Below are positions 1-64,000 of a stretch of DNA of 64,000 nucleotides, in pieces. The number at the start of each line of letters is the position of its first letter. Position 1 is the stretch's first letter. The notes beneath the pieces are model-generated. The model was not told the DNA's origin. It did not search any database and worked only from the letters and a program-made list of their open reading frames with translations. The position numbers and the translations under genes are program-made. This stretch comes from a virus. The DNA lies in IMG/VR virus record IMGVR_UViG_3300032323_003820, positions 1-64,000 of that record, one strand, 5' to 3'.

Positions 1-210
1 ACTTCCTGAAGAACCACTTGTACCTGAACTTCCTGAAGAACCATCGGTTCCTGATGAACCAGAGCTTCCTGATGTTCCTGATGAACCAGAACTACCACTT
101 GTACCTGAACTTCCTGAAGAACCTGATGTACCAGAACTACCGCTTGTGCCTGAACTTCCATCTATTCCACTTGTTCCTGAAGAACCAGATGTACCAGAGC
201 TCCCATCACC
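1..210 (-). repeat. Coding Gly-Ser/Thr-Ser triplet repeat, tract 2 (continues beyond the window)
   Basis: Imperfect 9-nt units such as acctgaact/tcctgaaga encoding GSS/GTS on the minus strand. Confidence 0.9.
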
Positions 211-1965
211 ACCAGCAGCACCTTCCAAATTGATAGTCCAAGCCGAATAGGCTCCAATACCAATTATGTTTGCAACATCAACGACCATATTACCATTAGA
301 AGAGTTGTAACTAACAACCATTCCAATCATATGATTAGATAAATCATACGCAATTATTACATCTTGAGCAATACTGTACCCCAAATTAGTTCCAACCACA
401 AATGTACCTGTACTTCCTGTTTGGATAGTCAAAAGTGTTGATGAAGTTGTTCTATACAAATCACCTGAAAAACCAGATGTCCCACTAGAACCGTTTGTAC
501 CAGAACTACCACTAGTTCCTGAAGAGCCGTCCGAACCTGATGTTCCCGAACTACCCGAACTACCGCTTGTTCCTGAAGAACCACTAGAACCTGATGTACC
601 AGAACTACCGCTTGTTCCTGAAGAGCCACTAGAACCTGAACTTCCACTTGTACCAGAACTACCAGATGAACCAGATGTTCCGCTTGACCCTGAACTTCCA
701 CTTGTGCCGGAACTACCCGATGAGCCACTTGTTCCTGATGAACCAGAGCTTCCAGATGAACCATCAGAACCTGATGTTCCTGAACTACCTGAAGAACCGC
801 TTGTTCCTGAACTTCCACTCGTTCCTGCTCCATCAATTAAACCAATTGTTCCACCTGTTATTCCAATCGTAATATTATCCGGCATTACTCCTCCAATTTG
901 TGATGAAGTTGCGGTTCCAAGATATGCTGTTTCTTGAATACTATTGTCACCAAATTTTATCGTCGACCCACTTTGTGGTATAGTTATTCCTGATGGATTT
1001 ATTATGAAGGATAATGAACCTTGGTATTCATTTGGTTTTGTTGCATAAAATCTGAATTCAGTTGGGGTGCTTGTGGCACTGAAGGTACCTAAAGAGTACA
1101 TATCCATAAACGTGTGAGGTAAGTCCCCTATATTACCAAAACCTGATTCAGTTGTCCAACCTACACCTGCAAATCTTGCAATTGTTCCTACTTTGGTATT
1201 TGTTGGAAATTGTGCGGTACCTCCGGCATTTCGACCACCAAATTGACTAAATCGTGTGTCCCCATAACTATCGTTAACAATTCTACTTACTTGGTCATCG
1301 TGACCAGTTACGTGAATCATTCCACCAGGATTCACAGGTGGTGCCGAATACCCCCCATCATTTCCTATAATTTCTAAAACCGCGGCTCTATTTGGATTTT
1401 GATACGAAGATGTGATATAAACTTGTCCATTAGGGTCAACTCTAAAAACACCCAAATCTACTGTCTGTCCACTTATTCCTTCGACAATCAAACCACCTGA
1501 TTGAACCCTCAAAAAATTAAATAAATTACTCAAAGTTACAGTATTACCTGAAGGGGCGTCAGGTAATATTTTCAAACTGGCATTCCCTAAAATAACATCA
1601 CTCCAAGGATGTTCAGCTGAACCCAAAGAATTACCGCTAAAAAAAGGTAAGAAATTTCCATTAAGAAACATATCTCCATTTCCTGGAACTATGAGTAAAT
1701 TTTCATTTGTTATACCTGAAATTGTGTTACCCGATAAAACTATTGCATTTGTATAAATAGATTTTAAGGAATTCGATAAATCCCCTATTTGGTAAGTATT
1801 GTCCGTATCAGGAATCAAATCCTGATACATCACGCCAAACGGTTCACTTTTCCATAAATCCTGAACGTTTATATTATAGGTAACACCACTAGCAACAACA
1901 GCAATTATTGAATTATTGGTTGCTGCGGTTAAGTTAGGTAATCCTGATATTGGTAAATTTGGCAT
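1..1965 (-). CDS. Virion fibre-like protein with collagen-like Gly-X-Y (GSS/GTS) repeats; runs off the left edge (partial, >=655 aa)
   Basis: Not in the ORF track because it has no stop in the window. Manual translation from ATG at 1965 gives MPNLPISGLPNLTAATNNS... with an open frame to base 1, two GSSGTS tracts, and a TATTTATA motif 12 nt upstream. Confidence 0.85.
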   Translation of the reverse strand, partial: MPNLPISGLPNLTAATNNSIIAVVASGVTYNINVQDLWKSEPFGVMYQDLIPDTDNTYQIGDLSNSLKSIYTNAIVLSGNTISGITNENLLIVPGNGDMFLNGNFLPFFSGNSLGSAEHPWSDVILGNASLKILPDAPSGNTVTLSNLFNFLRVQSGGLIVEGISGQTVDLGVFRVDPNGQVYITSSYQNPNRAAVLEIIGNDGGYSAPPVNPGGMIHVTGHDDQVSRIVNDSYGDTRFSQFGGRNAGGTAQFPTNTKVGTIARFAGVGWTTESGFGNIGDLPHTFMDMYSLGTFSATSTPTEFRFYATKPNEYQGSLSFIINPSGITIPQSGSTIKFGDNSIQETAYLGTATSSQIGGVMPDNITIGITGGTIGLIDGAGTSGSSGTSGSSGSSGTSGSDGSSGSSGSSGTSGSSGSSGTSGSSGSSGTSGSSGSSGTSGSSGSSGSSGTSGSSGTSGSSGSSGTSGSSGSSGTSGSDGSSGTSGSSGTNGSSGTSGFSGDLYRTTSSTLLTIQTGSTGTFVVGTNLGYSIAQDVIIAYDLSNHMIGMVVSYNSSNGNMVVDVANIIGIGAYSAWTINLEGAAGGDGSSGTSGSSGTSGIDGSSGTSGSSGTSGSSGSSGTSGSSGSSGTSGSSGSSGTDGSSGSSGTSGSSGS
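470..830 (-). repeat. Coding Gly-Ser/Thr-Ser triplet repeat, tract 1 (~40 triplets)
   Basis: Minus-strand translation GTSGSSGTSGSSGSSGTSGSDGSS... Confidence 0.9.
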
Positions 1966-1990
1966 TTTATTTTATTTTATAAATATGTTT

Positions 1991-4900
1991 TTATAGTCCG
2001 TATTTCGATTTATCGGCATTGAAGTTTTGTAGAACCTCCGAATCCGTCAAAGATTTATTGTACACTCTCACAACACCCATTCTTCCATTAAACCATTGCG
2101 CAAACTGCCCTCCGTTAAATGAACCCAAATACAAAGGAGATGTTGTATTTTTAATACTTGTAAATGAATGAGAGTTACTTCCAATTAAACTACCGTTTAT
2201 GTAAAGAGCCAATGAATTACTTGAAACGTTTGTCCAAACACCAACAACTTGATACCATGTATTGATACTTAAAGTAGATGTTGGGGTTGTGACTGATGTC
2301 GAGCCATTACCTATTTCCATAAATGTATTACCATTTGATATAGTCCTTAATCCATATCCCCAGTCCGCAGAGTTACCACCATCAGTTTTCGCAATTAAAA
2401 TTCTACTTGCCCCCGCAATTACCGAATGGTTCACCCAAAATTCAATAGACCAATCACCACTACCAGGTTCTAATAAGGCATTGTCGGCAACACTAACTTG
2501 TGATGTCGAACCATTATATGAAAAATATGGTGATGTAAATGTTATGTTGGACATTGTACCGTTCAAACCATTACCTGATAAATCATTTATTATAGTACCA
2601 CTACCAGAATAACTTGAAGAGTTACTTGGGTCATAATATAAGACAAGATTACTTGTTACAGGTGCATTAGATGTCGAGGTTGGTGTTGGAGTAGTGGTTG
2701 TTGTGTTTGTTGGGGTATTAGTTGGTGTAGGTGTATTTGTTGGAGTCTCAGTCATAGTTGGTGTTGTAGTTTCAGTGATGGTTGGAGTATTCGTTGGGGT
2801 ATTAGTTGATGTAGGAGTATTTGTTTGAGTTTCAGTAGGAGTTATAGTATTAGTAGGTGTATTAGTTGGTGTATTTGTAGGTGTTTCGGTATAAGTTGGT
2901 GTTGGAGTTTCAGTTGGAGTAGGAGACGATGATGCAACTTGTATCAATATACCAAAACCATCTTCTTGTAAAATCGTAAAATTATCTTCCTGTAATAAAA
3001 AGTTAGTATCTTGTGCTGTTGGAGTTAGTGTAGGTGTTTCCGTTGGTGTTTCTGTAATTGTTGGAGTTAGAGTTTCTGTCGGTGTAATTGTTGGCGTTGG
3101 AGTTGGAGTCTCAGTTGGAGTAATCGTTTGAGTCGGTGTTGGTGATTGGGAAACAGCTAAACAAGGTATAATCGAAGAAATATTTCCTGTATTTTCATTC
3201 AATACATAAATGTTTGTACCATCAGAATAATATCCATTTGGTGCATCAAATGCATCATCACAAGAATAATCTGTAAAAAGCTGCTCTCCAACGTTGAGTG
3301 TTCCATTAACTAATTGATAATAATTTGTTGTAGGAGACGAACAAGATAGATATGGGTCTGACAAATTGTATCCCAACGGAACGATTATGTGATTTTCTGA
3401 AGATGGACTAAAACAAGATTCGAGGTAATTTATACGTCCATCACCTGACAATATTATTGCCGAATTATAATCTCCACAGAAAACATCACTCCAACCATCC
3501 ACACCTGTCATTTGAATTGTATTACCTGAGCAATCAGTAAATTGGAATCTAGGATTCTGAGGACCAACATAGGTAAATCTTATTTTTGAGCAAGATTCAA
3601 AAACTGTAGTATGAGATGGTGTAACAGTTGGTGTTATTGTTGGTGTAAGAGTAACTGTAGGTGTTATGGTTGAAGTTGGGGTGAGTGTAGTCGTTGGTGT
3701 TATAGAAGTTGTTGGTGTATTAGTTGGAGTACGTGAAATAGTTGGAGTAAGTGAAATCGTTGGAGTAGGTGTAGGTGTTGCCGCCGCTGGTGATGGAGGT
3801 TCTTCACATTTTAAACAGAATGGGTCTAATAAACCGTATCTTGTTTTTAAAAGCCTAAAATTATGTCTTACCTGACCAGCGTTCAACGGTTCTGAATACA
3901 TTCTAAACGCACTAATATCACCAATAAAACTACCACCAAAAAACTTTTCTAAACGAATGTGAGTTGTCAATCCCGAGTATTCGGTTTCATCTAAAATTTC
4001 TGTTGTCAAACATTCTGGGTCTTGTTGATAGGTCATCCCTGATAAAGTTACAGGACAACCTGAAAGAGTTAAATTATCGTGTAATCCCTGTGTACCTCCA
4101 CCCAAAGAAATATTATACGCAACACCCACTTGTGTTTCACGCGCAGTGTTTAAAGGTCTTGGTATAATTTCTTCAAAGTTTTCTACAACCAAAAATAATT
4201 TACCATTGACGTAAAATCTAAAAGAACCCAATCTATCATTTTTTTCATCAACCCATCTTTCAGTAATATTAACGACTTCGACTGTCGCTGGGTCATAAGG
4301 TATTTCTTGTGTTATTGGTGGTTCAATAAGACTAACACTATTATGCGCTGATGAAGCGGTGAATACTGTTTTGACTATTTCACCCAATCCACCTTTATAA
4401 AGTAAGTCACAATCATCCCAATAGGTATACCTTTGGAAGACTGCGTCAATTTGAACCCATCTTTCTTCTTGACTATAAGTTGTTCCTGAACAATCATCAA
4501 AAATACCTCTTGTTGAACACCATTCAGTCACACTTGTTCCTGTAGTATATGTTATTCCTGTAGAACAAACTCCGGTAGTCTCACAACCACCTGTTATTCT
4601 ATATGTTTTAACACACAGCCTTGGACTTCCTGTATCACCACTAAGTCTCAAAGATAACGCATTCGAAACACCATCATATAACGGGTTCAACTCAGGAATG
4701 GATGCATATGTGGTACAACTACAAGGACAATTTCCACACGCACAATTCTGAGAAGTAACTCCAGATTGTTGATAAACATATCCACATGTTGATGCAGTAT
4801 ACCCTGTTTGAGAACAACCGCAAGTTAGCAGACAATTCAATCCTTCTGTTACTCTTGTATAACCCGAATCAGTTATCGGTGAACCATTTGCATAGTGATA

Positions 4901-5653
4901 AAATTTGTTTTCTGCTCTAGTCCCGTAATAGAAGAAAATACCCTTATTGTCAGGATATCTTTCATTCAAACCTACGCTCGTATCACCTGTCCATCTGTAT
5001 CTTAACATGAACTCTGAGGACCAACCCAAATTGAATCTCTCAGGTAAAACTTCATAGTCATAACCAAATGATTTGTAGAAACCTTGGTAAAATCCTCCGT
5101 CGAATTTTATATAATTTCCGACAGCATTTGCATCATTATCAATGGATAAATTATATGTGTATGAATCGTCGTTATATATTCTATCGGAAGTAGTTGTGAA
5201 CCCTGTAATTGGGTGCATCTTAAATCTTCTATCGTATTTGTATCTTGAGAATTTGTCCGCAGTTGAAGTGTACAATCCTGTATTTAATTCTATCGTTTCG
5301 CCTGAAAATCTTTTTACCAAACCATTATCCATTCCTGTCAGACCAACATCACACAATTCAGTTTTAGCAGAACAAACCAACAAATCAATTCCTAAAGGAT
5401 TCCAATAATTTTCTGAAACAATTACGTCACTATCAAAGTTACCACAATTGATACAATTGATAGTATCTGAACTATTGATATCAAAATTTAACGGCATCCT
5501 ATTGCCGTCATCTTCACCTATCAAAAATGGTGAAAAAATAACTTCTTCATCGTAATCACGTTCATCCGATGCCAATGAGATATCGGTAATTTCATTTAGA
5601 GGTTTAAGATATAACCTCTTGAACACATATTGATTTATATTCTGATATGACAT
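1991..5653 (-). CDS. Large virion structural/adhesin protein: Cys-rich lectin-like N-region, Pro-Thr mucin-like linkers, C-terminal LamG/ConA-like domain
   Basis: 1220 aa; C-terminal WSIEFWV..WYQVVGVW..LYING..LYLGS..F.G.MG.VRVYNKSLT.SEV.QNF is LamG-like; two TPTPT tracts. Confidence 0.8.
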   Translation of the reverse strand: MSYQNINQYVFKRLYLKPLNEITDISLASDERDYDEEVIFSPFLIGEDDGNRMPLNFDINSSDTINCINCGNFDSDVIVSENYWNPLGIDLLVCSAKTELCDVGLTGMDNGLVKRFSGETIELNTGLYTSTADKFSRYKYDRRFKMHPITGFTTTSDRIYNDDSYTYNLSIDNDANAVGNYIKFDGGFYQGFYKSFGYDYEVLPERFNLGWSSEFMLRYRWTGDTSVGLNERYPDNKGIFFYYGTRAENKFYHYANGSPITDSGYTRVTEGLNCLLTCGCSQTGYTASTCGYVYQQSGVTSQNCACGNCPCSCTTYASIPELNPLYDGVSNALSLRLSGDTGSPRLCVKTYRITGGCETTGVCSTGITYTTGTSVTEWCSTRGIFDDCSGTTYSQEERWVQIDAVFQRYTYWDDCDLLYKGGLGEIVKTVFTASSAHNSVSLIEPPITQEIPYDPATVEVVNITERWVDEKNDRLGSFRFYVNGKLFLVVENFEEIIPRPLNTARETQVGVAYNISLGGGTQGLHDNLTLSGCPVTLSGMTYQQDPECLTTEILDETEYSGLTTHIRLEKFFGGSFIGDISAFRMYSEPLNAGQVRHNFRLLKTRYGLLDPFCLKCEEPPSPAAATPTPTPTISLTPTISRTPTNTPTTSITPTTTLTPTSTITPTVTLTPTITPTVTPSHTTVFESCSKIRFTYVGPQNPRFQFTDCSGNTIQMTGVDGWSDVFCGDYNSAIILSGDGRINYLESCFSPSSENHIIVPLGYNLSDPYLSCSSPTTNYYQLVNGTLNVGEQLFTDYSCDDAFDAPNGYYSDGTNIYVLNENTGNISSIIPCLAVSQSPTPTQTITPTETPTPTPTITPTETLTPTITETPTETPTLTPTAQDTNFLLQEDNFTILQEDGFGILIQVASSSPTPTETPTPTYTETPTNTPTNTPTNTITPTETQTNTPTSTNTPTNTPTITETTTPTMTETPTNTPTPTNTPTNTTTTTPTPTSTSNAPVTSNLVLYYDPSNSSSYSGSGTIINDLSGNGLNGTMSNITFTSPYFSYNGSTSQVSVADNALLEPGSGDWSIEFWVNHSVIAGASRILIAKTDGGNSADWGYGLRTISNGNTFMEIGNGSTSVTTPTSTLSINTWYQVVGVWTNVSSNSLALYINGSLIGSNSHSFTSIKNTTSPLYLGSFNGGQFAQWFNGRMGVVRVYNKSLTDSEVLQNFNADKSKYGL
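2675..3145 (-). repeat. Pro-Thr (TPT[N/E]TPT) low-complexity coding tract
   Basis: Direct from the translation; a second tract lies at ~3615-3780. Confidence 0.85.
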
Positions 5654-5662
5654 AATCTATAG

Positions 5663-5691
5663 AATAAATACACTTTGTGTGTGTATTTATA
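5663..5691. promoter_or_regulatory. Back-to-back putative phage late promoters (TATTTATT on - at 5663-5670; TATTTATA on + at 5684-5691)
   Basis: Each lies 9 nt before a divergent ATG (5653 and 5701); the same octamer precedes 16 genes in the window. Confidence 0.7.
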
Positions 5692-5700
5692 GTAAAAAAG

Positions 5701-6510
5701 ATGATTAGTATAGATAAAGAATATTTTTCAAACCCTTACTATTTTTTGCTGAGGGAGAAAGGAGAACACTATTCACTTTATTTCTCTTCAGAAAAAACAT
5801 TGACTGAAGCAAGGAAAAAGGATAAAGTGATTAAAATACCAAAAGATAAGTTGAAGAAGGTCGAAAAATATTTGGAAAAATTACTGAAACAGGATGAAAA
5901 AAAATCTACCGAAGAAATGAATGGTGAGATTGAGGAGTTAGTAAATGCTGATGGTAACTTGATGAATTCTAAAATTCCAATTTTAGACCCAAGACTACAT
6001 CCGAGAAAAACTATGGACCAATCAATTGCAATGGCAAGACAAACAAATGACCCTGTAATTAGAGGTTATAGAAATTATTATGGTTACGGTATGGGTGAAG
6101 CGGATATGTCTAAAGCATTTGGGTATGAGGAAACAAAAGATTTAGATGGTGAGGAGACTTATGAATATTATAAAGATGAATTAGAAATGGAACCAGAAGA
6201 AGCAAAAGAAAGAACAAAACAACAAGGAAAAGACCCTTCAGGTAAAAAAGACGAAAAATCACCATACTACGATGAGAAAGGATTTGTTACGAAGGCGACA
6301 ATATCTGAAATTCAAAAACAAAAAATGATTAAAGTTTTAGAAGACATGCTCACAAGAAAAAAAGATACAGGTAAAAGTGATTTGTCAACAAAAGAAAATG
6401 AAGAAGAACTTCCTCTTTTGGTTAGAAGAAATTTAAAATCACTTTTGAAAAATATTGATAAACACGGGATTTCAAAGGAGCAAATTATAAAACAAATAAA
6501 GGGTGAATAA
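5701..6510 (+). CDS. Hypothetical phage protein (probable late/head-associated)
   Basis: ORF track 5677..6510; ATG 5701 preferred because it follows the TATTTATA motif. Confidence 0.7.
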   Translation: MISIDKEYFSNPYYFLLREKGEHYSLYFSSEKTLTEARKKDKVIKIPKDKLKKVEKYLEKLLKQDEKKSTEEMNGEIEELVNADGNLMNSKIPILDPRLHPRKTMDQSIAMARQTNDPVIRGYRNYYGYGMGEADMSKAFGYEETKDLDGEETYEYYKDELEMEPEEAKERTKQQGKDPSGKKDEKSPYYDEKGFVTKATISEIQKQKMIKVLEDMLTRKKDTGKSDLSTKENEEELPLLVRRNLKSLLKNIDKHGISKEQIIKQIKGE

Positions 6511-6979
6511 GGATTTATATAATAGTGCTAGTGGTATTGTGGAGTTCCCAAAAGAAATGAGGGAGCACATGACAATTTGTTTCAAGAAAGCAAATTGTCA
6601 AGATGAAAATTTGGAAGGATTTAAAAGAAACAAAGAACTACAATCTCAGAAAACTATAGATTATAAACAATTGAAAAGAATTAAAAATTTCTTCGATAAT
6701 TTCCAAGGGAAACAAGAAGATTTACCTTTTATTCTCAATGGTGAATTCAAAATGAAAACATGGGTTGATAATCAACTTAGAAGAATGAGAGAGGGTATTC
6801 ATCAGACTAAACAAAATAAAATGGATACTGGTATGGAAAATCAATTTATGGACCCACACCAAAAAGATAAACTTGTTGATGTAAGAAAATCAAAAGAACA
6901 TAAAAATACTTTAGCAAAATACGATGTTGAAGTTACAGAATCCCTTAGAAGGATAAATCAACTAATATCAAAAATTTAA
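6503..6979 (+). CDS. Hypothetical phage protein
   Basis: 158 aa, overlaps the upstream stop; C-terminal VTESLRRINQLI motif. Confidence 0.7.
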   Translation: MNKDLYNSASGIVEFPKEMREHMTICFKKANCQDENLEGFKRNKELQSQKTIDYKQLKRIKNFFDNFQGKQEDLPFILNGEFKMKTWVDNQLRRMREGIHQTKQNKMDTGMENQFMDPHQKDKLVDVRKSKEHKNTLAKYDVEVTESLRRINQLISKI

Positions 6980-6983
6980 AAAT

Positions 6984-7283
6984 ATGGCAAACGAACTTAC
7001 TTTAGATTTATCACAAGATGTTCCTAATGCTCTCACTGCAATTGCAGACCAAGAAAGAGCAAAACTAATACCTAAAAACGATTATAATGCCGTTGGTAAT
7101 GAATACTCTTCAGTAAATAGAGACGCTGTTGCCGATGGTGATAACAAAGGTAGAGGTACAGGAGTTTATTTGGATGTATATAATCAAAGTGCCGGCGACA
7201 AGACTGACATCGCTGAAAGACAAAACGAAATCAAAATCAACAAATTCAACGCACAAAAACCTTATCCTAACTTTCAGTTATGA
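6984..7283 (+). CDS. Hypothetical phage protein
   Basis: 99 aa, tightly packed in the operon. Confidence 0.7.
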   Translation: MANELTLDLSQDVPNALTAIADQERAKLIPKNDYNAVGNEYSSVNRDAVADGDNKGRGTGVYLDVYNQSAGDKTDIAERQNEIKINKFNAQKPYPNFQL

Positions 7284-7660
7284 GATTAGAAACAACACTT
7301 AAAAGTTTAATTGTTGAAATCGCCTCAATCGAGAGTGTAGTTGATTGCATCAAAAACAAAAAGAAATGTATTATCTACTACGACGGTGATGAACCTGGTG
7401 GTCGTGGTCTGAGGGAAATAGAACCTGTTTGTTTAGGAACAAGTAAAGCAGGTAACAAAGTATTGAGAGCTTGGGACGAAGAAGGTGCATCACATACAGG
7501 TTATAAAGGAGAACAACCTTTGCCGGGATGGAGATTATTTAGATTGGACAAAGTACTTTCGTTAAAACCTACTGGTGAAAATTTTTCTGAAATGAAACCA
7601 AATTTTAACCCAAATGGTGACAAAAGTATGACAAATGTTATTATTATAGCAAAATTTTAA
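7280..7660 (+). CDS. Stand-alone WYL-domain protein
   Basis: IIYY...R.IEP..LG......LRAW...WRLFRLDKV pattern typical of the WYL (Sm-like) domain. Confidence 0.75.
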   Translation: MRLETTLKSLIVEIASIESVVDCIKNKKKCIIYYDGDEPGGRGLREIEPVCLGTSKAGNKVLRAWDEEGASHTGYKGEQPLPGWRLFRLDKVLSLKPTGENFSEMKPNFNPNGDKSMTNVIIIAKF

Positions 7661-7662
7661 TT

Positions 7663-8223
7663 ATGGAACAATTAATGCAAAAACTTATGATGTCCAAAGC
7701 AATAATGGACAAATCAGACCAAATAAAAAGAAGTGGGACACTTCCGATGTCTACGAGTTTATCAGTTCAAAACTTTGACGCACCTGAATCAAAATACAAC
7801 ATACCTCAAGAGTTTCTTGGTGAAAATACCATTTCAAAACCATCCAAAAACCCTTCAGTACCTACAGTTGATGCAATTAAAAATTCCAAACTGCCAGACG
7901 CAATAAAAAAGTTGATGATTGAGCATCCGATAGTTCCACCACAAATGCAAACAGGACCAACTCTATCAAATGAGTTAGTAGAAAAGGCTTCAAGATTAAT
8001 GAAAGATTCTAAACAAAATAATACGTTACCTTCATCCAATCAGCAACAACAAGTTCCTAACATACCAAATATTGAAAAAATGGTTGAGAATGCTGTAAGA
8101 AAAGTTTTGAAAGAAGAAGGGCTTTTAACAGAATCAGAGGAAAAAACTGGTGAGGTTTTCAGTTTTAAAGTGGGTAAACACATTTTCGAAGGGAAAGTCA
8201 CCAAAATCAAAAAACTACAGTAA
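7663..8223 (+). CDS. Hypothetical phage protein
   Basis: 186 aa; contains VRKVLKEEGLLTE motif. Confidence 0.7.
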   Translation: MEQLMQKLMMSKAIMDKSDQIKRSGTLPMSTSLSVQNFDAPESKYNIPQEFLGENTISKPSKNPSVPTVDAIKNSKLPDAIKKLMIEHPIVPPQMQTGPTLSNELVEKASRLMKDSKQNNTLPSSNQQQQVPNIPNIEKMVENAVRKVLKEEGLLTESEEKTGEVFSFKVGKHIFEGKVTKIKKLQ

Positions 8224-8276
8224 GACTTTTTTTATTGAGAAAACAAAACTATATTTTGACATAGAAATAAAAAAAT

Positions 8277-9488
8277 ATGTCAAAAATTAAAGTTTTATGT
8301 TTACCGTCCGACCGAACAGGTGTCGGAAAATTTAGGTCAGTTGACCCCCATATTGCATTACAAAATCAATATCCTGATGACTTCCATGTAGATATCGTAT
8401 ATGACCCACCGATGGCAGATGATAACTTTTGGAAAGGTTATGATATTATTTCCTACCACAGAAGTATCGGTACTGACTTCGATTTGGCGAACATAATGAT
8501 TAAAAAACTAAACAGTATGGGTATACCTACTGTTTGTGATATCGATGATTATTGGATGCCGGGTAAAGAACACCCAATTCACGACATAATCAGGGTAAAT
8601 AAAATTAACGAAAAGATTGTTAACAACATTCGTGATTCTAAATACGTAACCACAACAACTACTTTATTTGCCGACGAAGTAAAGAAAACCAACAAAAATG
8701 TCACAATATTCCCTAATGGAATTAATCCGAACGAAGCTCAATTTAAAGAACCTACACCTGAATCTGATAGAATTAGAATTGGATGGTTAGGAGGTTCTTC
8801 ACATCTCCATGACTTACAACTACTGGAACAATCGTTCAGTAAATTGATTCCGATGAAAGATAAAGTTCAGTATGTTCTTTGTGGTTTTGATACCAGAGGA
8901 ACTGTTACTGAAATCAATAAGGAAACAGGAGAACAAAAAAGAAGAGACATCAAACCTGAAGAAACTGTGTGGGCAACGTATGAAAAAATATTCACTCAGA
9001 ATTTTCAAATTATATCAGAAGACTACAAAAAACATCTTTTAAATTATAATCAAGATGAATATTCTAACATGACAAATGAGTCATATAGAAGAGTGTGGAC
9101 ACAACCTGTAACATCATACGCTAAAAACTATTCTAAATTTGACGTTTCTTTAGCTCCGTTAAAAAATCATATGTTTAACAGAATGAAATCACAACTAAAA
9201 GTGATTGAATCAGGATTCTATAAGAAAGCATTAATTGCATCAAATTTAGGTCCTTACACAATAGATTTGAAACATTGTTTAAAAAATGGTAACTTTGTCG
9301 ACGGTAATGCTTTATTAGTAGATGAAAATCGTAACCATTCTGATTGGGCTAAGTATATTGAAAAACTTGTAAAAAACCCTAACCTAATCAAAGATATGGG
9401 TGAAAGACTGTATGAAACAGTGAAAGATGTTTATGACCTTAAAGTTATTACCAAAAACAGAGCGGAATTCTATAAATCGATTATATGA
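8277..9488 (+). CDS. Glycosyltransferase, GT-B fold (GT4-like)
   Basis: DIDDYW, RIGWLGG, APL...FN..KS.LK.IE.G...ALIAS motifs. Confidence 0.8.
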   Translation: MSKIKVLCLPSDRTGVGKFRSVDPHIALQNQYPDDFHVDIVYDPPMADDNFWKGYDIISYHRSIGTDFDLANIMIKKLNSMGIPTVCDIDDYWMPGKEHPIHDIIRVNKINEKIVNNIRDSKYVTTTTTLFADEVKKTNKNVTIFPNGINPNEAQFKEPTPESDRIRIGWLGGSSHLHDLQLLEQSFSKLIPMKDKVQYVLCGFDTRGTVTEINKETGEQKRRDIKPEETVWATYEKIFTQNFQIISEDYKKHLLNYNQDEYSNMTNESYRRVWTQPVTSYAKNYSKFDVSLAPLKNHMFNRMKSQLKVIESGFYKKALIASNLGPYTIDLKHCLKNGNFVDGNALLVDENRNHSDWAKYIEKLVKNPNLIKDMGERLYETVKDVYDLKVITKNRAEFYKSII

Positions 9489-10186
9489 TAAATTTACCTG
9501 TAGAGAAACTTTTGTTCATTGATATTGAAACAGTTGGATGTGCCTCGACCTTATCTGATTTGAAAAAAAATGATGATAAGTTGTATTCACTATTTGAACA
9601 TTATGAGTCTTGGTTTAAAAAAAGGTTTCCTGAGGATTCTAATCTAACTTTGGACGAACTCTTCATTTCGAGGAGTGCATTAGTCCCTGAATTCAATAGA
9701 ATTGTTTGTGTATGTTTGGGACTTGTAGATATGAAAGGAAACTTTAAGACAACTGTCATCTCGAATACCGATGAAAAAAAATTACTTGAGGATGTTAAAA
9801 AAACATTGGTAAAGTGTGGCGAAATGGGATATTGGTTATGTGGTCATAATGTTAAGAATTTTGATATTCCTGTGTTAGGGAAAAGGATGGTTATCAATGG
9901 ATTGATGCCACCTAAAATTTTACCTTCTTTCGATACAAAGCCGTGGGAAGTTAAAGCCATAGATACAAGAGATGTTTGGCAGTTTGGACAATACGCCTCT
10001 ATATCCACATTAGACTTAATGTGTGGTGTGATGGGTGTTAAGTCATCTAAATCAGAAGATATGGATGGTTCTAAAGTTCACGACAACTTTTGGAATAAAA
10101 AAGATTATAATAAAATAAACGAATATTGCGAGAAAGACGTTCAAGTTTTATATAACGTAGTATCAAAATTTATAAATTTAAAGTAA
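9485..10186 (+). CDS. 3'-5' exonuclease (PolB-exonuclease-related, DEDDy)
   Basis: FIDIET, GHNVKNFDIP and YCEKDV = Exo I-III motifs. Confidence 0.85.
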   Translation: MINLPVEKLLFIDIETVGCASTLSDLKKNDDKLYSLFEHYESWFKKRFPEDSNLTLDELFISRSALVPEFNRIVCVCLGLVDMKGNFKTTVISNTDEKKLLEDVKKTLVKCGEMGYWLCGHNVKNFDIPVLGKRMVINGLMPPKILPSFDTKPWEVKAIDTRDVWQFGQYASISTLDLMCGVMGVKSSKSEDMDGSKVHDNFWNKKDYNKINEYCEKDVQVLYNVVSKFINLK

Positions 10187-10788
10187 TGGACCAAGAACTA
10201 TTCAATTTAGTACAAAAAGAATTTGATAGACTTAAAAAAAATTATGGCATTGGTGATGCGGAACTCAAAGAAGACGACATTGAAAACATATTAGGGATTT
10301 CTGTCGATGAACTTGAAAAAGAATATGCATCCAACAGTCACAAACACACACTTGAAATAGAATCAATTCATCCTGATAGTGTTATCCCAAAGTATGCTTT
10401 TGAGTCCGATTCAGGATTTGACCTTTGTTCTGTCGAAGAAATTACTATACCCCCTATGGGAAGAGCTCTAGTTCCTACAGGATTAAAATTTGGAATTCCT
10501 GAATTAACTGAAATTCAAATAAGACCCAAAAGTGGTTTAGCAATTAATCAAGGTCTCACTGTTTTGAACACACCTGGAACCGTTGATTCAGGATATAATG
10601 GTGAAATCAAAGTTATTGTTTTCAATACTTCCTCAAACGCTTGTACCATAAAAAAAGGGATGAAAGTTGCCCAAGCAGTCTTATGTCCTGTTTTTTCAGG
10701 TAAGTTTGTAACATTAGAAAAAGTTAATAAAATTGGAGAAAAAGATAGAGGAGAAAATGGATTCGGGAGTACCGGTTTAAATTTATAA
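10186..10788 (+). CDS. dut: Trimeric dUTPase with acidic N-terminal extension
   Basis: SGFDL, RPKSGLA, GTVDSGYNGEI, RGENGFGSTG. Confidence 0.95.
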   Translation: MDQELFNLVQKEFDRLKKNYGIGDAELKEDDIENILGISVDELEKEYASNSHKHTLEIESIHPDSVIPKYAFESDSGFDLCSVEEITIPPMGRALVPTGLKFGIPELTEIQIRPKSGLAINQGLTVLNTPGTVDSGYNGEIKVIVFNTSSNACTIKKGMKVAQAVLCPVFSGKFVTLEKVNKIGEKDRGENGFGSTGLNL

Positions 10789-10792
10789 TTTT

Positions 10793-12430
10793 ATGTCGTT
10801 AACAATTGGATTTTCAACAAGGAAGGCAAACCCTGAATTTGTGGAGTATTTGAAAAAAAGTTCAGGATTTAAAAAAGTTCAAGTAATTGAAAAAATTAAC
10901 AATGGTGAAAAATCGCTCAGTCAAGTATATAACGAAATATTAACTGAGTCGGAAAATGACATAGTTGTTCTTTGTCATGATGATATCTATTTTGACACGC
11001 CATCTTGGTATTATAAAATTGTAAAACATTTTGAAAAAACTGATTTTGGTATTTTAGGTGTTGCAGGAACAACAGATTTATCAGAAACGGGACAATGGTG
11101 GGACCCAAAAAAAAGAAAAAATATGGTTGGAATAGTCAACCACGAAAACGGAGGAAAAAAATGGGAATCAAAGTACTCCGAGAATTCAAATAACTCGGTT
11201 ATCCCAACAATTATTGTCGATGGTTTATTCATAGCCATCAACAAGAAAAGATTAAACTCAGGATTTATAGAAGAATTCGAAGGATTCCATTTTTATGACT
11301 TATCATTTTGTTTAGAAAATTTTTTGAAAGGAACTAAAGTTGGTGTCATAACAAATATCAGAATTACACACAGGTCTATCGGGATGACCAATGAACAATG
11401 GGAACAAAACAAAATAAAGTTTGTTGAAAAATACAAAACTAACTTACCTGTAAAAGTACCATTCAATGTTGATAAAAAAATAAAAGTTTTAATCGGGTGT
11501 TTGTTCTTTCGAAATTTTACGGGTTCCGAACTTTATGTTTATGAGTTAGCAAAAAACCTAATTAAATTAAATTGCGACGTTACAATAATCTCGCAAATAG
11601 GGGGACCTCTGACAGATATGGCAAAAAGATTAGCAATAAAATGTGTATCTTTTGAACAGGCTCCAGGATTTAAACTAGGAGACGGTAAATGGGAATTCAA
11701 TGGTATTAATGGAATTGAAACATCAAAACCGAATGTGATGTATAAAGTATCAGATGTAAATTTCGATTTGATTCATATACAGCACAAACCAGTTGCAGAA
11801 AGATTATGTGAATTTTACCCTGACATTGATAAAATCTACACAATACATTCAGAAGTAATAGAACTCGAACACCCAATTAAACATCCGTCAATAAAAAAAT
11901 ATATTGCAATCAGACCCGAAATAAAAAACTACATAGTAAATGATTTCGAAATCCCTGAAGAAATGGTTGAAGTCATATATAATCCTGTTGATAACGAAAA
12001 ATTTAAACCTAAACAAGGTCAGACTAAACCTTCTTTACTTTTTGTTGGGACTATTGACTACTTGAGGAGAGAAACCATCATGGATTTATTAGAATATACC
12101 AAACAAAACAATAAGGAACTTTGGTTGATGGGAGAAGATAAGAGTAACTATCTTTCTATTCTGCAAGAACAACCGAATGTTAAATATTTTAAACCATCTT
12201 GGGGAGTTGAATCCTTGATTAATCAGTGTGAAGAAACTGCAGGTATTCAATTGGGAAGAACTACCATCGAAAGTTGGATGTGTGGTAAACCAAGTTGGAT
12301 ATATACCGTCAACTCAATCGGAAATATTGTTTCCAAAAATAAACATGAACCACCTAACGATTTAGAAAAATATTATTCGAAAAATGTTTCTTCTGAAATA
12401 AAAAAAGAATATCTTAAAATTCTATTATGA
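10793..12430 (+). CDS. Two-domain glycosyltransferase (GT-A/GT2-like N-half fused to GT-B/GT4-like C-half)
   Basis: N-half LCHDDI...VDGLFIA...FHFYD; C-half FTGSELYVYELA...VIYNPVD..F...GRTTIES. Confidence 0.8.
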   Translation: MSLTIGFSTRKANPEFVEYLKKSSGFKKVQVIEKINNGEKSLSQVYNEILTESENDIVVLCHDDIYFDTPSWYYKIVKHFEKTDFGILGVAGTTDLSETGQWWDPKKRKNMVGIVNHENGGKKWESKYSENSNNSVIPTIIVDGLFIAINKKRLNSGFIEEFEGFHFYDLSFCLENFLKGTKVGVITNIRITHRSIGMTNEQWEQNKIKFVEKYKTNLPVKVPFNVDKKIKVLIGCLFFRNFTGSELYVYELAKNLIKLNCDVTIISQIGGPLTDMAKRLAIKCVSFEQAPGFKLGDGKWEFNGINGIETSKPNVMYKVSDVNFDLIHIQHKPVAERLCEFYPDIDKIYTIHSEVIELEHPIKHPSIKKYIAIRPEIKNYIVNDFEIPEEMVEVIYNPVDNEKFKPKQGQTKPSLLFVGTIDYLRRETIMDLLEYTKQNNKELWLMGEDKSNYLSILQEQPNVKYFKPSWGVESLINQCEETAGIQLGRTTIESWMCGKPSWIYTVNSIGNIVSKNKHEPPNDLEKYYSKNVSSEIKKEYLKILL

Positions 12431-13140
12431 CAATATTAACTACTTCCTATAATTGTGCGGAATACATTGAAAAATGTTTAAATAGTATTCGAACCCAAAC
12501 CTATACCGATTTTAAATGCTACATCACCGATGACTTATCTACTGACAACACAAGAGAAGTTGTGAAAAAAGTAATCGATGGAGACGATAGATTTATCCTT
12601 ATAGAAAATGAAAAAAAAATGTATCAAGCAGGGAATTATGATAATGTAATAAGAAATTTGAATTTGGATGGTAATGAAATTTGTGTAGAAGTTGATGGTG
12701 ACGATTGGTTACCAAACTCAGGTGTCTTTCAAAAAATAAATGATGTCTATAGTAAAGGTGATGTATGGTTGACTAGTGGTTCATTCAAATATCATGATGG
12801 AAGAAAGGGATTTGCAAATCCACCAACCACTGATATTGACGTTAGAAAACAGGTTTTCACTTTATCACACCTAAGAACATGGAAAGCATGGTTATGGAAT
12901 AAAATAGACCCAAGAGATTTGAGAGACGAAAACAATCAATACTGGAATGTATCTGGTGATTTGGCGTTCATGTTTCCCATGTTTGAAATGTCCGGTATAG
13001 AACATTTTAAATTTTTGAATGATGTAAATTACGTATATAACGAGTCTAATCCCATAAACGAACACAAAGTGTATATGAATAGAGTAGTTAATACCACAAA
13101 TAAAATAAGAAATAAAAAACCATATAGTAAAATTATATGA
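12427..13140 (+). CDS. Glycosyltransferase family 2
   Basis: TTSYN...CLNSIRTQ...DDLSTDNT...VDGDDW. Confidence 0.9.
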   Translation: MTILTTSYNCAEYIEKCLNSIRTQTYTDFKCYITDDLSTDNTREVVKKVIDGDDRFILIENEKKMYQAGNYDNVIRNLNLDGNEICVEVDGDDWLPNSGVFQKINDVYSKGDVWLTSGSFKYHDGRKGFANPPTTDIDVRKQVFTLSHLRTWKAWLWNKIDPRDLRDENNQYWNVSGDLAFMFPMFEMSGIEHFKFLNDVNYVYNESNPINEHKVYMNRVVNTTNKIRNKKPYSKII

Positions 13141-13940
13141 TATACTGTGTTCTAAAAGGTGGACTGGCAAATATGATGTTTCAGATAGCCGCAACATACT
13201 CGTTTTCAATCGACTATAATACTGATTGTTCTTTTCCTAATTTGGACCACATGTTTAATTATCTTAATTCTGAAAAAACCTTCAACCCTAATTTATCACA
13301 TGCTGAGGAATATAATTTAATTTTCAAAAAACTGAAAAAAGTTTCACCCTTTCAAAATCTCAGGATGATTAATTTCCCTTTCGAATATACAAACCTTAAA
13401 TTACCGTATAATGAGGATGTAATAATCAACGGGTTCTTTCAAAGTGAAAAATATTTCAAACACAATAGAGAAAAGATATTGGAATTATTTGAACCTGATA
13501 ATTTAATAAAAGAAATTATAGAACAGAAATATGAAACCCTTTTAACGAAGAAAACAACTGCAATCCATGTCAGGAGAGGAGATTATCTAAAATTCCCCCA
13601 CCTCCATCCGTTTCAGGGTTATGATTATTACTCAAACGCAATCAATGAGTTAAAATCAGATACCGAAACTTTCTTAATTTTTAGTGATGATATTGAGTGG
13701 TGTAAAAATAATTTCAAGGGTGACGAGTACTATTTTGTGGAAAATGAAAAAGATTATGTTGAATTATATTTGATGTCTATGTGTAAAAATAATATAATTA
13801 GTAATTCATCTTTTTCATGGTGGGGAGCGTGGATGAATAAAAATTATAACAAAAAAGTAATCGGGCCAAAAAATTGGTTCGGTTCATCAATGACACTCAA
13901 GGCGGATGATATCATACCTTTAGAGTGGATAAAACTTTAG
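13137..13940 (+). CDS. GT11 alpha-1,2-fucosyltransferase-like
   Basis: GGLANMMFQ, GFFQSEKYF, IHVRRGDY, FSDDIEWC, SNSSFSWWGAW. Confidence 0.9.
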   Translation: MIYCVLKGGLANMMFQIAATYSFSIDYNTDCSFPNLDHMFNYLNSEKTFNPNLSHAEEYNLIFKKLKKVSPFQNLRMINFPFEYTNLKLPYNEDVIINGFFQSEKYFKHNREKILELFEPDNLIKEIIEQKYETLLTKKTTAIHVRRGDYLKFPHLHPFQGYDYYSNAINELKSDTETFLIFSDDIEWCKNNFKGDEYYFVENEKDYVELYLMSMCKNNIISNSSFSWWGAWMNKNYNKKVIGPKNWFGSSMTLKADDIIPLEWIKL

Positions 13941-13946
13941 TAGAAA

Positions 13947-14801
13947 ATGAAAACATTTTATAGTATTTCGCCCACACACGGTTGGGGATATGGATACGGT
14001 TTTTTTTCAAATTATAGAATTTGTTTAGAGCAACTGATTCATTACGAAAATACAAATGTTTCTGCAACACCATACATAGATTGGACTAGAACAACATGGG
14101 CCGAGGGATTTAATCCTTTCAAATCAACTGATTTCAATTTTACCTACAATCCATTTGATTTGTGGTTTGACCAAGAAATACCCTCTGAATTCGACACAAT
14201 TAAAAAATTTAGTTTGAGTCTAAGAGAGCCCTTAATTAATCACAGTAAAGATTATTTTCATGAAAAAGAAAGTCTTGGAATGCAAAAAACTGTTGATAAG
14301 AAGTATATGAAAGTAAAAAAGAACATTTTGGATAAAGTTGAGGAAATTTATAAAAATGAATTGGAAGGTCACGTTGTTTTGGGAGTCATGGCAAGGGGAA
14401 CTGAGTATAAATTTTACCACCCAAAGTATGGTGTCTTTGGTATAGAAGATTATATTAAAGAAATAAAAAAAATATTAGATGAAAATACTGATATTACAAA
14501 AATTTTTATAACTAGTGAAGAGTCTCGCTATATAGATGAGTTTAAAAAACATTTTCCTTCATCATATTCCGTTCCTGATGTTTTTAGGAGGACAGACGAA
14601 ACAGACGAATACATGAAAAGAACACACTGTTGGATGAACGTAAGTGAAAAAAGGGAAAACCATTGTAAATTGTTAGGAGAAGAAACAATAATTCAAACAA
14701 AATTACTTTCTAAGTGTGACTATCTATTCGGAATACATACCGGTATTTTTTGTGGGGCCATACTTTGGAATGAAAACATAAAAAAAATATTCAAAATATG
14801 A
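13947..14801 (+). CDS. O-fucosyltransferase/NodZ(GT23)-like GDP-sugar transferase, copy 1
   Basis: GFFSN, LGV..RGTE, KIFITSE, LLSKCDYL; paralog of 16143..17033. Confidence 0.65.
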   Translation: MKTFYSISPTHGWGYGYGFFSNYRICLEQLIHYENTNVSATPYIDWTRTTWAEGFNPFKSTDFNFTYNPFDLWFDQEIPSEFDTIKKFSLSLREPLINHSKDYFHEKESLGMQKTVDKKYMKVKKNILDKVEEIYKNELEGHVVLGVMARGTEYKFYHPKYGVFGIEDYIKEIKKILDENTDITKIFITSEESRYIDEFKKHFPSSYSVPDVFRRTDETDEYMKRTHCWMNVSEKRENHCKLLGEETIIQTKLLSKCDYLFGIHTGIFCGAILWNENIKKIFKI

Positions 14802-14829
14802 AAAAGTAATTTGATAAAAAATTAAACTT

Positions 14830-15240
14830 ATGGAAAAAATATACTCAAAAAAAGAACCTGGCAAATTATTACATATAATTTACAGGAAAGAGGATATAAC
14901 TGATGATAGAATAGATATTGTTCCTGAAGAGAACTTTATCCAATGCTCCAGTTTGAATCTTAAAGAAGGAAAAACTTTCAAACCTCATAGACACGTATGG
15001 AAAGAGAGAACTAGAAATGTTATTGCTCAGGAGTCATGGGTTGTAATACAAGGAAAGGTTAAATGTATTTTTTATGATTTGGATGATGAAATTTTATCTG
15101 AACCAATTTTAAATGTCGGAGACGCAAGCTTTACATTAGAGGGTGGGCACAACTACCTTATTTTGGAAGATAATACTTTAGTTTATGAATATAAGACAGG
15201 CCCTTATGAAGGTCAAAAATCAGACAAAGAGTTTTTATAA
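14830..15240 (+). CDS. WbuC-like cupin
   Basis: PHRH..QESWVVIQG..GGHNY..EYKTGPY cupin motifs, in a glycan cluster. Confidence 0.7.
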   Translation: MEKIYSKKEPGKLLHIIYRKEDITDDRIDIVPEENFIQCSSLNLKEGKTFKPHRHVWKERTRNVIAQESWVVIQGKVKCIFYDLDDEILSEPILNVGDASFTLEGGHNYLILEDNTLVYEYKTGPYEGQKSDKEFL

Positions 15241-15252
15241 AAAAAGTAAAAT

Positions 15253-16098
15253 ATGATGGATAACAAAAAACCGTTTGCTAAAAATTTAATTAACTATAGA
15301 AAAAGAATTCATAGTCAAACAATTGAGGATGGCATAATAGAGGGCATATTTGATAATATAGGAACGACAAATAAATATTTTATTGAATTCGGTGCGTGGG
15401 ATGGAGTCAAACTCTCAAATACCGCTAATTTAAGAATTAATGAGGGTTGGGATGGTCTTCTACTAGAAGGAAACAAACAAAAAGCAGATAAATTAGACTA
15501 TATTAAACATGCTTTTTTGACAGCTGAAAACATAAACCAACATTTTGAAAATAATGATGTACCAAAAACTTATGATTTATTATCTATAGATTTAGATGGT
15601 AACGATTACTGGATTTGGAAAGCTATTGATGAAAACAAATTCAAAGCTAGAGTTGTAATTGTTGAATTTAACTGTAATATACCAGACCAAACAGAATCAA
15701 TTGCAATAAAATACTCACCTGAATTAGATACAACTGTACCGTCCATAAATTATTATGGAGCTTCAATATCTGCCTTTAAAAAACTTGGTGAACTTAAAGG
15801 ATACTCTTTGATTTTTAGAGTTAACAATCATAATTTATTTTTCGTAGATACAAATCTATTACATGAAGAAGATATTGATATACCTCTCGAAATGTTTTTA
15901 AATAAAGAAATAAGTTACAAACAAGACCGCCAAGCTAAAAATGCAAATGAATTGAAAAATGTTTTCAATTATGATAAAAAATTATTACATGATGTTTTTA
16001 ATGGTGAAGACATGATTCCACATTGGAATGAATATGCAGATACTAGCATAACCATATGGTGGCCACAAAGATTCGATAAAGAATGGATAAAAGTATAA
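15253..16098 (+). CDS. FkbM-like SAM methyltransferase
   Basis: SQ..EDGII, FIEFGAWDG..SNT, LLSIDLDGNDYWIW. Confidence 0.75.
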   Translation: MMDNKKPFAKNLINYRKRIHSQTIEDGIIEGIFDNIGTTNKYFIEFGAWDGVKLSNTANLRINEGWDGLLLEGNKQKADKLDYIKHAFLTAENINQHFENNDVPKTYDLLSIDLDGNDYWIWKAIDENKFKARVVIVEFNCNIPDQTESIAIKYSPELDTTVPSINYYGASISAFKKLGELKGYSLIFRVNNHNLFFVDTNLLHEEDIDIPLEMFLNKEISYKQDRQAKNANELKNVFNYDKKLLHDVFNGEDMIPHWNEYADTSITIWWPQRFDKEWIKV

Positions 16099-16142
16099 TC
16101 AAATAATAACTTTTAAAAGAAAATAAAAAAAATATTTTAAAT

Positions 16143-17033
16143 ATGAAAAAATATTACACCATATCTCCTATTTGCAAACCAGATGGAATCGGAAGTGGTT
16201 TTTTTTCAAACTATAGAATATGTTTAGACAAACTAATTGATTTTCATCGAGCGAACCGAACTGAAAATGTTTATATAAATTGGGCGAATACTACTTTTGT
16301 TGATGGGTTCAATCCTACTATTCATTACGGTGAAATTATTGGTGGTGAAATGACTATCGATGATTCAAACAACCCATTCAATCATTGGTTTGAGCAAGAA
16401 AACCCATACGAACTTAATGTACCTGTTGATAATATCACAATATCTAATATGGAAAGGTCTCACAACATAAATGATTGTGTAGATTATTTTAATGACCCTT
16501 CATTGGAATTACAACAATTTGTTGATAGGAAATACATAAAAGTAAAAGACGAAATACAACAAAAAGTCGATTCAATATATCAAGAACATTTTAATGGTCA
16601 TACCGTTCTTGGTGTTATGTTAAGGGGTTCTGAATTTAATTATTGGCATGCAAATATATATGGACACCAAACTATTGATTCATACATTTCAGCAATAAAA
16701 AAAATACTTTTGGGAAATCCACAAATTACTAAACTATTCATAGTTAGTGATGAAACAGAATATGTAAATAAAACATCTGATGCATTCCCTTCATCATATT
16801 ATATTCCAAATATTTTCAGAAGAACAGATGAAACCGATGAGTATATAATAAGAGTTCACTGTTGGATGAACGTAAGTGAAAAAAGAGAAAACCATTGTAA
16901 ATCGTTAGGAGAAGAAACAATAATACAAACCAAATTATTATCGAAATGTGACTACCTATTTGGGAGACACTGTGGTATTATTGCGGGTGCTGTCCTTTGG
17001 AATGAAAACATAAAGAAACTATTCAGATTATGA
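16143..17033 (+). CDS. O-fucosyltransferase/NodZ(GT23)-like GDP-sugar transferase, copy 2
   Basis: C-terminal ~75 aa nearly identical to 13947..14801 (RRTDETDEY..HCWMNVSEKRENHCK.LGEETIIQTKLLSKCDYLFG). Confidence 0.65.
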   Translation: MKKYYTISPICKPDGIGSGFFSNYRICLDKLIDFHRANRTENVYINWANTTFVDGFNPTIHYGEIIGGEMTIDDSNNPFNHWFEQENPYELNVPVDNITISNMERSHNINDCVDYFNDPSLELQQFVDRKYIKVKDEIQQKVDSIYQEHFNGHTVLGVMLRGSEFNYWHANIYGHQTIDSYISAIKKILLGNPQITKLFIVSDETEYVNKTSDAFPSSYYIPNIFRRTDETDEYIIRVHCWMNVSEKRENHCKSLGEETIIQTKLLSKCDYLFGRHCGIIAGAVLWNENIKKLFRL

Positions 17034-17125
17034 AAAAGTATTACAGTATGTCTCTTACTTTCTATTGGAGGCACAATTGTTCAAAAAAAATAAAAACAGA
17101 CAAAAAAATTATTCAAAATGACTAA
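17030..17125 (+). pseudogene. Remnant 5' end of a further NodZ/O-FucT-like copy (MKKYYSMS...)
   Basis: Overlaps the stop of 16143..17033 (ATGA) and resembles that gene's own N-terminus MKKYYTIS. Confidence 0.45.
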
Positions 17126-17738
17126 TTTGATTCTAAACTCGGAAATGGTCTCGAAATGGTTTGCAGACAACGGTGATTACACACACAACATCAACTACGA
17201 TTTGAATGAAAATTCAACGATTATGGATTTGGGTGGATACACAGGAGTTTGGGCTCAACAAATGATTGACAAGTATAATCCGAACGTATACATATTAGAA
17301 CCAGTTCCCGTATTTCATGAAGGAATGGTCAGTAAATTTTCGAACAACAATAAGGTACGTTTAATGAATGTTGGTATTAGTACTGAAGATAAAGATGGAT
17401 TTATTTTTATGAGTGGTGATGGTACATCCTCTAATTTGAAAAATGGTCAGTCAATCAGTGTTAAGTTTAACTCTATTGAAACTGTTTTGGAAAAGTGGGG
17501 ATTAAACAAAATTGATTTAATACAAATTAATATTGAGGGTGATGAGTATCCAGTTTTAGAACATATGTTAAAGACAGGTTCAATAACTAGATTTAAAAAT
17601 GTCCAAATACAATTCCATTTAGGTATTGAAAATGATGTCGAAAGAAGAAATAAAATTCGCGAAGGGTTAATTAAAATTGGTTTTAAAAATAATTTTGATT
17701 ACCCATTTGTATGGGAATCTTGGACGAAAGAGATTTGA
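17118..17738 (+). CDS. FkbM-family methyltransferase
   Basis: MDLGGYTG, LEP, IDLIQINIEGDEY, QIQFH. Confidence 0.85.
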   Translation: MTNLILNSEMVSKWFADNGDYTHNINYDLNENSTIMDLGGYTGVWAQQMIDKYNPNVYILEPVPVFHEGMVSKFSNNNKVRLMNVGISTEDKDGFIFMSGDGTSSNLKNGQSISVKFNSIETVLEKWGLNKIDLIQINIEGDEYPVLEHMLKTGSITRFKNVQIQFHLGIENDVERRNKIREGLIKIGFKNNFDYPFVWESWTKEI

Positions 17739-17785
17739 TTATGACACAACGAAATATAATCTAAAATTATTGAAAATATAAAAAA

Positions 17786-18373
17786 ATGAAAAGAACACAA
17801 ATTATACAACATTTAATTAATAAATGTTCGGCAAAAAAATATCTCGAAATTGGTATGGGTGATGGGTTGAATTTTTATAATATATCATGCAATTACAAAG
17901 TTTCTGTAGACCCATCTGCAACAGTACCTGTAACATATAAACTAACCTCAGATGATTTTTTTTCACAGAACAATGAAATCTTTGATGTTATTTTTATCGA
18001 TGGATTACATATGGATGCTCAAGTCTACAGAGATATTATAAATTCTTTATCATGTTTATCTGAAGGTGGGTACATCGTTTGCCATGATTTGAGTCCGATG
18101 GAAGAAATAATACAAAGATATCCACAATCAAGTTTGAGTACAGATTGGACAGGTGATTGTTGGAAGGCTTGGGTAAAATTGAAAACAGAAAGAAGTGATT
18201 TGGACATGGTCGTAGTTGACACCGATTATGGTTGCGGAATAATTTCAAGAGGACACCAAGAATTGACAACCATAAATCAAGATTATACATGGGAATTACT
18301 AGACAAGAATAGAAAAAATCTATTAAATTTGATTTCAGTAGAAGAATTTTTATTAAAATATGAGTATAGGTAA
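17786..18373 (+). CDS. Class I SAM methyltransferase (Methyltransf_24-like)
   Basis: YLEIG, FDVIFIDGLH, GGYIVCHD. Confidence 0.85.
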   Translation: MKRTQIIQHLINKCSAKKYLEIGMGDGLNFYNISCNYKVSVDPSATVPVTYKLTSDDFFSQNNEIFDVIFIDGLHMDAQVYRDIINSLSCLSEGGYIVCHDLSPMEEIIQRYPQSSLSTDWTGDCWKAWVKLKTERSDLDMVVVDTDYGCGIISRGHQELTTINQDYTWELLDKNRKNLLNLISVEEFLLKYEYR

Positions 18374-18884
18374 TGATGTTTTTATTGACAATGATATTGT
18401 TATAAAACAAAAAGATTATAATATTGGTGACCATGTTGCAATCGACAAAGGTTTTTATTGTACAGTAAATTTGAATATTGGAAGTTATACACATATATCG
18501 CCATATGTTACAATAATAGGTGGTAAGTCATCTTATTTTACTTGTAGAGGATTTAACAATATAATGGCCGGAGCTAGAATAATTTGCGGCTCAGATAGAT
18601 TTGATGACAGTGGTTTATTTGGGGCAATGATACCCAAAGAACTTAAAGGTAAGCAAATAATTGAACCTGTGATTATGGAAGAGTTCTCGAATATAGGGAC
18701 AAATGCAATTGTTCTTCCTGGTTCAATTTTGAGAAAAGGTGTATTATTAACTGCAGGAAGTCTATTAATGGGTGACACAGAAGAGTGGGGTGTATACAAA
18801 GGGAATCCAGCGGTTCTAGTTAAAAAAATCAATTCGGAGAAAATAATTCAAAATGCAAAAAAATTAGGATATGTCGAGAGTTAA
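18360..18884 (+). CDS. Hexapeptide-repeat (left-handed beta-helix) acyltransferase
   Basis: IGNDV/IGDHV/IGSYT/IGTNA repeats; C-terminal GVYKGNPA. Confidence 0.85.
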   Translation: MSIGNDVFIDNDIVIKQKDYNIGDHVAIDKGFYCTVNLNIGSYTHISPYVTIIGGKSSYFTCRGFNNIMAGARIICGSDRFDDSGLFGAMIPKELKGKQIIEPVIMEEFSNIGTNAIVLPGSILRKGVLLTAGSLLMGDTEEWGVYKGNPAVLVKKINSEKIIQNAKKLGYVES

Positions 18885-19677
18885 AATTAATATGATTGGC
18901 AACACGTTACAGCATACTGTATCATCAAATGATATAGAACCTAAATTTGTTCAATGGGTTAAAGATGGTTCGGCACCAATTTCAATACATATAGATGACG
19001 GATTACACATGCATACAAATCCAAATACCAAGAATTATGGGTGGTTATGTGAATCCAAAACAATTATACCTTTATATTATAGATGGTGTAAAAAAAATAT
19101 TCATTTTTTAAAAAAGAAATTTATAAAAGTATTCACACATGATGTTGAATTAGCATCATTAGATGATATTTTCCAACTCACTCAATGCAGTGCAAAATCA
19201 TTTTTAGAACACGGAGAAATTTATAAAAAAACTAAGTTGGTTTCTATTATTGCATCAAATAAAATAAGGTGTAATGAGCACATTTATAGACAACAAGTTA
19301 TAGAAAAATATTCTAGTAAATGTGACCACTTTGGCCGAGGTTTCAATGAAATTTTAGACAAAAAACAAGGGTTGTCTGACTATTGTTTTTCAATCGTAGT
19401 TGAAAATGCAACTTATCCCAATATGTTTACTGAAAAAATAACTGATTGTTTTGTGACAGGTACTATACCAATATATTACGGAATGAATAATATTGGTGAT
19501 TTTTTTGATAAAAATGGCATTATTGTATTGACTGATGATTTTAAAATTGAAGAGTTGAGTTTTGATTTATACTACTCTAAAATGGATTCTATAAAAAATA
19601 ACTTTGAAATTTCTATGAATTTATTGTCATCTGAAGATTATATCTATAAAAATTTTATTGAAAATGCAACAGAATAA
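18871..19677 (+). CDS. GT10 alpha-1,3-fucosyltransferase-like, copy 1
   Basis: YCFSIVVEN..YPNMFTEKITDCF..GTIPIYYG. Confidence 0.8.
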   Translation: MSRVKINMIGNTLQHTVSSNDIEPKFVQWVKDGSAPISIHIDDGLHMHTNPNTKNYGWLCESKTIIPLYYRWCKKNIHFLKKKFIKVFTHDVELASLDDIFQLTQCSAKSFLEHGEIYKKTKLVSIIASNKIRCNEHIYRQQVIEKYSSKCDHFGRGFNEILDKKQGLSDYCFSIVVENATYPNMFTEKITDCFVTGTIPIYYGMNNIGDFFDKNGIIVLTDDFKIEELSFDLYYSKMDSIKNNFEISMNLLSSEDYIYKNFIENATE

Positions 19678-19741
19678 TTCACATCATAATCCTTGTTCCA
19701 TAGGAACATTACCAAAAAAATTAGGTTACAATGAAAAATAA
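19664..19741 (+). pseudogene. Decayed 5' fragment of the aminotransferase gene (MQQNNSHHNPCSIGTLPKKLGYNEK*)
   Basis: Matches MEQNKKTHYNPWPIGKVPKN...LGYN of 20565..21302 and sits in the same overlap position after the GT10 copy. Confidence 0.7.
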
Positions 19742-19771
19742 ATTTAGAATTTTAATAAATAAATTTTATCA

Positions 19772-20578
19772 GTGAAAAAAAAAATTGGACTTATCGGCGG
19801 TGGTTTTCAACATGCAATATCAACCAATGGATTAGAAAATAACCACGTCGAATGGATAAAAAACTCATACGATTGTGAAGTAACGATTCATGTTGACAAT
19901 GGTTTGTTTACTACTCCAAGTTCTAAAACAAAAAGTTACGGATGGTTGTGCGAATCTAGAACAGTTTTCCCTCAATATCATAATTTTGCCGCCAGAAATA
20001 TACATTATTTAAAAAAAAATTTTATTAAAGTTTTCACTCATGATGTAGAATTATCAAAACTATCAGACATATTTCAACTTACTCAATCTAGTGCAAAATC
20101 TTTCATCCCACATGGACAGATTTATCCAAAAAAGAAGTTAGTTTCCATGATAGCATCAAATAAAATAATGTGTAATGAACATAAATTCAGACAACAAATC
20201 ATAAAAAAATTTCAAGATAAATGTGACCATTTTGGTCGTGGATTTAAAGAACTGGAAGATAAAAAAGACGGATTGTCAGATTATTGTTTTTCAATAGCAA
20301 TGGAAAATTTAACTTATCCGAATATGTTCACTGAAAAAATAACTGATTGCTTTGTGACAGGTACTATACCAATATATTACGGAATGAATAATATTGGTGA
20401 TTTTTTTGATAAAGATGGTATTATTGAACTAACTGATGATTTTAAAATAGAGGATTTGAGTTTTGATTTATATTATTCTAAAATGAATTCCATAAAAAAT
20501 AACTTTGAAATTTCTATGAATTTATTATCATCCGAAGACTACATTTATAAAAATTTTATCGAAAATGGAACAGAATAA
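19772..20578 (+). CDS. GT10 alpha-1,3-fucosyltransferase-like, copy 2
   Basis: Same length (268 aa) and near-identical C-half to 18871..19677; GTG start. Confidence 0.8.
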   Translation: MKKKIGLIGGGFQHAISTNGLENNHVEWIKNSYDCEVTIHVDNGLFTTPSSKTKSYGWLCESRTVFPQYHNFAARNIHYLKKNFIKVFTHDVELSKLSDIFQLTQSSAKSFIPHGQIYPKKKLVSMIASNKIMCNEHKFRQQIIKKFQDKCDHFGRGFKELEDKKDGLSDYCFSIAMENLTYPNMFTEKITDCFVTGTIPIYYGMNNIGDFFDKDGIIELTDDFKIEDLSFDLYYSKMNSIKNNFEISMNLLSSEDYIYKNFIENGTE

Positions 20579-21302
20579 AAAAACTCATTATAATCCTTGG
20601 CCAATAGGTAAGGTACCCAAAAATTTACAAAGACCTGAGTTAGATAAAATAAAAGAACTTGGATATAATTGGCAAGACCCGAGAGACGTTGTAACAATTT
20701 TTGAGGAAAAAGTTGCAAATTTTTCTGGTAGTAAATTTGCCGTTAGTGTAGATTGTTGTTCACATGGTATTTTTTTATCACTCAAATATTTGCAACATAT
20801 AGGTGAACTTGAAGTCGGAAAGACTTTAACAATACCTAAAATGACTTATGTTTCCGCAGCAATGCAAATAGTTCATGCAGGTAATGAAGTCAACTTTGAA
20901 GATGTTGAATGGTCTGGTGTGTATCCTATAAAAGGTTGTCGTGTTTGGGATGGTGCGGTAAGGTGGAATAAAGATATGTATGTCGGAAACGATGCATTAC
21001 AAGTCGTGTCATTTCAAATTAAAAAAAGGGTACCTATTGGAAAAGGGGGTGTTATTTTAACGGATAGTGAAGATGCATTCAATTGGTTAAAATTGGCGTC
21101 TTATGATGGTAGGGATTTGAATACACCATACACCGACGAAAACCATATAAGTATAATTGGATATCATATGTATATGACACCTGAAGACGCTGCCAGAGGA
21201 ATTATTTTGATTGATAGTGTACCAGAACACAATGAGGATACGGGAAGCAATAATACTTACGTGGATGTGAGTAAAATATTCGAAAAACTTTACAAAAATT
21301 AA
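20565..21302 (+). CDS. DegT/DnrJ/EryC1/StrS PLP sugar aminotransferase (short form)
   Basis: FEEKVA.F.G.K.AVSVDCCS, VSFQIKK..IGKGG (PLP lysine region), GYHMYM. Confidence 0.8.
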   Translation: MEQNKKTHYNPWPIGKVPKNLQRPELDKIKELGYNWQDPRDVVTIFEEKVANFSGSKFAVSVDCCSHGIFLSLKYLQHIGELEVGKTLTIPKMTYVSAAMQIVHAGNEVNFEDVEWSGVYPIKGCRVWDGAVRWNKDMYVGNDALQVVSFQIKKRVPIGKGGVILTDSEDAFNWLKLASYDGRDLNTPYTDENHISIIGYHMYMTPEDAARGIILIDSVPEHNEDTGSNNTYVDVSKIFEKLYKN

Positions 21303-21303
21303 T

Positions 21304-22284
21304 ATGGGAAATAAAAAAGCATTTATCACAGGAATAAATGGTCAAGATGGAAGCTACTTGGCGGAGCATTTGCTTGACTTAGGATATGATGTCTACGGCA
21401 TCATTAGAAGAAACTCTACTGTTGAGTCACAACAGAATAGATTTACAGACGACATCAGAAATAAAATCACAATTCATTATGGTGACCTTTTAGACCAGTC
21501 AGGATTAGAAAGATTGTTAGATGAAATACAACCGGACGAAATTTACAATTTAGCGGCCCAAAGTCATGTAAGAATTAGTTTTGATATACCACAATTCACC
21601 GTACAGACAAATGCTTTAGGTACTCTGAATTTATTAGAAGCATACAGGAGGTCTTGTCCTAATTCCAAATTTTATCAAGCAAGTTCATCTGAGATGTTCG
21701 GTAATAGTGTTGATTCGGATGGATTCCAAAGAGAAACAACTCCGATGCATCCCGTCAGCCCTTATGGGTGTTCGAAATTATTTGCGTATAGTATTGTAAG
21801 AAATTATAGAAACGCATATAAACTACACGCGTGTAACGGGATTTTGTTTAATCACGAATCACCACGAAGAGGTTCTAACTTTGTTACAAACAAAGTAGTC
21901 AAAAAAGCAGTTGAAATAAAACTTGGACTATCTGAAAAATTAATTCTTGGAAATATGGATAGTTATCGTGATTGGGGTCATTCTAAGGACTATGTTAGAG
22001 CAATGCACATGATATTAAACCACGAAACTCCTGAAGATTTTGTAGTGTCAACTATGACAACACATTCAGTAAGAGAAATGGTTGAGTACGTCTTTGGTAA
22101 ACTTGATTTAGATTACAAAGAATATGTTTTTCAAGACGAAAAGTTCATGAGAGCGGAAGAATTAAAATATTTGAAGGGAGACTCGACAAAAATTAGAGCG
22201 TTGTTAGGATGGGAACCAGAATACACTTTCGAAACTCTTTTAGATGATATGATAAATGGATGGACAAATCGTTTATCCAAATAA
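21304..22284 (+). CDS. gmd: GDP-mannose 4,6-dehydratase
   Basis: ITGINGQDGSYLAE, NLAAQSHV, QASSSE, SPYGCSK, GILFNHESPRRG, RDWGH. Confidence 0.97.
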   Translation: MGNKKAFITGINGQDGSYLAEHLLDLGYDVYGIIRRNSTVESQQNRFTDDIRNKITIHYGDLLDQSGLERLLDEIQPDEIYNLAAQSHVRISFDIPQFTVQTNALGTLNLLEAYRRSCPNSKFYQASSSEMFGNSVDSDGFQRETTPMHPVSPYGCSKLFAYSIVRNYRNAYKLHACNGILFNHESPRRGSNFVTNKVVKKAVEIKLGLSEKLILGNMDSYRDWGHSKDYVRAMHMILNHETPEDFVVSTMTTHSVREMVEYVFGKLDLDYKEYVFQDEKFMRAEELKYLKGDSTKIRALLGWEPEYTFETLLDDMINGWTNRLSK

Positions 22285-22313
22285 AGAACAATTAATTAAA
22301 AAAAAATAAAAAA

Positions 22314-22949
22314 GTGAAAACACAAGATTGTTTTAATTGGGATTTTTACACCGAATCTTATTATGAGAACGAAATGTCAATGTTGTCTGAAAAATATAAT
22401 TTAGATTTAATTATTGATAATTTTGATATAGAAAATAATGAAATAGTTTTTAAAAATAATTTGCACAACAATTGGATGGAATTGTATCATCAAATACATA
22501 AATTGAAAGTAAGTTCAGTTTATGAGTGTGGTTGTGGTTGTGCACATCATTTAATAAACATATATAAAATCGATAATAACATAGATATTGGTGGGTGTGA
22601 TTATTCACAAAATCAAATAGATTTAGGTAAAAAATATTTTAATTTGGATAGTTACCCTTTCAAAGAAAAATTAAAAGTAATTGATTTGACTAATGATTTA
22701 TACGAAATTGATAAAACGTATGAATTTGTTTTTACTCAGGCGGTTGTAATGCATCTTTCTTATGAGAGAGCAAAAAAATTTTTATCAAATATAAAAAAAA
22801 TAACAAACAAATATATCTTTTTGATAGAAAATCTAAATTATCACGATTTTAATCAATTAATTAGTGAAGTCTTACCAGAATTTGAAAAAGTTGATTTAGA
22901 TAAAAAATATGTAGATTATGCGATATTATTAAAACGTAAAGGTTCATAA
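22314..22949 (+). CDS. Class I SAM methyltransferase
   Basis: VYECGCGC, GCDYS, FVFTQAVVMH; GTG start. Confidence 0.8.
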   Translation: MKTQDCFNWDFYTESYYENEMSMLSEKYNLDLIIDNFDIENNEIVFKNNLHNNWMELYHQIHKLKVSSVYECGCGCAHHLINIYKIDNNIDIGGCDYSQNQIDLGKKYFNLDSYPFKEKLKVIDLTNDLYEIDKTYEFVFTQAVVMHLSYERAKKFLSNIKKITNKYIFLIENLNYHDFNQLISEVLPEFEKVDLDKKYVDYAILLKRKGS

Positions 22950-22995
22950 TTTGAAGAGAAAAGATAAAAACAAAATAAATTTCTAAATTAAAAAA

Positions 22996-23730
22996 ATGAG
23001 TAAACCCACAAGAAAACCGTTAATCCCAACTCCAACAGAAGAGGTCAAAAAATACAAAACAAAAAAAGAACAAATTAATACAATTATAAATAAAAAAACT
23101 AAAAACAAATTTTTAAGTGAAAGTCAAAGAGAATATTATGATAAGTTAATAAATAATGAAATAACAATTTGTTCTGGTCCTGCGGGTGTTGGTAAAAGTT
23201 ATGTTGCAATGAAATCAGCGGTAGACCTTTTGATTGACCCGGGAACACCATACGAAAAAATTATAATTGTTAGACCAGCAGTTGAAGCTGAAGAAAAATT
23301 AGGTTCTCTTCCAGGTAATGTTGAAGAAAAATTAGACCCTTACATTTTCCCATCTTATTATCTATTGAATAAAATAGTTGGAAAAGAAATCAGAGAAAAA
23401 TTAAAAGAAATTGAAGCGATTGAAGTATTTGCTTTAGCTTATATGAGAGGTATGAATATTGACAATTCTATTTTAATATTTGAGGAAGCTCAAAACTCTA
23501 CTCCAGGTCAGATGAAACTTTTACTGACAAGAATTGGTTTCAATTCTAAGTTTTTTATATCCGGTGATTTAGAACAATTCGACAGACATAAAGATAAAAC
23601 TCAGACAGGTCTTTGGGATGCGATTAGTAAATTTAAAGATATGGATAGAGTCGGAATTCATGAATTTGAATCTAAAGACGTTGTCAGGAACCCCCTTATC
23701 TCCGAAATTTTGAAAAAATATGATGAATGA
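22996..23730 (+). CDS. phoH: PhoH-family ATPase
   Basis: GPAGVGKS, RPAVEAEEKLGSLPG, YMRG, EEAQN, GDLEQ. Confidence 0.95.
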   Translation: MSKPTRKPLIPTPTEEVKKYKTKKEQINTIINKKTKNKFLSESQREYYDKLINNEITICSGPAGVGKSYVAMKSAVDLLIDPGTPYEKIIIVRPAVEAEEKLGSLPGNVEEKLDPYIFPSYYLLNKIVGKEIREKLKEIEAIEVFALAYMRGMNIDNSILIFEEAQNSTPGQMKLLLTRIGFNSKFFISGDLEQFDRHKDKTQTGLWDAISKFKDMDRVGIHEFESKDVVRNPLISEILKKYDE

Positions 23731-24323
23731 AAATAGGTATTGATGTTAATAATGTTCTTAGGGATACCCTCACGAAAATAGAACAAGTTTATGAAAGATG
23801 GCTCATTGAAAACCATGATGATGATGAGGAAGATGAATTCAAATATGAAATTAAATCTCCTGTAACTTCATTAGACTTAATGAATCATTTATCTTTTAAA
23901 GATAAAGACCATCTTTATGATTTCTTGTATAAGGATTTTACCATGGAAATATTTGGTCACGCTGGTTCTGTCGAAATGACAACAATGAATGACCTTAATG
24001 ATTTCTACCATAATTTGAGGGAGTATCATGATATCATAATTGTTTCAGATGAGATTGGTAAATCAAAACCCGCAACTTTATTTTTTATTTCTAAATTTGG
24101 TTGTTTGATTGAAACAATTAAATTTTATTCTGAACAAACAAAAAAACAGATGTGGAAATCTGTAGATATTTTACTTACTGCGAATCCTGGACTACTTTTG
24201 AATAAACCATCGAAAAAAATGGTTATAAAATACGAAACCTCTTTTAATAAACACATTCACGCAGAACATACAATAACAAATTTAAAAGAACTCGAAAATA
24301 AAATAAAAGAAATTTATGGTTAA
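23727..24323 (+). CDS. HAD-superfamily 5'(3')-nucleotidase-like protein (degenerate motif I)
   Basis: IGIDVNNVLRD resembles DxDGVL; the layout fits phage NT5C-like proteins. Confidence 0.55.
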   Translation: MKIGIDVNNVLRDTLTKIEQVYERWLIENHDDDEEDEFKYEIKSPVTSLDLMNHLSFKDKDHLYDFLYKDFTMEIFGHAGSVEMTTMNDLNDFYHNLREYHDIIIVSDEIGKSKPATLFFISKFGCLIETIKFYSEQTKKQMWKSVDILLTANPGLLLNKPSKKMVIKYETSFNKHIHAEHTITNLKELENKIKEIYG

Positions 24324-24597
24324 CGTTTTGGGTGAAAACTATTTTATTGATTTGGACGCTGTCGAAGACTACTTAGATATGAGTTTGGAACCATCTATTG
24401 AAAATTCAGGTGTAACTGAAACTAAAGTAAATTTGATTAAATTTGAAATGGTCAAGATGCTATTAGAAGTTATATTGTCTGAAGATGTTGAGATGGATGA
24501 TAAATTGGGTATCAAATCATCAAATAGTTCAACTTCAATCCCATTCAAAATTGCATTCAATACTCTGTTAAATAAAAAATTAATTAACTATTATTAA
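24316..24597 (+). CDS. Hypothetical phage protein
   Basis: 93 aa, in operon. Confidence 0.7.
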   Translation: MVNVLGENYFIDLDAVEDYLDMSLEPSIENSGVTETKVNLIKFEMVKMLLEVILSEDVEMDDKLGIKSSNSSTSIPFKIAFNTLLNKKLINYY

Positions 24598-24600
24598 AAA

Positions 24601-25656
24601 ATGGAAAATAACTTAAAAGAAAAGGTTCAACAATCCATAGAGAACTTAAAAAATAAGACCTCAAGGATTTACTTCATGGTCCAAGACACCAAAGGAAATG
24701 CTAAAGCTTCTGTTAGATATATCTATCAAGTTGCTATGTCATTGAAAGAAGCAGGTTACAATGCAATAATTCTACACGAAAAAAACGACTACACTGGTGT
24801 GGGTGGATGGATGGGCCCTGAATATATGGAAAACATTCCACATAAGTCTATTGAAAAACAAAACTTAGAAATTGCGCCTGAAGACTTTATTGTCATACCT
24901 GAATTATTTGGTTATGTTATGGAACAAATCAAAAATATCCCATGTGGAAAAATAGTTATGACACAGTCTTACAAATACATGTTAGAAACGTTACAACCTG
25001 GTCAAACATGGCAACAATTTGGTTTTTTCAAATGTTTGACAACTACCCAAAAACAAAAAGAATATATCGAGGGAATCATGAAAAATGTGAGTGTTGATAT
25101 ATTAACTCCATACATTTCGGATGTTTTTGAAAAAAGAGAGTTACCTCCGATGCCAATTATTGGTATTCATTCAAGGGAACAATCCGATACAATTAATTTG
25201 ATAAAAACTTTTTATCTAAAGTTTCCACAATTTAGATGGTTCACATTTAGAGATTTGAGAGGTCTCAGTGAAAAAGAATTTGCAAACTCCTTAAAAGAAT
25301 GTTTTTTATCTGTTTGGATTGATAGAGAAAGTGGTTTTGGGACCTACCCAATAGAATCTATGGCCTGTGGTGTTCCTGTTATGGGACTTATCCCTGATAT
25401 GTTACCAGAATGGATGGTAGAAGAAAACGGAATTTGGGTTGATGACATAACTATGTTACCTGATTTTATTGCCGATTTCACACAAAATTGGTTAGAAGAT
25501 AATATCAAACCAGAACTATATTCTGGTATTGATGCAACTTCAGCAAAATATAAAAATAAAGATGAATTTAACAGTAAGAATTTAGAACTTTTCGATTCTT
25601 ACATAAAAACAAGAGTTGAGTCTTTAGAATCACAAATTTCAAAATTAGAAGATTAA
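24601..25656 (+). CDS. Glycosyltransferase, GT-B fold
   Basis: DFIVIPE, ESGFGTYPIESMACGVPV (GT4-type Ex7E motif). Confidence 0.8.
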   Translation: MENNLKEKVQQSIENLKNKTSRIYFMVQDTKGNAKASVRYIYQVAMSLKEAGYNAIILHEKNDYTGVGGWMGPEYMENIPHKSIEKQNLEIAPEDFIVIPELFGYVMEQIKNIPCGKIVMTQSYKYMLETLQPGQTWQQFGFFKCLTTTQKQKEYIEGIMKNVSVDILTPYISDVFEKRELPPMPIIGIHSREQSDTINLIKTFYLKFPQFRWFTFRDLRGLSEKEFANSLKECFLSVWIDRESGFGTYPIESMACGVPVMGLIPDMLPEWMVEENGIWVDDITMLPDFIADFTQNWLEDNIKPELYSGIDATSAKYKNKDEFNSKNLELFDSYIKTRVESLESQISKLED

Positions 25657-25657
25657 T

Positions 25658-26464
25658 ATGAAAAATAAATTACCAGTTTCAGTAATTCTGCCAATAAAAT
25701 CTGCAATTGTAAAAGACTTTGAAGATTACTTTGACAAAGCAATAAAGTCTATAATATCAAATGACGTAATTCCTTCCGAGTTAGTAATTGTTCATACACA
25801 AGAAGAAAAATTAGTCAACTTTTTGAACAGTTATAATTTCGAAGAACTAAACGTAAAAAAATTAAAGTTTGAAGACTCACCAAATTATTGTTCACAAGTT
25901 AATTTTGGTATAAAAAGTAGCGAATACGAATGGGTTTCAATATTCGAATTCGATGATGAATATTCATCCATATGGTTCCGAAATGTAAAAAAATACATGG
26001 ACGCATATCCAACCGCTCAGGTTTTACTACCTGTCGTTGTTGATACCGATTCAAAAGGAATGTTTGCAGGATTCACAAATGAAGCAGTTTTCGCAGCAAA
26101 CTTCACTCAAGAATTAGGATATCTAACAAATGAAACTTTACAAAATTATCAGAATTTTCAAACCGCAGGTTCAGTTATAAAAAAACAAGTTTTCGAAGAT
26201 TTCGGTTATTTCAAGTCATCAATCAAGTTAACATTTGTATATGAATTTCTTTTGAGACTAACATATAATTCAGTGAACATAATGACTATTCCAAAACTTG
26301 GTTATAAACATTTGAACATGAGAGAAGGTTCAATATTTTGGTCTTACAAAAACTCATCAGAAAAAATGCTTGAGGATGAAGTTAAATTTTGGTTAGCAAC
26401 TGCAAAAAAAGAATACTTTTTTGTTGAGGATAGAACCATAAAATATGAACCACAAGAATCCTAA
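25658..26464 (+). CDS. Glycosyltransferase family 2-like
   Basis: VSVILP, N.GI...EWVSIFEFDD, EFLLRL. Confidence 0.8.
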   Translation: MKNKLPVSVILPIKSAIVKDFEDYFDKAIKSIISNDVIPSELVIVHTQEEKLVNFLNSYNFEELNVKKLKFEDSPNYCSQVNFGIKSSEYEWVSIFEFDDEYSSIWFRNVKKYMDAYPTAQVLLPVVVDTDSKGMFAGFTNEAVFAANFTQELGYLTNETLQNYQNFQTAGSVIKKQVFEDFGYFKSSIKLTFVYEFLLRLTYNSVNIMTIPKLGYKHLNMREGSIFWSYKNSSEKMLEDEVKFWLATAKKEYFFVEDRTIKYEPQES

Positions 26465-27213
26465 TGAACTTAACTCTGTCCGCAATAACAGAGGATGTTG
26501 TAACAAAAAAAAGAGGTAGAAAAGCTCAAAAAGAAAACTACTTTGATATCAGAGAAGAAGAAGCGGTAAAACGATTCTTAATAGCAAAAACGTCCGAAGA
26601 AAAAAACAAAATCTACAATGAGTTCTTAAGAGCTCCTTTGGATAAGATGATATCTTCAATAATTAGAAGATATAAGTTATATAGAAAAGATATGGATTTT
26701 CAAGAAATTCATGTTGATACACATTCTTTTCTAATGACAAAAGTGGATAAATTTAAGCCTTCCAAAAACAAAAAGGCATATTCATATTTTGGTACGATAT
26801 GCAAAAACTATTTGATGGGTCAAATTATAAAAGACCAAAAAGAAACAAATAGAAAAATATCGTATGAGGATGTATCCTCCGCTTTAGAAGAAAGACCTGA
26901 TATGATTTATACAATAGATGACGACACTTTGGGTGTTGAAGTTGTTATTTCTGTATACATAAAAGAATTAAAAGATTTTATAGATAATGAATCTTTAAGT
27001 GATAATGAAAAAAAGTTGGGTTATGCATTGGTAGACCTATTCGATAATTACGAAACAATATTTTCTTCGACAGATAATAACAAATTTAATAAAAACATTA
27101 TCTTATTGTCTCTCAGAGAAATGACGAATTTGTCCACCAAAGAAATAAGGACATCTATAAAAAAATTCAAGAAACTATATCTTGGGATTCAAAGTAAATT
27201 AAAAAATTACTAA
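26464..27213 (+). CDS. Phage late sigma factor (T4 gp55-like)
   Basis: NYF..., KFKPSKNKKAYSYFGTICKNYL resembles the gp55 region-2 motif F(D/N)P.K..(N)A(F/Y).YF..I. Confidence 0.65.
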   Translation: MNLTLSAITEDVVTKKRGRKAQKENYFDIREEEAVKRFLIAKTSEEKNKIYNEFLRAPLDKMISSIIRRYKLYRKDMDFQEIHVDTHSFLMTKVDKFKPSKNKKAYSYFGTICKNYLMGQIIKDQKETNRKISYEDVSSALEERPDMIYTIDDDTLGVEVVISVYIKELKDFIDNESLSDNEKKLGYALVDLFDNYETIFSSTDNNKFNKNIILLSLREMTNLSTKEIRTSIKKFKKLYLGIQSKLKNY

Positions 27214-27218
27214 AAAAG

Positions 27219-27226
27219 TATTTATA
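27219..27226 (+). promoter_or_regulatory. Putative late promoter TATTTATA
   Basis: 3 nt before ATG 27230, at the head of the baseplate-region operon. Confidence 0.65.
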
Positions 27227-27229
27227 GAT

Positions 27230-27592
27230 ATGCCAAGACCTCAAAAAAAAGAAATTAATTTTACTAAAGAGAGTATTTTATCTCTCATGCAAGAAATATA
27301 TAATGAGTTAGTTGAACAGAGAAATACCGCAATCAGAATTCAAAATAAAATGTTAACGATGATGAAAGACCCTGAAGATATGACAATGATTGGTCCTGTA
27401 ATTGAAAAACAACAAAAAATTATTAATGATTGTGTTGAAAAAAAAATAAACCTCTCCAAAATACAATCAAGTATTTGGGAGAAATCTAACTCTTCACAAG
27501 AATCATTCTCGCTAGCAGATTTGGATGATGATTTGATTCAAAATTTGATTGAAAAGGATGTGTCTAAAGATGAAGAGTCATATAGAATCTAA
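27230..27592 (+). CDS. Hypothetical coiled-coil phage protein
   Basis: 120 aa ORF. Confidence 0.7.
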   Translation: MPRPQKKEINFTKESILSLMQEIYNELVEQRNTAIRIQNKMLTMMKDPEDMTMIGPVIEKQQKIINDCVEKKINLSKIQSSIWEKSNSSQESFSLADLDDDLIQNLIEKDVSKDEESYRI

Positions 27593-27597
27593 AATTT

Positions 27598-29781
27598 ATG
27601 GCTCTTTCATTACCAGAACAACAATCTCAGATTGAAAACAGACTGACGGCACTGAAAACTTATAATGAAGTTTCAGATGCCCAAAAAAAAATTCTTTCTA
27701 AAGCTGGCAATTCTTTTTCAAATGTTGGAAATAAGTTTTCCTCTCAATTAAATAAAATTTCGGAGCAACAAAAACGATTCCAAAGAGATGCCCCTACATC
27801 GATGGATAGGGTACTAAATCTTTTGAATATCACTAACGGGGCGGGACCTGAAAGTTTTAAATTTTTAAGGAGGGCATTAATTCAAACATTAGTTGAAATT
27901 GGTCCTCAAATTAACAAGATACTTGCTGAAGAAACAATAAAGGCTTTAGGATGTTCACAAGAACAAACTTATACTGGAATTAATGTTGGTGAGGTACAAG
28001 TACCGAGTCTTGCATTACTTCCTTCAAATCAAGGTATCTATGTTCCTTTAAAAAATATTGATTTATCGGGTAGTTTGAAAATTCCAACCCCCGAAGAAAG
28101 TGGTGTAAAGGAAAATCTATCAGACCTAAACCCTACCGATGTATTATTCAATTTTCAATCAACCTTAAAAGGTTGGTTGGGTAAAATATATTACGAAAAA
28201 GAAATACCCTCTAAATCTGACGAATTTGTACCATATGGAGGTGCGGTAAAATATCCTATGTTGAAAGCGTTGAGACAAAGGACCCAATCCCAAGGTCAAA
28301 CCTACGAAAATAACTATGGGGCATACTATAATGGTAAATCAGGTGATTATTTATTCGACTTAGTTTATACAAACCAAGGTGGTTTAGGGGAAAGTGGTGA
28401 TTTTCTGAGAGTCTTTCTTTTAGATAGAGAAGGTGCACCTAAAAATCCTTCAGGATTCTCGATGAACAATGTGACAGAATTCGTTCAGGATTACTATTCA
28501 ACGATTGAAACTTTTGCATTACCTCAAGTATTAGCAACTACAGTAAATTATCTAACAAATTTTGCAGATATAAAGGCGAGGGTTGGTTTTGCACAAATGG
28601 AGGCACAAAATAAGTTTGCATTACTTTTGAATAGAATTTTAGGACTTTGCTTTGACGACAGAGAAGAAATCGATGTTAGTGGTAATGCAAAAGTTGGGGA
28701 ACTTGATGGGGTGGATGATGCTTTTTTTGAATTTACTGAAGTAGATTTGAGAAACATTGAATTCAATATTGCTGACGCTCAACAGGGTGTTGTAACCTTT
28801 ATAGATTGCGACAATGTCAAGTTACCCGTAGATGCAGACTCAATTGCAACACAAATTGTAGAATTTTCAGACAATTTACCTACACAAACAAAGGCTGAGC
28901 AAGTTGATGCAATAGAAAAAATAATTGATTCAATTACTAAGGACCCGAAGTGGAAACTTTTATACCCGAATACCGCGGGTATCGATGTATCTATAAGTAA
29001 AAATTTTATCAAACAACTTCCTGTGGCCTTAGCTTCTTCCATACTAAATCCAAAGGTATTATTACCTCTTATGACTATGTTCAAGGTATTGGAAAAAAAC
29101 GTAAGTGATGATGCAAACGATATTATCAGACAACAGAATGAACTAATATCATCAGCGAATACAATATTAAAATCAGGTACAACAATTGGTCAACAAGTTT
29201 CCAAAGAGATAAATGATGGTGTGGATTTTGTAAAAAAGAATAAGACGTTCGTAATTACTTTAGTATCAAGAATTTCTGCAATATTCATAGAAACTCTTTT
29301 CGAAATTTTGAAAAGGGAAATCTTTGTTTTACTCGAAGTTATAATAAGAGACATTAATAAGTCCGCAACTCTCAAAAAATATGCAATCATTCTTAGGTTA
29401 GTCCAATTAGCATACGTTATTGGTAGATTTGTTAGGGATTATAGAAAGTGTAAGTCTCTATTGGATGAAATTGCAATGTTGTTACAAATGATAAGTAATT
29501 CAGTTGGGGCAATAAGACTGCCGGCATTTCTTAATTTATTTGCGGCTCTTTTACCAGGATTTTCACCCGAAAGAGCAACATTGAACGTTATTGAGGAGCT
29601 TCAAAAACTTGGAATACCTACCGGTCCAGGGCCAGACGGTTCTGATAACTTAATGAATCAGTTTGTTAAATCAGTTATATCTGGTATGGATTCCGAAGAA
29701 AGTCAAAACGGTAAAGTACAGACATCTGTAGCATTAGCTCCACCAATCGGATTAATAAGCACATACGGAAAAAAAATGTAA
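27598..29781 (+). CDS. Large hypothetical protein, probably baseplate/tail-associated
   Basis: 727 aa, directly upstream of the spike-like gene. Confidence 0.6.
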   Translation: MALSLPEQQSQIENRLTALKTYNEVSDAQKKILSKAGNSFSNVGNKFSSQLNKISEQQKRFQRDAPTSMDRVLNLLNITNGAGPESFKFLRRALIQTLVEIGPQINKILAEETIKALGCSQEQTYTGINVGEVQVPSLALLPSNQGIYVPLKNIDLSGSLKIPTPEESGVKENLSDLNPTDVLFNFQSTLKGWLGKIYYEKEIPSKSDEFVPYGGAVKYPMLKALRQRTQSQGQTYENNYGAYYNGKSGDYLFDLVYTNQGGLGESGDFLRVFLLDREGAPKNPSGFSMNNVTEFVQDYYSTIETFALPQVLATTVNYLTNFADIKARVGFAQMEAQNKFALLLNRILGLCFDDREEIDVSGNAKVGELDGVDDAFFEFTEVDLRNIEFNIADAQQGVVTFIDCDNVKLPVDADSIATQIVEFSDNLPTQTKAEQVDAIEKIIDSITKDPKWKLLYPNTAGIDVSISKNFIKQLPVALASSILNPKVLLPLMTMFKVLEKNVSDDANDIIRQQNELISSANTILKSGTTIGQQVSKEINDGVDFVKKNKTFVITLVSRISAIFIETLFEILKREIFVLLEVIIRDINKSATLKKYAIILRLVQLAYVIGRFVRDYRKCKSLLDEIAMLLQMISNSVGAIRLPAFLNLFAALLPGFSPERATLNVIEELQKLGIPTGPGPDGSDNLMNQFVKSVISGMDSEESQNGKVQTSVALAPPIGLISTYGKKM

Positions 29782-29782
29782 A

Positions 29783-29986
29783 ATGACAAAAGAAGAATTA
29801 GAGCAAATAATTGATTCGCAAAAGGATTTGAAAAATATACCAAATTCGACTTTGATTTCACAGATGGATTTATTGACTCAAGATTTTGACAATACTAAAG
29901 AAAAAATAATAAGTATGACTTATTATTTAGATAAAGTGGAAGAGTTATATAATAATATATTATCAGAATATCAAAATAGAGTATAA
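29783..29986 (+). CDS. Hypothetical protein
   Basis: 67 aa, tightly coupled to its neighbours. Confidence 0.65.
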   Translation: MTKEELEQIIDSQKDLKNIPNSTLISQMDLLTQDFDNTKEKIISMTYYLDKVEELYNNILSEYQNRV

Positions 29987-38977: not shown

Positions 38978-40555
38978 TTATTTTATTTTACTCATTAAGT
39001 CCTTAATTCTTAAGAATTGAGGTGCTTCGTAAGTCTTATTTTCAATAAGTGTTGTTGAAGAGCCTGTTTGTACATTTTGTACTAACTTATTCTCAACTGT
39101 CTCATTGATTGATTTTGTTTCAGTTTGAGTCAATTCATCTTTAACTGCTCTGTAAAGAGATTTAGATTCTTTCAAAGATTGAACATTATCAAACCTTCTC
39201 AAAATATTTATCTTTTCCTTTTTAGTTGTTGAATGTTCAGTAAAGATTCTAGTTGCATATGCTAAGTTAGAGTTGAATATTGCTACTTCGTTCAATTTTT
39301 CTCTGAAGACATTTAGAGCTTTTCTATATTCTTCATTCTTTTCTCTCAAAGCAACAACTTCAGTTTCTAAAGATTCGTTCTTTAAATTTCTATTGTTAGT
39401 AATTCCTTTTCTCAAACCTTTAGGTCCAAATGCATATCCTCTAGCAGCTTCTTTAGTTTCAACCTTTTTTACTACTTTGGATTTTGCTTCCATGTTTTCA
39501 CCCTTCTTGTATTCGAATTTAGCCTTTCCAGTACCCATAGTTTTAGGACCTTCTTTTTTGTCTTCTTTAAATCCACCAGAAACTTTGTTCTTGTAAGTGA
39601 ATTTAGGACCTGAGCCAATTCCAACACCTTTAGGTTTTATGGATTTTTTTCCTTCTTTTGTTTCTTTTTTCTTAGCCTTTTTATGACTATATGATTCCAT
39701 CATTTCCTCTTCGTCATCAAATTCCATCATTTCCTCTTCGTCATCAGATTCCATCATTTCCTCTTCGTCATCAAATTCCATCATTTCCTCTTCGTCATCA
39801 GATTCCATCATTTCCTCTTCGTCATCAGATTCCATCATTTCCTCTTCGTCATCAGATTCCATCATTTCATCTTCGTCATCAGATTCCATCATTTCGTCTT
39901 CGTCATCAGATTCCATCATTTCGTCTTCATCCTCTTCGTTGAATTCAATTTCATAGACAACTTCTTCTTCAGAATCATCAACATTCATTTCAACATCAGA
40001 TTCTAAATCTGACATGTTTGGTTCGTCGGAAAAAATTGCGTCAATTACATCTTGAACTTTTTCGTCAGATACTTCTTCGTTATATTCCATAGTTTCGTAG
40101 TTTTCTTCATAGGATTCTCCTAATTTTATAAGATACTCTGCATCTTGTTTGTTGTCTTTGAGATGAACCATTTCATCATCTTTTTTTACGATGATTCCAT
40201 CGTCTTCACCCATAGCTTTAAATACTCTAAGTATTTCTTCGTCGGATGCAGATGTCAAATCAATTGGTTCTTCCATTTCAGAATCTCCACTTGCGTCGAA
40301 ATCAACTTCAACATCTTCCTCACCCTCTTCATCATCGGATGACATGTCTAAGTCAACATCAACTTCCTCTTCGGAATCAACATTGTCAGTGTCTAACTCT
40401 TCTTCGTCTTGTTCAGATAAAGACTCTTTTACTAATTGGCTGATTTCTTCCTTCATAGTAGAAGCAAGTATTCCTTTTGCATTTTCGGCAATAACATCTT
40501 CAACATTTTTCATTTGAATGAGTGCCTCTTCAACAAGATTTTTGTTTTCTTGCAT
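38978..40555 (-). CDS. Prohead core/scaffold protein
   Basis: Very acidic; lies between the protease and the MCP; C-terminal coiled coil. ATG 40555 preferred (TATTTATT at 40575-40582). Confidence 0.8.
   Translation of the reverse strand: MQENKNLVEEALIQMKNVEDVIAENAKGILASTMKEEISQLVKESLSEQDEEELDTDNVDSEEEVDVDLDMSSDDEEGEEDVEVDFDASGDSEMEEPIDLTSASDEEILRVFKAMGEDDGIIVKKDDEMVHLKDNKQDAEYLIKLGESYEENYETMEYNEEVSDEKVQDVIDAIFSDEPNMSDLESDVEMNVDDSEEEVVYEIEFNEEDEDEMMESDDEDEMMESDDEDEMMESDDEEEMMESDDEEEMMESDDEEEMMEFDDEEEMMESDDEEEMMEFDDEEEMMESYSHKKAKKKETKEGKKSIKPKGVGIGSGPKFTYKNKVSGGFKEDKKEGPKTMGTGKAKFEYKKGENMEAKSKVVKKVETKEAARGYAFGPKGLRKGITNNRNLKNESLETEVVALREKNEEYRKALNVFREKLNEVAIFNSNLAYATRIFTEHSTTKKEKINILRRFDNVQSLKESKSLYRAVKDELTQTETKSINETVENKLVQNVQTGSSTTLIENKTYEAPQFLRIKDLMSKIK
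39693..39935 (-). repeat. 9 x 27-nt tandem repeat encoding DDE(E/D)EMME(S/F)
   Basis: Unit gattccatcatttcctcttcgtcatca, no spacers. Confidence 0.95.
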
Positions 40556-40642
40556 AATTTTGATAATTTTATTCAATAAATAGTATCAAATACAAAAAAA
40601 GTTTTTATTATCTATCAGAAATTCAAACTTTTATGTTTACGC

Positions 40643-40672
40643 AAAAAAAAAGTGGTCGAATTTGACCACTTT
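40643..40672 (-). terminator. Intrinsic terminator
   Basis: AAAGTGGTC-gaattt-GACCACTTT with a T-run on the minus strand. Confidence 0.75.
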
Positions 40673-40681
40673 AAAATTTTA

Positions 40682-40894
40682 TTAATCTTCTACAACTTCA
40701 TCTATTTTACTTTCGGAAACTGAAGTTATTCTCCAATCGTATGAAAAATTTTTATAGAGTTTTGTAACCTTAGCTTCAATATCAGTGACAGTATAACCTT
40801 TCACTAATTTTTCTTCTCTGATTTTTTTAATTTTACCACTATTCTCATCAGGTAAATCATAAGTGACTTTTGCCACAAAATATTTTTCGTTCAT
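40682..40894 (-). CDS. DUF4494-like small protein
   Basis: YF.AKV.Y....G..KK..E..LV....TD.EA pattern known from Bacteroidota and their phages. Confidence 0.65.
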   Translation of the reverse strand: MNEKYFVAKVTYDLPDENSGKIKKIREEKLVKGYTVTDIEAKVTKLYKNFSYDWRITSVSESKIDEVVED

Positions 40895-40900
40895 GTTTAA

Positions 40901-41623
40901 TTATTTTGATAAATAATCGGATAATTTTTTCATTAAATCAATAGACTGGTTTACACTTGGAGCTGAAGTAATTTTATTCTTTTTTTCCTCCTCCAAATTT
41001 TCTTCATATTTTTCTCTCTCTGTAACGTCGTCAAAAAGATACGCTCCTGGTGTTGATGGCGAGGAAACTAAATCGAAACAAATTAATTCAAAATCTTCTT
41101 GTACTTCATTTCTTTCACCCACTTTCTTTAGTGACCCAACCCCTCTCGAAGATATCCCCAAAGTAACTCCTTGTCTCAAAAGGTTTGCTGCAATGTCCCC
41201 TTTGGTTGTTACTACACCTCTTTCATGAAACCCTGGTGAAGTAAGTAATTTTAATTTACCCATTAAGATATTTCTATCCCACCATATGTCTGTAATTAAA
41301 TGAGATACTCTGTCTAAGTCTATCAAAGAAGATTCAGGATGATTAAGTTCAGAAGTTGAGAGTCCTTTCTTAATTATTTGTTTATACTTCTCAGCTTCTC
41401 TTTTAAGTATTGGTTCAGGATAGGTTCTACCATTTCTATTCGGGGTATTATATTTCTGTAATACTGCATAAAATTCAAAAGGGTTTCTATAATCTACATT
41501 CTTAGACTCATTCATGAACTTGAGGTTTATATCATCCAACGGAGATATATAACCCGCGTCCATTTCAACCAAAATTCCGAACCCTTGTTCGTGTGCTTCT
41601 AATATTCTAAGTTTTTTTTCCAT
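40901..41623 (-). CDS. gp21: Prohead core protease (T4 gp21-like)
   Basis: NRNGRTY, ELNHP, VSH, LGISSRGVGS, FDLVSSPSTPGA. Confidence 0.95.
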   Translation of the reverse strand: MEKKLRILEAHEQGFGILVEMDAGYISPLDDINLKFMNESKNVDYRNPFEFYAVLQKYNTPNRNGRTYPEPILKREAEKYKQIIKKGLSTSELNHPESSLIDLDRVSHLITDIWWDRNILMGKLKLLTSPGFHERGVVTTKGDIAANLLRQGVTLGISSRGVGSLKKVGERNEVQEDFELICFDLVSSPSTPGAYLFDDVTEREKYEENLEEEKKNKITSAPSVNQSIDLMKKLSDYLSK

Positions 41624-41659
41624 TAACTTTTTTAAATAAATATTTGTTTTAAGTAATAC

Positions 41660-42088
41660 TTACTTTTTCGTCAAAGAAAAATCGAAATACTGATTGTCTA
41701 AGATATTAGTTTTTTGAATGCTACGGACAATTCTTTTTACAGAATCCTTAATTTCATTCGACTTGAAATCAAGTTCTTTGTCGAGATAAAGATTAATCTC
41801 TAAGTTAAAAAATGACTTTTTACCTGAAAAGATACCACTTGTCCTTAAGTCTAAATCTACAATCGAATTTTTACTAAATAAATTTGTATTGATTGAATCA
41901 AATACTGTGTGTTTTAGTTCTCTACTTAAATTACCAACAACTCTATTCCAATTTTCTAAGTCTTGTTTGGGTGATACCCATGATTGTATGTTAATGTAAA
42001 GTGATTTCAAGTTTTTGGAGTCTACCGTACCATATGAAGATTTGAACGAGTTTGATAAATTCATCTTCACATTTTTTCCTTTTTTCAT
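41660..42088 (-). CDS. Hypothetical phage protein
   Basis: 142 aa; upstream TTTGACA-N17-TATCTT promoter-like element. Confidence 0.7.
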   Translation of the reverse strand: MKKGKNVKMNLSNSFKSSYGTVDSKNLKSLYINIQSWVSPKQDLENWNRVVGNLSRELKHTVFDSINTNLFSKNSIVDLDLRTSGIFSGKKSFFNLEINLYLDKELDFKSNEIKDSVKRIVRSIQKTNILDNQYFDFSLTKK

Positions 42089-42168
42089 CTATGAACCATA
42101 TTTCCAAAGTTTATTTTTAAAAAGATAACACATAACTTTATCTATGTCAAAATTTTAAGAATAAACTA

Positions 42169-42176
42169 TATATTTG
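42169..42176 (+). promoter_or_regulatory. Bacteroidota housekeeping -7 element TAnnTTTG (TATATTTG) for bS21
   Basis: 6 nt before ATG 42183. Confidence 0.6.
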
Positions 42177-42182
42177 TAATAT

Positions 42183-42368
42183 ATGTTGATAATAGAAATT
42201 AAAAATAATGGAGGGATAGAAAAAGCCCTGAAAACTTTGAAGTCTAAAGTAATTAAGACGAAGCAACAAAAATTACTTACGGAGAGAAAGGAGTATACTA
42301 AAAAGTCAGTCAAAGAAAGAAGTGAAAGACTTAAAGCAATATATGTTCAGAAAAAAAGAAACAATTAA
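42183..42368 (+). CDS. rpsU: Ribosomal protein bS21 (phage-encoded, Bacteroidota type)
   Basis: MLII.IK....IEKALK..K.K..KT....L..RK.Y.K.SV..R....KA.Y.Q; Tyr at position 54. Confidence 0.9.
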   Translation: MLIIEIKNNGGIEKALKTLKSKVIKTKQQKLLTERKEYTKKSVKERSERLKAIYVQKKRNN

Positions 42369-43069
42369 ATTGATTCTTCAAGTTTTTTCAATCTCAAAAA
42401 ATTAATTTGATTGAACTTGTCATTCTGAATTTTGTCTATTGTTTCTTGAATCTTTTGTTTAGTCTCCAAGTCAGTCTCGTTTTCCAAAACGGGAGAAAGT
42501 TTTTGTAAAGTTTTTTCTTTTAATGAATTGAACCTACTTTCTAAAGATTCACTATCTTCTTTAATTAATTCAAAAAATTCCTTTTTTGTATTTTCATCTA
42601 AAGATTCAATGTAATTTTGAACTGTTTGATTAGCAACTCTAACCATCGTACTCAAAGGAATGTTGATTGGTTTCTGATTTTTAATCTCGGATTCACTGAG
42701 TGTTTTGTAAAGTTTTTTCTTTAAATTAACTCTTTCAGTCAAATCAATTTTCTTATTCAAATAAACCAAGTCATCAATATCCTGATATCTATTTTGAATT
42801 TTGGTTTCAGTCATCAACTTAGGTAATTTAATATGTTGTAGGAGTGATTGTATCATTTGTATTCCTTCGTTCACAAATTCTTTAGCATCTTGTTCATTCA
42901 AACCTTTTGGATTCGACAACTCGTCATATAAAGAATATACTTTGGACAAATCTTTATTATTAAGAATATTCTGTTTGAATTCCATCAAACTTTTCTTGAA
43001 AGATTTTTCATCTTTATAAGATTCTATTAAACTATTTTCTATTACCGATTTGATGAGCCCAAAAGTCAT
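42365..43069 (-). CDS. Hypothetical head-module protein
   Basis: 234 aa; TATTTATA at 43086-43093; many [L/I]xE sites. Confidence 0.7.
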   Translation of the reverse strand: MTFGLIKSVIENSLIESYKDEKSFKKSLMEFKQNILNNKDLSKVYSLYDELSNPKGLNEQDAKEFVNEGIQMIQSLLQHIKLPKLMTETKIQNRYQDIDDLVYLNKKIDLTERVNLKKKLYKTLSESEIKNQKPINIPLSTMVRVANQTVQNYIESLDENTKKEFFELIKEDSESLESRFNSLKEKTLQKLSPVLENETDLETKQKIQETIDKIQNDKFNQINFLRLKKLEESI

Positions 43070-43093
43070 ATATTTGTGATTTGAATATAAATA

Positions 43094-44923
43094 TTACGAA
43101 TTTAATAACTTATCTAATTCTTTTTCGATTTCACCTAAAGAATCTTGTCCTTGGTTAAGTTCAAGGTAAGTATCACCTTTAAAAATGTTATTTTCTACTA
43201 AAATATTCATTCTTTCATCTTGTCCCTCAGGTGTCACTCCAGCAGGTGCAGTAATCTCGCCTTCAGGTTGTGGTTCAGGTGCTGGTGGTATAGTTGGTTC
43301 TTCCGTACCCGCAAATGCACCACCTAATTCAGGGGCTGCACCTGCAGTTGCCGCTGTTGGAGTAGAACCACTCGATTGAGAATACAACTTATCGATAGTA
43401 TCAAATAATCCAGTTTTACTTATAACTGTTGGTGTTTGTTTGAGTTCTTCACCGATTGCCCTTTCCAACCTTTGTTGCATCAAATCTACTTTGATTTCTT
43501 CATCAGACCAACCAAATATATGTTTCTTCGCCCATGTACTTGAGGTTGGTTGAATTCCATTTCCTGGGTCTAATACCAAATCTTTATACAGAAGGACTTT
43601 TTCTTTCCAAACATCTATCTTTAATAAATCTGCCTGAGTAGAAGGATTAGTCAATCCAAGTGTGAAGTTAGAAATCTCATCTTCAAATCCCAAAAGAAAC
43701 AAATGAACAATTGCAATCTTGTTCAATTCCTGAATCATACTTTTTTGAATTCTATTTATAGTTCTTGCAAAACGAATGTCTTGAAGTGATAGGTTTTTAC
43801 CATCACCAACTACTTGCTCAAATCCCAAGAAAGCTTTCGGAACACGAAGTGCGGTCAGAAGTTTTTTCTGAATATATTCAATATCGGCAATTTCTGATAG
43901 GTTTTGTGCCCCTGCCAAAGTTTCAATTGGACTTGGAGCTGCAGGGTCTCTCACAGGAACAAAATAATCTTGGTCCACTGCCATTTGATTGAACCTTAAA
44001 TCTACGTTACCCGTTTTAGAATCAACAACTTGTTGCCTTTTAAATTTATCTGCAACACGATTTACATATGCTTCAACATCATTGTCATCCATGTTTCCAA
44101 CAAAAATCTTGAAAATTCTTCTTTCAGGTGCTCTTGATGTTCTATAAATCATCATAGCATCCTCAGATAAAAGTAATTGTTTCCAAATTCTTCTAGCCTT
44201 TTCTAACATTGATGTTCCGTATGGAAGTTTTCTATCATCACCAAGTAATCTGAAGTGACCAACTTCCCACGTTTGAAATGTCATGTTTTTAGATTTCCAT
44301 TCAAAAGTTAAAGCTTTTTTTGCTTCAGCTTTCCCTAAATTGACCGCATTTTTATCGGTAACCCCGATTTCATGTCTTTCAATTTCTATGTTTGGTAATT
44401 GTTGACATCCTACAATACCCTTTTCGGGGTCTAATTTAAGATAAATAAAATTATCACCGAACTTACAAGTATTTCTTGTCCACATCGGTAAATTTGTGTT
44501 GATATCGAGTGTATTATTGAACAAATCTGCCAAAACCGCTTTTATTCTTTTCGATTCAGAATAAATTTGTAACATAAACCCATCTTCATTTACCGTAGTA
44601 GATTCCTCGGCATATATGTCCAAAGCTGCAGATATTTCTGGCGTATACTCCATGGACTCATAATCATACGTAGCCGAAAGTCTTGAAGGTTCGTAAAATA
44701 TTGCTTGAGTATATAGATTGTTTTCAACTTTAGCCCATTGATTTGCGATATAATAAGTTTGTTGAGCTTGTAGTTTTTCTCTTTCGTATTCTCCTCTATC
44801 TTGTGTTCTTAATAATTCTTTTTTGTCGAATTTAAAAGTTGGGTAATCCTGACCCAAAAGAGAATTTGGACCAAATGCTTTACCTAATCTTTGCCAAATC
44901 GTCAGATTGTTATTTTCCGCCAT
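43094..44923 (-). CDS. gp20: Portal protein (T4 gp20-like)
   Basis: PEISAALDIYAEE, PYGTSMLE.ARR.WKQL.L.EDAM.IYR..RAPERR.F, I.TL.G..NL.EI.DIEY. Confidence 0.95.
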   Translation of the reverse strand: MAENNNLTIWQRLGKAFGPNSLLGQDYPTFKFDKKELLRTQDRGEYEREKLQAQQTYYIANQWAKVENNLYTQAIFYEPSRLSATYDYESMEYTPEISAALDIYAEESTTVNEDGFMLQIYSESKRIKAVLADLFNNTLDINTNLPMWTRNTCKFGDNFIYLKLDPEKGIVGCQQLPNIEIERHEIGVTDKNAVNLGKAEAKKALTFEWKSKNMTFQTWEVGHFRLLGDDRKLPYGTSMLEKARRIWKQLLLSEDAMMIYRTSRAPERRIFKIFVGNMDDNDVEAYVNRVADKFKRQQVVDSKTGNVDLRFNQMAVDQDYFVPVRDPAAPSPIETLAGAQNLSEIADIEYIQKKLLTALRVPKAFLGFEQVVGDGKNLSLQDIRFARTINRIQKSMIQELNKIAIVHLFLLGFEDEISNFTLGLTNPSTQADLLKIDVWKEKVLLYKDLVLDPGNGIQPTSSTWAKKHIFGWSDEEIKVDLMQQRLERAIGEELKQTPTVISKTGLFDTIDKLYSQSSGSTPTAATAGAAPELGGAFAGTEEPTIPPAPEPQPEGEITAPAGVTPEGQDERMNILVENNIFKGDTYLELNQGQDSLGEIEKELDKLLNS

Positions 44924-44963
44924 TTTACAATTTTAGTTTTACCTATTGATAATATAAATAGTT

Positions 44964-46721
44964 CTAATTAGTAAACAACCATCTATATTTCTCATAGTCA
45001 TCTCTGGACGGTCCTTGGTTTGGAAAATGTTGTCTTTTTTGGTCTGTTTGAGGCATCATTGGATTGAAAAATTGTGATGAGTTTTTGTTCTCATTTATCG
45101 AAGTTGCCCAAGAATCAATCATTGCCTTTGTATGATTCAAATTTTTTGTAAGTTTTTGAAAAGATTTTTCTGCAACATATGTTGCCATAGATATGCCCAT
45201 GATACAATCGTCATGATGTCCCTTTTGATGGTCAGGTCTTCCATTAATATAAACAAAGGTATTCATTTCGTTATATAATCTGTGAGACCTAACTTTAAAT
45301 CCATGTCGAACATTTTCTTCAAACGACGCAATAATTTGGACTCTTTTACTATTGAAATTTATTCCAGGTATTTTTTCGTTAATTTTAGGGTCCCATTTCC
45401 ATTTGTTCGCAGTATCTACCGTATCAACATACAGTCCTTTGTAGTTTAATTCTTGTAATTTTCTTGCCGTTGCCACTCCCATACCACCTGTAAGGTCAAC
45501 AACACAAAATGCGTCATACATGGTTCCCCACTTATACGCTATTTCAGCAACAACATCTGGTGGTACTTTAGCAACGTATTCTAAAACTTGTTCATTCTCA
45601 TCGAAATCGATAATTTCTATGCAAGAAAAATCTTCTGAGTCCCCTCTCGATACATCTACTCCCATAATGTACTTGTGTCCGACAACAGGTTCTTTCCAAA
45701 TCCATAGAGCTCCACCCATCAGTTTAGCTCCGGGTTCTTGGAGTGTATTTTGTGCAATATTTTGAAGTATTTCAGATTCAAAGACGTTATCACCTGAACC
45801 CAAAAAGTTACACTCTAATTCCTGAGCAACTTTTCTTCTATCATACTTCAATTTTTTTACCATCCCCTCAAACCAAGAAGAACATGGTTTATATCCTTGT
45901 TTAATGTAATCTGTGACAACAGAATGGTCACGTTCATAAGGGTTTGCAACTGAAAGACTTATGACCGCATCTGTTGAATATTCTTCTTTGTTTAATAAAA
46001 AATGAACCAAATCATTTGTTTTGACCATGTACAAATCTTTTGTATACCTTGGGTCTCGATACCAAAACATCTCAGATATTTTGAAATCGTTCATACTTCT
46101 CAAGGCTTGGTCGTATATCTCATAATAAATCGGGTCATACCCATTCGGTGTAGAAACAACAATAACTTTACCACCTGTAGAAAGTGATGCCATACATGCC
46201 GACCAAAAATCACCGTCAGCATCTATGAACGCAGCTTCATCGAAAATAAGAATTGTTGGAGTATAACCTCTCAAAGCATCCTTTGATGTTGCCACCGCTT
46301 TTACTTCACAATCATTCGTTAGTTTGAAATGTCTTTGAGAATTTTTTTCTTGTGAAAAACCAACACCAACCCAAGCCGGCCATTGTTCTGTGAATGACCT
46401 AATCTTGTTTGCCATTTCCATCGAAGTATCCAACTTGTTCGCAATTATCAGAACCTTTTCAGGTTTTTGTTTTTTTGCGAAGACTAGTTTTTTTGACGCC
46501 CAAGCGGCAGTAACTGTAGAAACACCTGCCTGTCTATATTTGAGGGCAATGTTTTCGTTAAAATTTTCGTAGTCTTCTATTAATGAAACTTGGTCAGGAA
46601 ACAAATCTAAAGGGACATACTTAGAAACCGTGTTATCATAGGTTTGTAAGTATGTCCTTAATGCGTATGGTGTATTTCTGATACATTTAGTAACCTCAAT
46701 AATTAATTGTTCTTTGGTCAC
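44964..46721 (-). CDS. terL: Terminase large subunit (T4 gp17-like)
   Basis: KYRQAGVST, LIFDEAAFI, VSTPNG, QELECNF, GVDVSRG, HDDCIM; GTG start. Confidence 0.95.
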   Translation of the reverse strand: MTKEQLIIEVTKCIRNTPYALRTYLQTYDNTVSKYVPLDLFPDQVSLIEDYENFNENIALKYRQAGVSTVTAAWASKKLVFAKKQKPEKVLIIANKLDTSMEMANKIRSFTEQWPAWVGVGFSQEKNSQRHFKLTNDCEVKAVATSKDALRGYTPTILIFDEAAFIDADGDFWSACMASLSTGGKVIVVSTPNGYDPIYYEIYDQALRSMNDFKISEMFWYRDPRYTKDLYMVKTNDLVHFLLNKEEYSTDAVISLSVANPYERDHSVVTDYIKQGYKPCSSWFEGMVKKLKYDRRKVAQELECNFLGSGDNVFESEILQNIAQNTLQEPGAKLMGGALWIWKEPVVGHKYIMGVDVSRGDSEDFSCIEIIDFDENEQVLEYVAKVPPDVVAEIAYKWGTMYDAFCVVDLTGGMGVATARKLQELNYKGLYVDTVDTANKWKWDPKINEKIPGINFNSKRVQIIASFEENVRHGFKVRSHRLYNEMNTFVYINGRPDHQKGHHDDCIMGISMATYVAEKSFQKLTKNLNHTKAMIDSWATSINENKNSSQFFNPMMPQTDQKRQHFPNQGPSRDDYEKYRWLFTN

Positions 46722-46730
46722 AAATTTTTT

Positions 46731-48041
46731 TTAAGTTAGGGATATTCCCAATCCACCCAAGAAATCTTTGAGGTCGTCATCATCATCGTTAACGTCATCA
46801 GAGTCAGGTTCTTCACCCTTACTTTCTTTATAAGAATCGTACTCTTCTTTCATTTTCATAGCCTCTTTCATCAACTCTTCAAATCTTTTTGTGGCTTTTT
46901 TATTTTTTGATTCATCGGTAGAAATTACATCACCAATTACATTCAAAAATTCCTTGGCTTCTAACATGTATAATTGTACTTTGAACCAATTTATTAATCC
47001 TTTATTTGAATCATTAAACATCTCATCAGGTAAGACCATTCTAAGTTTTTCAACTATTTCTGGACCTATTCTGAGTTGCATTGGTTCGTTCGATAATAAA
47101 TCTGTCTGACCCATTACTTTTTGTGCCAACTCGGTATCTTGAGGTAAACCATGTCTTCCTGCAGACTCTTCAATACCTTTGATAACTTCATGACAAAGAA
47201 TAGGGAAAATTAAACCATCTGCAACAATTTTTGTATCAGGTTTTTCCTCACCTTCTTCACCACCACCTTCTTCATCGTCTGAATCATTGTCTTGAAGTTC
47301 AACTTTACCAGCAACACCATTTCCAGTTTGACTCATCATTTCAATCATTTGTTCCATAGTGAAATAAAGAAAATCATTGATTGCCATAATACCTAAATAA
47401 GCAGGATACAATCTTGTATCAATTCTATCTAATTCTGCTCTTATTTCAGGTTTTTGAAATATGTAATGACCTTTTTTAGCAGCACCTTGGATGATGGCGT
47501 TTATGATATTTCTTTTGTGTTTTTCTAATTCAAATATTTCCTCATCTGTCAAATCCTCAACCTCAAATGATGGAATTTCTAATTTATTTTCTTCATCATC
47601 ATCTTCATCTTCCTTTTCTTCTTCAGGTTGGTATCTGAAGTTAGAAACATCTATTGGTTGTCTGTTCAACCTTGCAACTATCTCATACCAATCACTCGGT
47701 ACTTCAGTTTCTTCTAAACACGCCTCTATCGCCAAGTTTTCCAACTCTTCTCTATGTCTACCCTCGATTTGCATTATCGTTGGTACTTTAGACATCATCT
47801 CCCTATAAATCATTGCTTGGACCTGTTGCGAACTAATATTTTGATTTCCTGTAACCTCTTTCAACTTATCGGCAACTTTACCAAATCTTGAACTTACTAA
47901 TCTCTGCACATCATCAGAACCCTTTTTGAATGAAGGATTGTCAGAATAAATGTTTTCACCTGACCTTAATTTTCTTTCTAAATTAGGGTCCATCCTTTCA
48001 GGTCTATTTCCGTAATCTATTTGTTCTTTTATTTTAGCCAT
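46731..48041 (-). CDS. Hypothetical acidic head-module protein
   Basis: 436 aa. Confidence 0.7.
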   Translation of the reverse strand: MAKIKEQIDYGNRPERMDPNLERKLRSGENIYSDNPSFKKGSDDVQRLVSSRFGKVADKLKEVTGNQNISSQQVQAMIYREMMSKVPTIMQIEGRHREELENLAIEACLEETEVPSDWYEIVARLNRQPIDVSNFRYQPEEEKEDEDDDEENKLEIPSFEVEDLTDEEIFELEKHKRNIINAIIQGAAKKGHYIFQKPEIRAELDRIDTRLYPAYLGIMAINDFLYFTMEQMIEMMSQTGNGVAGKVELQDNDSDDEEGGGEEGEEKPDTKIVADGLIFPILCHEVIKGIEESAGRHGLPQDTELAQKVMGQTDLLSNEPMQLRIGPEIVEKLRMVLPDEMFNDSNKGLINWFKVQLYMLEAKEFLNVIGDVISTDESKNKKATKRFEELMKEAMKMKEEYDSYKESKGEEPDSDDVNDDDDDLKDFLGGLGISLT

Positions 48042-48861
48042 TTTTCAAAATTTTTACTATAGCATCTATCACTGCAGATTTAGCTTCCTCAGGATTTTTA
48101 GCCTTCGGAGCAGGATTAACTTTTGGATTAGGATTTCTACCTGGATGACCAGGTTTTATTTTTGGTGGATTTTTGGTACCGGGCTTGGGTTCTTTGACAC
48201 CTGGTTTTGGTGCGACTTTTGGTTCCGCCTCAACCAAATAGTTCATTAAATCCTTCTTTGTAATTTTAGGTGGTAAGTGTGATTCTACAAGTTTCATAAT
48301 TTTTTCCTCCAAAAACAAAGATACGGGATTTTTTCCTTCTCCTAATTGTTTTTTTACTTGTTTAACACATCTTTCCCATTTTCTCGATTTTTTTGGTCCT
48401 ACTTGAGAATGACAAATAGCCCATGCATTATTTTCCTTTTTCGATTCTGTCATACCAACAGAACTCAAATTTTTGTTTTTTGGGTTAGTATCATCATCCA
48501 TACCATCATCAGCTTCGTCGCTTTGGTCTTCGGGTGGCAATTGACCATTAACTTTTTGAGTTAAGTCTTGTTGCACCAAATAATCGTCGTCATCTTCATT
48601 TACCTCTTCGGTTGGAGTTGCCTTAATCCCTGTTGCTGTTTTTTGTATTGATAACTTTTTTCCTGCTTCCGTGGGTGGTAATGTTACACCTTTCTCGGCA
48701 TCTGCCGTCGGAATATTATAAGAAGTTGTTGTTGTTTGTGTAATTGCTTCTCCTAATAATTTTGAATGTAAAATAGAAATTTGCCCTTCATTAAGTTTTG
48801 ATACTGTTTTGGAGGACAACCCTTTTTCAATTAGTTCTAAGGCTTTTTTATTAACTTTCAT
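48034..48861 (-). CDS. Hypothetical head-module protein (Pro/Lys-rich C-terminus)
   Basis: Track start 48885 is TTG inside the upstream gene; ATG 48861 preferred. Confidence 0.65.
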   Translation of the reverse strand: MKVNKKALELIEKGLSSKTVSKLNEGQISILHSKLLGEAITQTTTTSYNIPTADAEKGVTLPPTEAGKKLSIQKTATGIKATPTEEVNEDDDDYLVQQDLTQKVNGQLPPEDQSDEADDGMDDDTNPKNKNLSSVGMTESKKENNAWAICHSQVGPKKSRKWERCVKQVKKQLGEGKNPVSLFLEEKIMKLVESHLPPKITKKDLMNYLVEAEPKVAPKPGVKEPKPGTKNPPKIKPGHPGRNPNPKVNPAPKAKNPEEAKSAVIDAIVKILKNG

Positions 48862-49246
48862 ATACAACCTTTTTTTCAAATTCAAGAATTAAATCATTCT
48901 CGTATAATTTATCTTTGATATCTTTTTCGGTTTCTCCGAAACGAAACACTAGTCTTTTTTTGTGAGTTTCATCTTCCTTTTCCCAAGCCATTGCAACAAC
49001 ATCGTCCATTGCATCGACCATTGAAAAATAATCGGAGTTCTGAATCAACTCCAATTTTAACTCGGTGTTTTTCAGAACTCCTACTCTTTTAATATATTTC
49101 AACTCTGGTGGATGTGGGTATGAATTTGATGGTTTACTTTCCCAAGATTCTCCCCAAACATCCGTAGTATCAGAAAAAATAAATTCGTATAAATTATCTC
49201 CTTTATAATCAGGACCAAGTCCATTTATAAAAATTAAATAACTCAT
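48851..49246 (-). CDS. Hypothetical phage protein
   Basis: 131 aa. Confidence 0.7.
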   Translation of the reverse strand: MSYLIFINGLGPDYKGDNLYEFIFSDTTDVWGESWESKPSNSYPHPPELKYIKRVGVLKNTELKLELIQNSDYFSMVDAMDDVVAMAWEKEDETHKKRLVFRFGETEKDIKDKLYENDLILEFEKKVVYES

Positions 49247-50472
49247 ATAACAAATCCCTCAGGAGAAATTTTCACTTGTCCTGATTTATTTTCAAATACT
49301 AAGTTTTTCTTGTTAGTTTTACCTAAGAAAATATATGATTTATTTTCTTGTAAAAATTTTTTAGAAGAAAGTTCTTGTTCTATTGTTTCGCTTAAGTTCT
49401 CAATTGATTTAACTTTCTTGGCAAACTCAGATTTTCTTTTAATTTCTTCATTTACCATCTTTTCTTTTTTATCTTTCTTTTCAGAATCAGACATTTCAAA
49501 ATACTTTGAAATAACCTTATCAATTTTTGATTCACTAAAGATACTATCTAAGATTGTATCATGAATAGATGATTCACCCATTTCTTGGTCAACTGCAACA
49601 TCCATATCTGCCTGTACATCTTCTACTTCAGAATCTCCAGTAATGTCTTCTGAACCCATATCTTCCATGTCCACATCCATTTCATCACTTTCCTCATCAC
49701 TTTCAAACTTAGAAAGAACGTCTTCTTTATCTTCATCATTGAGTTGGTTCAAATCAACAGCAGAAATTACCATGTTTAAAACATATTTGATATTTTCAGA
49801 AGTCAAACCTTTTTCTTGTTCATACTCTCTGATTTTCTGAGTTAACTTTCCTGTCAGTTTTTGAATTGATTTGAAAGTAACAATATCCGCGTTTTCACCC
49901 CCTTGACCCATGTCATCCACCGGCATTTCTTCTGCACCCATGTCATCCACCGGCATTTCTTCTGCAGGTAAATCAGCATCATCAGATGGTGGTAAAGCTT
50001 CAGGCGAATCTGGCAACTGTGGTTCAGGAACCGCAGGTGGCTCTGCTGGTGGGGCTGCAGGCTCATCCATCATTGGTTCGTCCATTGCGGGTTGTGGTGT
50101 TTTTAAGACAAACTTTTTTTGTTCACCGAACAAACTAATTTCTTCGTCCTGTCCGTTAATTCTATTAGATTCTTTGATAATTAAATTTAATCTTTTCAAA
50201 GCCTGAGAATATGAATTATAATATTTCCTATTTCTCATAGGTTCGATATAATCAACCTCTGATTCTGAAATATTTTTTTTGATTACATATCCCATTTTTT
50301 CTCTAACAATTTGATACCCACTTCCATCAGATACATTTATTGAATATTCTGTAGTACTGAGAGTATTTGTTTCTGATTTAGGAACTTCATTATATCTGGC
50401 AATCTCCATGATTCTGTTCAACTTCTCTTGACCAGTTAATTTTTCACTTCCTAACGGTTTTAATTTTCCCAT
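49243..50472 (-). CDS. Acidic scaffold-like/internal head protein
   Basis: 409 aa, D/E/P-rich; 2 x 30-nt repeat AEEMPVDDMG at 49906-49965. Confidence 0.65.
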   Translation of the reverse strand: MGKLKPLGSEKLTGQEKLNRIMEIARYNEVPKSETNTLSTTEYSINVSDGSGYQIVREKMGYVIKKNISESEVDYIEPMRNRKYYNSYSQALKRLNLIIKESNRINGQDEEISLFGEQKKFVLKTPQPAMDEPMMDEPAAPPAEPPAVPEPQLPDSPEALPPSDDADLPAEEMPVDDMGAEEMPVDDMGQGGENADIVTFKSIQKLTGKLTQKIREYEQEKGLTSENIKYVLNMVISAVDLNQLNDEDKEDVLSKFESDEESDEMDVDMEDMGSEDITGDSEVEDVQADMDVAVDQEMGESSIHDTILDSIFSESKIDKVISKYFEMSDSEKKDKKEKMVNEEIKRKSEFAKKVKSIENLSETIEQELSSKKFLQENKSYIFLGKTNKKNLVFENKSGQVKISPEGFVI

Positions 50473-50496
50473 TTTATAGTGTTATTTTTTTTATTT

Positions 50497-51345
50497 TTAG
50501 TTATTTAATCCGTTAAATCCACCTAATTTTACCGCACTTAAATCAATAACCCAACCTCTCGTTCCTTCAACGTAAGCTTCAGGATGAGGAACATCCCCCA
50601 AACTTGCATCCCATGTACCACCACTGAAACTACCTTCCATCTGATTTGTATATTCATACTGTACGTTAACGTAGGTTGTACCAATACTTGTCAAACTTGG
50701 TGTTATTGTAGGTGTTGGTGTTGGGGTTGAGGTCTTGGTTGGTGTTGGGGTTGAGGTCTTGGTTGGTGTTGGGGTATTTGATGATGTAACTGTTGGAGTT
50801 ACTGTTCTTGTTGGAGTCACACTTGGTGTTATACTTGGTGTTGGAGTATTAGTTGAGGTAACTGTTGGAGTTACGGTTCTTGTTGGTGTTGGAGTTGCGG
50901 TTTTTGTTGGTGTTGGAGTATTTGTTGATGTTACTGTAGGAGTTACCGTTCTTGTTGGCGTAATACTTGGTGTTGGAGTTGCAGTTTTTGTTGGTGTGGG
51001 TGTGCGAGTTGTAGTTACAGATGGTGTCGGAGTTCTTGTTGTAGTTGGTGTAATTGACGGGGTTACTGTAGGAGTTACTGTTGGAGTTGGTGTTGGTGTT
51101 GGGGTGGGATTTGCATTCAAACATGTTTGACAATCTCCATAATTGGTACCTAAAGGACCTGAAACTTCGTCCACTCCTGTTGCAGGTTCTGCTGTATCCA
51201 CAATTTCATAACAACCTCTAGCAGTTGCTCCTGTAAAAATAAGATAATAATTACCACCAACCACAGGTAACGTGGTTGAACTGAATTCAACATTTAATGC
51301 TGACCCTCCAGAACATGGGGCTACGAGATATGTGACTAAAGCCAT
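50497..51345 (-). CDS. Pro-Thr mucin-like protein with small Cys N-domain (probable virion decoration)
   Basis: ~140 aa continuous TPTPT tract; TATTTATA at 51359-51366. Confidence 0.75.
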   Translation of the reverse strand: MALVTYLVAPCSGGSALNVEFSSTTLPVVGGNYYLIFTGATARGCYEIVDTAEPATGVDEVSGPLGTNYGDCQTCLNANPTPTPTPTPTVTPTVTPSITPTTTRTPTPSVTTTRTPTPTKTATPTPSITPTRTVTPTVTSTNTPTPTKTATPTPTRTVTPTVTSTNTPTPSITPSVTPTRTVTPTVTSSNTPTPTKTSTPTPTKTSTPTPTPTITPSLTSIGTTYVNVQYEYTNQMEGSFSGGTWDASLGDVPHPEAYVEGTRGWVIDLSAVKLGGFNGLNN

Positions 51346-51394
51346 TTAATTTTTTCTTTATAAATATACGAAACCACGAAATAAGTAGAAAATA

Positions 51395-53020
51395 TTATGC
51401 AAGATTGGACGAACCTAACTTAGATTTCGATAAGACCATGTCACTTATGTTGGATACAGATGAAACAATACTTCTCAATTTGGGTTCATATTCACCCGAA
51501 GCATATCTATTTCCATTAACATTTACGAAGTTTCTGAGTAAGTCACCCGCTCTTTTTCCACCAGTCAAATATCTTCTAACCATCAAATCATAATAAGCAC
51601 AAACACCTTCCTGAACTGTCGAAAAATATTTGTTTTTTCCTGAGTCGGTGTTTCCAACATTGAATGGATTTTTAGTTCTTCTTGGTCTAACAGTTTGATT
51701 TTTCGACAATCCTCCCTCTAACGCTAATTGAGCCAATGCTAATTCAGGCGGTACGTATCCTTGTGAAAAGTATCTTTTAGAACATTCGGCCATCATTTGT
51801 CCGTCAACACCAGCATTAGGATTTCGTTTATCAATAAAGTTTTGACAAATCTCAGCATAAAGTTTGAAAGCCTCAGGGTCGTTCATGTCCAAATAAGTGA
51901 AATTACCATCCTTACCGAATTCACCAGTAAATTTATTTAATTTAGAATCTGAAAATTTGTTCAAGACTAATAAAGCTAAAAGATGTTTCAAATCGTTAGT
52001 TTTCATTACTCCATCTTTCAGAAGTTTCGAAGACTCTTGAAATTTTTCAATTGCCGACTTTGTTTCGGAACCAAGTTTTCCATCGATACCCCATTTTGGT
52101 AATTTAAAATTTAAAAATTCTAGCCCATCTTGAATTATTCTAACGTCATCATCAAATGGGATTTTCATTCCTGGAGTGTATTCAAAGGTTTTCTTATTAT
52201 CTACCAACTCCTTTAATTTCTTTAAAAAAACTGAGTTTTCAATAATGTCAATAACCTCTTTATTTTCCTTTTTCATGTCTTGTTCATTCAAATGTTGTTC
52301 AACAGATAATTCTTTATCTTTAAGTTGATTAACCTTATCAAAAAGTTTTTCAATATGTTTTGACCTTCTCAAAAACTTGAAAACTAAATTTTCATATGAC
52401 AATTCGCCACCTTTTTCTAATCCACACTTTCTATATTCCTTGAGTTTTTCTTTGATAGTTTCCAATTTTTCAACACCATCAGTTTCAGAATCTTCAATTG
52501 CAGTTTCTATTTTTTCTACCCAGTTATCTATTTTATTTACCAAAACATTCTTGTCAATTTTTTTAAAATCTTTCTTTGGAACATTAATCCACTCATCATT
52601 CGCAACAGAATAAACTGCACTACTCACATGGGATTCTTCTTTATCTTGAGCATATAGTTCAACATCATATCCTAATATTTTAATATCGTGAGAATCGTTG
52701 AATATTCTCTTTTTCAAATCATATAATTCTTTATATGTTTCCGATTCTTTCTCGTATTGTTGTAAATCTATTAAGATGTGTAAATCAAAGTCCGAAAAAT
52801 TAGACCAGTTATAGTTTGCCAATGAACCAGTCAATATAATATCTTCAACCATTACATCCTCGCCCAAATAATCAATAAATTCTTCGGCAATTCTTTCCAA
52901 AGCCTTTCTGACTTTAGGTTTCATTTTTGCATCCTTTGGGTCATTGTAGTTATCCCATATCTTTGGATTCAAAGTCTCTTGGAGAGAGAAACTTTTCAAT
53001 ATTTCTGTAAATTTTCCCAT
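51395..53020 (-). CDS. Fusion: Pol-beta-family nucleotidyltransferase + peptidoglycan-binding domain + glucosaminidase/lysozyme-like domain
   Basis: TGSLANYNWS.FSDFDLHI; V..IQ..L......GIDG.LG.ET..AI..FQ; LALAQLALEGG...NPFNVG...F.T..EG..AY...YAS. Confidence 0.75.
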   Translation of the reverse strand: MGKFTEILKSFSLQETLNPKIWDNYNDPKDAKMKPKVRKALERIAEEFIDYLGEDVMVEDIILTGSLANYNWSNFSDFDLHILIDLQQYEKESETYKELYDLKKRIFNDSHDIKILGYDVELYAQDKEESHVSSAVYSVANDEWINVPKKDFKKIDKNVLVNKIDNWVEKIETAIEDSETDGVEKLETIKEKLKEYRKCGLEKGGELSYENLVFKFLRRSKHIEKLFDKVNQLKDKELSVEQHLNEQDMKKENKEVIDIIENSVFLKKLKELVDNKKTFEYTPGMKIPFDDDVRIIQDGLEFLNFKLPKWGIDGKLGSETKSAIEKFQESSKLLKDGVMKTNDLKHLLALLVLNKFSDSKLNKFTGEFGKDGNFTYLDMNDPEAFKLYAEICQNFIDKRNPNAGVDGQMMAECSKRYFSQGYVPPELALAQLALEGGLSKNQTVRPRRTKNPFNVGNTDSGKNKYFSTVQEGVCAYYDLMVRRYLTGGKRAGDLLRNFVNVNGNRYASGEYEPKLRSIVSSVSNISDMVLSKSKLGSSNLA

Positions 53021-53041
53021 ACCAAATAAATAGGCGAATTA

Positions 53042-53284
53042 TTATAGTTTTTTATATTTGTGGTTCTTTGCAATTTCTGAAACGAAAAATTTACCCTGTG
53101 ATTCTGCCATTCTAAATTGTGTGTATAACTTATGTGGTACTTCATCATACTCATACTTAAGACCATTATTAAACTCCACAATCAGTTTTTTTGTTTCAGT
53201 ATCGTATTCTGTTTTTTTGATGTTGGATGATTTAATTTCATTTATAATTTTTGTCCCAACAATTTCTTCTTTAATAACTCCCAT
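53042..53284 (-). CDS. KTSC-domain protein
   Basis: SSNI...YD.....L.VEF.NG..YEY..VP...Y.....AESQGKFF. Confidence 0.9.
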   Translation of the reverse strand: MGVIKEEIVGTKIINEIKSSNIKKTEYDTETKKLIVEFNNGLKYEYDEVPHKLYTQFRMAESQGKFFVSEIAKNHKYKKL

Positions 53285-53341
53285 AATATTTTTTTTAAAT
53301 CTATTAATTAATCATATTAAGTATATCTAATAATTATTATC

Positions 53342-53890
53342 ATGGAACTAGAAGAAATTGGTAGGGAGAAACAACCATTTGGTCAAGGTATCGAGCACCA
53401 AATATTCTCATCACCTAACAAACCTGATGTCATTTTTAAGGTTGGGGAGTGGGATGTTATTAATGAATGGTATGATGTATTCAAATCTGACCCTAATATT
53501 TTTCCAACAGTTTATAAACTCGGTAGATTACCAAATAAACAATATTATTACGTAGAGTTAGAAAAGTTGGATACTGAAAAGTTCGAAGATAATTGGGACG
53601 ATTTGGAACTTGATTTGGAAGAATTGGGTATATTAGATGTCGATAGAGGAGAAAGTTTCACTGATTTATACACTCATGAAGGTTCTTCTGCGTCAGTTTT
53701 CGCTGAGATTGGTAAGAAACTATCAAAACACAACCCTGAATTATACAAATTTTATATTGAGTTATTAACTGTAATAAAAAAAGCGGAAAAGGCTCAGAAT
53801 AAAATTCTCAAAAAGGATACTTTAGTAGATGCTCACAAATATAATTTCGGTTATTCCAAAGACGGAAAACTTAAATGTTTAGACATATAA
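53342..53890 (+). CDS. Minimal protein-kinase-like (PKL/APH-fold) protein
   Basis: FGQG..H.IF, VIFKV, ELEKL, DAHKYNFG, CLDI. Confidence 0.65.
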   Translation: MELEEIGREKQPFGQGIEHQIFSSPNKPDVIFKVGEWDVINEWYDVFKSDPNIFPTVYKLGRLPNKQYYYVELEKLDTEKFEDNWDDLELDLEELGILDVDRGESFTDLYTHEGSSASVFAEIGKKLSKHNPELYKFYIELLTVIKKAEKAQNKILKKDTLVDAHKYNFGYSKDGKLKCLDI

Positions 53891-53914
53891 AAACCCTCCA
53901 CATTGGAGGGTTTT
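53889..53914. terminator. Bidirectional terminator between the convergent kinase and hsp20 genes
   Basis: AAAACCCTCCA-cat-TGGAGGGTTTT. Confidence 0.85.
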
Positions 53915-53917
53915 AAT

Positions 53918-54337
53918 TTAGATGATGTTAATCTTATTTTTTCTTTTTTCAGTGTCCTTGTTATATTTCGGAATATAAACCGTAAGGATACCGTCAGAGA
54001 TTGTTGCTTCAATTGTTGAAGAGTTGTATGTGTTATTCAGTTTAACTCTTTTACTTATTGTTTTTTGTTTTTCAACCCCGTTAACTTTATATTTTCTTAG
54101 ACCTTCCAACACTAATTCAGAACCCTCTACAGTAATTTCTAAATTTTCTTTGTTGAAACCTGGTACTTCAAAATGAAGATACGCTCCGTCTTTTACGTGA
54201 TTTATTTCATAATCCTCATCTTTTACATACTCTGTCTGCTCGTCAACTGGAACTAAACGATAGGTACTTGAGTAATAAGTTGATGGAGAATTGAAGAACT
54301 TGTCAAACAATTTGTTAAAATCATTTCCGTAAATCAT
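53918..54337 (-). CDS. Small heat-shock protein (Hsp20/alpha-crystallin)
   Basis: EVPGF.KE.LEI.V....L...G; IEA...DGILTV.IPK. Confidence 0.9.
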   Translation of the reverse strand: MIYGNDFNKLFDKFFNSPSTYYSSTYRLVPVDEQTEYVKDEDYEINHVKDGAYLHFEVPGFNKENLEITVEGSELVLEGLRKYKVNGVEKQKTISKRVKLNNTYNSSTIEATISDGILTVYIPKYNKDTEKRKNKINII

Positions 54338-54379
54338 AGTTTTTAATTTTTTTAAATTTATTTATTTTTCCTGATATAT

Positions 54380-54450
54380 TCAAACAGCATACCAACTCAT
54401 TCTATATGACATAGTGTCTTATTTATTTTTTATTTAATGACAAGTTGTCT
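54380..54450 (-). promoter_or_regulatory. Putative sigma54-type promoter (TGGTATGCTGTTTGA, 54380-54394) with two upstream TGACA-N3-TGTCT palindromes
   Basis: GG-N10-GA spacing as in -24/-12 promoters; palindromes at 54407-54419 and 54438-54450. Confidence 0.45.
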
Positions 54451-54546
54451 GTTTAATATTTTTCATCCTGTTTATTTGTCAATAAATTTGTTTGTGTCCG
54501 ATAATTGATGGATATTTGTAAAAATTAAACATAAAATCTAAAAATT

Positions 54547-56553
54547 ATGAATGAATTAATGGATGATGACGATAAGCAAACGAGTAAGAAAAAGAATACA
54601 GATAGTTCTACTCCCGTTTTAGATAATTTCAGTCGAGACTTAATCAAACTTGCTGAAATGGGTAAACTCGACCCTGTTATTGGTCGAGAAAAAGAAATTT
54701 TGAGAATTGCCCAAATTCTTTCGAGAAGAAAGAAAAATAATCCTGTAATAATTGGAGAACCTGGTTGTGGTAAAACCGCTATCGTAGAAGGATTGGCCAT
54801 TAAGATTTATAATGGTGAGTGTCCGAGAAATTTAGTCGATAAAAGGATAGTCGCTTTAGACCTAACTTCAGTTGTTGCTGGTACAAAGTATCGTGGACAA
54901 TTCGAAGAAAGGATGAAAGTCATCATGGAAGAACTACAGCAAAACCCTAACATTATTGTATTCATCGATGAAATACATACGTTGGTTGGTTCAGGAAATG
55001 CTGCAGGGTCGATGGATGGTTCAAATATATTCAAACCCGCATTAGCTCGTGGTGAACTCCAATGCATTGGAGCAACAACTTCTGATGAGTTCCGTAAATC
55101 ATTCGAAAAAGATGGAGCATTGGAAAGAAGATTTCAGAAAGTTGTGGTTGACTCTGCAACAGTTGCTGAAACTATAGAAATATTGAAAAACGTTCGTGAT
55201 AAGTATGAAACTTTCCATAAAGTGACCTACACCGATGAAATAATTGAAACTTGTGTGAAACTTGCAGACAAGTATATTACAGACAGAGAGTTTCCTGATA
55301 AAGCTTTCGACATCTTGGATGAAGTTGGAGCTAGGATGCAAACTGAACTCAAGGTTCCTGAAGTTATTGATGATTTGAAGAAAAAAGCTGCGGAACTCAG
55401 ACAAATGAAGATGGACGTGGTTAAAAAACAAAACTACGAACAAGCCGCGGAACTGAGGGATAAAGAAAAGAAACTTATCACAAAACTCGAAAGTGAAAAG
55501 AAGAAGTTCGAGGAACAACTTCAAAAAGAAAAACAACCAATCACTTTAGAAGATGTTTATGATGTTGTTTCCACAATAACCAAAATCCCTGTTTCTAAAA
55601 TGTCCGTGGACGATGTCAAAACTCTTGTCAACTTGGATAAAGAACTTGTGGGTAAAGTTATTGGTCAAGACGATGCTGTTCTCAAAATTGTTAAATCAAT
55701 CAAGAGAAACAGACTCGGAATCAAAGACCCGAATAGACCTATTGGAACATTTGTATTTTTGGGCTCTACTGGTGTCGGTAAGACCTATTTGGCAAAACAA
55801 CTCGCTAAAGAAATGTTTGGTAGTGAGGAATCTCTGATTAGGGTTGATATGAGTGAATACCAAGAGAAACACACTATTTCAAAATTGGTAGGTGCTCCTC
55901 CCGGATATGTTGGATATGATGAAGGTGGTCAACTCACTGAGAAGGTGAAAAATAAACCTTACGCAGTAATACTTTTCGATGAGGTAGAAAAAGCTCATAA
56001 AGACATTTTCTCAATCCTCCTTCAAATCATGGATGATGGTTATGTTACCGATAGTTTGGGACGTAAGATTAATTTTAAAAATACCCTCATCATCCTCACA
56101 TCAAATTTGGGTGTAAAGAAATTTCAAGAATTTGGTGCAGGTATCGGGTTTGGAACTAACTCATATTCAAATGAGGAAGCGAAGAAACAAATCTTGATGA
56201 AAGAAATGAAAAATTTCTTCTCACCGGAATTTCTCAACAGAATAGATGATACCATTATGTTTAATACTCTATCTGAGGAAGATATCAAGAAAATAACCCG
56301 CATAGAGTTAGACAAATTGGTCAATAGATTGTCGGAAATGAAATACAAAATCAAATACAACGAGTCCGTGGTTGAGTATATAGCAAAAATTGGTTACGAT
56401 AGTACCTATGGTGCTCGTCCAATGAAAAGAGCAATTCAGGATAAAGTTGAAGACTTTTTATCTGAAGAAGTTCTTCTTGGTAAACTTAAAGAGAACACAC
56501 AGTATGTTCTCAAAGTAGAAGAAGAAACGGTTAAGATTACAAAGGGTAAGTAG
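54547..56553 (+). CDS. clpC: ClpC-type AAA+ unfoldase lacking the N-terminal Clp repeat domain
   Basis: GEPGCGKT, FIDEIH, UVR-type middle domain (QNYEQAAELRD), GSTGVGKT, GAPPGYVGY, ClpP-docking IGF loop (GIGFG). Confidence 0.9.
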   Translation: MNELMDDDDKQTSKKKNTDSSTPVLDNFSRDLIKLAEMGKLDPVIGREKEILRIAQILSRRKKNNPVIIGEPGCGKTAIVEGLAIKIYNGECPRNLVDKRIVALDLTSVVAGTKYRGQFEERMKVIMEELQQNPNIIVFIDEIHTLVGSGNAAGSMDGSNIFKPALARGELQCIGATTSDEFRKSFEKDGALERRFQKVVVDSATVAETIEILKNVRDKYETFHKVTYTDEIIETCVKLADKYITDREFPDKAFDILDEVGARMQTELKVPEVIDDLKKKAAELRQMKMDVVKKQNYEQAAELRDKEKKLITKLESEKKKFEEQLQKEKQPITLEDVYDVVSTITKIPVSKMSVDDVKTLVNLDKELVGKVIGQDDAVLKIVKSIKRNRLGIKDPNRPIGTFVFLGSTGVGKTYLAKQLAKEMFGSEESLIRVDMSEYQEKHTISKLVGAPPGYVGYDEGGQLTEKVKNKPYAVILFDEVEKAHKDIFSILLQIMDDGYVTDSLGRKINFKNTLIILTSNLGVKKFQEFGAGIGFGTNSYSNEEAKKQILMKEMKNFFSPEFLNRIDDTIMFNTLSEEDIKKITRIELDKLVNRLSEMKYKIKYNESVVEYIAKIGYDSTYGARPMKRAIQDKVEDFLSEEVLLGKLKENTQYVLKVEEETVKITKGK

Positions 56554-56583
56554 AAAAAGGAGGATTAAATCCTCCTTTTTTTT
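56554..56583 (+). terminator. Intrinsic terminator after clpC
   Basis: AAAAGGAGGAT-taa-ATCCTCCTTTTTTTT. Confidence 0.85.
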
Positions 56584-56597
56584 ATATTTATCATAGA

Positions 56598-57248
56598 ATG
56601 AAAACAAACCTCAGAAAAATTATAAGGGAAGAACTTACGGTTTTGTCAAACTTTGATAAACTCATCAACTCTTTTAGAAGTGATTTCCCTCAAGACCTTC
56701 AAAATAAAGTTGACGGCATATCCTTATATGTAAAAAACTATGTCAGAGAGAATGGGTTCAATATAAAATTTCTTAATAGTTGCAGGACGGGATTCAAAGG
56801 AGTTAGAACTAATAATTTCATAATAATTTGTTCACCAATGCAAATTGAAAACATTGGTGATTTTCTTTATACCATTTTTCATGAAATAAGACACGAAGAA
56901 CAAATGGGTAAACTAAAAATTGATAACCCTTTAACAGGACAATTGGAAGATTTTGAAAAATTATTCGAAGATTATTGGAAATTAGAGTTGGATGCAGATG
57001 AATTTGCTAAGAAAAAAATATCAGAACTTGTTTTAAAATTTGGTATACCAATCGGCACAGCTAAACAAAATTTCAGACTATCTCCTTATGTCGAAAATTA
57101 CCCAAGTACTTCCAAAATGGTGAAAAACTATATGAAAACGATAGTTGACGATATTAAGAATATGAGAAAATCAGGGATGGAATACAATGATATTGCTGAC
57201 CATCCTGTTGTCAAAAATCACTTGGAAAAATTAGAAGATTTCTTTTAA
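56598..57248 (+). CDS. HExxH (zincin-like) putative metallopeptidase with N-terminal LRKIIREE tag
   Basis: IFHEIRHEEQ...LELDA; TATTTATC 5 nt upstream. Confidence 0.6.
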   Translation: MKTNLRKIIREELTVLSNFDKLINSFRSDFPQDLQNKVDGISLYVKNYVRENGFNIKFLNSCRTGFKGVRTNNFIIICSPMQIENIGDFLYTIFHEIRHEEQMGKLKIDNPLTGQLEDFEKLFEDYWKLELDADEFAKKKISELVLKFGIPIGTAKQNFRLSPYVENYPSTSKMVKNYMKTIVDDIKNMRKSGMEYNDIADHPVVKNHLEKLEDFF

Positions 57249-58087
57249 TCCCAAAGAGAGTAATTTTTCGAAGTATCTTTTTTCTCTTTGTAATGTAAAT
57301 TGTAACCCAACAATTCTATCATTTTCTTACCAATCTCAATTCCATTATATACGTCTTCTATTACAACATATTCATTTCTGGTGTGATAGTTGTAATATCC
57401 TATTGAAAAATTGATACAAGAAAAATCAAAAGACTTTCTCAAAGCATAAACATCTGTATATGGGTGAACCATGTATTCCATAAAGTTTCGATTCATAGAT
57501 TCTGTAAGAACCTTATCACAAACTTTGAAAAAATCAGAATCTCTGTCAAATAGAACTTGTCCAAAACATTTTTCTGTGACCATCCAATTTTCAGGAGCAT
57601 CGAACTGAATTGCATAGCCTACGTTAGCAAAAAATCCTGTGTTTGCTTTCAATGAACCATGACACCCTGTTTCTTCGGAAACGAAAAATGCCGCTTTCAA
57701 ATTCGGTAATTCTTTCAATAGAGTGAGACATGCAAAAACACCACACTTATCGTCTCCACCAATTCCTGTTGGTTTACCATTACCATCTAATGCAAATAGA
57801 GAACTTTTTAATTCATCCTGAGCATTTGGAAGTTCAGATTCTTGAATGAAAATTTCATTTATCTCGTGTACGGTATCAGTGTGGGAGACCACGCAAGGAT
57901 AGAAAAAATTTTCATCCTTCACGATGTTATCTGTCTTTGTTGCATAAACGTTTTTGTATGCGTCAACAAAAAATTCTATATTGTTTTCGGTCAACCAAGT
58001 CGTCAAGTATTCAACCATTCTATCTTCTTTATAAGTTTTGGTGGGAACACTCAAAACTTCTTTAAGAAGTTGTAAATTATAGCTCAT
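57245..58087 (-). CDS. M20/M28/M42-clan zinc exopeptidase
   Basis: SHTDTVH, GGDDKCG, SEETGC.GS, QFD, YTDV, GYYNYHT; TATCTTTG promoter element at 58102-58109 favours ATG 58087. Confidence 0.85.
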   Translation of the reverse strand: MSYNLQLLKEVLSVPTKTYKEDRMVEYLTTWLTENNIEFFVDAYKNVYATKTDNIVKDENFFYPCVVSHTDTVHEINEIFIQESELPNAQDELKSSLFALDGNGKPTGIGGDDKCGVFACLTLLKELPNLKAAFFVSEETGCHGSLKANTGFFANVGYAIQFDAPENWMVTEKCFGQVLFDRDSDFFKVCDKVLTESMNRNFMEYMVHPYTDVYALRKSFDFSCINFSIGYYNYHTRNEYVVIEDVYNGIEIGKKMIELLGYNLHYKEKKDTSKNYSLWD

Positions 58088-58121
58088 ATCTAATATTTTC
58101 ACAAAGATATGAAAAAAATTT

Positions 58122-59483
58122 TTATTTTTCGTCTAAAATGTTGAAAAGTTCTGGTTGATTTAAAAATAAATTGAAATGTTGTTCGTCGAACTCATGTATT
58201 TTGTTACGGTCGTATCTACCGTCTTTGTCCTTTGTAAGAATCTGAACTTGTATTTTACCTGTAGAAGTATCAATTCCAAGAACCTGAAAAAATAAATTGG
58301 GGTCTTTAGGTGTTTTATGGACTTTACGAAAATCGTACTTGTTTTTGATTTTCCAATATAACTCATAAATTCTTTTATAGTCTTCTCCTTCTTGCTCCAT
58401 TTTTTCGATAATTGTATCCAAAGTATCTCCCCATTTTCTATTCAATTGTTCCATATCTAACAACCTACTGTTTTCGTAATCATATTGGTTATCATACCAA
58501 CCACCCAAATTACCTTTTTTATTTTCAAAATAATCTTCAAGTAATTGTTTTAAAGTTGCTCGACTATCACCCACTTCAGAATACATTTTCAAAATTTCTG
58601 AAATTGGTAATTTCACTATTTCGCGTACTAAATCTACATCCAATCCAACACTTTTGAAATACTCAATAAGTTCCTCATTTACCTGTTCGTAAGCCGTATC
58701 ATTCATTTGCTCATTTACCGCATCTGTCCACACAGATATAATGTCATCCATGTATCTAGCAAACTCATCATATAATATTCTGAAAATTTGTCGAAAATAC
58801 CCTTCTGACTTTTCATATTTAATATTGGGCATCAAGAAAGAAGAAATGTATTCTAATTTTTTTTCATTTTCTTCATCAAAATGCCAGAATGGGCCATAAC
58901 CTTCTTTCATATCCTCGTAGTCTGAATCATAAGTTCTAAATTCCCACCTACGACTGGATACCCAATTGTAAAAAGAAACGTCATCCTCACCCAACCCGAT
59001 TTTTTCTAAAAATTCATCGAAGTCATTAAAGTCCAAAGAGATTTTTGGTTCTTCATCATCGTTGTTTACCACACGAAGTATTAAAGAGTCAGCATTTTCT
59101 AACGTCCTTGCAGTAATTTCACCTCTCATGAAACTTCTAAGTTGATTGAAAAAGTTCGACCCTAAAAGTTTTTTGGTCATTTGTTCGTCTACTCCAAAAT
59201 AGTCTTTCAAATTTTTCTGAACATCATCTAATGAAACTTCATTCTCGTTAGAATCTAAAATATCGTTATTGATTAGTCTTCTAAATGACTCTACTCTACC
59301 ATTGATTTTATCTATGAAAATGTATGTTACTGTACCTTTATCATTGAACCTTTCGGACATATAACGGTTTCCACAAAAATAATGGTTTTTATCATAATGA
59401 CAGAGTGCGTCCATGGTTAAAGGTCTAACAATTGTTAAATCATCCTCGTCCAATATCACTTTAATTTGGTCTTCCATACTCAT
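58122..59483 (-). CDS. Hypothetical acidic protein
   Basis: 453 aa; TATTTATA 5 nt upstream (59489-59496). Confidence 0.7.
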   Translation of the reverse strand: MSMEDQIKVILDEDDLTIVRPLTMDALCHYDKNHYFCGNRYMSERFNDKGTVTYIFIDKINGRVESFRRLINNDILDSNENEVSLDDVQKNLKDYFGVDEQMTKKLLGSNFFNQLRSFMRGEITARTLENADSLILRVVNNDDEEPKISLDFNDFDEFLEKIGLGEDDVSFYNWVSSRRWEFRTYDSDYEDMKEGYGPFWHFDEENEKKLEYISSFLMPNIKYEKSEGYFRQIFRILYDEFARYMDDIISVWTDAVNEQMNDTAYEQVNEELIEYFKSVGLDVDLVREIVKLPISEILKMYSEVGDSRATLKQLLEDYFENKKGNLGGWYDNQYDYENSRLLDMEQLNRKWGDTLDTIIEKMEQEGEDYKRIYELYWKIKNKYDFRKVHKTPKDPNLFFQVLGIDTSTGKIQVQILTKDKDGRYDRNKIHEFDEQHFNLFLNQPELFNILDEK

Positions 59484-59502
59484 AATGATATAAATATTTT
59501 TG

Positions 59503-59534
59503 TTTGGTGAATAATATATTTATTCTTACCTTTG
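59503..59534 (+). promoter_or_regulatory. Complete Bacteroidota housekeeping promoter TTTG-N20-TACCTTTG for the tmRNA
   Basis: -33 TTTG at 59503-59506; -7 TAnnTTTG at 59527-59534. Confidence 0.75.
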
Positions 59535-59553
59535 TAAGGTTCTTTGAAAATAT

Positions 59554-59976
59554 GGGGAAGACATGGAATCGACTGCAATATGTAGGTACAAGTGGCATGT
59601 CGGAGCTGAATTAACTCCGTAAAAACTGATTTAAAAAACAAATGGCAATACTTTTGCTAAGATGTCTGCTCTCGGTTTGATGAGAGAAGCGTCTGTTGTT
59701 GCTGCGTAATCGTAGAGAACAACACTCGGGTCGGTAAGGACATACACCTAGGAACAGAAGTCCATGAGGTCTAACAAATACCGCGTGATTCAGTTCAGGA
59801 AATTTGTTTGGTGGTGTTTTCGGTTCAAGCCAACTTAATAGGAACCGACCACAGTTGTTAGTTCTAATGGAAAAATAAGAACTATCTATTTGTTGATTGA
59901 GAACTAATCAAATAAACATGTAGTCATTTGTGGTTGCTATTGCAAGACGAGGGTTCGAGTCCCTCCTTCTCCACCA
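59554..59976 (+). ncRNA. ssrA: tmRNA (423 nt); tag ORF 59644-59709 GNTFAKMSALGLMREASVVAA*
   Basis: 5' GGGGAAG pairs with CTTCTCC-ACCA including the G3:U wobble; GGAATCGAC D-loop; T arm GAGGG-TTCGAGT-CCCTC; internal ORF ending AA-stop. Confidence 0.93.
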
Positions 59977-60006
59977 ACAGTTTTAAAAAATGAGTTTGGA
60001 AAACTT

Positions 60007-60040
60007 AAAACCCCGTTGACAAATAGTCTCGGGGTTTTTT
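60007..60040 (+). terminator. Intrinsic terminator after the tmRNA
   Basis: AAAACCCCG..GAC-aaata-GTC.CGGGGTTTTTT. Confidence 0.8.
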
Positions 60041-60114
60041 GTTAGCCCAAACTTAACACAAAAAATGAGGTCATTTAACTTTAATTTTCTAATTATTGGT
60101 TTCAACAAAAAATT

Positions 60115-62367
60115 ATGTTAAGAAATTTATTTTTATTATTGGTTTTACCAATATTCAGTTTTTCCCAAGACACATTGTTCAATCAAAAGTTAGATGAAGT
60201 TAAAATTAAAAGTACAACTAAGAAAGAAACCAACATTGCAGTAATCAATATTGTAAGAAACAGTTCAGTCGTTTCTGATGGACTTTCAGTAGAGTTTATC
60301 AAAAAAACTCCTGATAGAACTGTCGGAGATGCCCTCAAAAGAGTAAATGGAGTAACAATTCAAAACGACAAGTTTGTTTTGGTTAGAGGATTATCAGATA
60401 GGTATAATTCAGCAATACTTAATAAAACTCTTCTTCCTTCAACTGAACCTGACAGAAGAGCATTTTCATTTGATATTATCCCATCTAACTTAATAGATAA
60501 TATTATTGTTTCAAAATCAGCAATCGCATCATTACCTGGCGATTTTGGTGGTGGTATAATTCAGGTGAACACTAAAGATGTATCGAAAAATTTTTTTACG
60601 ATAGGAATGGGTTCGGGTTACGGGACCGTTTCCACATTCCAAAAATTCAGCTCGGTGGAATATATTCCGTTTCCCATGAACTTTCCGTCCACATACGATT
60701 TTAGAGTTTCTTCAAATGGTGATAGAAGAGCGTTTACTAAACTAATAGGGTCTCCTAACTCTAAAACAACAAATTCATTTCCTAACCTAAATGGTAATTT
60801 GTCTTTTGGTTATAAAAAAGATAAATGGAATTTGTTAATGTCGGCAAATGCAAGAAATTCATTTTCTCTAAATTTTATTGACAGACAAGATTATCAATCA
60901 TCTACTGAATTGGCTTACAAATATAAAGACACGTCATTTACAAAAGTATTTTTGGTTAATGGGTTAATGAACCTAACTTATTTAGGTCAAAACAAATATT
61001 CTTGGAAAACATTATTTAATCACCAAATTGAAAATTCTTATCTGACAAGAAATGGTGAGAATTATGATAACGTACAAGATGTTAGAAGTAATTCTTCTAA
61101 TAATATTGTTAAGACAATTGTAAATTCACAATTTGATGGTAAGATAAAAACTTTAGATTTTAATGTTGGTTGGAACTTGATGATTAGAGACCAGCCTGAC
61201 TATAGAGTCAACCCTATTGCAAAGTCATTAGGGACGAATACAGAGTATACAACCGCTTGGAGAGACACATACAGGTTTTGGTCTGTAATGGACGAGAATT
61301 CATTCAATGGTTCGTTAAATAAGGAGATAAACGATTTCAAGGTTGGTGTATCTTATTTGAAAAAATTAAGAAATTTTAAAGCAAGAATTTTCAGATATGA
61401 TGCTGAAGATATGTTAAATGAAATAACAAATAACACTGACAAATATGGTGCCGATTTTGATTTGGGTGCTGGATATGTTCAATACGATAAAACACTTGGA
61501 AAACTCAAGGTAAATGGTGGACTTAGAACTGAATATAATTTATTCAATGTCGAAACATCAGATTTCAGCGGACAACAGGTTCAGGTGAATAGAGAGTATT
61601 TGGACTTCTTACCTTCTATCAACCTTTCATATAATTTAGAGAAAACAAAATTCAGAACTTCATTTTCCAAAACACTTTCAAGACCTGAGTTTAGAGAAGT
61701 TGCTAATTTTGCATATTACGATTTCGTAAGAAATGCACAACTCTTAGGTAATACAAATTTAGAAAAGACTGACATCTATAATTTAGACCTTAAGTGGGAA
61801 TACTATCCAAAATCAGGTGAGAATGTATCAGTCGCTCTATTCGGTAAGAACTTTGTAAGACCAATAGAACAAATAGTGGCAGATGGTTCAGTACCATCCA
61901 ATCTTCTTTTAACTTTCACAAATCCTGACAGAGCAAATGTTTATGGTATTGAATTTGAACTTAGAAAACAAATTAACAAATGGTTAGATGTTTATACAAA
62001 TTCTACAATATCAAACTCACATGTTGAAGTTAATGGGGTGGGAAGACAATTACAAGGACAATCAAACTACGTGGTTAATGGTGGTTTGAATTTCCATAAA
62101 GGAAATAATACATTTAACATTTCATATAACAGAGTGGGTGATAGAATTTCTGCAGTAGGATTTCAGGGTTATGCAGATATATTCGAAAACTCAAGAGACG
62201 TAATAGACATTGTTTACCTATTAAAAATTAAAAACGGTGAACTTAAAATCGCGGTTGGTGACATATTAGCTCAACCAACGGTATACTATCAAAAAATAAA
62301 CAACAGAGAGTTAATTAAAACAAATAACGAACAAACTCTCTCGGTTTCGCTAAACTTAAATTTATGA
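60115..62367 (+). CDS. TonB-dependent outer-membrane receptor
   Basis: Signal peptide, LDEVKI TonB-box-like segment, plug (DALKRVNGVT...VRGL..RYN...FDIIP..LIDNI.VSKS), barrel motifs GLRTEY, SRPEFRE, GN.NL. Confidence 0.92.
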   Translation: MLRNLFLLLVLPIFSFSQDTLFNQKLDEVKIKSTTKKETNIAVINIVRNSSVVSDGLSVEFIKKTPDRTVGDALKRVNGVTIQNDKFVLVRGLSDRYNSAILNKTLLPSTEPDRRAFSFDIIPSNLIDNIIVSKSAIASLPGDFGGGIIQVNTKDVSKNFFTIGMGSGYGTVSTFQKFSSVEYIPFPMNFPSTYDFRVSSNGDRRAFTKLIGSPNSKTTNSFPNLNGNLSFGYKKDKWNLLMSANARNSFSLNFIDRQDYQSSTELAYKYKDTSFTKVFLVNGLMNLTYLGQNKYSWKTLFNHQIENSYLTRNGENYDNVQDVRSNSSNNIVKTIVNSQFDGKIKTLDFNVGWNLMIRDQPDYRVNPIAKSLGTNTEYTTAWRDTYRFWSVMDENSFNGSLNKEINDFKVGVSYLKKLRNFKARIFRYDAEDMLNEITNNTDKYGADFDLGAGYVQYDKTLGKLKVNGGLRTEYNLFNVETSDFSGQQVQVNREYLDFLPSINLSYNLEKTKFRTSFSKTLSRPEFREVANFAYYDFVRNAQLLGNTNLEKTDIYNLDLKWEYYPKSGENVSVALFGKNFVRPIEQIVADGSVPSNLLLTFTNPDRANVYGIEFELRKQINKWLDVYTNSTISNSHVEVNGVGRQLQGQSNYVVNGGLNFHKGNNTFNISYNRVGDRISAVGFQGYADIFENSRDVIDIVYLLKIKNGELKIAVGDILAQPTVYYQKINNRELIKTNNEQTLSVSLNLNL

Positions 62368-63563
62368 AAAAACTTCTAACAGCTGTCCTGTTCTCAACAA
62401 TCTTATTAAGTTGTAAAAAAGAATTAGGAGGTGGAACACCACCAATTAACGTACCCTCTCAGACTACCTTGACGGGTAACATCAATCAAACAACAACTTT
62501 AACATCTGACAAAGTATGGACCTTAAAAGGGTACGTATATGTTACAGACGGAGCAAAGTTAATTATCCAACCAGGAACAACAATTATATCTGATGTTGCT
62601 GAAAAAGGTGCACTTTGTATAGAAAGAGGTGCTCAAATTATTGCAGAGGGAACTCCTGAAAAACCAATCATTTTTACTTCAGGTAAAAACGCTGGTGAAA
62701 AAGCACCTGGTGATTGGGGTGGAATTGTAATTTTGGGAAGAGCTAAAACTAACAGAAGTTCTGAACCAACAATCGAAGGTGGCATTGGTAGACCTTTCGG
62801 TGGAACTAATGATGCTGACAACAGTGGTATTCTGAAGTATGTAAGAATTGAGTACGCAGGTATTGCCGCACTTCCTAACTCAGAAATCAACGCATTAACA
62901 TTGGGTGGAGTTGGTAGTGGAACTGTAATAGAATATGTTCAAACAGTTTACGCTAACGATGATGCGTTTGAGTTCTTCGGTGGAACAGTATCTCCAAAAT
63001 ACCTTTATGCATTTGCAACTGCGGATGATGATTTTGATTTTGACTTTGGATACACAGGAACAATCACAAATGGTGTGGCAAAAAGAGACCCACAATTTGT
63101 AGATAATGGTGACACAGGTAATGGAGTAGAGTGTGATAATGATGGTGTAGGTTCATTGGCTCAACCATTCACTCATCCAAAACTTCTTAACATGATTTTG
63201 GTTGGTCCAAACGACGCAACATCACTTCCGAATCACAACTTGGGTTTAAGATTCAGAAGAGCAACACAATTCACAATGAAAAATAGTGTGATTTGGGGTT
63301 GGATGAAAGGTGGTTTAAGTTTAGAGAGTAATGAAACTGCACAATTCGTTAAGGATGGAGTTTCAGTATTCGAAAATAACTCAGTGGGGACTTTCAATCC
63401 AACACTTAACTTTATTAGTAAAGCAACAACAATACTTACAAACGACCAATTAAAAACATTATCATTATCAAAAGGCAATTCAGAAATTACTTCAGTAATA
63501 CCTGAACTTGCAACTCCACTTTGGATATCCAAATGGACAAGGTTTCCAACAAAAGGAAAATAA
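62364..63563 (+). CDS. Beta-helix surface lipoprotein partnering the TonB receptor
   Basis: Lipobox ILLSC; GDWGGIVILG.A, DNSG.LKYVRIEYAG, EIN.LTLGGVG, DDAFEFFGG, DDDFDFD.G. Confidence 0.85.
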   Translation: MKKLLTAVLFSTILLSCKKELGGGTPPINVPSQTTLTGNINQTTTLTSDKVWTLKGYVYVTDGAKLIIQPGTTIISDVAEKGALCIERGAQIIAEGTPEKPIIFTSGKNAGEKAPGDWGGIVILGRAKTNRSSEPTIEGGIGRPFGGTNDADNSGILKYVRIEYAGIAALPNSEINALTLGGVGSGTVIEYVQTVYANDDAFEFFGGTVSPKYLYAFATADDDFDFDFGYTGTITNGVAKRDPQFVDNGDTGNGVECDNDGVGSLAQPFTHPKLLNMILVGPNDATSLPNHNLGLRFRRATQFTMKNSVIWGWMKGGLSLESNETAQFVKDGVSVFENNSVGTFNPTLNFISKATTILTNDQLKTLSLSKGNSEITSVIPELATPLWISKWTRFPTKGK

Positions 63564-63570
63564 ATGAAAC

Positions 63571-63597
63571 AAACCCTCACTTCGGTGGGGGTTTTTT
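63571..63597 (+). terminator. Intrinsic terminator with cUUCGg tetraloop
   Basis: AAACCCTCAC-TTCG-GTGGGGGTTTTTT. Confidence 0.85.
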
Positions 63598-63647
63598 ATT
63601 TAATAATTTCTTAAAGTGGGGGTCTATAAAATATTCTATTTATTGTT

Positions 63648-64000
63648 ATGAAAATCAAAGAATTATTAACAATAGTAATCCCGTGCAAAAATGAGGAGGA
63701 ACTTATTTTATTAACTCTTGGATTATTGAATAAACAAAAGAATATTCGTGGGACCAGAATTATTATTTCAGATAGTTCGGACGACAATACAAGAAACTTA
63801 ATTTCAAATAAAAAATTTGACAACTTAAAGGTTGAAATTATTGAAGGGGGATTTCCGTCAAAAGCAAGAAATAATGGGGCTCTAATTTCTGAAACACCAT
63901 ATATTTTGTTTTTAGATGCGGATATGTTCCTAACAGACATTAACACTATAGAAAAATCTTTATCTTTTATAGTTGAAAACTCCTTATCTTTAGTTACTAC
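63648..64000 (+). CDS. Glycosyltransferase family 2 (partial, runs off the right edge)
   Basis: Manual translation MKIKELLTIVIPCKNEE...ISDSSDDNT...ARNNGA...ILFLDAD; TATTTATT 3 nt upstream. Confidence 0.85.
   Translation, partial: MKIKELLTIVIPCKNEEELILLTLGLLNKQKNIRGTRIIISDSSDDNTRNLISNKKFDNLKVEIIEGGFPSKARNNGALISETPYILFLDADMFLTDINTIEKSLSFIVENSLSLVT

What the first reader, a model, noticed from the sequence alone, without database searches (positions are those of the whole stretch)
8277..26464. 18-kb phage glycan factory: GDP-6-deoxyhexose pathway, five fucosyltransferase-fold enzymes and methyl/acetyl tailoring
Seen: about 10 GT genes (GT4-like, a GT2-GT4 fusion, GT2s, GT11, 2x GT10, 2x NodZ/O-FucT-like), gmd, a PLP aminotransferase, an acetyltransferase, a cupin and four methyltransferases. 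None has an obvious signal peptide or transmembrane segment, and there is no flippase, polymerase, ligase or initiating transferase. Known: Gmd gives GDP-4-keto-6-deoxymannose; a DegT enzyme plus an acetyltransferase can convert this to GDP-(N-acetyl)perosamine; GT10/11/23 use GDP-sugars. No fcl gene is in the window. Inference: a cytoplasmic, lipid-carrier-independent pathway building a branched, methylated glycan on virion proteins, as in giant eukaryotic viruses, rather than O-antigen conversion. DNA modification is an alternative.
Basis: partly seen in the sequence, partly recalled or inferred. Interest (0 to 1): 0.8.

Follow-up and report, generated by a model that had tools for sequence, protein, structure and literature searches.

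The report
Variable glycan gene island, lake phage
A large lake phage carries a swappable block of about twenty genes for making and joining unusual sugars; similar blocks are already known in related ocean and Baltic phages, and it is still unknown whether they coat the virus particle or the infected cell.

Summary
The window is part of a T4-like jumbo phage from lakes: a 94.5-kb contig, about 31% complete. Positions 8277-26464 hold 10 glycosyltransferase genes, including GT11, two GT10 and two NodZ-like. They also hold Gmd, a short DegT aminotransferase, a hexapeptide acyltransferase, a WbuC-like cupin and 3-4 methyltransferases. None has a transmembrane segment. Three unrelated genes interrupt the block (PolB-exo-like, dUTPase, PhoH).

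No fcl, initiating transferase, flippase or polymerase is present in the contig. The last three are also absent from four 93-100% complete relatives.

The kind is already published: T4-like cyanophages (S-SRM01, S-SSM7, S-SCSM1, S-SCSM2R) and Flavobacterium phage immuto carry similar islands, usually called LPS or cell-wall genes.

New here:
- A conserved Gmd / cupin / ~240-aa "mini-DegT" / acyltransferase cassette, found at more than 560 viral loci.
- The locus behaves like a serotype locus. A relative whose capsid protein is 88% identical carries a different glycan cassette at the same site, and lake contigs lack the whole block.

The acceptor is unresolved. I put virion proteins at about 0.4, host envelope glycan at about 0.35 and DNA at 0.05 or less, since a cultured relative's DNA shows no glycosylated nucleoside.

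The parts
8277..9488 (+). GT-B glycosyltransferase, 403 aa. It lies just outside the variable block and is conserved in many relatives.
   Evidence: phrog_7162 E 4e-42. 63% identical in L003. High contig depth in lake runs.
9485..10788 (+). PolB-exonuclease-like gene (9485-10186) and dUTPase (10186-10788). They sit in the block but are not glycan genes.
   Evidence: PF10108 E 4e-13; PF00692 E 9e-26.
10793..12430 (+). Two-domain glycosyltransferase: GT2_5 N-terminal, GT4 C-terminal.
   Evidence: PF13712 E 2e-26 (residues 29-214); PF13439 E 2e-10 (residues 244-402).
12427..13140 (+). GT2 glycosyltransferase.
   Evidence: PF00535 E 2e-19.
13137..13940 (+). GT11 (alpha-1,2-fucosyltransferase type).
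   Evidence: PF01531 E 7e-26. Motif HVRRGDY at residue 144. 30-34% identical to GT11 genes of the S-SRM01 and S-SSM7 islands.
13947..14801 (+). NodZ-like (GT23-type) transferase, paralog 1.
   Evidence: PF05830 21 bits, below cut-off. 53% identical to 16143-17033. The joint profile hits NodZ 2hhc only.
14830..15240 (+). WbuC-like cupin with invariant H53, H55 and H107. Probable nucleotide-sugar epimerase or ketoisomerase.
   Evidence: TIGR04366 39.4 bits. Model pLDDT 93. Nearest folds are the FdtD ketoisomerase domain (Z 8.5) and WbcA (Z 8.0), tied with generic cupins. Present at 48 of 80 viral mini-DegT loci.
15253..16098 (+). 281-aa protein, probably an FkbM-type methyltransferase.
   Evidence: No Pfam, PHROG or PDB hit. 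Atlas feature match 0.97 to a cluster in which 42% of members carry PF05050. This is a lead only.
16143..17033 (+). NodZ-like transferase, paralog 2.
   Evidence: PF05830 32.7 bits, above cut-off 28.3.
17118..18373 (+). FkbM methyltransferase (17118-17738) and Methyltransf_24 methyltransferase (17786-18373).
   Evidence: PF05050 E 4e-8 and TIGR01444 52.9 bits; PF13578 E 2e-8.
18360..18884 (+). Left-handed beta-helix (hexapeptide) sugar N-acyltransferase.
   Evidence: NeuD/PglB/VioB family E 5e-12. Full-length PDB match to 3vbi-3vbp, E 5e-15. Present at 35 of 80 viral mini-DegT loci.
18871..20578 (+). Two GT10-type transferases (18871-19677, 19772-20578), tandem paralogs.
   Evidence: PF00852 32 and 39 bits. 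71% identical to each other. 35-43% identical to 'putative transferase' genes of cyanophages S-SRM01, S-T4, S-SM2 and S-SSM7.
20565..21302 (+). Mini-DegT: a 245-aa sugar aminotransferase that lacks the C-terminal domain.
   Evidence: PF01041 E 5e-15. Lys154 aligns with the catalytic Lys of GDP-perosamine synthase. D129 and K154 are invariant in 24 homologs. Top fold matches are 3dr4, 3dr7 and 3bn1. 1625 database relatives; the best 120 are 235-329 aa, nearly all about 240 aa.
21304..22284 (+). GDP-mannose 4,6-dehydratase (Gmd).
   Evidence: PF16363 394 bits. It is the only SDR in the contig.
22314..22949 (+). Class I SAM methyltransferase.
   Evidence: PF13649 27.8 bits.
22996..24597 (+). PhoH (22996-23730) and two unknown ORFs (198 and 93 aa). 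Conserved flank genes, not glycan genes.
   Evidence: PF02562 E 4e-61. No hits for the other two. Syntenic in L003, L034 and L036.
24601..26464 (+). GT-B transferase (24601-25656) and GT2 transferase (25658-26464).
   Evidence: PDB 8xsg, a glucosyltransferase, E 7.5e-6. PF00535 26 bits.
9430..26495 (.). Extent of the present/absent block among lake relatives.
   Evidence: Contigs of three lake runs join about 9421-9428 directly to 26495 (table 5c). This was at an 85% likeness threshold, so it is provisional.
5684..5690 (+). Promoter-like motif TATTTAT. It is the only + strand copy before 27219.
   Evidence: The motif is about 20-fold enriched 6-24 nt before start codons, including those of the portal, protease and fibre genes. 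No + strand terminator-like site lies in 5000-25000.
1..1965 (-). Fibre protein with two collagen-like (G-S-S / G-T-S)n tracts. Candidate O-glycosylation substrate. The gene is cut by the contig end.
   Evidence: PF01391 E 1e-24. Tracts at residues 381-503 and 582-653 are about 60% Ser/Thr with no Pro.

Best explanation
This is a strain-variable glycan-assembly island of a freshwater T4-like jumbo phage lineage.

Shown by sequence: Gmd would make GDP-4-keto-6-deoxymannose. A conserved cassette (WbuC-like cupin, ~240-aa mini-DegT aminotransferase, hexapeptide acyltransferase) sits beside it.

Inferred: the cassette converts part of that intermediate into an N-acylated amino-dideoxyhexose of the N-acetylperosamine type. 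The cupin may first epimerise or isomerise the 4-keto sugar. Ten soluble glycosyltransferases then build a branched heteroglycan rich in 6-deoxyhexose in the cytoplasm of the infected cell. Five of the ten are of GDP-sugar (fucosyltransferase) types. Three or four methyltransferases add methyl groups.

Most likely acceptor, by a narrow margin: virion surface proteins such as the fibres. In that case the locus acts as a serotype locus of the virus particle, as in giant viruses and mycobacteriophages.
For: Enzymes and pathway:
- Family assignments.
- The best PDB match of mini-DegT is GDP-perosamine synthase, by sequence and by fold. The PLP Lys and Asp are invariant.
- Cassette co-occurrence at 80 viral loci: Gmd 58, cupin 48, acyltransferase 35.

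No lipid-carrier parts:
- No TM segment in any cluster protein.
- No Bac_transf, WecA-type, Wzx or Wzy in four 93-100% complete relatives of 326-362 kb.

Position and likely timing:
- The island lies between fibre genes (1-5653, - strand) and downstream genes that look structural by position only: they have no family hit, and some carry the same motif.
- Its only upstream promoter-like motif (5684) is the one found before the portal, protease and fibre genes. No internal copy or terminator follows until 27219. This suggests late co-expression.

Serotype-like behaviour:
- G005 has a capsid protein 88% identical and a fibre 90% identical. It keeps the flanks at 70% nt identity but carries a different glycan cassette: GT2, GT11, GT10, two MTs, an acyltransferase, a full-length DegT, a UDPG/GDP-Man dehydrogenase and an SDR.
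- Chloroviruses encode their own Gmd and GT/MT enzymes that build the capsid-protein glycan (PMC7019647).

Candidate acceptors:
- The adjacent fibre has (GSS/GTS)n collagen-like tracts.
- The motif [ST]GxT is over-represented in three likely virion proteins: z 9.2, 4.8 and 2.9 against shuffles.

DNA as target is made unlikely by the immuto nucleoside data.
Against: - No result identifies the acceptor.
- Characterised bacterial members of GT10, GT11 and NodZ that I know of act on lipid-linked or free oligosaccharides (my own knowledge, not checked here).
- In L004/L005 the core cassette sits next to gp46/47-like recombination genes, not structural genes. Position is therefore not conserved.
- G004 has the syntenic island but no detectable homolog of the collagen-like fibre.
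- A collagen-like ORF lies within 10 kb of mini-DegT at only 10 of 83 viral loci.
- The capsid protein has no Ser/Thr-rich C-terminal tail of the mycobacteriophage type.
- The 'late' class of the promoter motif is inferred, not measured.
Confidence: 0.4

Rival explanations
1. Host-envelope remodelling. The soluble phage GTs extend a host Und-PP-linked (or lipid A-core-linked) acceptor on the inner face of the membrane. The host's own initiating transferase, flippase and ligase then export the new glycan. This changes LPS, capsule or O-glycoproteins of the infected cell, for example to block superinfection, to stop progeny from sticking to debris, or to deter grazers.
For: - This is the standard published reading of the homologous cyanophage islands (PMC9602691; PMC12801897).
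- O-antigen and capsule GTs are typically soluble or peripheral (my own knowledge, not checked here), so fit this reading equally well.
- Cassette swapping and whole-block loss among close relatives resemble bacterial O-antigen loci under an arms race.
- Mini-DegT relatives sit in a bacterial sugar-nucleotide operon on a Bdellovibrio chromosome.
- Earlier notes report a phage-borne TonB receptor and lipoprotein in the same window (not checked here).
Against: - I know of no lytic phage shown to build a multi-sugar surface glycan on its host.
- The same donor cassette and GT10-type genes occur in phages of very different hosts: a Flavobacterium phage and Synechococcus phages. That is easier to explain with a phage-borne acceptor.
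- The only recognisable upstream promoter motif is shared with structural genes. Late expression suits surface remodelling poorly.
Confidence: 0.35
2. DNA hypermodification. The GTs decorate modified bases of phage DNA with sugars, as in T-even phages and the systems of Pyle et al. 2024 (cited in PMC12619734).
For: - A dUTPase and a PolB-exo-like gene lie in the block.
- A thymidylate-synthase-family gene sits at the contig end.
- DNA glycosylation is the classic role of GTs in T4-like phages.
Against: - The TS-family gene matches true ThyA best (E 3e-50). No hydroxymethylase appears among the 60 best PDB matches shown.
- DNA of the cultured relative immuto, which carries a comparable island with a mini-DegT, gave only dA, dC, dT and fdPreQ1 by LC-UV-MS (PMC10516641).
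- Ten GTs, five of fucosyltransferase type, plus sugar methyltransferases and an aminosugar pathway far exceed any DNA glycan I know of.
Confidence: 0.05
3. Another product: a glycolipid, a free or secreted oligosaccharide, or glycosylation of host cytoplasmic proteins as a takeover device.
For: - Nothing ties the GTs to any acceptor.
- NodZ-type enzymes act on free chito-oligosaccharides.
Against: There is no positive evidence. A 20-gene, strain-variable locus is hard to explain for an internal target that is not exposed to selection from outside.
Confidence: 0.1

Closest known systems
Glycan ('LPS' / 'cell wall synthesis and modification') islands of T4-like cyanophages: P-SSM2, S-SSM7, S-SRM01, S-SCSM1, S-SCSM2R
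   Same: - T4-like myophage background.
- Gmd plus several GT11, GT10-like, NodZ-like and GT2 enzymes and an FkbM methyltransferase in one block.
- Direct homology: GT10-like 35-43%, GT11 28-34%, Gmd 46%.
- S-SCSM2R also has a mini-DegT.
- Function untested in all of them.
   Different: - Different host group: probably Bacteroidota, judged from A-rich, SD-less leaders and Flavobacterium phage relatives.
- No fcl, whereas S-SRM01 and S-SCSM1 have one.
- An aminosugar branch (cupin, mini-DegT, acyltransferase) and four methyltransferases.
- Cassette replacement at a fixed locus is shown here.
[quoted passage not shown]
   Same: - Capsid protein 41% identical.
- Island with about six GTs, a methyltransferase, a mini-DegT (37% identical), a PglB-type acetyltransferase and an SDR.
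   Different: - No Gmd, GT10 or GT11 is annotated there.
- It also has a full-length WecE-type aminotransferase.
- Its DNA carries fdPreQ1, whereas no DpdA was found in this contig (contig incomplete).
Autonomous virion glycosylation of giant viruses (chlorovirus PBCV-1; Mimivirus/Megavirinae fibrils)
   Same: - Virus-encoded Gmd.
- Soluble multi-domain GTs with attached or neighbouring methyltransferases.
- Fucose or 6-deoxyhexose-rich methylated glycans (PMC7019647).
- The dehydratase + aminotransferase + N-acetyltransferase logic and the clade-specific clusters of Megavirinae are from my own knowledge.
   Different: - Eukaryotic hosts.
- No sequence relationship was tested here.
- Glycan on the virion is proven there and not here.
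Mycobacteriophage virion glycosylation (Freeman et al. 2023, as cited in PMC12619734)
   Same: Phage-encoded GTs act in the cytoplasm on virion proteins. The function is accessory.
   Different: - There, few GTs and glycans on C-terminal tails of the capsid and tail-tube subunits.
- Here, the capsid protein has no such tail, and there are 10 GTs plus a donor-sugar pathway.
GDP-perosamine / N-acetylperosamine pathway (Gmd, Per, PerB) and the anthrose pathway with the collagen-like BclA glycoprotein
   Same: - Gmd.
- The aminotransferase is closest to Caulobacter GDP-perosamine synthase.
- A hexapeptide N-acyltransferase whose only strong PDB match is 3vbi-3vbp. From memory, and not confirmed by a tool, these are AntD of anthrose synthesis.
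- O-methylation, and a collagen-like Ser/Thr-rich protein next door (BclA/anthrose background in PMC6222408).
   Different: - The aminotransferase lacks the whole C-terminal domain.
- An extra cupin is part of the cassette.
- No match to PerB was found.
- The sugar product is not determined.

Membership tests
Glycan island of T4-like aquatic phages (cyanophage 'LPS gene' type) | Sits in a T4-like myophage genome | tested here: met
   gp23 (242 bits), gp20 portal (253 bits), T4-type TerL and the prohead protease. The capsid protein is related to those of the Mel-JY01, immuto and RM378 phages.
Glycan island of T4-like aquatic phages (cyanophage 'LPS gene' type) | Nucleotide-sugar genes plus several GTs, including fucosyltransferase-type families, in one block | tested here: met
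   Compare the S-SRM01 and S-SSM7 annotations.
Glycan island of T4-like aquatic phages (cyanophage 'LPS gene' type) | Direct homology of member genes | tested here: met
   GT10-like 35-43%, GT11 28-34%, Gmd 46% to the S-SRM01 and S-SSM7 loci. The other genes have no match there.
Glycan island of T4-like aquatic phages (cyanophage 'LPS gene' type) | Variable between related phages | tested here: met
   G005 carries a different cassette at the same locus. Lake contigs skip 9.43-26.5 kb.
Self-contained Und-P-dependent O-antigen/capsule pathway (Wzx/Wzy type) | Initiating phosphoglycosyl transferase (Bac_transf or WecA/MraY type) | tested here: not met
   None in the contig. None in four 93-100% complete relatives. 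Host supply cannot be excluded.
Self-contained Und-P-dependent O-antigen/capsule pathway (Wzx/Wzy type) | Flippase and polymerase/ligase | tested here: not met
   No Polysacc_synt hit in the four complete relatives. The one Wzy_C match (14 bits, G007) lies below the cut-off. No polytopic membrane protein in the contig. ABC-type exporters were not searched.
GDP-(N-acetyl)perosamine pathway | GDP-mannose 4,6-dehydratase | tested here: met
   PF16363 394 bits; TIGR01472 390.6 bits against cut-off 415.
GDP-(N-acetyl)perosamine pathway | Per-type C4 aminotransferase with PLP Lys | tested here: inconclusive
   K154 aligns with the catalytic Lys. Per is the top hit by sequence and by fold. The E-value margins over other DegT enzymes are small. 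The C-terminal domain is missing. A co-conserved cupin may change the substrate.
GDP-(N-acetyl)perosamine pathway | PerB-type N-acetyltransferase | tested here: inconclusive
   A hexapeptide acyltransferase is present. The PDB match is to 3vbi-3vbp, not to PerB entries.
GDP-L-fucose pathway | GDP-fucose synthase (Fcl/GMER) | tested here: not met
   Gmd is the only SDR in the 94.5 kb. The complete relative G004, which has the syntenic island, has no Fcl-like hit. G005 has one at 186 bits inside its island.
Mycobacteriophage-type virion glycosylation | Ser/Thr-rich C-terminal extension on the capsid or tail-tube subunit | tested here: not met
   The capsid protein ends without such a tail. The tail tube was not identified.
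Mycobacteriophage-type or giant-virus-type virion glycosylation | Glycan physically attached to virion proteins | not testable with these tools
   Needs purified virions.
T-even-type DNA glycosylation | Hydroxymethylase making the base that is glycosylated | tested here: inconclusive
   The TS-family gene at 93781-94416 matches true ThyA best. It is cut before the specificity-determining residue. The contig is 31% complete.
T-even-type DNA glycosylation | Glycosylated nucleosides in virion DNA | not testable with these tools
   For the cultured relative immuto, a paper reports none.

The most novel reading that the evidence does not exclude
The island is a 'serotype locus' of the virus particle. 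In the cytoplasm, without any lipid carrier, it builds a strain-specific glycan directly on virion fibres. The glycan would be methylated and rich in amino- and 6-deoxy-sugars. The attachment sites would be collagen-like Ser/Thr tracts or [ST]GxT sites. Related phages would swap whole cassettes to change their coat. This would be the first giant-virus-style autonomous virion glycosylation in phages of Gram-negative bacteria. It would use a new minimal aminotransferase lacking the C-terminal domain that all characterised DegT enzymes I know of have.
Probability: 0.35. Interest if true: 0.8.

Novelty: new member of a known kind. Interest (0 to 1): 0.5.

Why it matters
Large glycan islands have been noted in aquatic T4-like phages since the first cyanomyovirus genomes. 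They are routinely labelled 'LPS' or 'cell wall' auxiliary genes, yet in the papers read here their product and acceptor are inferred only, not measured.

This lake phage extends the kind beyond cyanophages:
- It belongs to an abundant freshwater jumbo-phage lineage. Near-identical words occur in lake metagenomes of about 14 independent studies from 2017 to 2025.
- The locus is swapped like a bacterial O-antigen locus between phages with nearly identical capsids.

It also points to a tractable test system, the cultured Flavobacterium phage immuto. And it defines a compact four-gene donor-sugar cassette with an unusually short aminotransferase that could be characterised in vitro.

If the glycan proves to be on the virion, it would change how phage-particle surfaces, host range and particle fate in water are viewed. 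If it is on the host, it would be the first demonstrated case of a lytic phage re-coating its host.

Tried and rejected
- Megablast of the whole island against 50,697 phage records: no match.
- tblastn of the NodZ-like protein against phage records: no match.
- The 281-aa ORF: no Pfam, PHROG or PDB hit.
- Cupin profile against PDB sequences: only spurious designed-protein hits. Its fold neighbours are tied between sugar ketoisomerases/epimerases and generic cupins, so its reaction is not assigned.
- Bacteroidetes -7 motif TAnnTTTG and sigma-70 scans: not informative.
- Single-protein scan of genome contigs for mini-DegT: nothing. The profile scan found 21 loci.
- Literature searches for PDB codes 3VBI/3VBJ found nothing. 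The identity of that entry with AntD therefore rests on memory.
- Freeman et al. 2023 is not held.
- No paper on glycosylated cyanophage virions was found.
- No RNA holder was listed for the island, so expression and timing could not be examined.
- Complex prediction of mini-DegT (two copies) with the cupin gave no verdict (score 0.00). It was run to test whether the cupin stands in for the missing C-terminal domain.
- The two extra SDRs next to Gmd in L004 could not be assigned to Fcl or Rmd.
- Collagen-like ORFs near mini-DegT occur at only 10 of 83 loci, and G004 lacks the fibre. A specific island-collagen link was therefore dropped to the level of one candidate.

Full report
WHAT THE WINDOW IS. 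The window is the first 64 kb of a single 94.5-kb viral contig with no terminal repeat. CheckV rates it 31% complete. It encodes a T4-type major capsid protein, portal, large terminase and prohead protease. The capsid protein is 599 aa, with an insertion of about 230 aa relative to the Pfam model.

The nearest cultured capsid proteins are from Microcystis phage Mel-JY01 (42%) and Flavobacterium phage immuto (41%). Complete relatives in IMG/VR are 326-362 kb and have capsid proteins 60-88% identical. This is therefore a fragment of a jumbo T4-like phage. GC is about 31% throughout, and the island is not compositionally foreign. Gene starts are preceded by A-rich, Shine-Dalgarno-less leaders. 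Together with the Flavobacterium phage relatives, this suggests a Bacteroidota host (inference). Near-identical words of the island occur in freshwater and lake metagenomes of about 14 independent studies from 2017 to 2025.

Between 8277 and 26464 on the + strand there are ten glycosyltransferase genes with eleven GT domains:
- a GT-B enzyme (phrog_7162, E 4e-42);
- a GT2_5 + GT4 fusion;
- two GT2 enzymes;
- one GT11 with the HVRRGDY motif;
- two NodZ-like paralogs (53% identical; their joint profile hits only NodZ in PDB);
- two GT10 paralogs (71% identical);
- a second GT-B enzyme.

The block also holds Gmd (394 bits), a DegT-family protein of only 245 aa and a hexapeptide acyltransferase. 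There is a WbuC-like cupin and three methyltransferases by Pfam. A fourth methyltransferase candidate rests on a language-model match only.

Three genes in the block are not glycan genes (PolB-exonuclease-like, dUTPase, PhoH) and two are unknown. No cluster protein has a membrane-spanning or signal-like hydrophobic segment. The contig has one SDR only (Gmd), so no fcl. It has no Bac_transf hit and no polytopic membrane protein other than a 115-aa, four-TM protein.

THE DONOR-SUGAR BRANCH. The short DegT is not a broken gene. It has 1625 database relatives. The best 120 are 62-93% identical and nearly all about 240 aa (range 235-329), some on contigs of 140-376 kb. More than 560 IMG/VR loci encode it.

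In 24 aligned homologs, Lys154 is invariant. It aligns with the catalytic lysine of Caulobacter GDP-perosamine synthase. Asp129, which sits in a D-x-A motif, is also invariant. A confident model (pLDDT 89) superposes best on GDP-perosamine synthase (3dr4, 3dr7, 3bn1; E 1e-10; TM 0.60 over the query). It simply lacks the C-terminal domain.

Around 80 viral copies, the genes that recur are Gmd (58), the cupin (48), the acyltransferase (35) and a GT10 gene (25). The usual order is cupin, acyltransferase, mini-DegT, Gmd. The acyltransferase aligns over its full length with PDB 3vbi-3vbp (E 5e-15). From memory these entries are AntD, the N-acyltransferase of anthrose synthesis; I could not confirm this with a tool.

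The cupin has an invariant H-x-H...H set. Its nearest folds include sugar 3,4-ketoisomerases and the WbcA epimerase, but generic cupins score the same.

My reading is that Gmd makes GDP-4-keto-6-deoxymannose. The cupin may epimerise or isomerise it. The mini-DegT aminates it and the acyltransferase caps the amine. The product would be a sugar of the N-acetylperosamine type. Only the enzyme families are shown; the product is inferred.

The five fucosyltransferase-type enzymes need GDP-sugars. With no fcl, they may use host GDP-fucose or the phage's own GDP-sugars. The complete relative G004 has the syntenic island and no Fcl-like gene. G005 has an Fcl-like SDR inside its island.

THIS KIND OF ISLAND IS ALREADY KNOWN.
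- The GT10-like genes have 35-43% identical homologs in T4-like cyanophages.
- In S-SRM01 and S-SSM7 these homologs sit in blocks annotated with Gmd, GDP-fucose synthase, NodZ, two or three GT11, GT2, GT25 and FkbM genes.
- Papers describe 13 'cell wall' genes in S-SCSM1 and 22 in S-SCSM2R, of which 13 are GTs. They read them as host-surface or DNA modification, without experiments.
- Flavobacterium phage immuto has an island with about six GTs, a mini-DegT, a PglB-type acetyltransferase, a methyltransferase and an SDR.

THE LOCUS IS CONSERVED IN PLACE AND VARIABLE IN CONTENT.
- L003 (capsid 79%) and G004 (capsid 62%) keep the same gene order, from dUTPase through PhoH to the gene at 26464, at 40-85% protein identity. 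Individual GT and MT genes are gained or lost.
- In G005 (capsid 88%, fibre 90%) the flanks align at 70% nucleotide identity. The 12.4-23.0 kb core, however, is replaced by a different cassette: NAD synthase, UDP-Glc/GDP-Man dehydrogenase, GT2, GT11, GT10, two methyltransferases, a hexapeptide transferase, a full-length DegT, a Zn-dehydrogenase and an SDR.
- In four lake metagenomes, contig depth is 5-40 times higher on the flanks than inside the island. In three of the four, contigs join about 9425 directly to 26495, so they lack the whole block. Other contigs skip 15228-17681 or 14485-18548. That run used an 85% likeness threshold, and the tool warns that such joints can be spurious.

The island is therefore accessory and behaves like an O-antigen-type variable locus.

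WHAT IS THE ACCEPTOR? No computation here decides it.

For virion proteins:
- No lipid-carrier enzyme (Bac_transf, WecA type, Wzx, Wzy) is found in four 93-100% complete relatives.
- The island lies between fibre genes and downstream genes that look structural by position only (no family hit for them).
- The motif (A)TATTTAT(A) is about 20-fold enriched 6-24 nt before start codons, including those of the portal, protease and fibre genes. It occurs once before the block (5684) and not again until 27219. No + strand terminator-like site lies in 5000-25000. This suggests co-expression with late genes.
- The same donor cassette and GT10-type genes occur in phages of unrelated hosts.
- The neighbouring fibre has two (GSS/GTS)n collagen-like tracts. 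This recalls the glycosylated collagen-like BclA protein.
- [ST]GxT is over-represented in three likely virion proteins (z 9.2, 4.8 and 2.9). It could equally be a structural turn motif.

Against virion proteins, or for the host envelope:
- O-antigen and capsule GTs are normally soluble and use host Und-PP acceptors. The missing membrane parts therefore prove nothing.
- In L004/L005 the core cassette lies next to recombination genes.
- G004 has the island but no homolog of the collagen-like fibre.
- A collagen-like ORF accompanies mini-DegT at only 10 of 83 loci.
- The capsid protein has no Ser/Thr-rich tail.

Against DNA:
- The thymidylate-synthase-family gene looks like true ThyA.
- DNA of immuto contains only dA, dC, dT and fdPreQ1 (PMC10516641).

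My odds are: virion proteins about 0.4, host envelope about 0.35, another product about 0.1, DNA 0.05 or less; the remaining ~0.1 I leave unassigned.

VERDICT. The claim of lipid-carrier independence and of virion glycosylation 'rather than' host conversion is plausible but unproven. The island is a new member of a published kind.

The points worth following up are:
- the widespread minimal DegT cassette;
- the cassette-swapping behaviour of the locus;
- the cultured relative, in which the acceptor question could be settled at the bench.

Noticed in passing
whole contig; e.g. window 5684, 27219, 31501, 34896(-), 41642(-), 43093(-), 44960(-), 51366(-), 59496(-): The motif (A)TATTTAT(A) lies 6-24 nt before start codons. 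The 8-mer ATATTTAT occurs before 13 genes against 0.6 expected. It is probably this phage's late-type promoter, with near-leaderless mRNAs. It resembles the reverse complement of the T4 late promoter sequence TATAAATA.
   Followed up: partly
window 37148-38947 (-): The gp23-type capsid protein is 599 aa. It has an insertion of about 230 aa (roughly residues 110-345) that phage database hits do not cover. This may be a surface decoration domain.
   Followed up: no
window 31520-33022 (+), 1991-5653 (-), 1-1965 (-): The motif [ST]-G-x-T is over-represented against composition shuffles: 7 vs 0.6, 12 vs 3.5 and 9 vs 3.8. None of the copies lies in the collagen tracts. Contexts look like hydrophobic-x-[ST]GxT-hydrophobic. 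It may be a sequon or a structural turn repeat; this was not decided.
   Followed up: partly
window 1-1965 (-); G005:C1:27.9-32.7 kb: The fibre has proline-free (GSS/GTS)n collagen-like tracts. The relative G005 also has a 1707-aa protein with about a dozen such tracts.
   Followed up: partly
L016 (Bdellovibrio sp. HCB2-146 chromosome) 6720-11151: A 222-aa mini-DegT homolog sits in a bacterial operon with a UDP-Glc/GDP-Man dehydrogenase, an SDR and two radical-SAM/SPASM enzymes. The short aminotransferase is therefore not confined to phages.
   Followed up: partly
window 54547-56553 (+): A phage-encoded two-ring ClpB/Hsp104-type AAA+ protein (AAA_2 226 bits, ClpB_D2-small).
   Followed up: no
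window 51395-53020 (-): One ORF joins a Pol-beta-type nucleotidyltransferase domain to a peptidoglycan-binding domain and a glucosaminidase-like domain.
   Followed up: no
G000:C1:93781-94416 (+), beyond the window: A thymidylate synthase of true ThyA type, cut by the contig end.
   Followed up: partly
L114 (G005:C1:109800-123400) 362-1153: An NAD synthase gene lies inside the alternative glycan cassette of the closest complete relative. S-SSM7 also has 'NAD+ synthetase' genes in its island.
   Followed up: no
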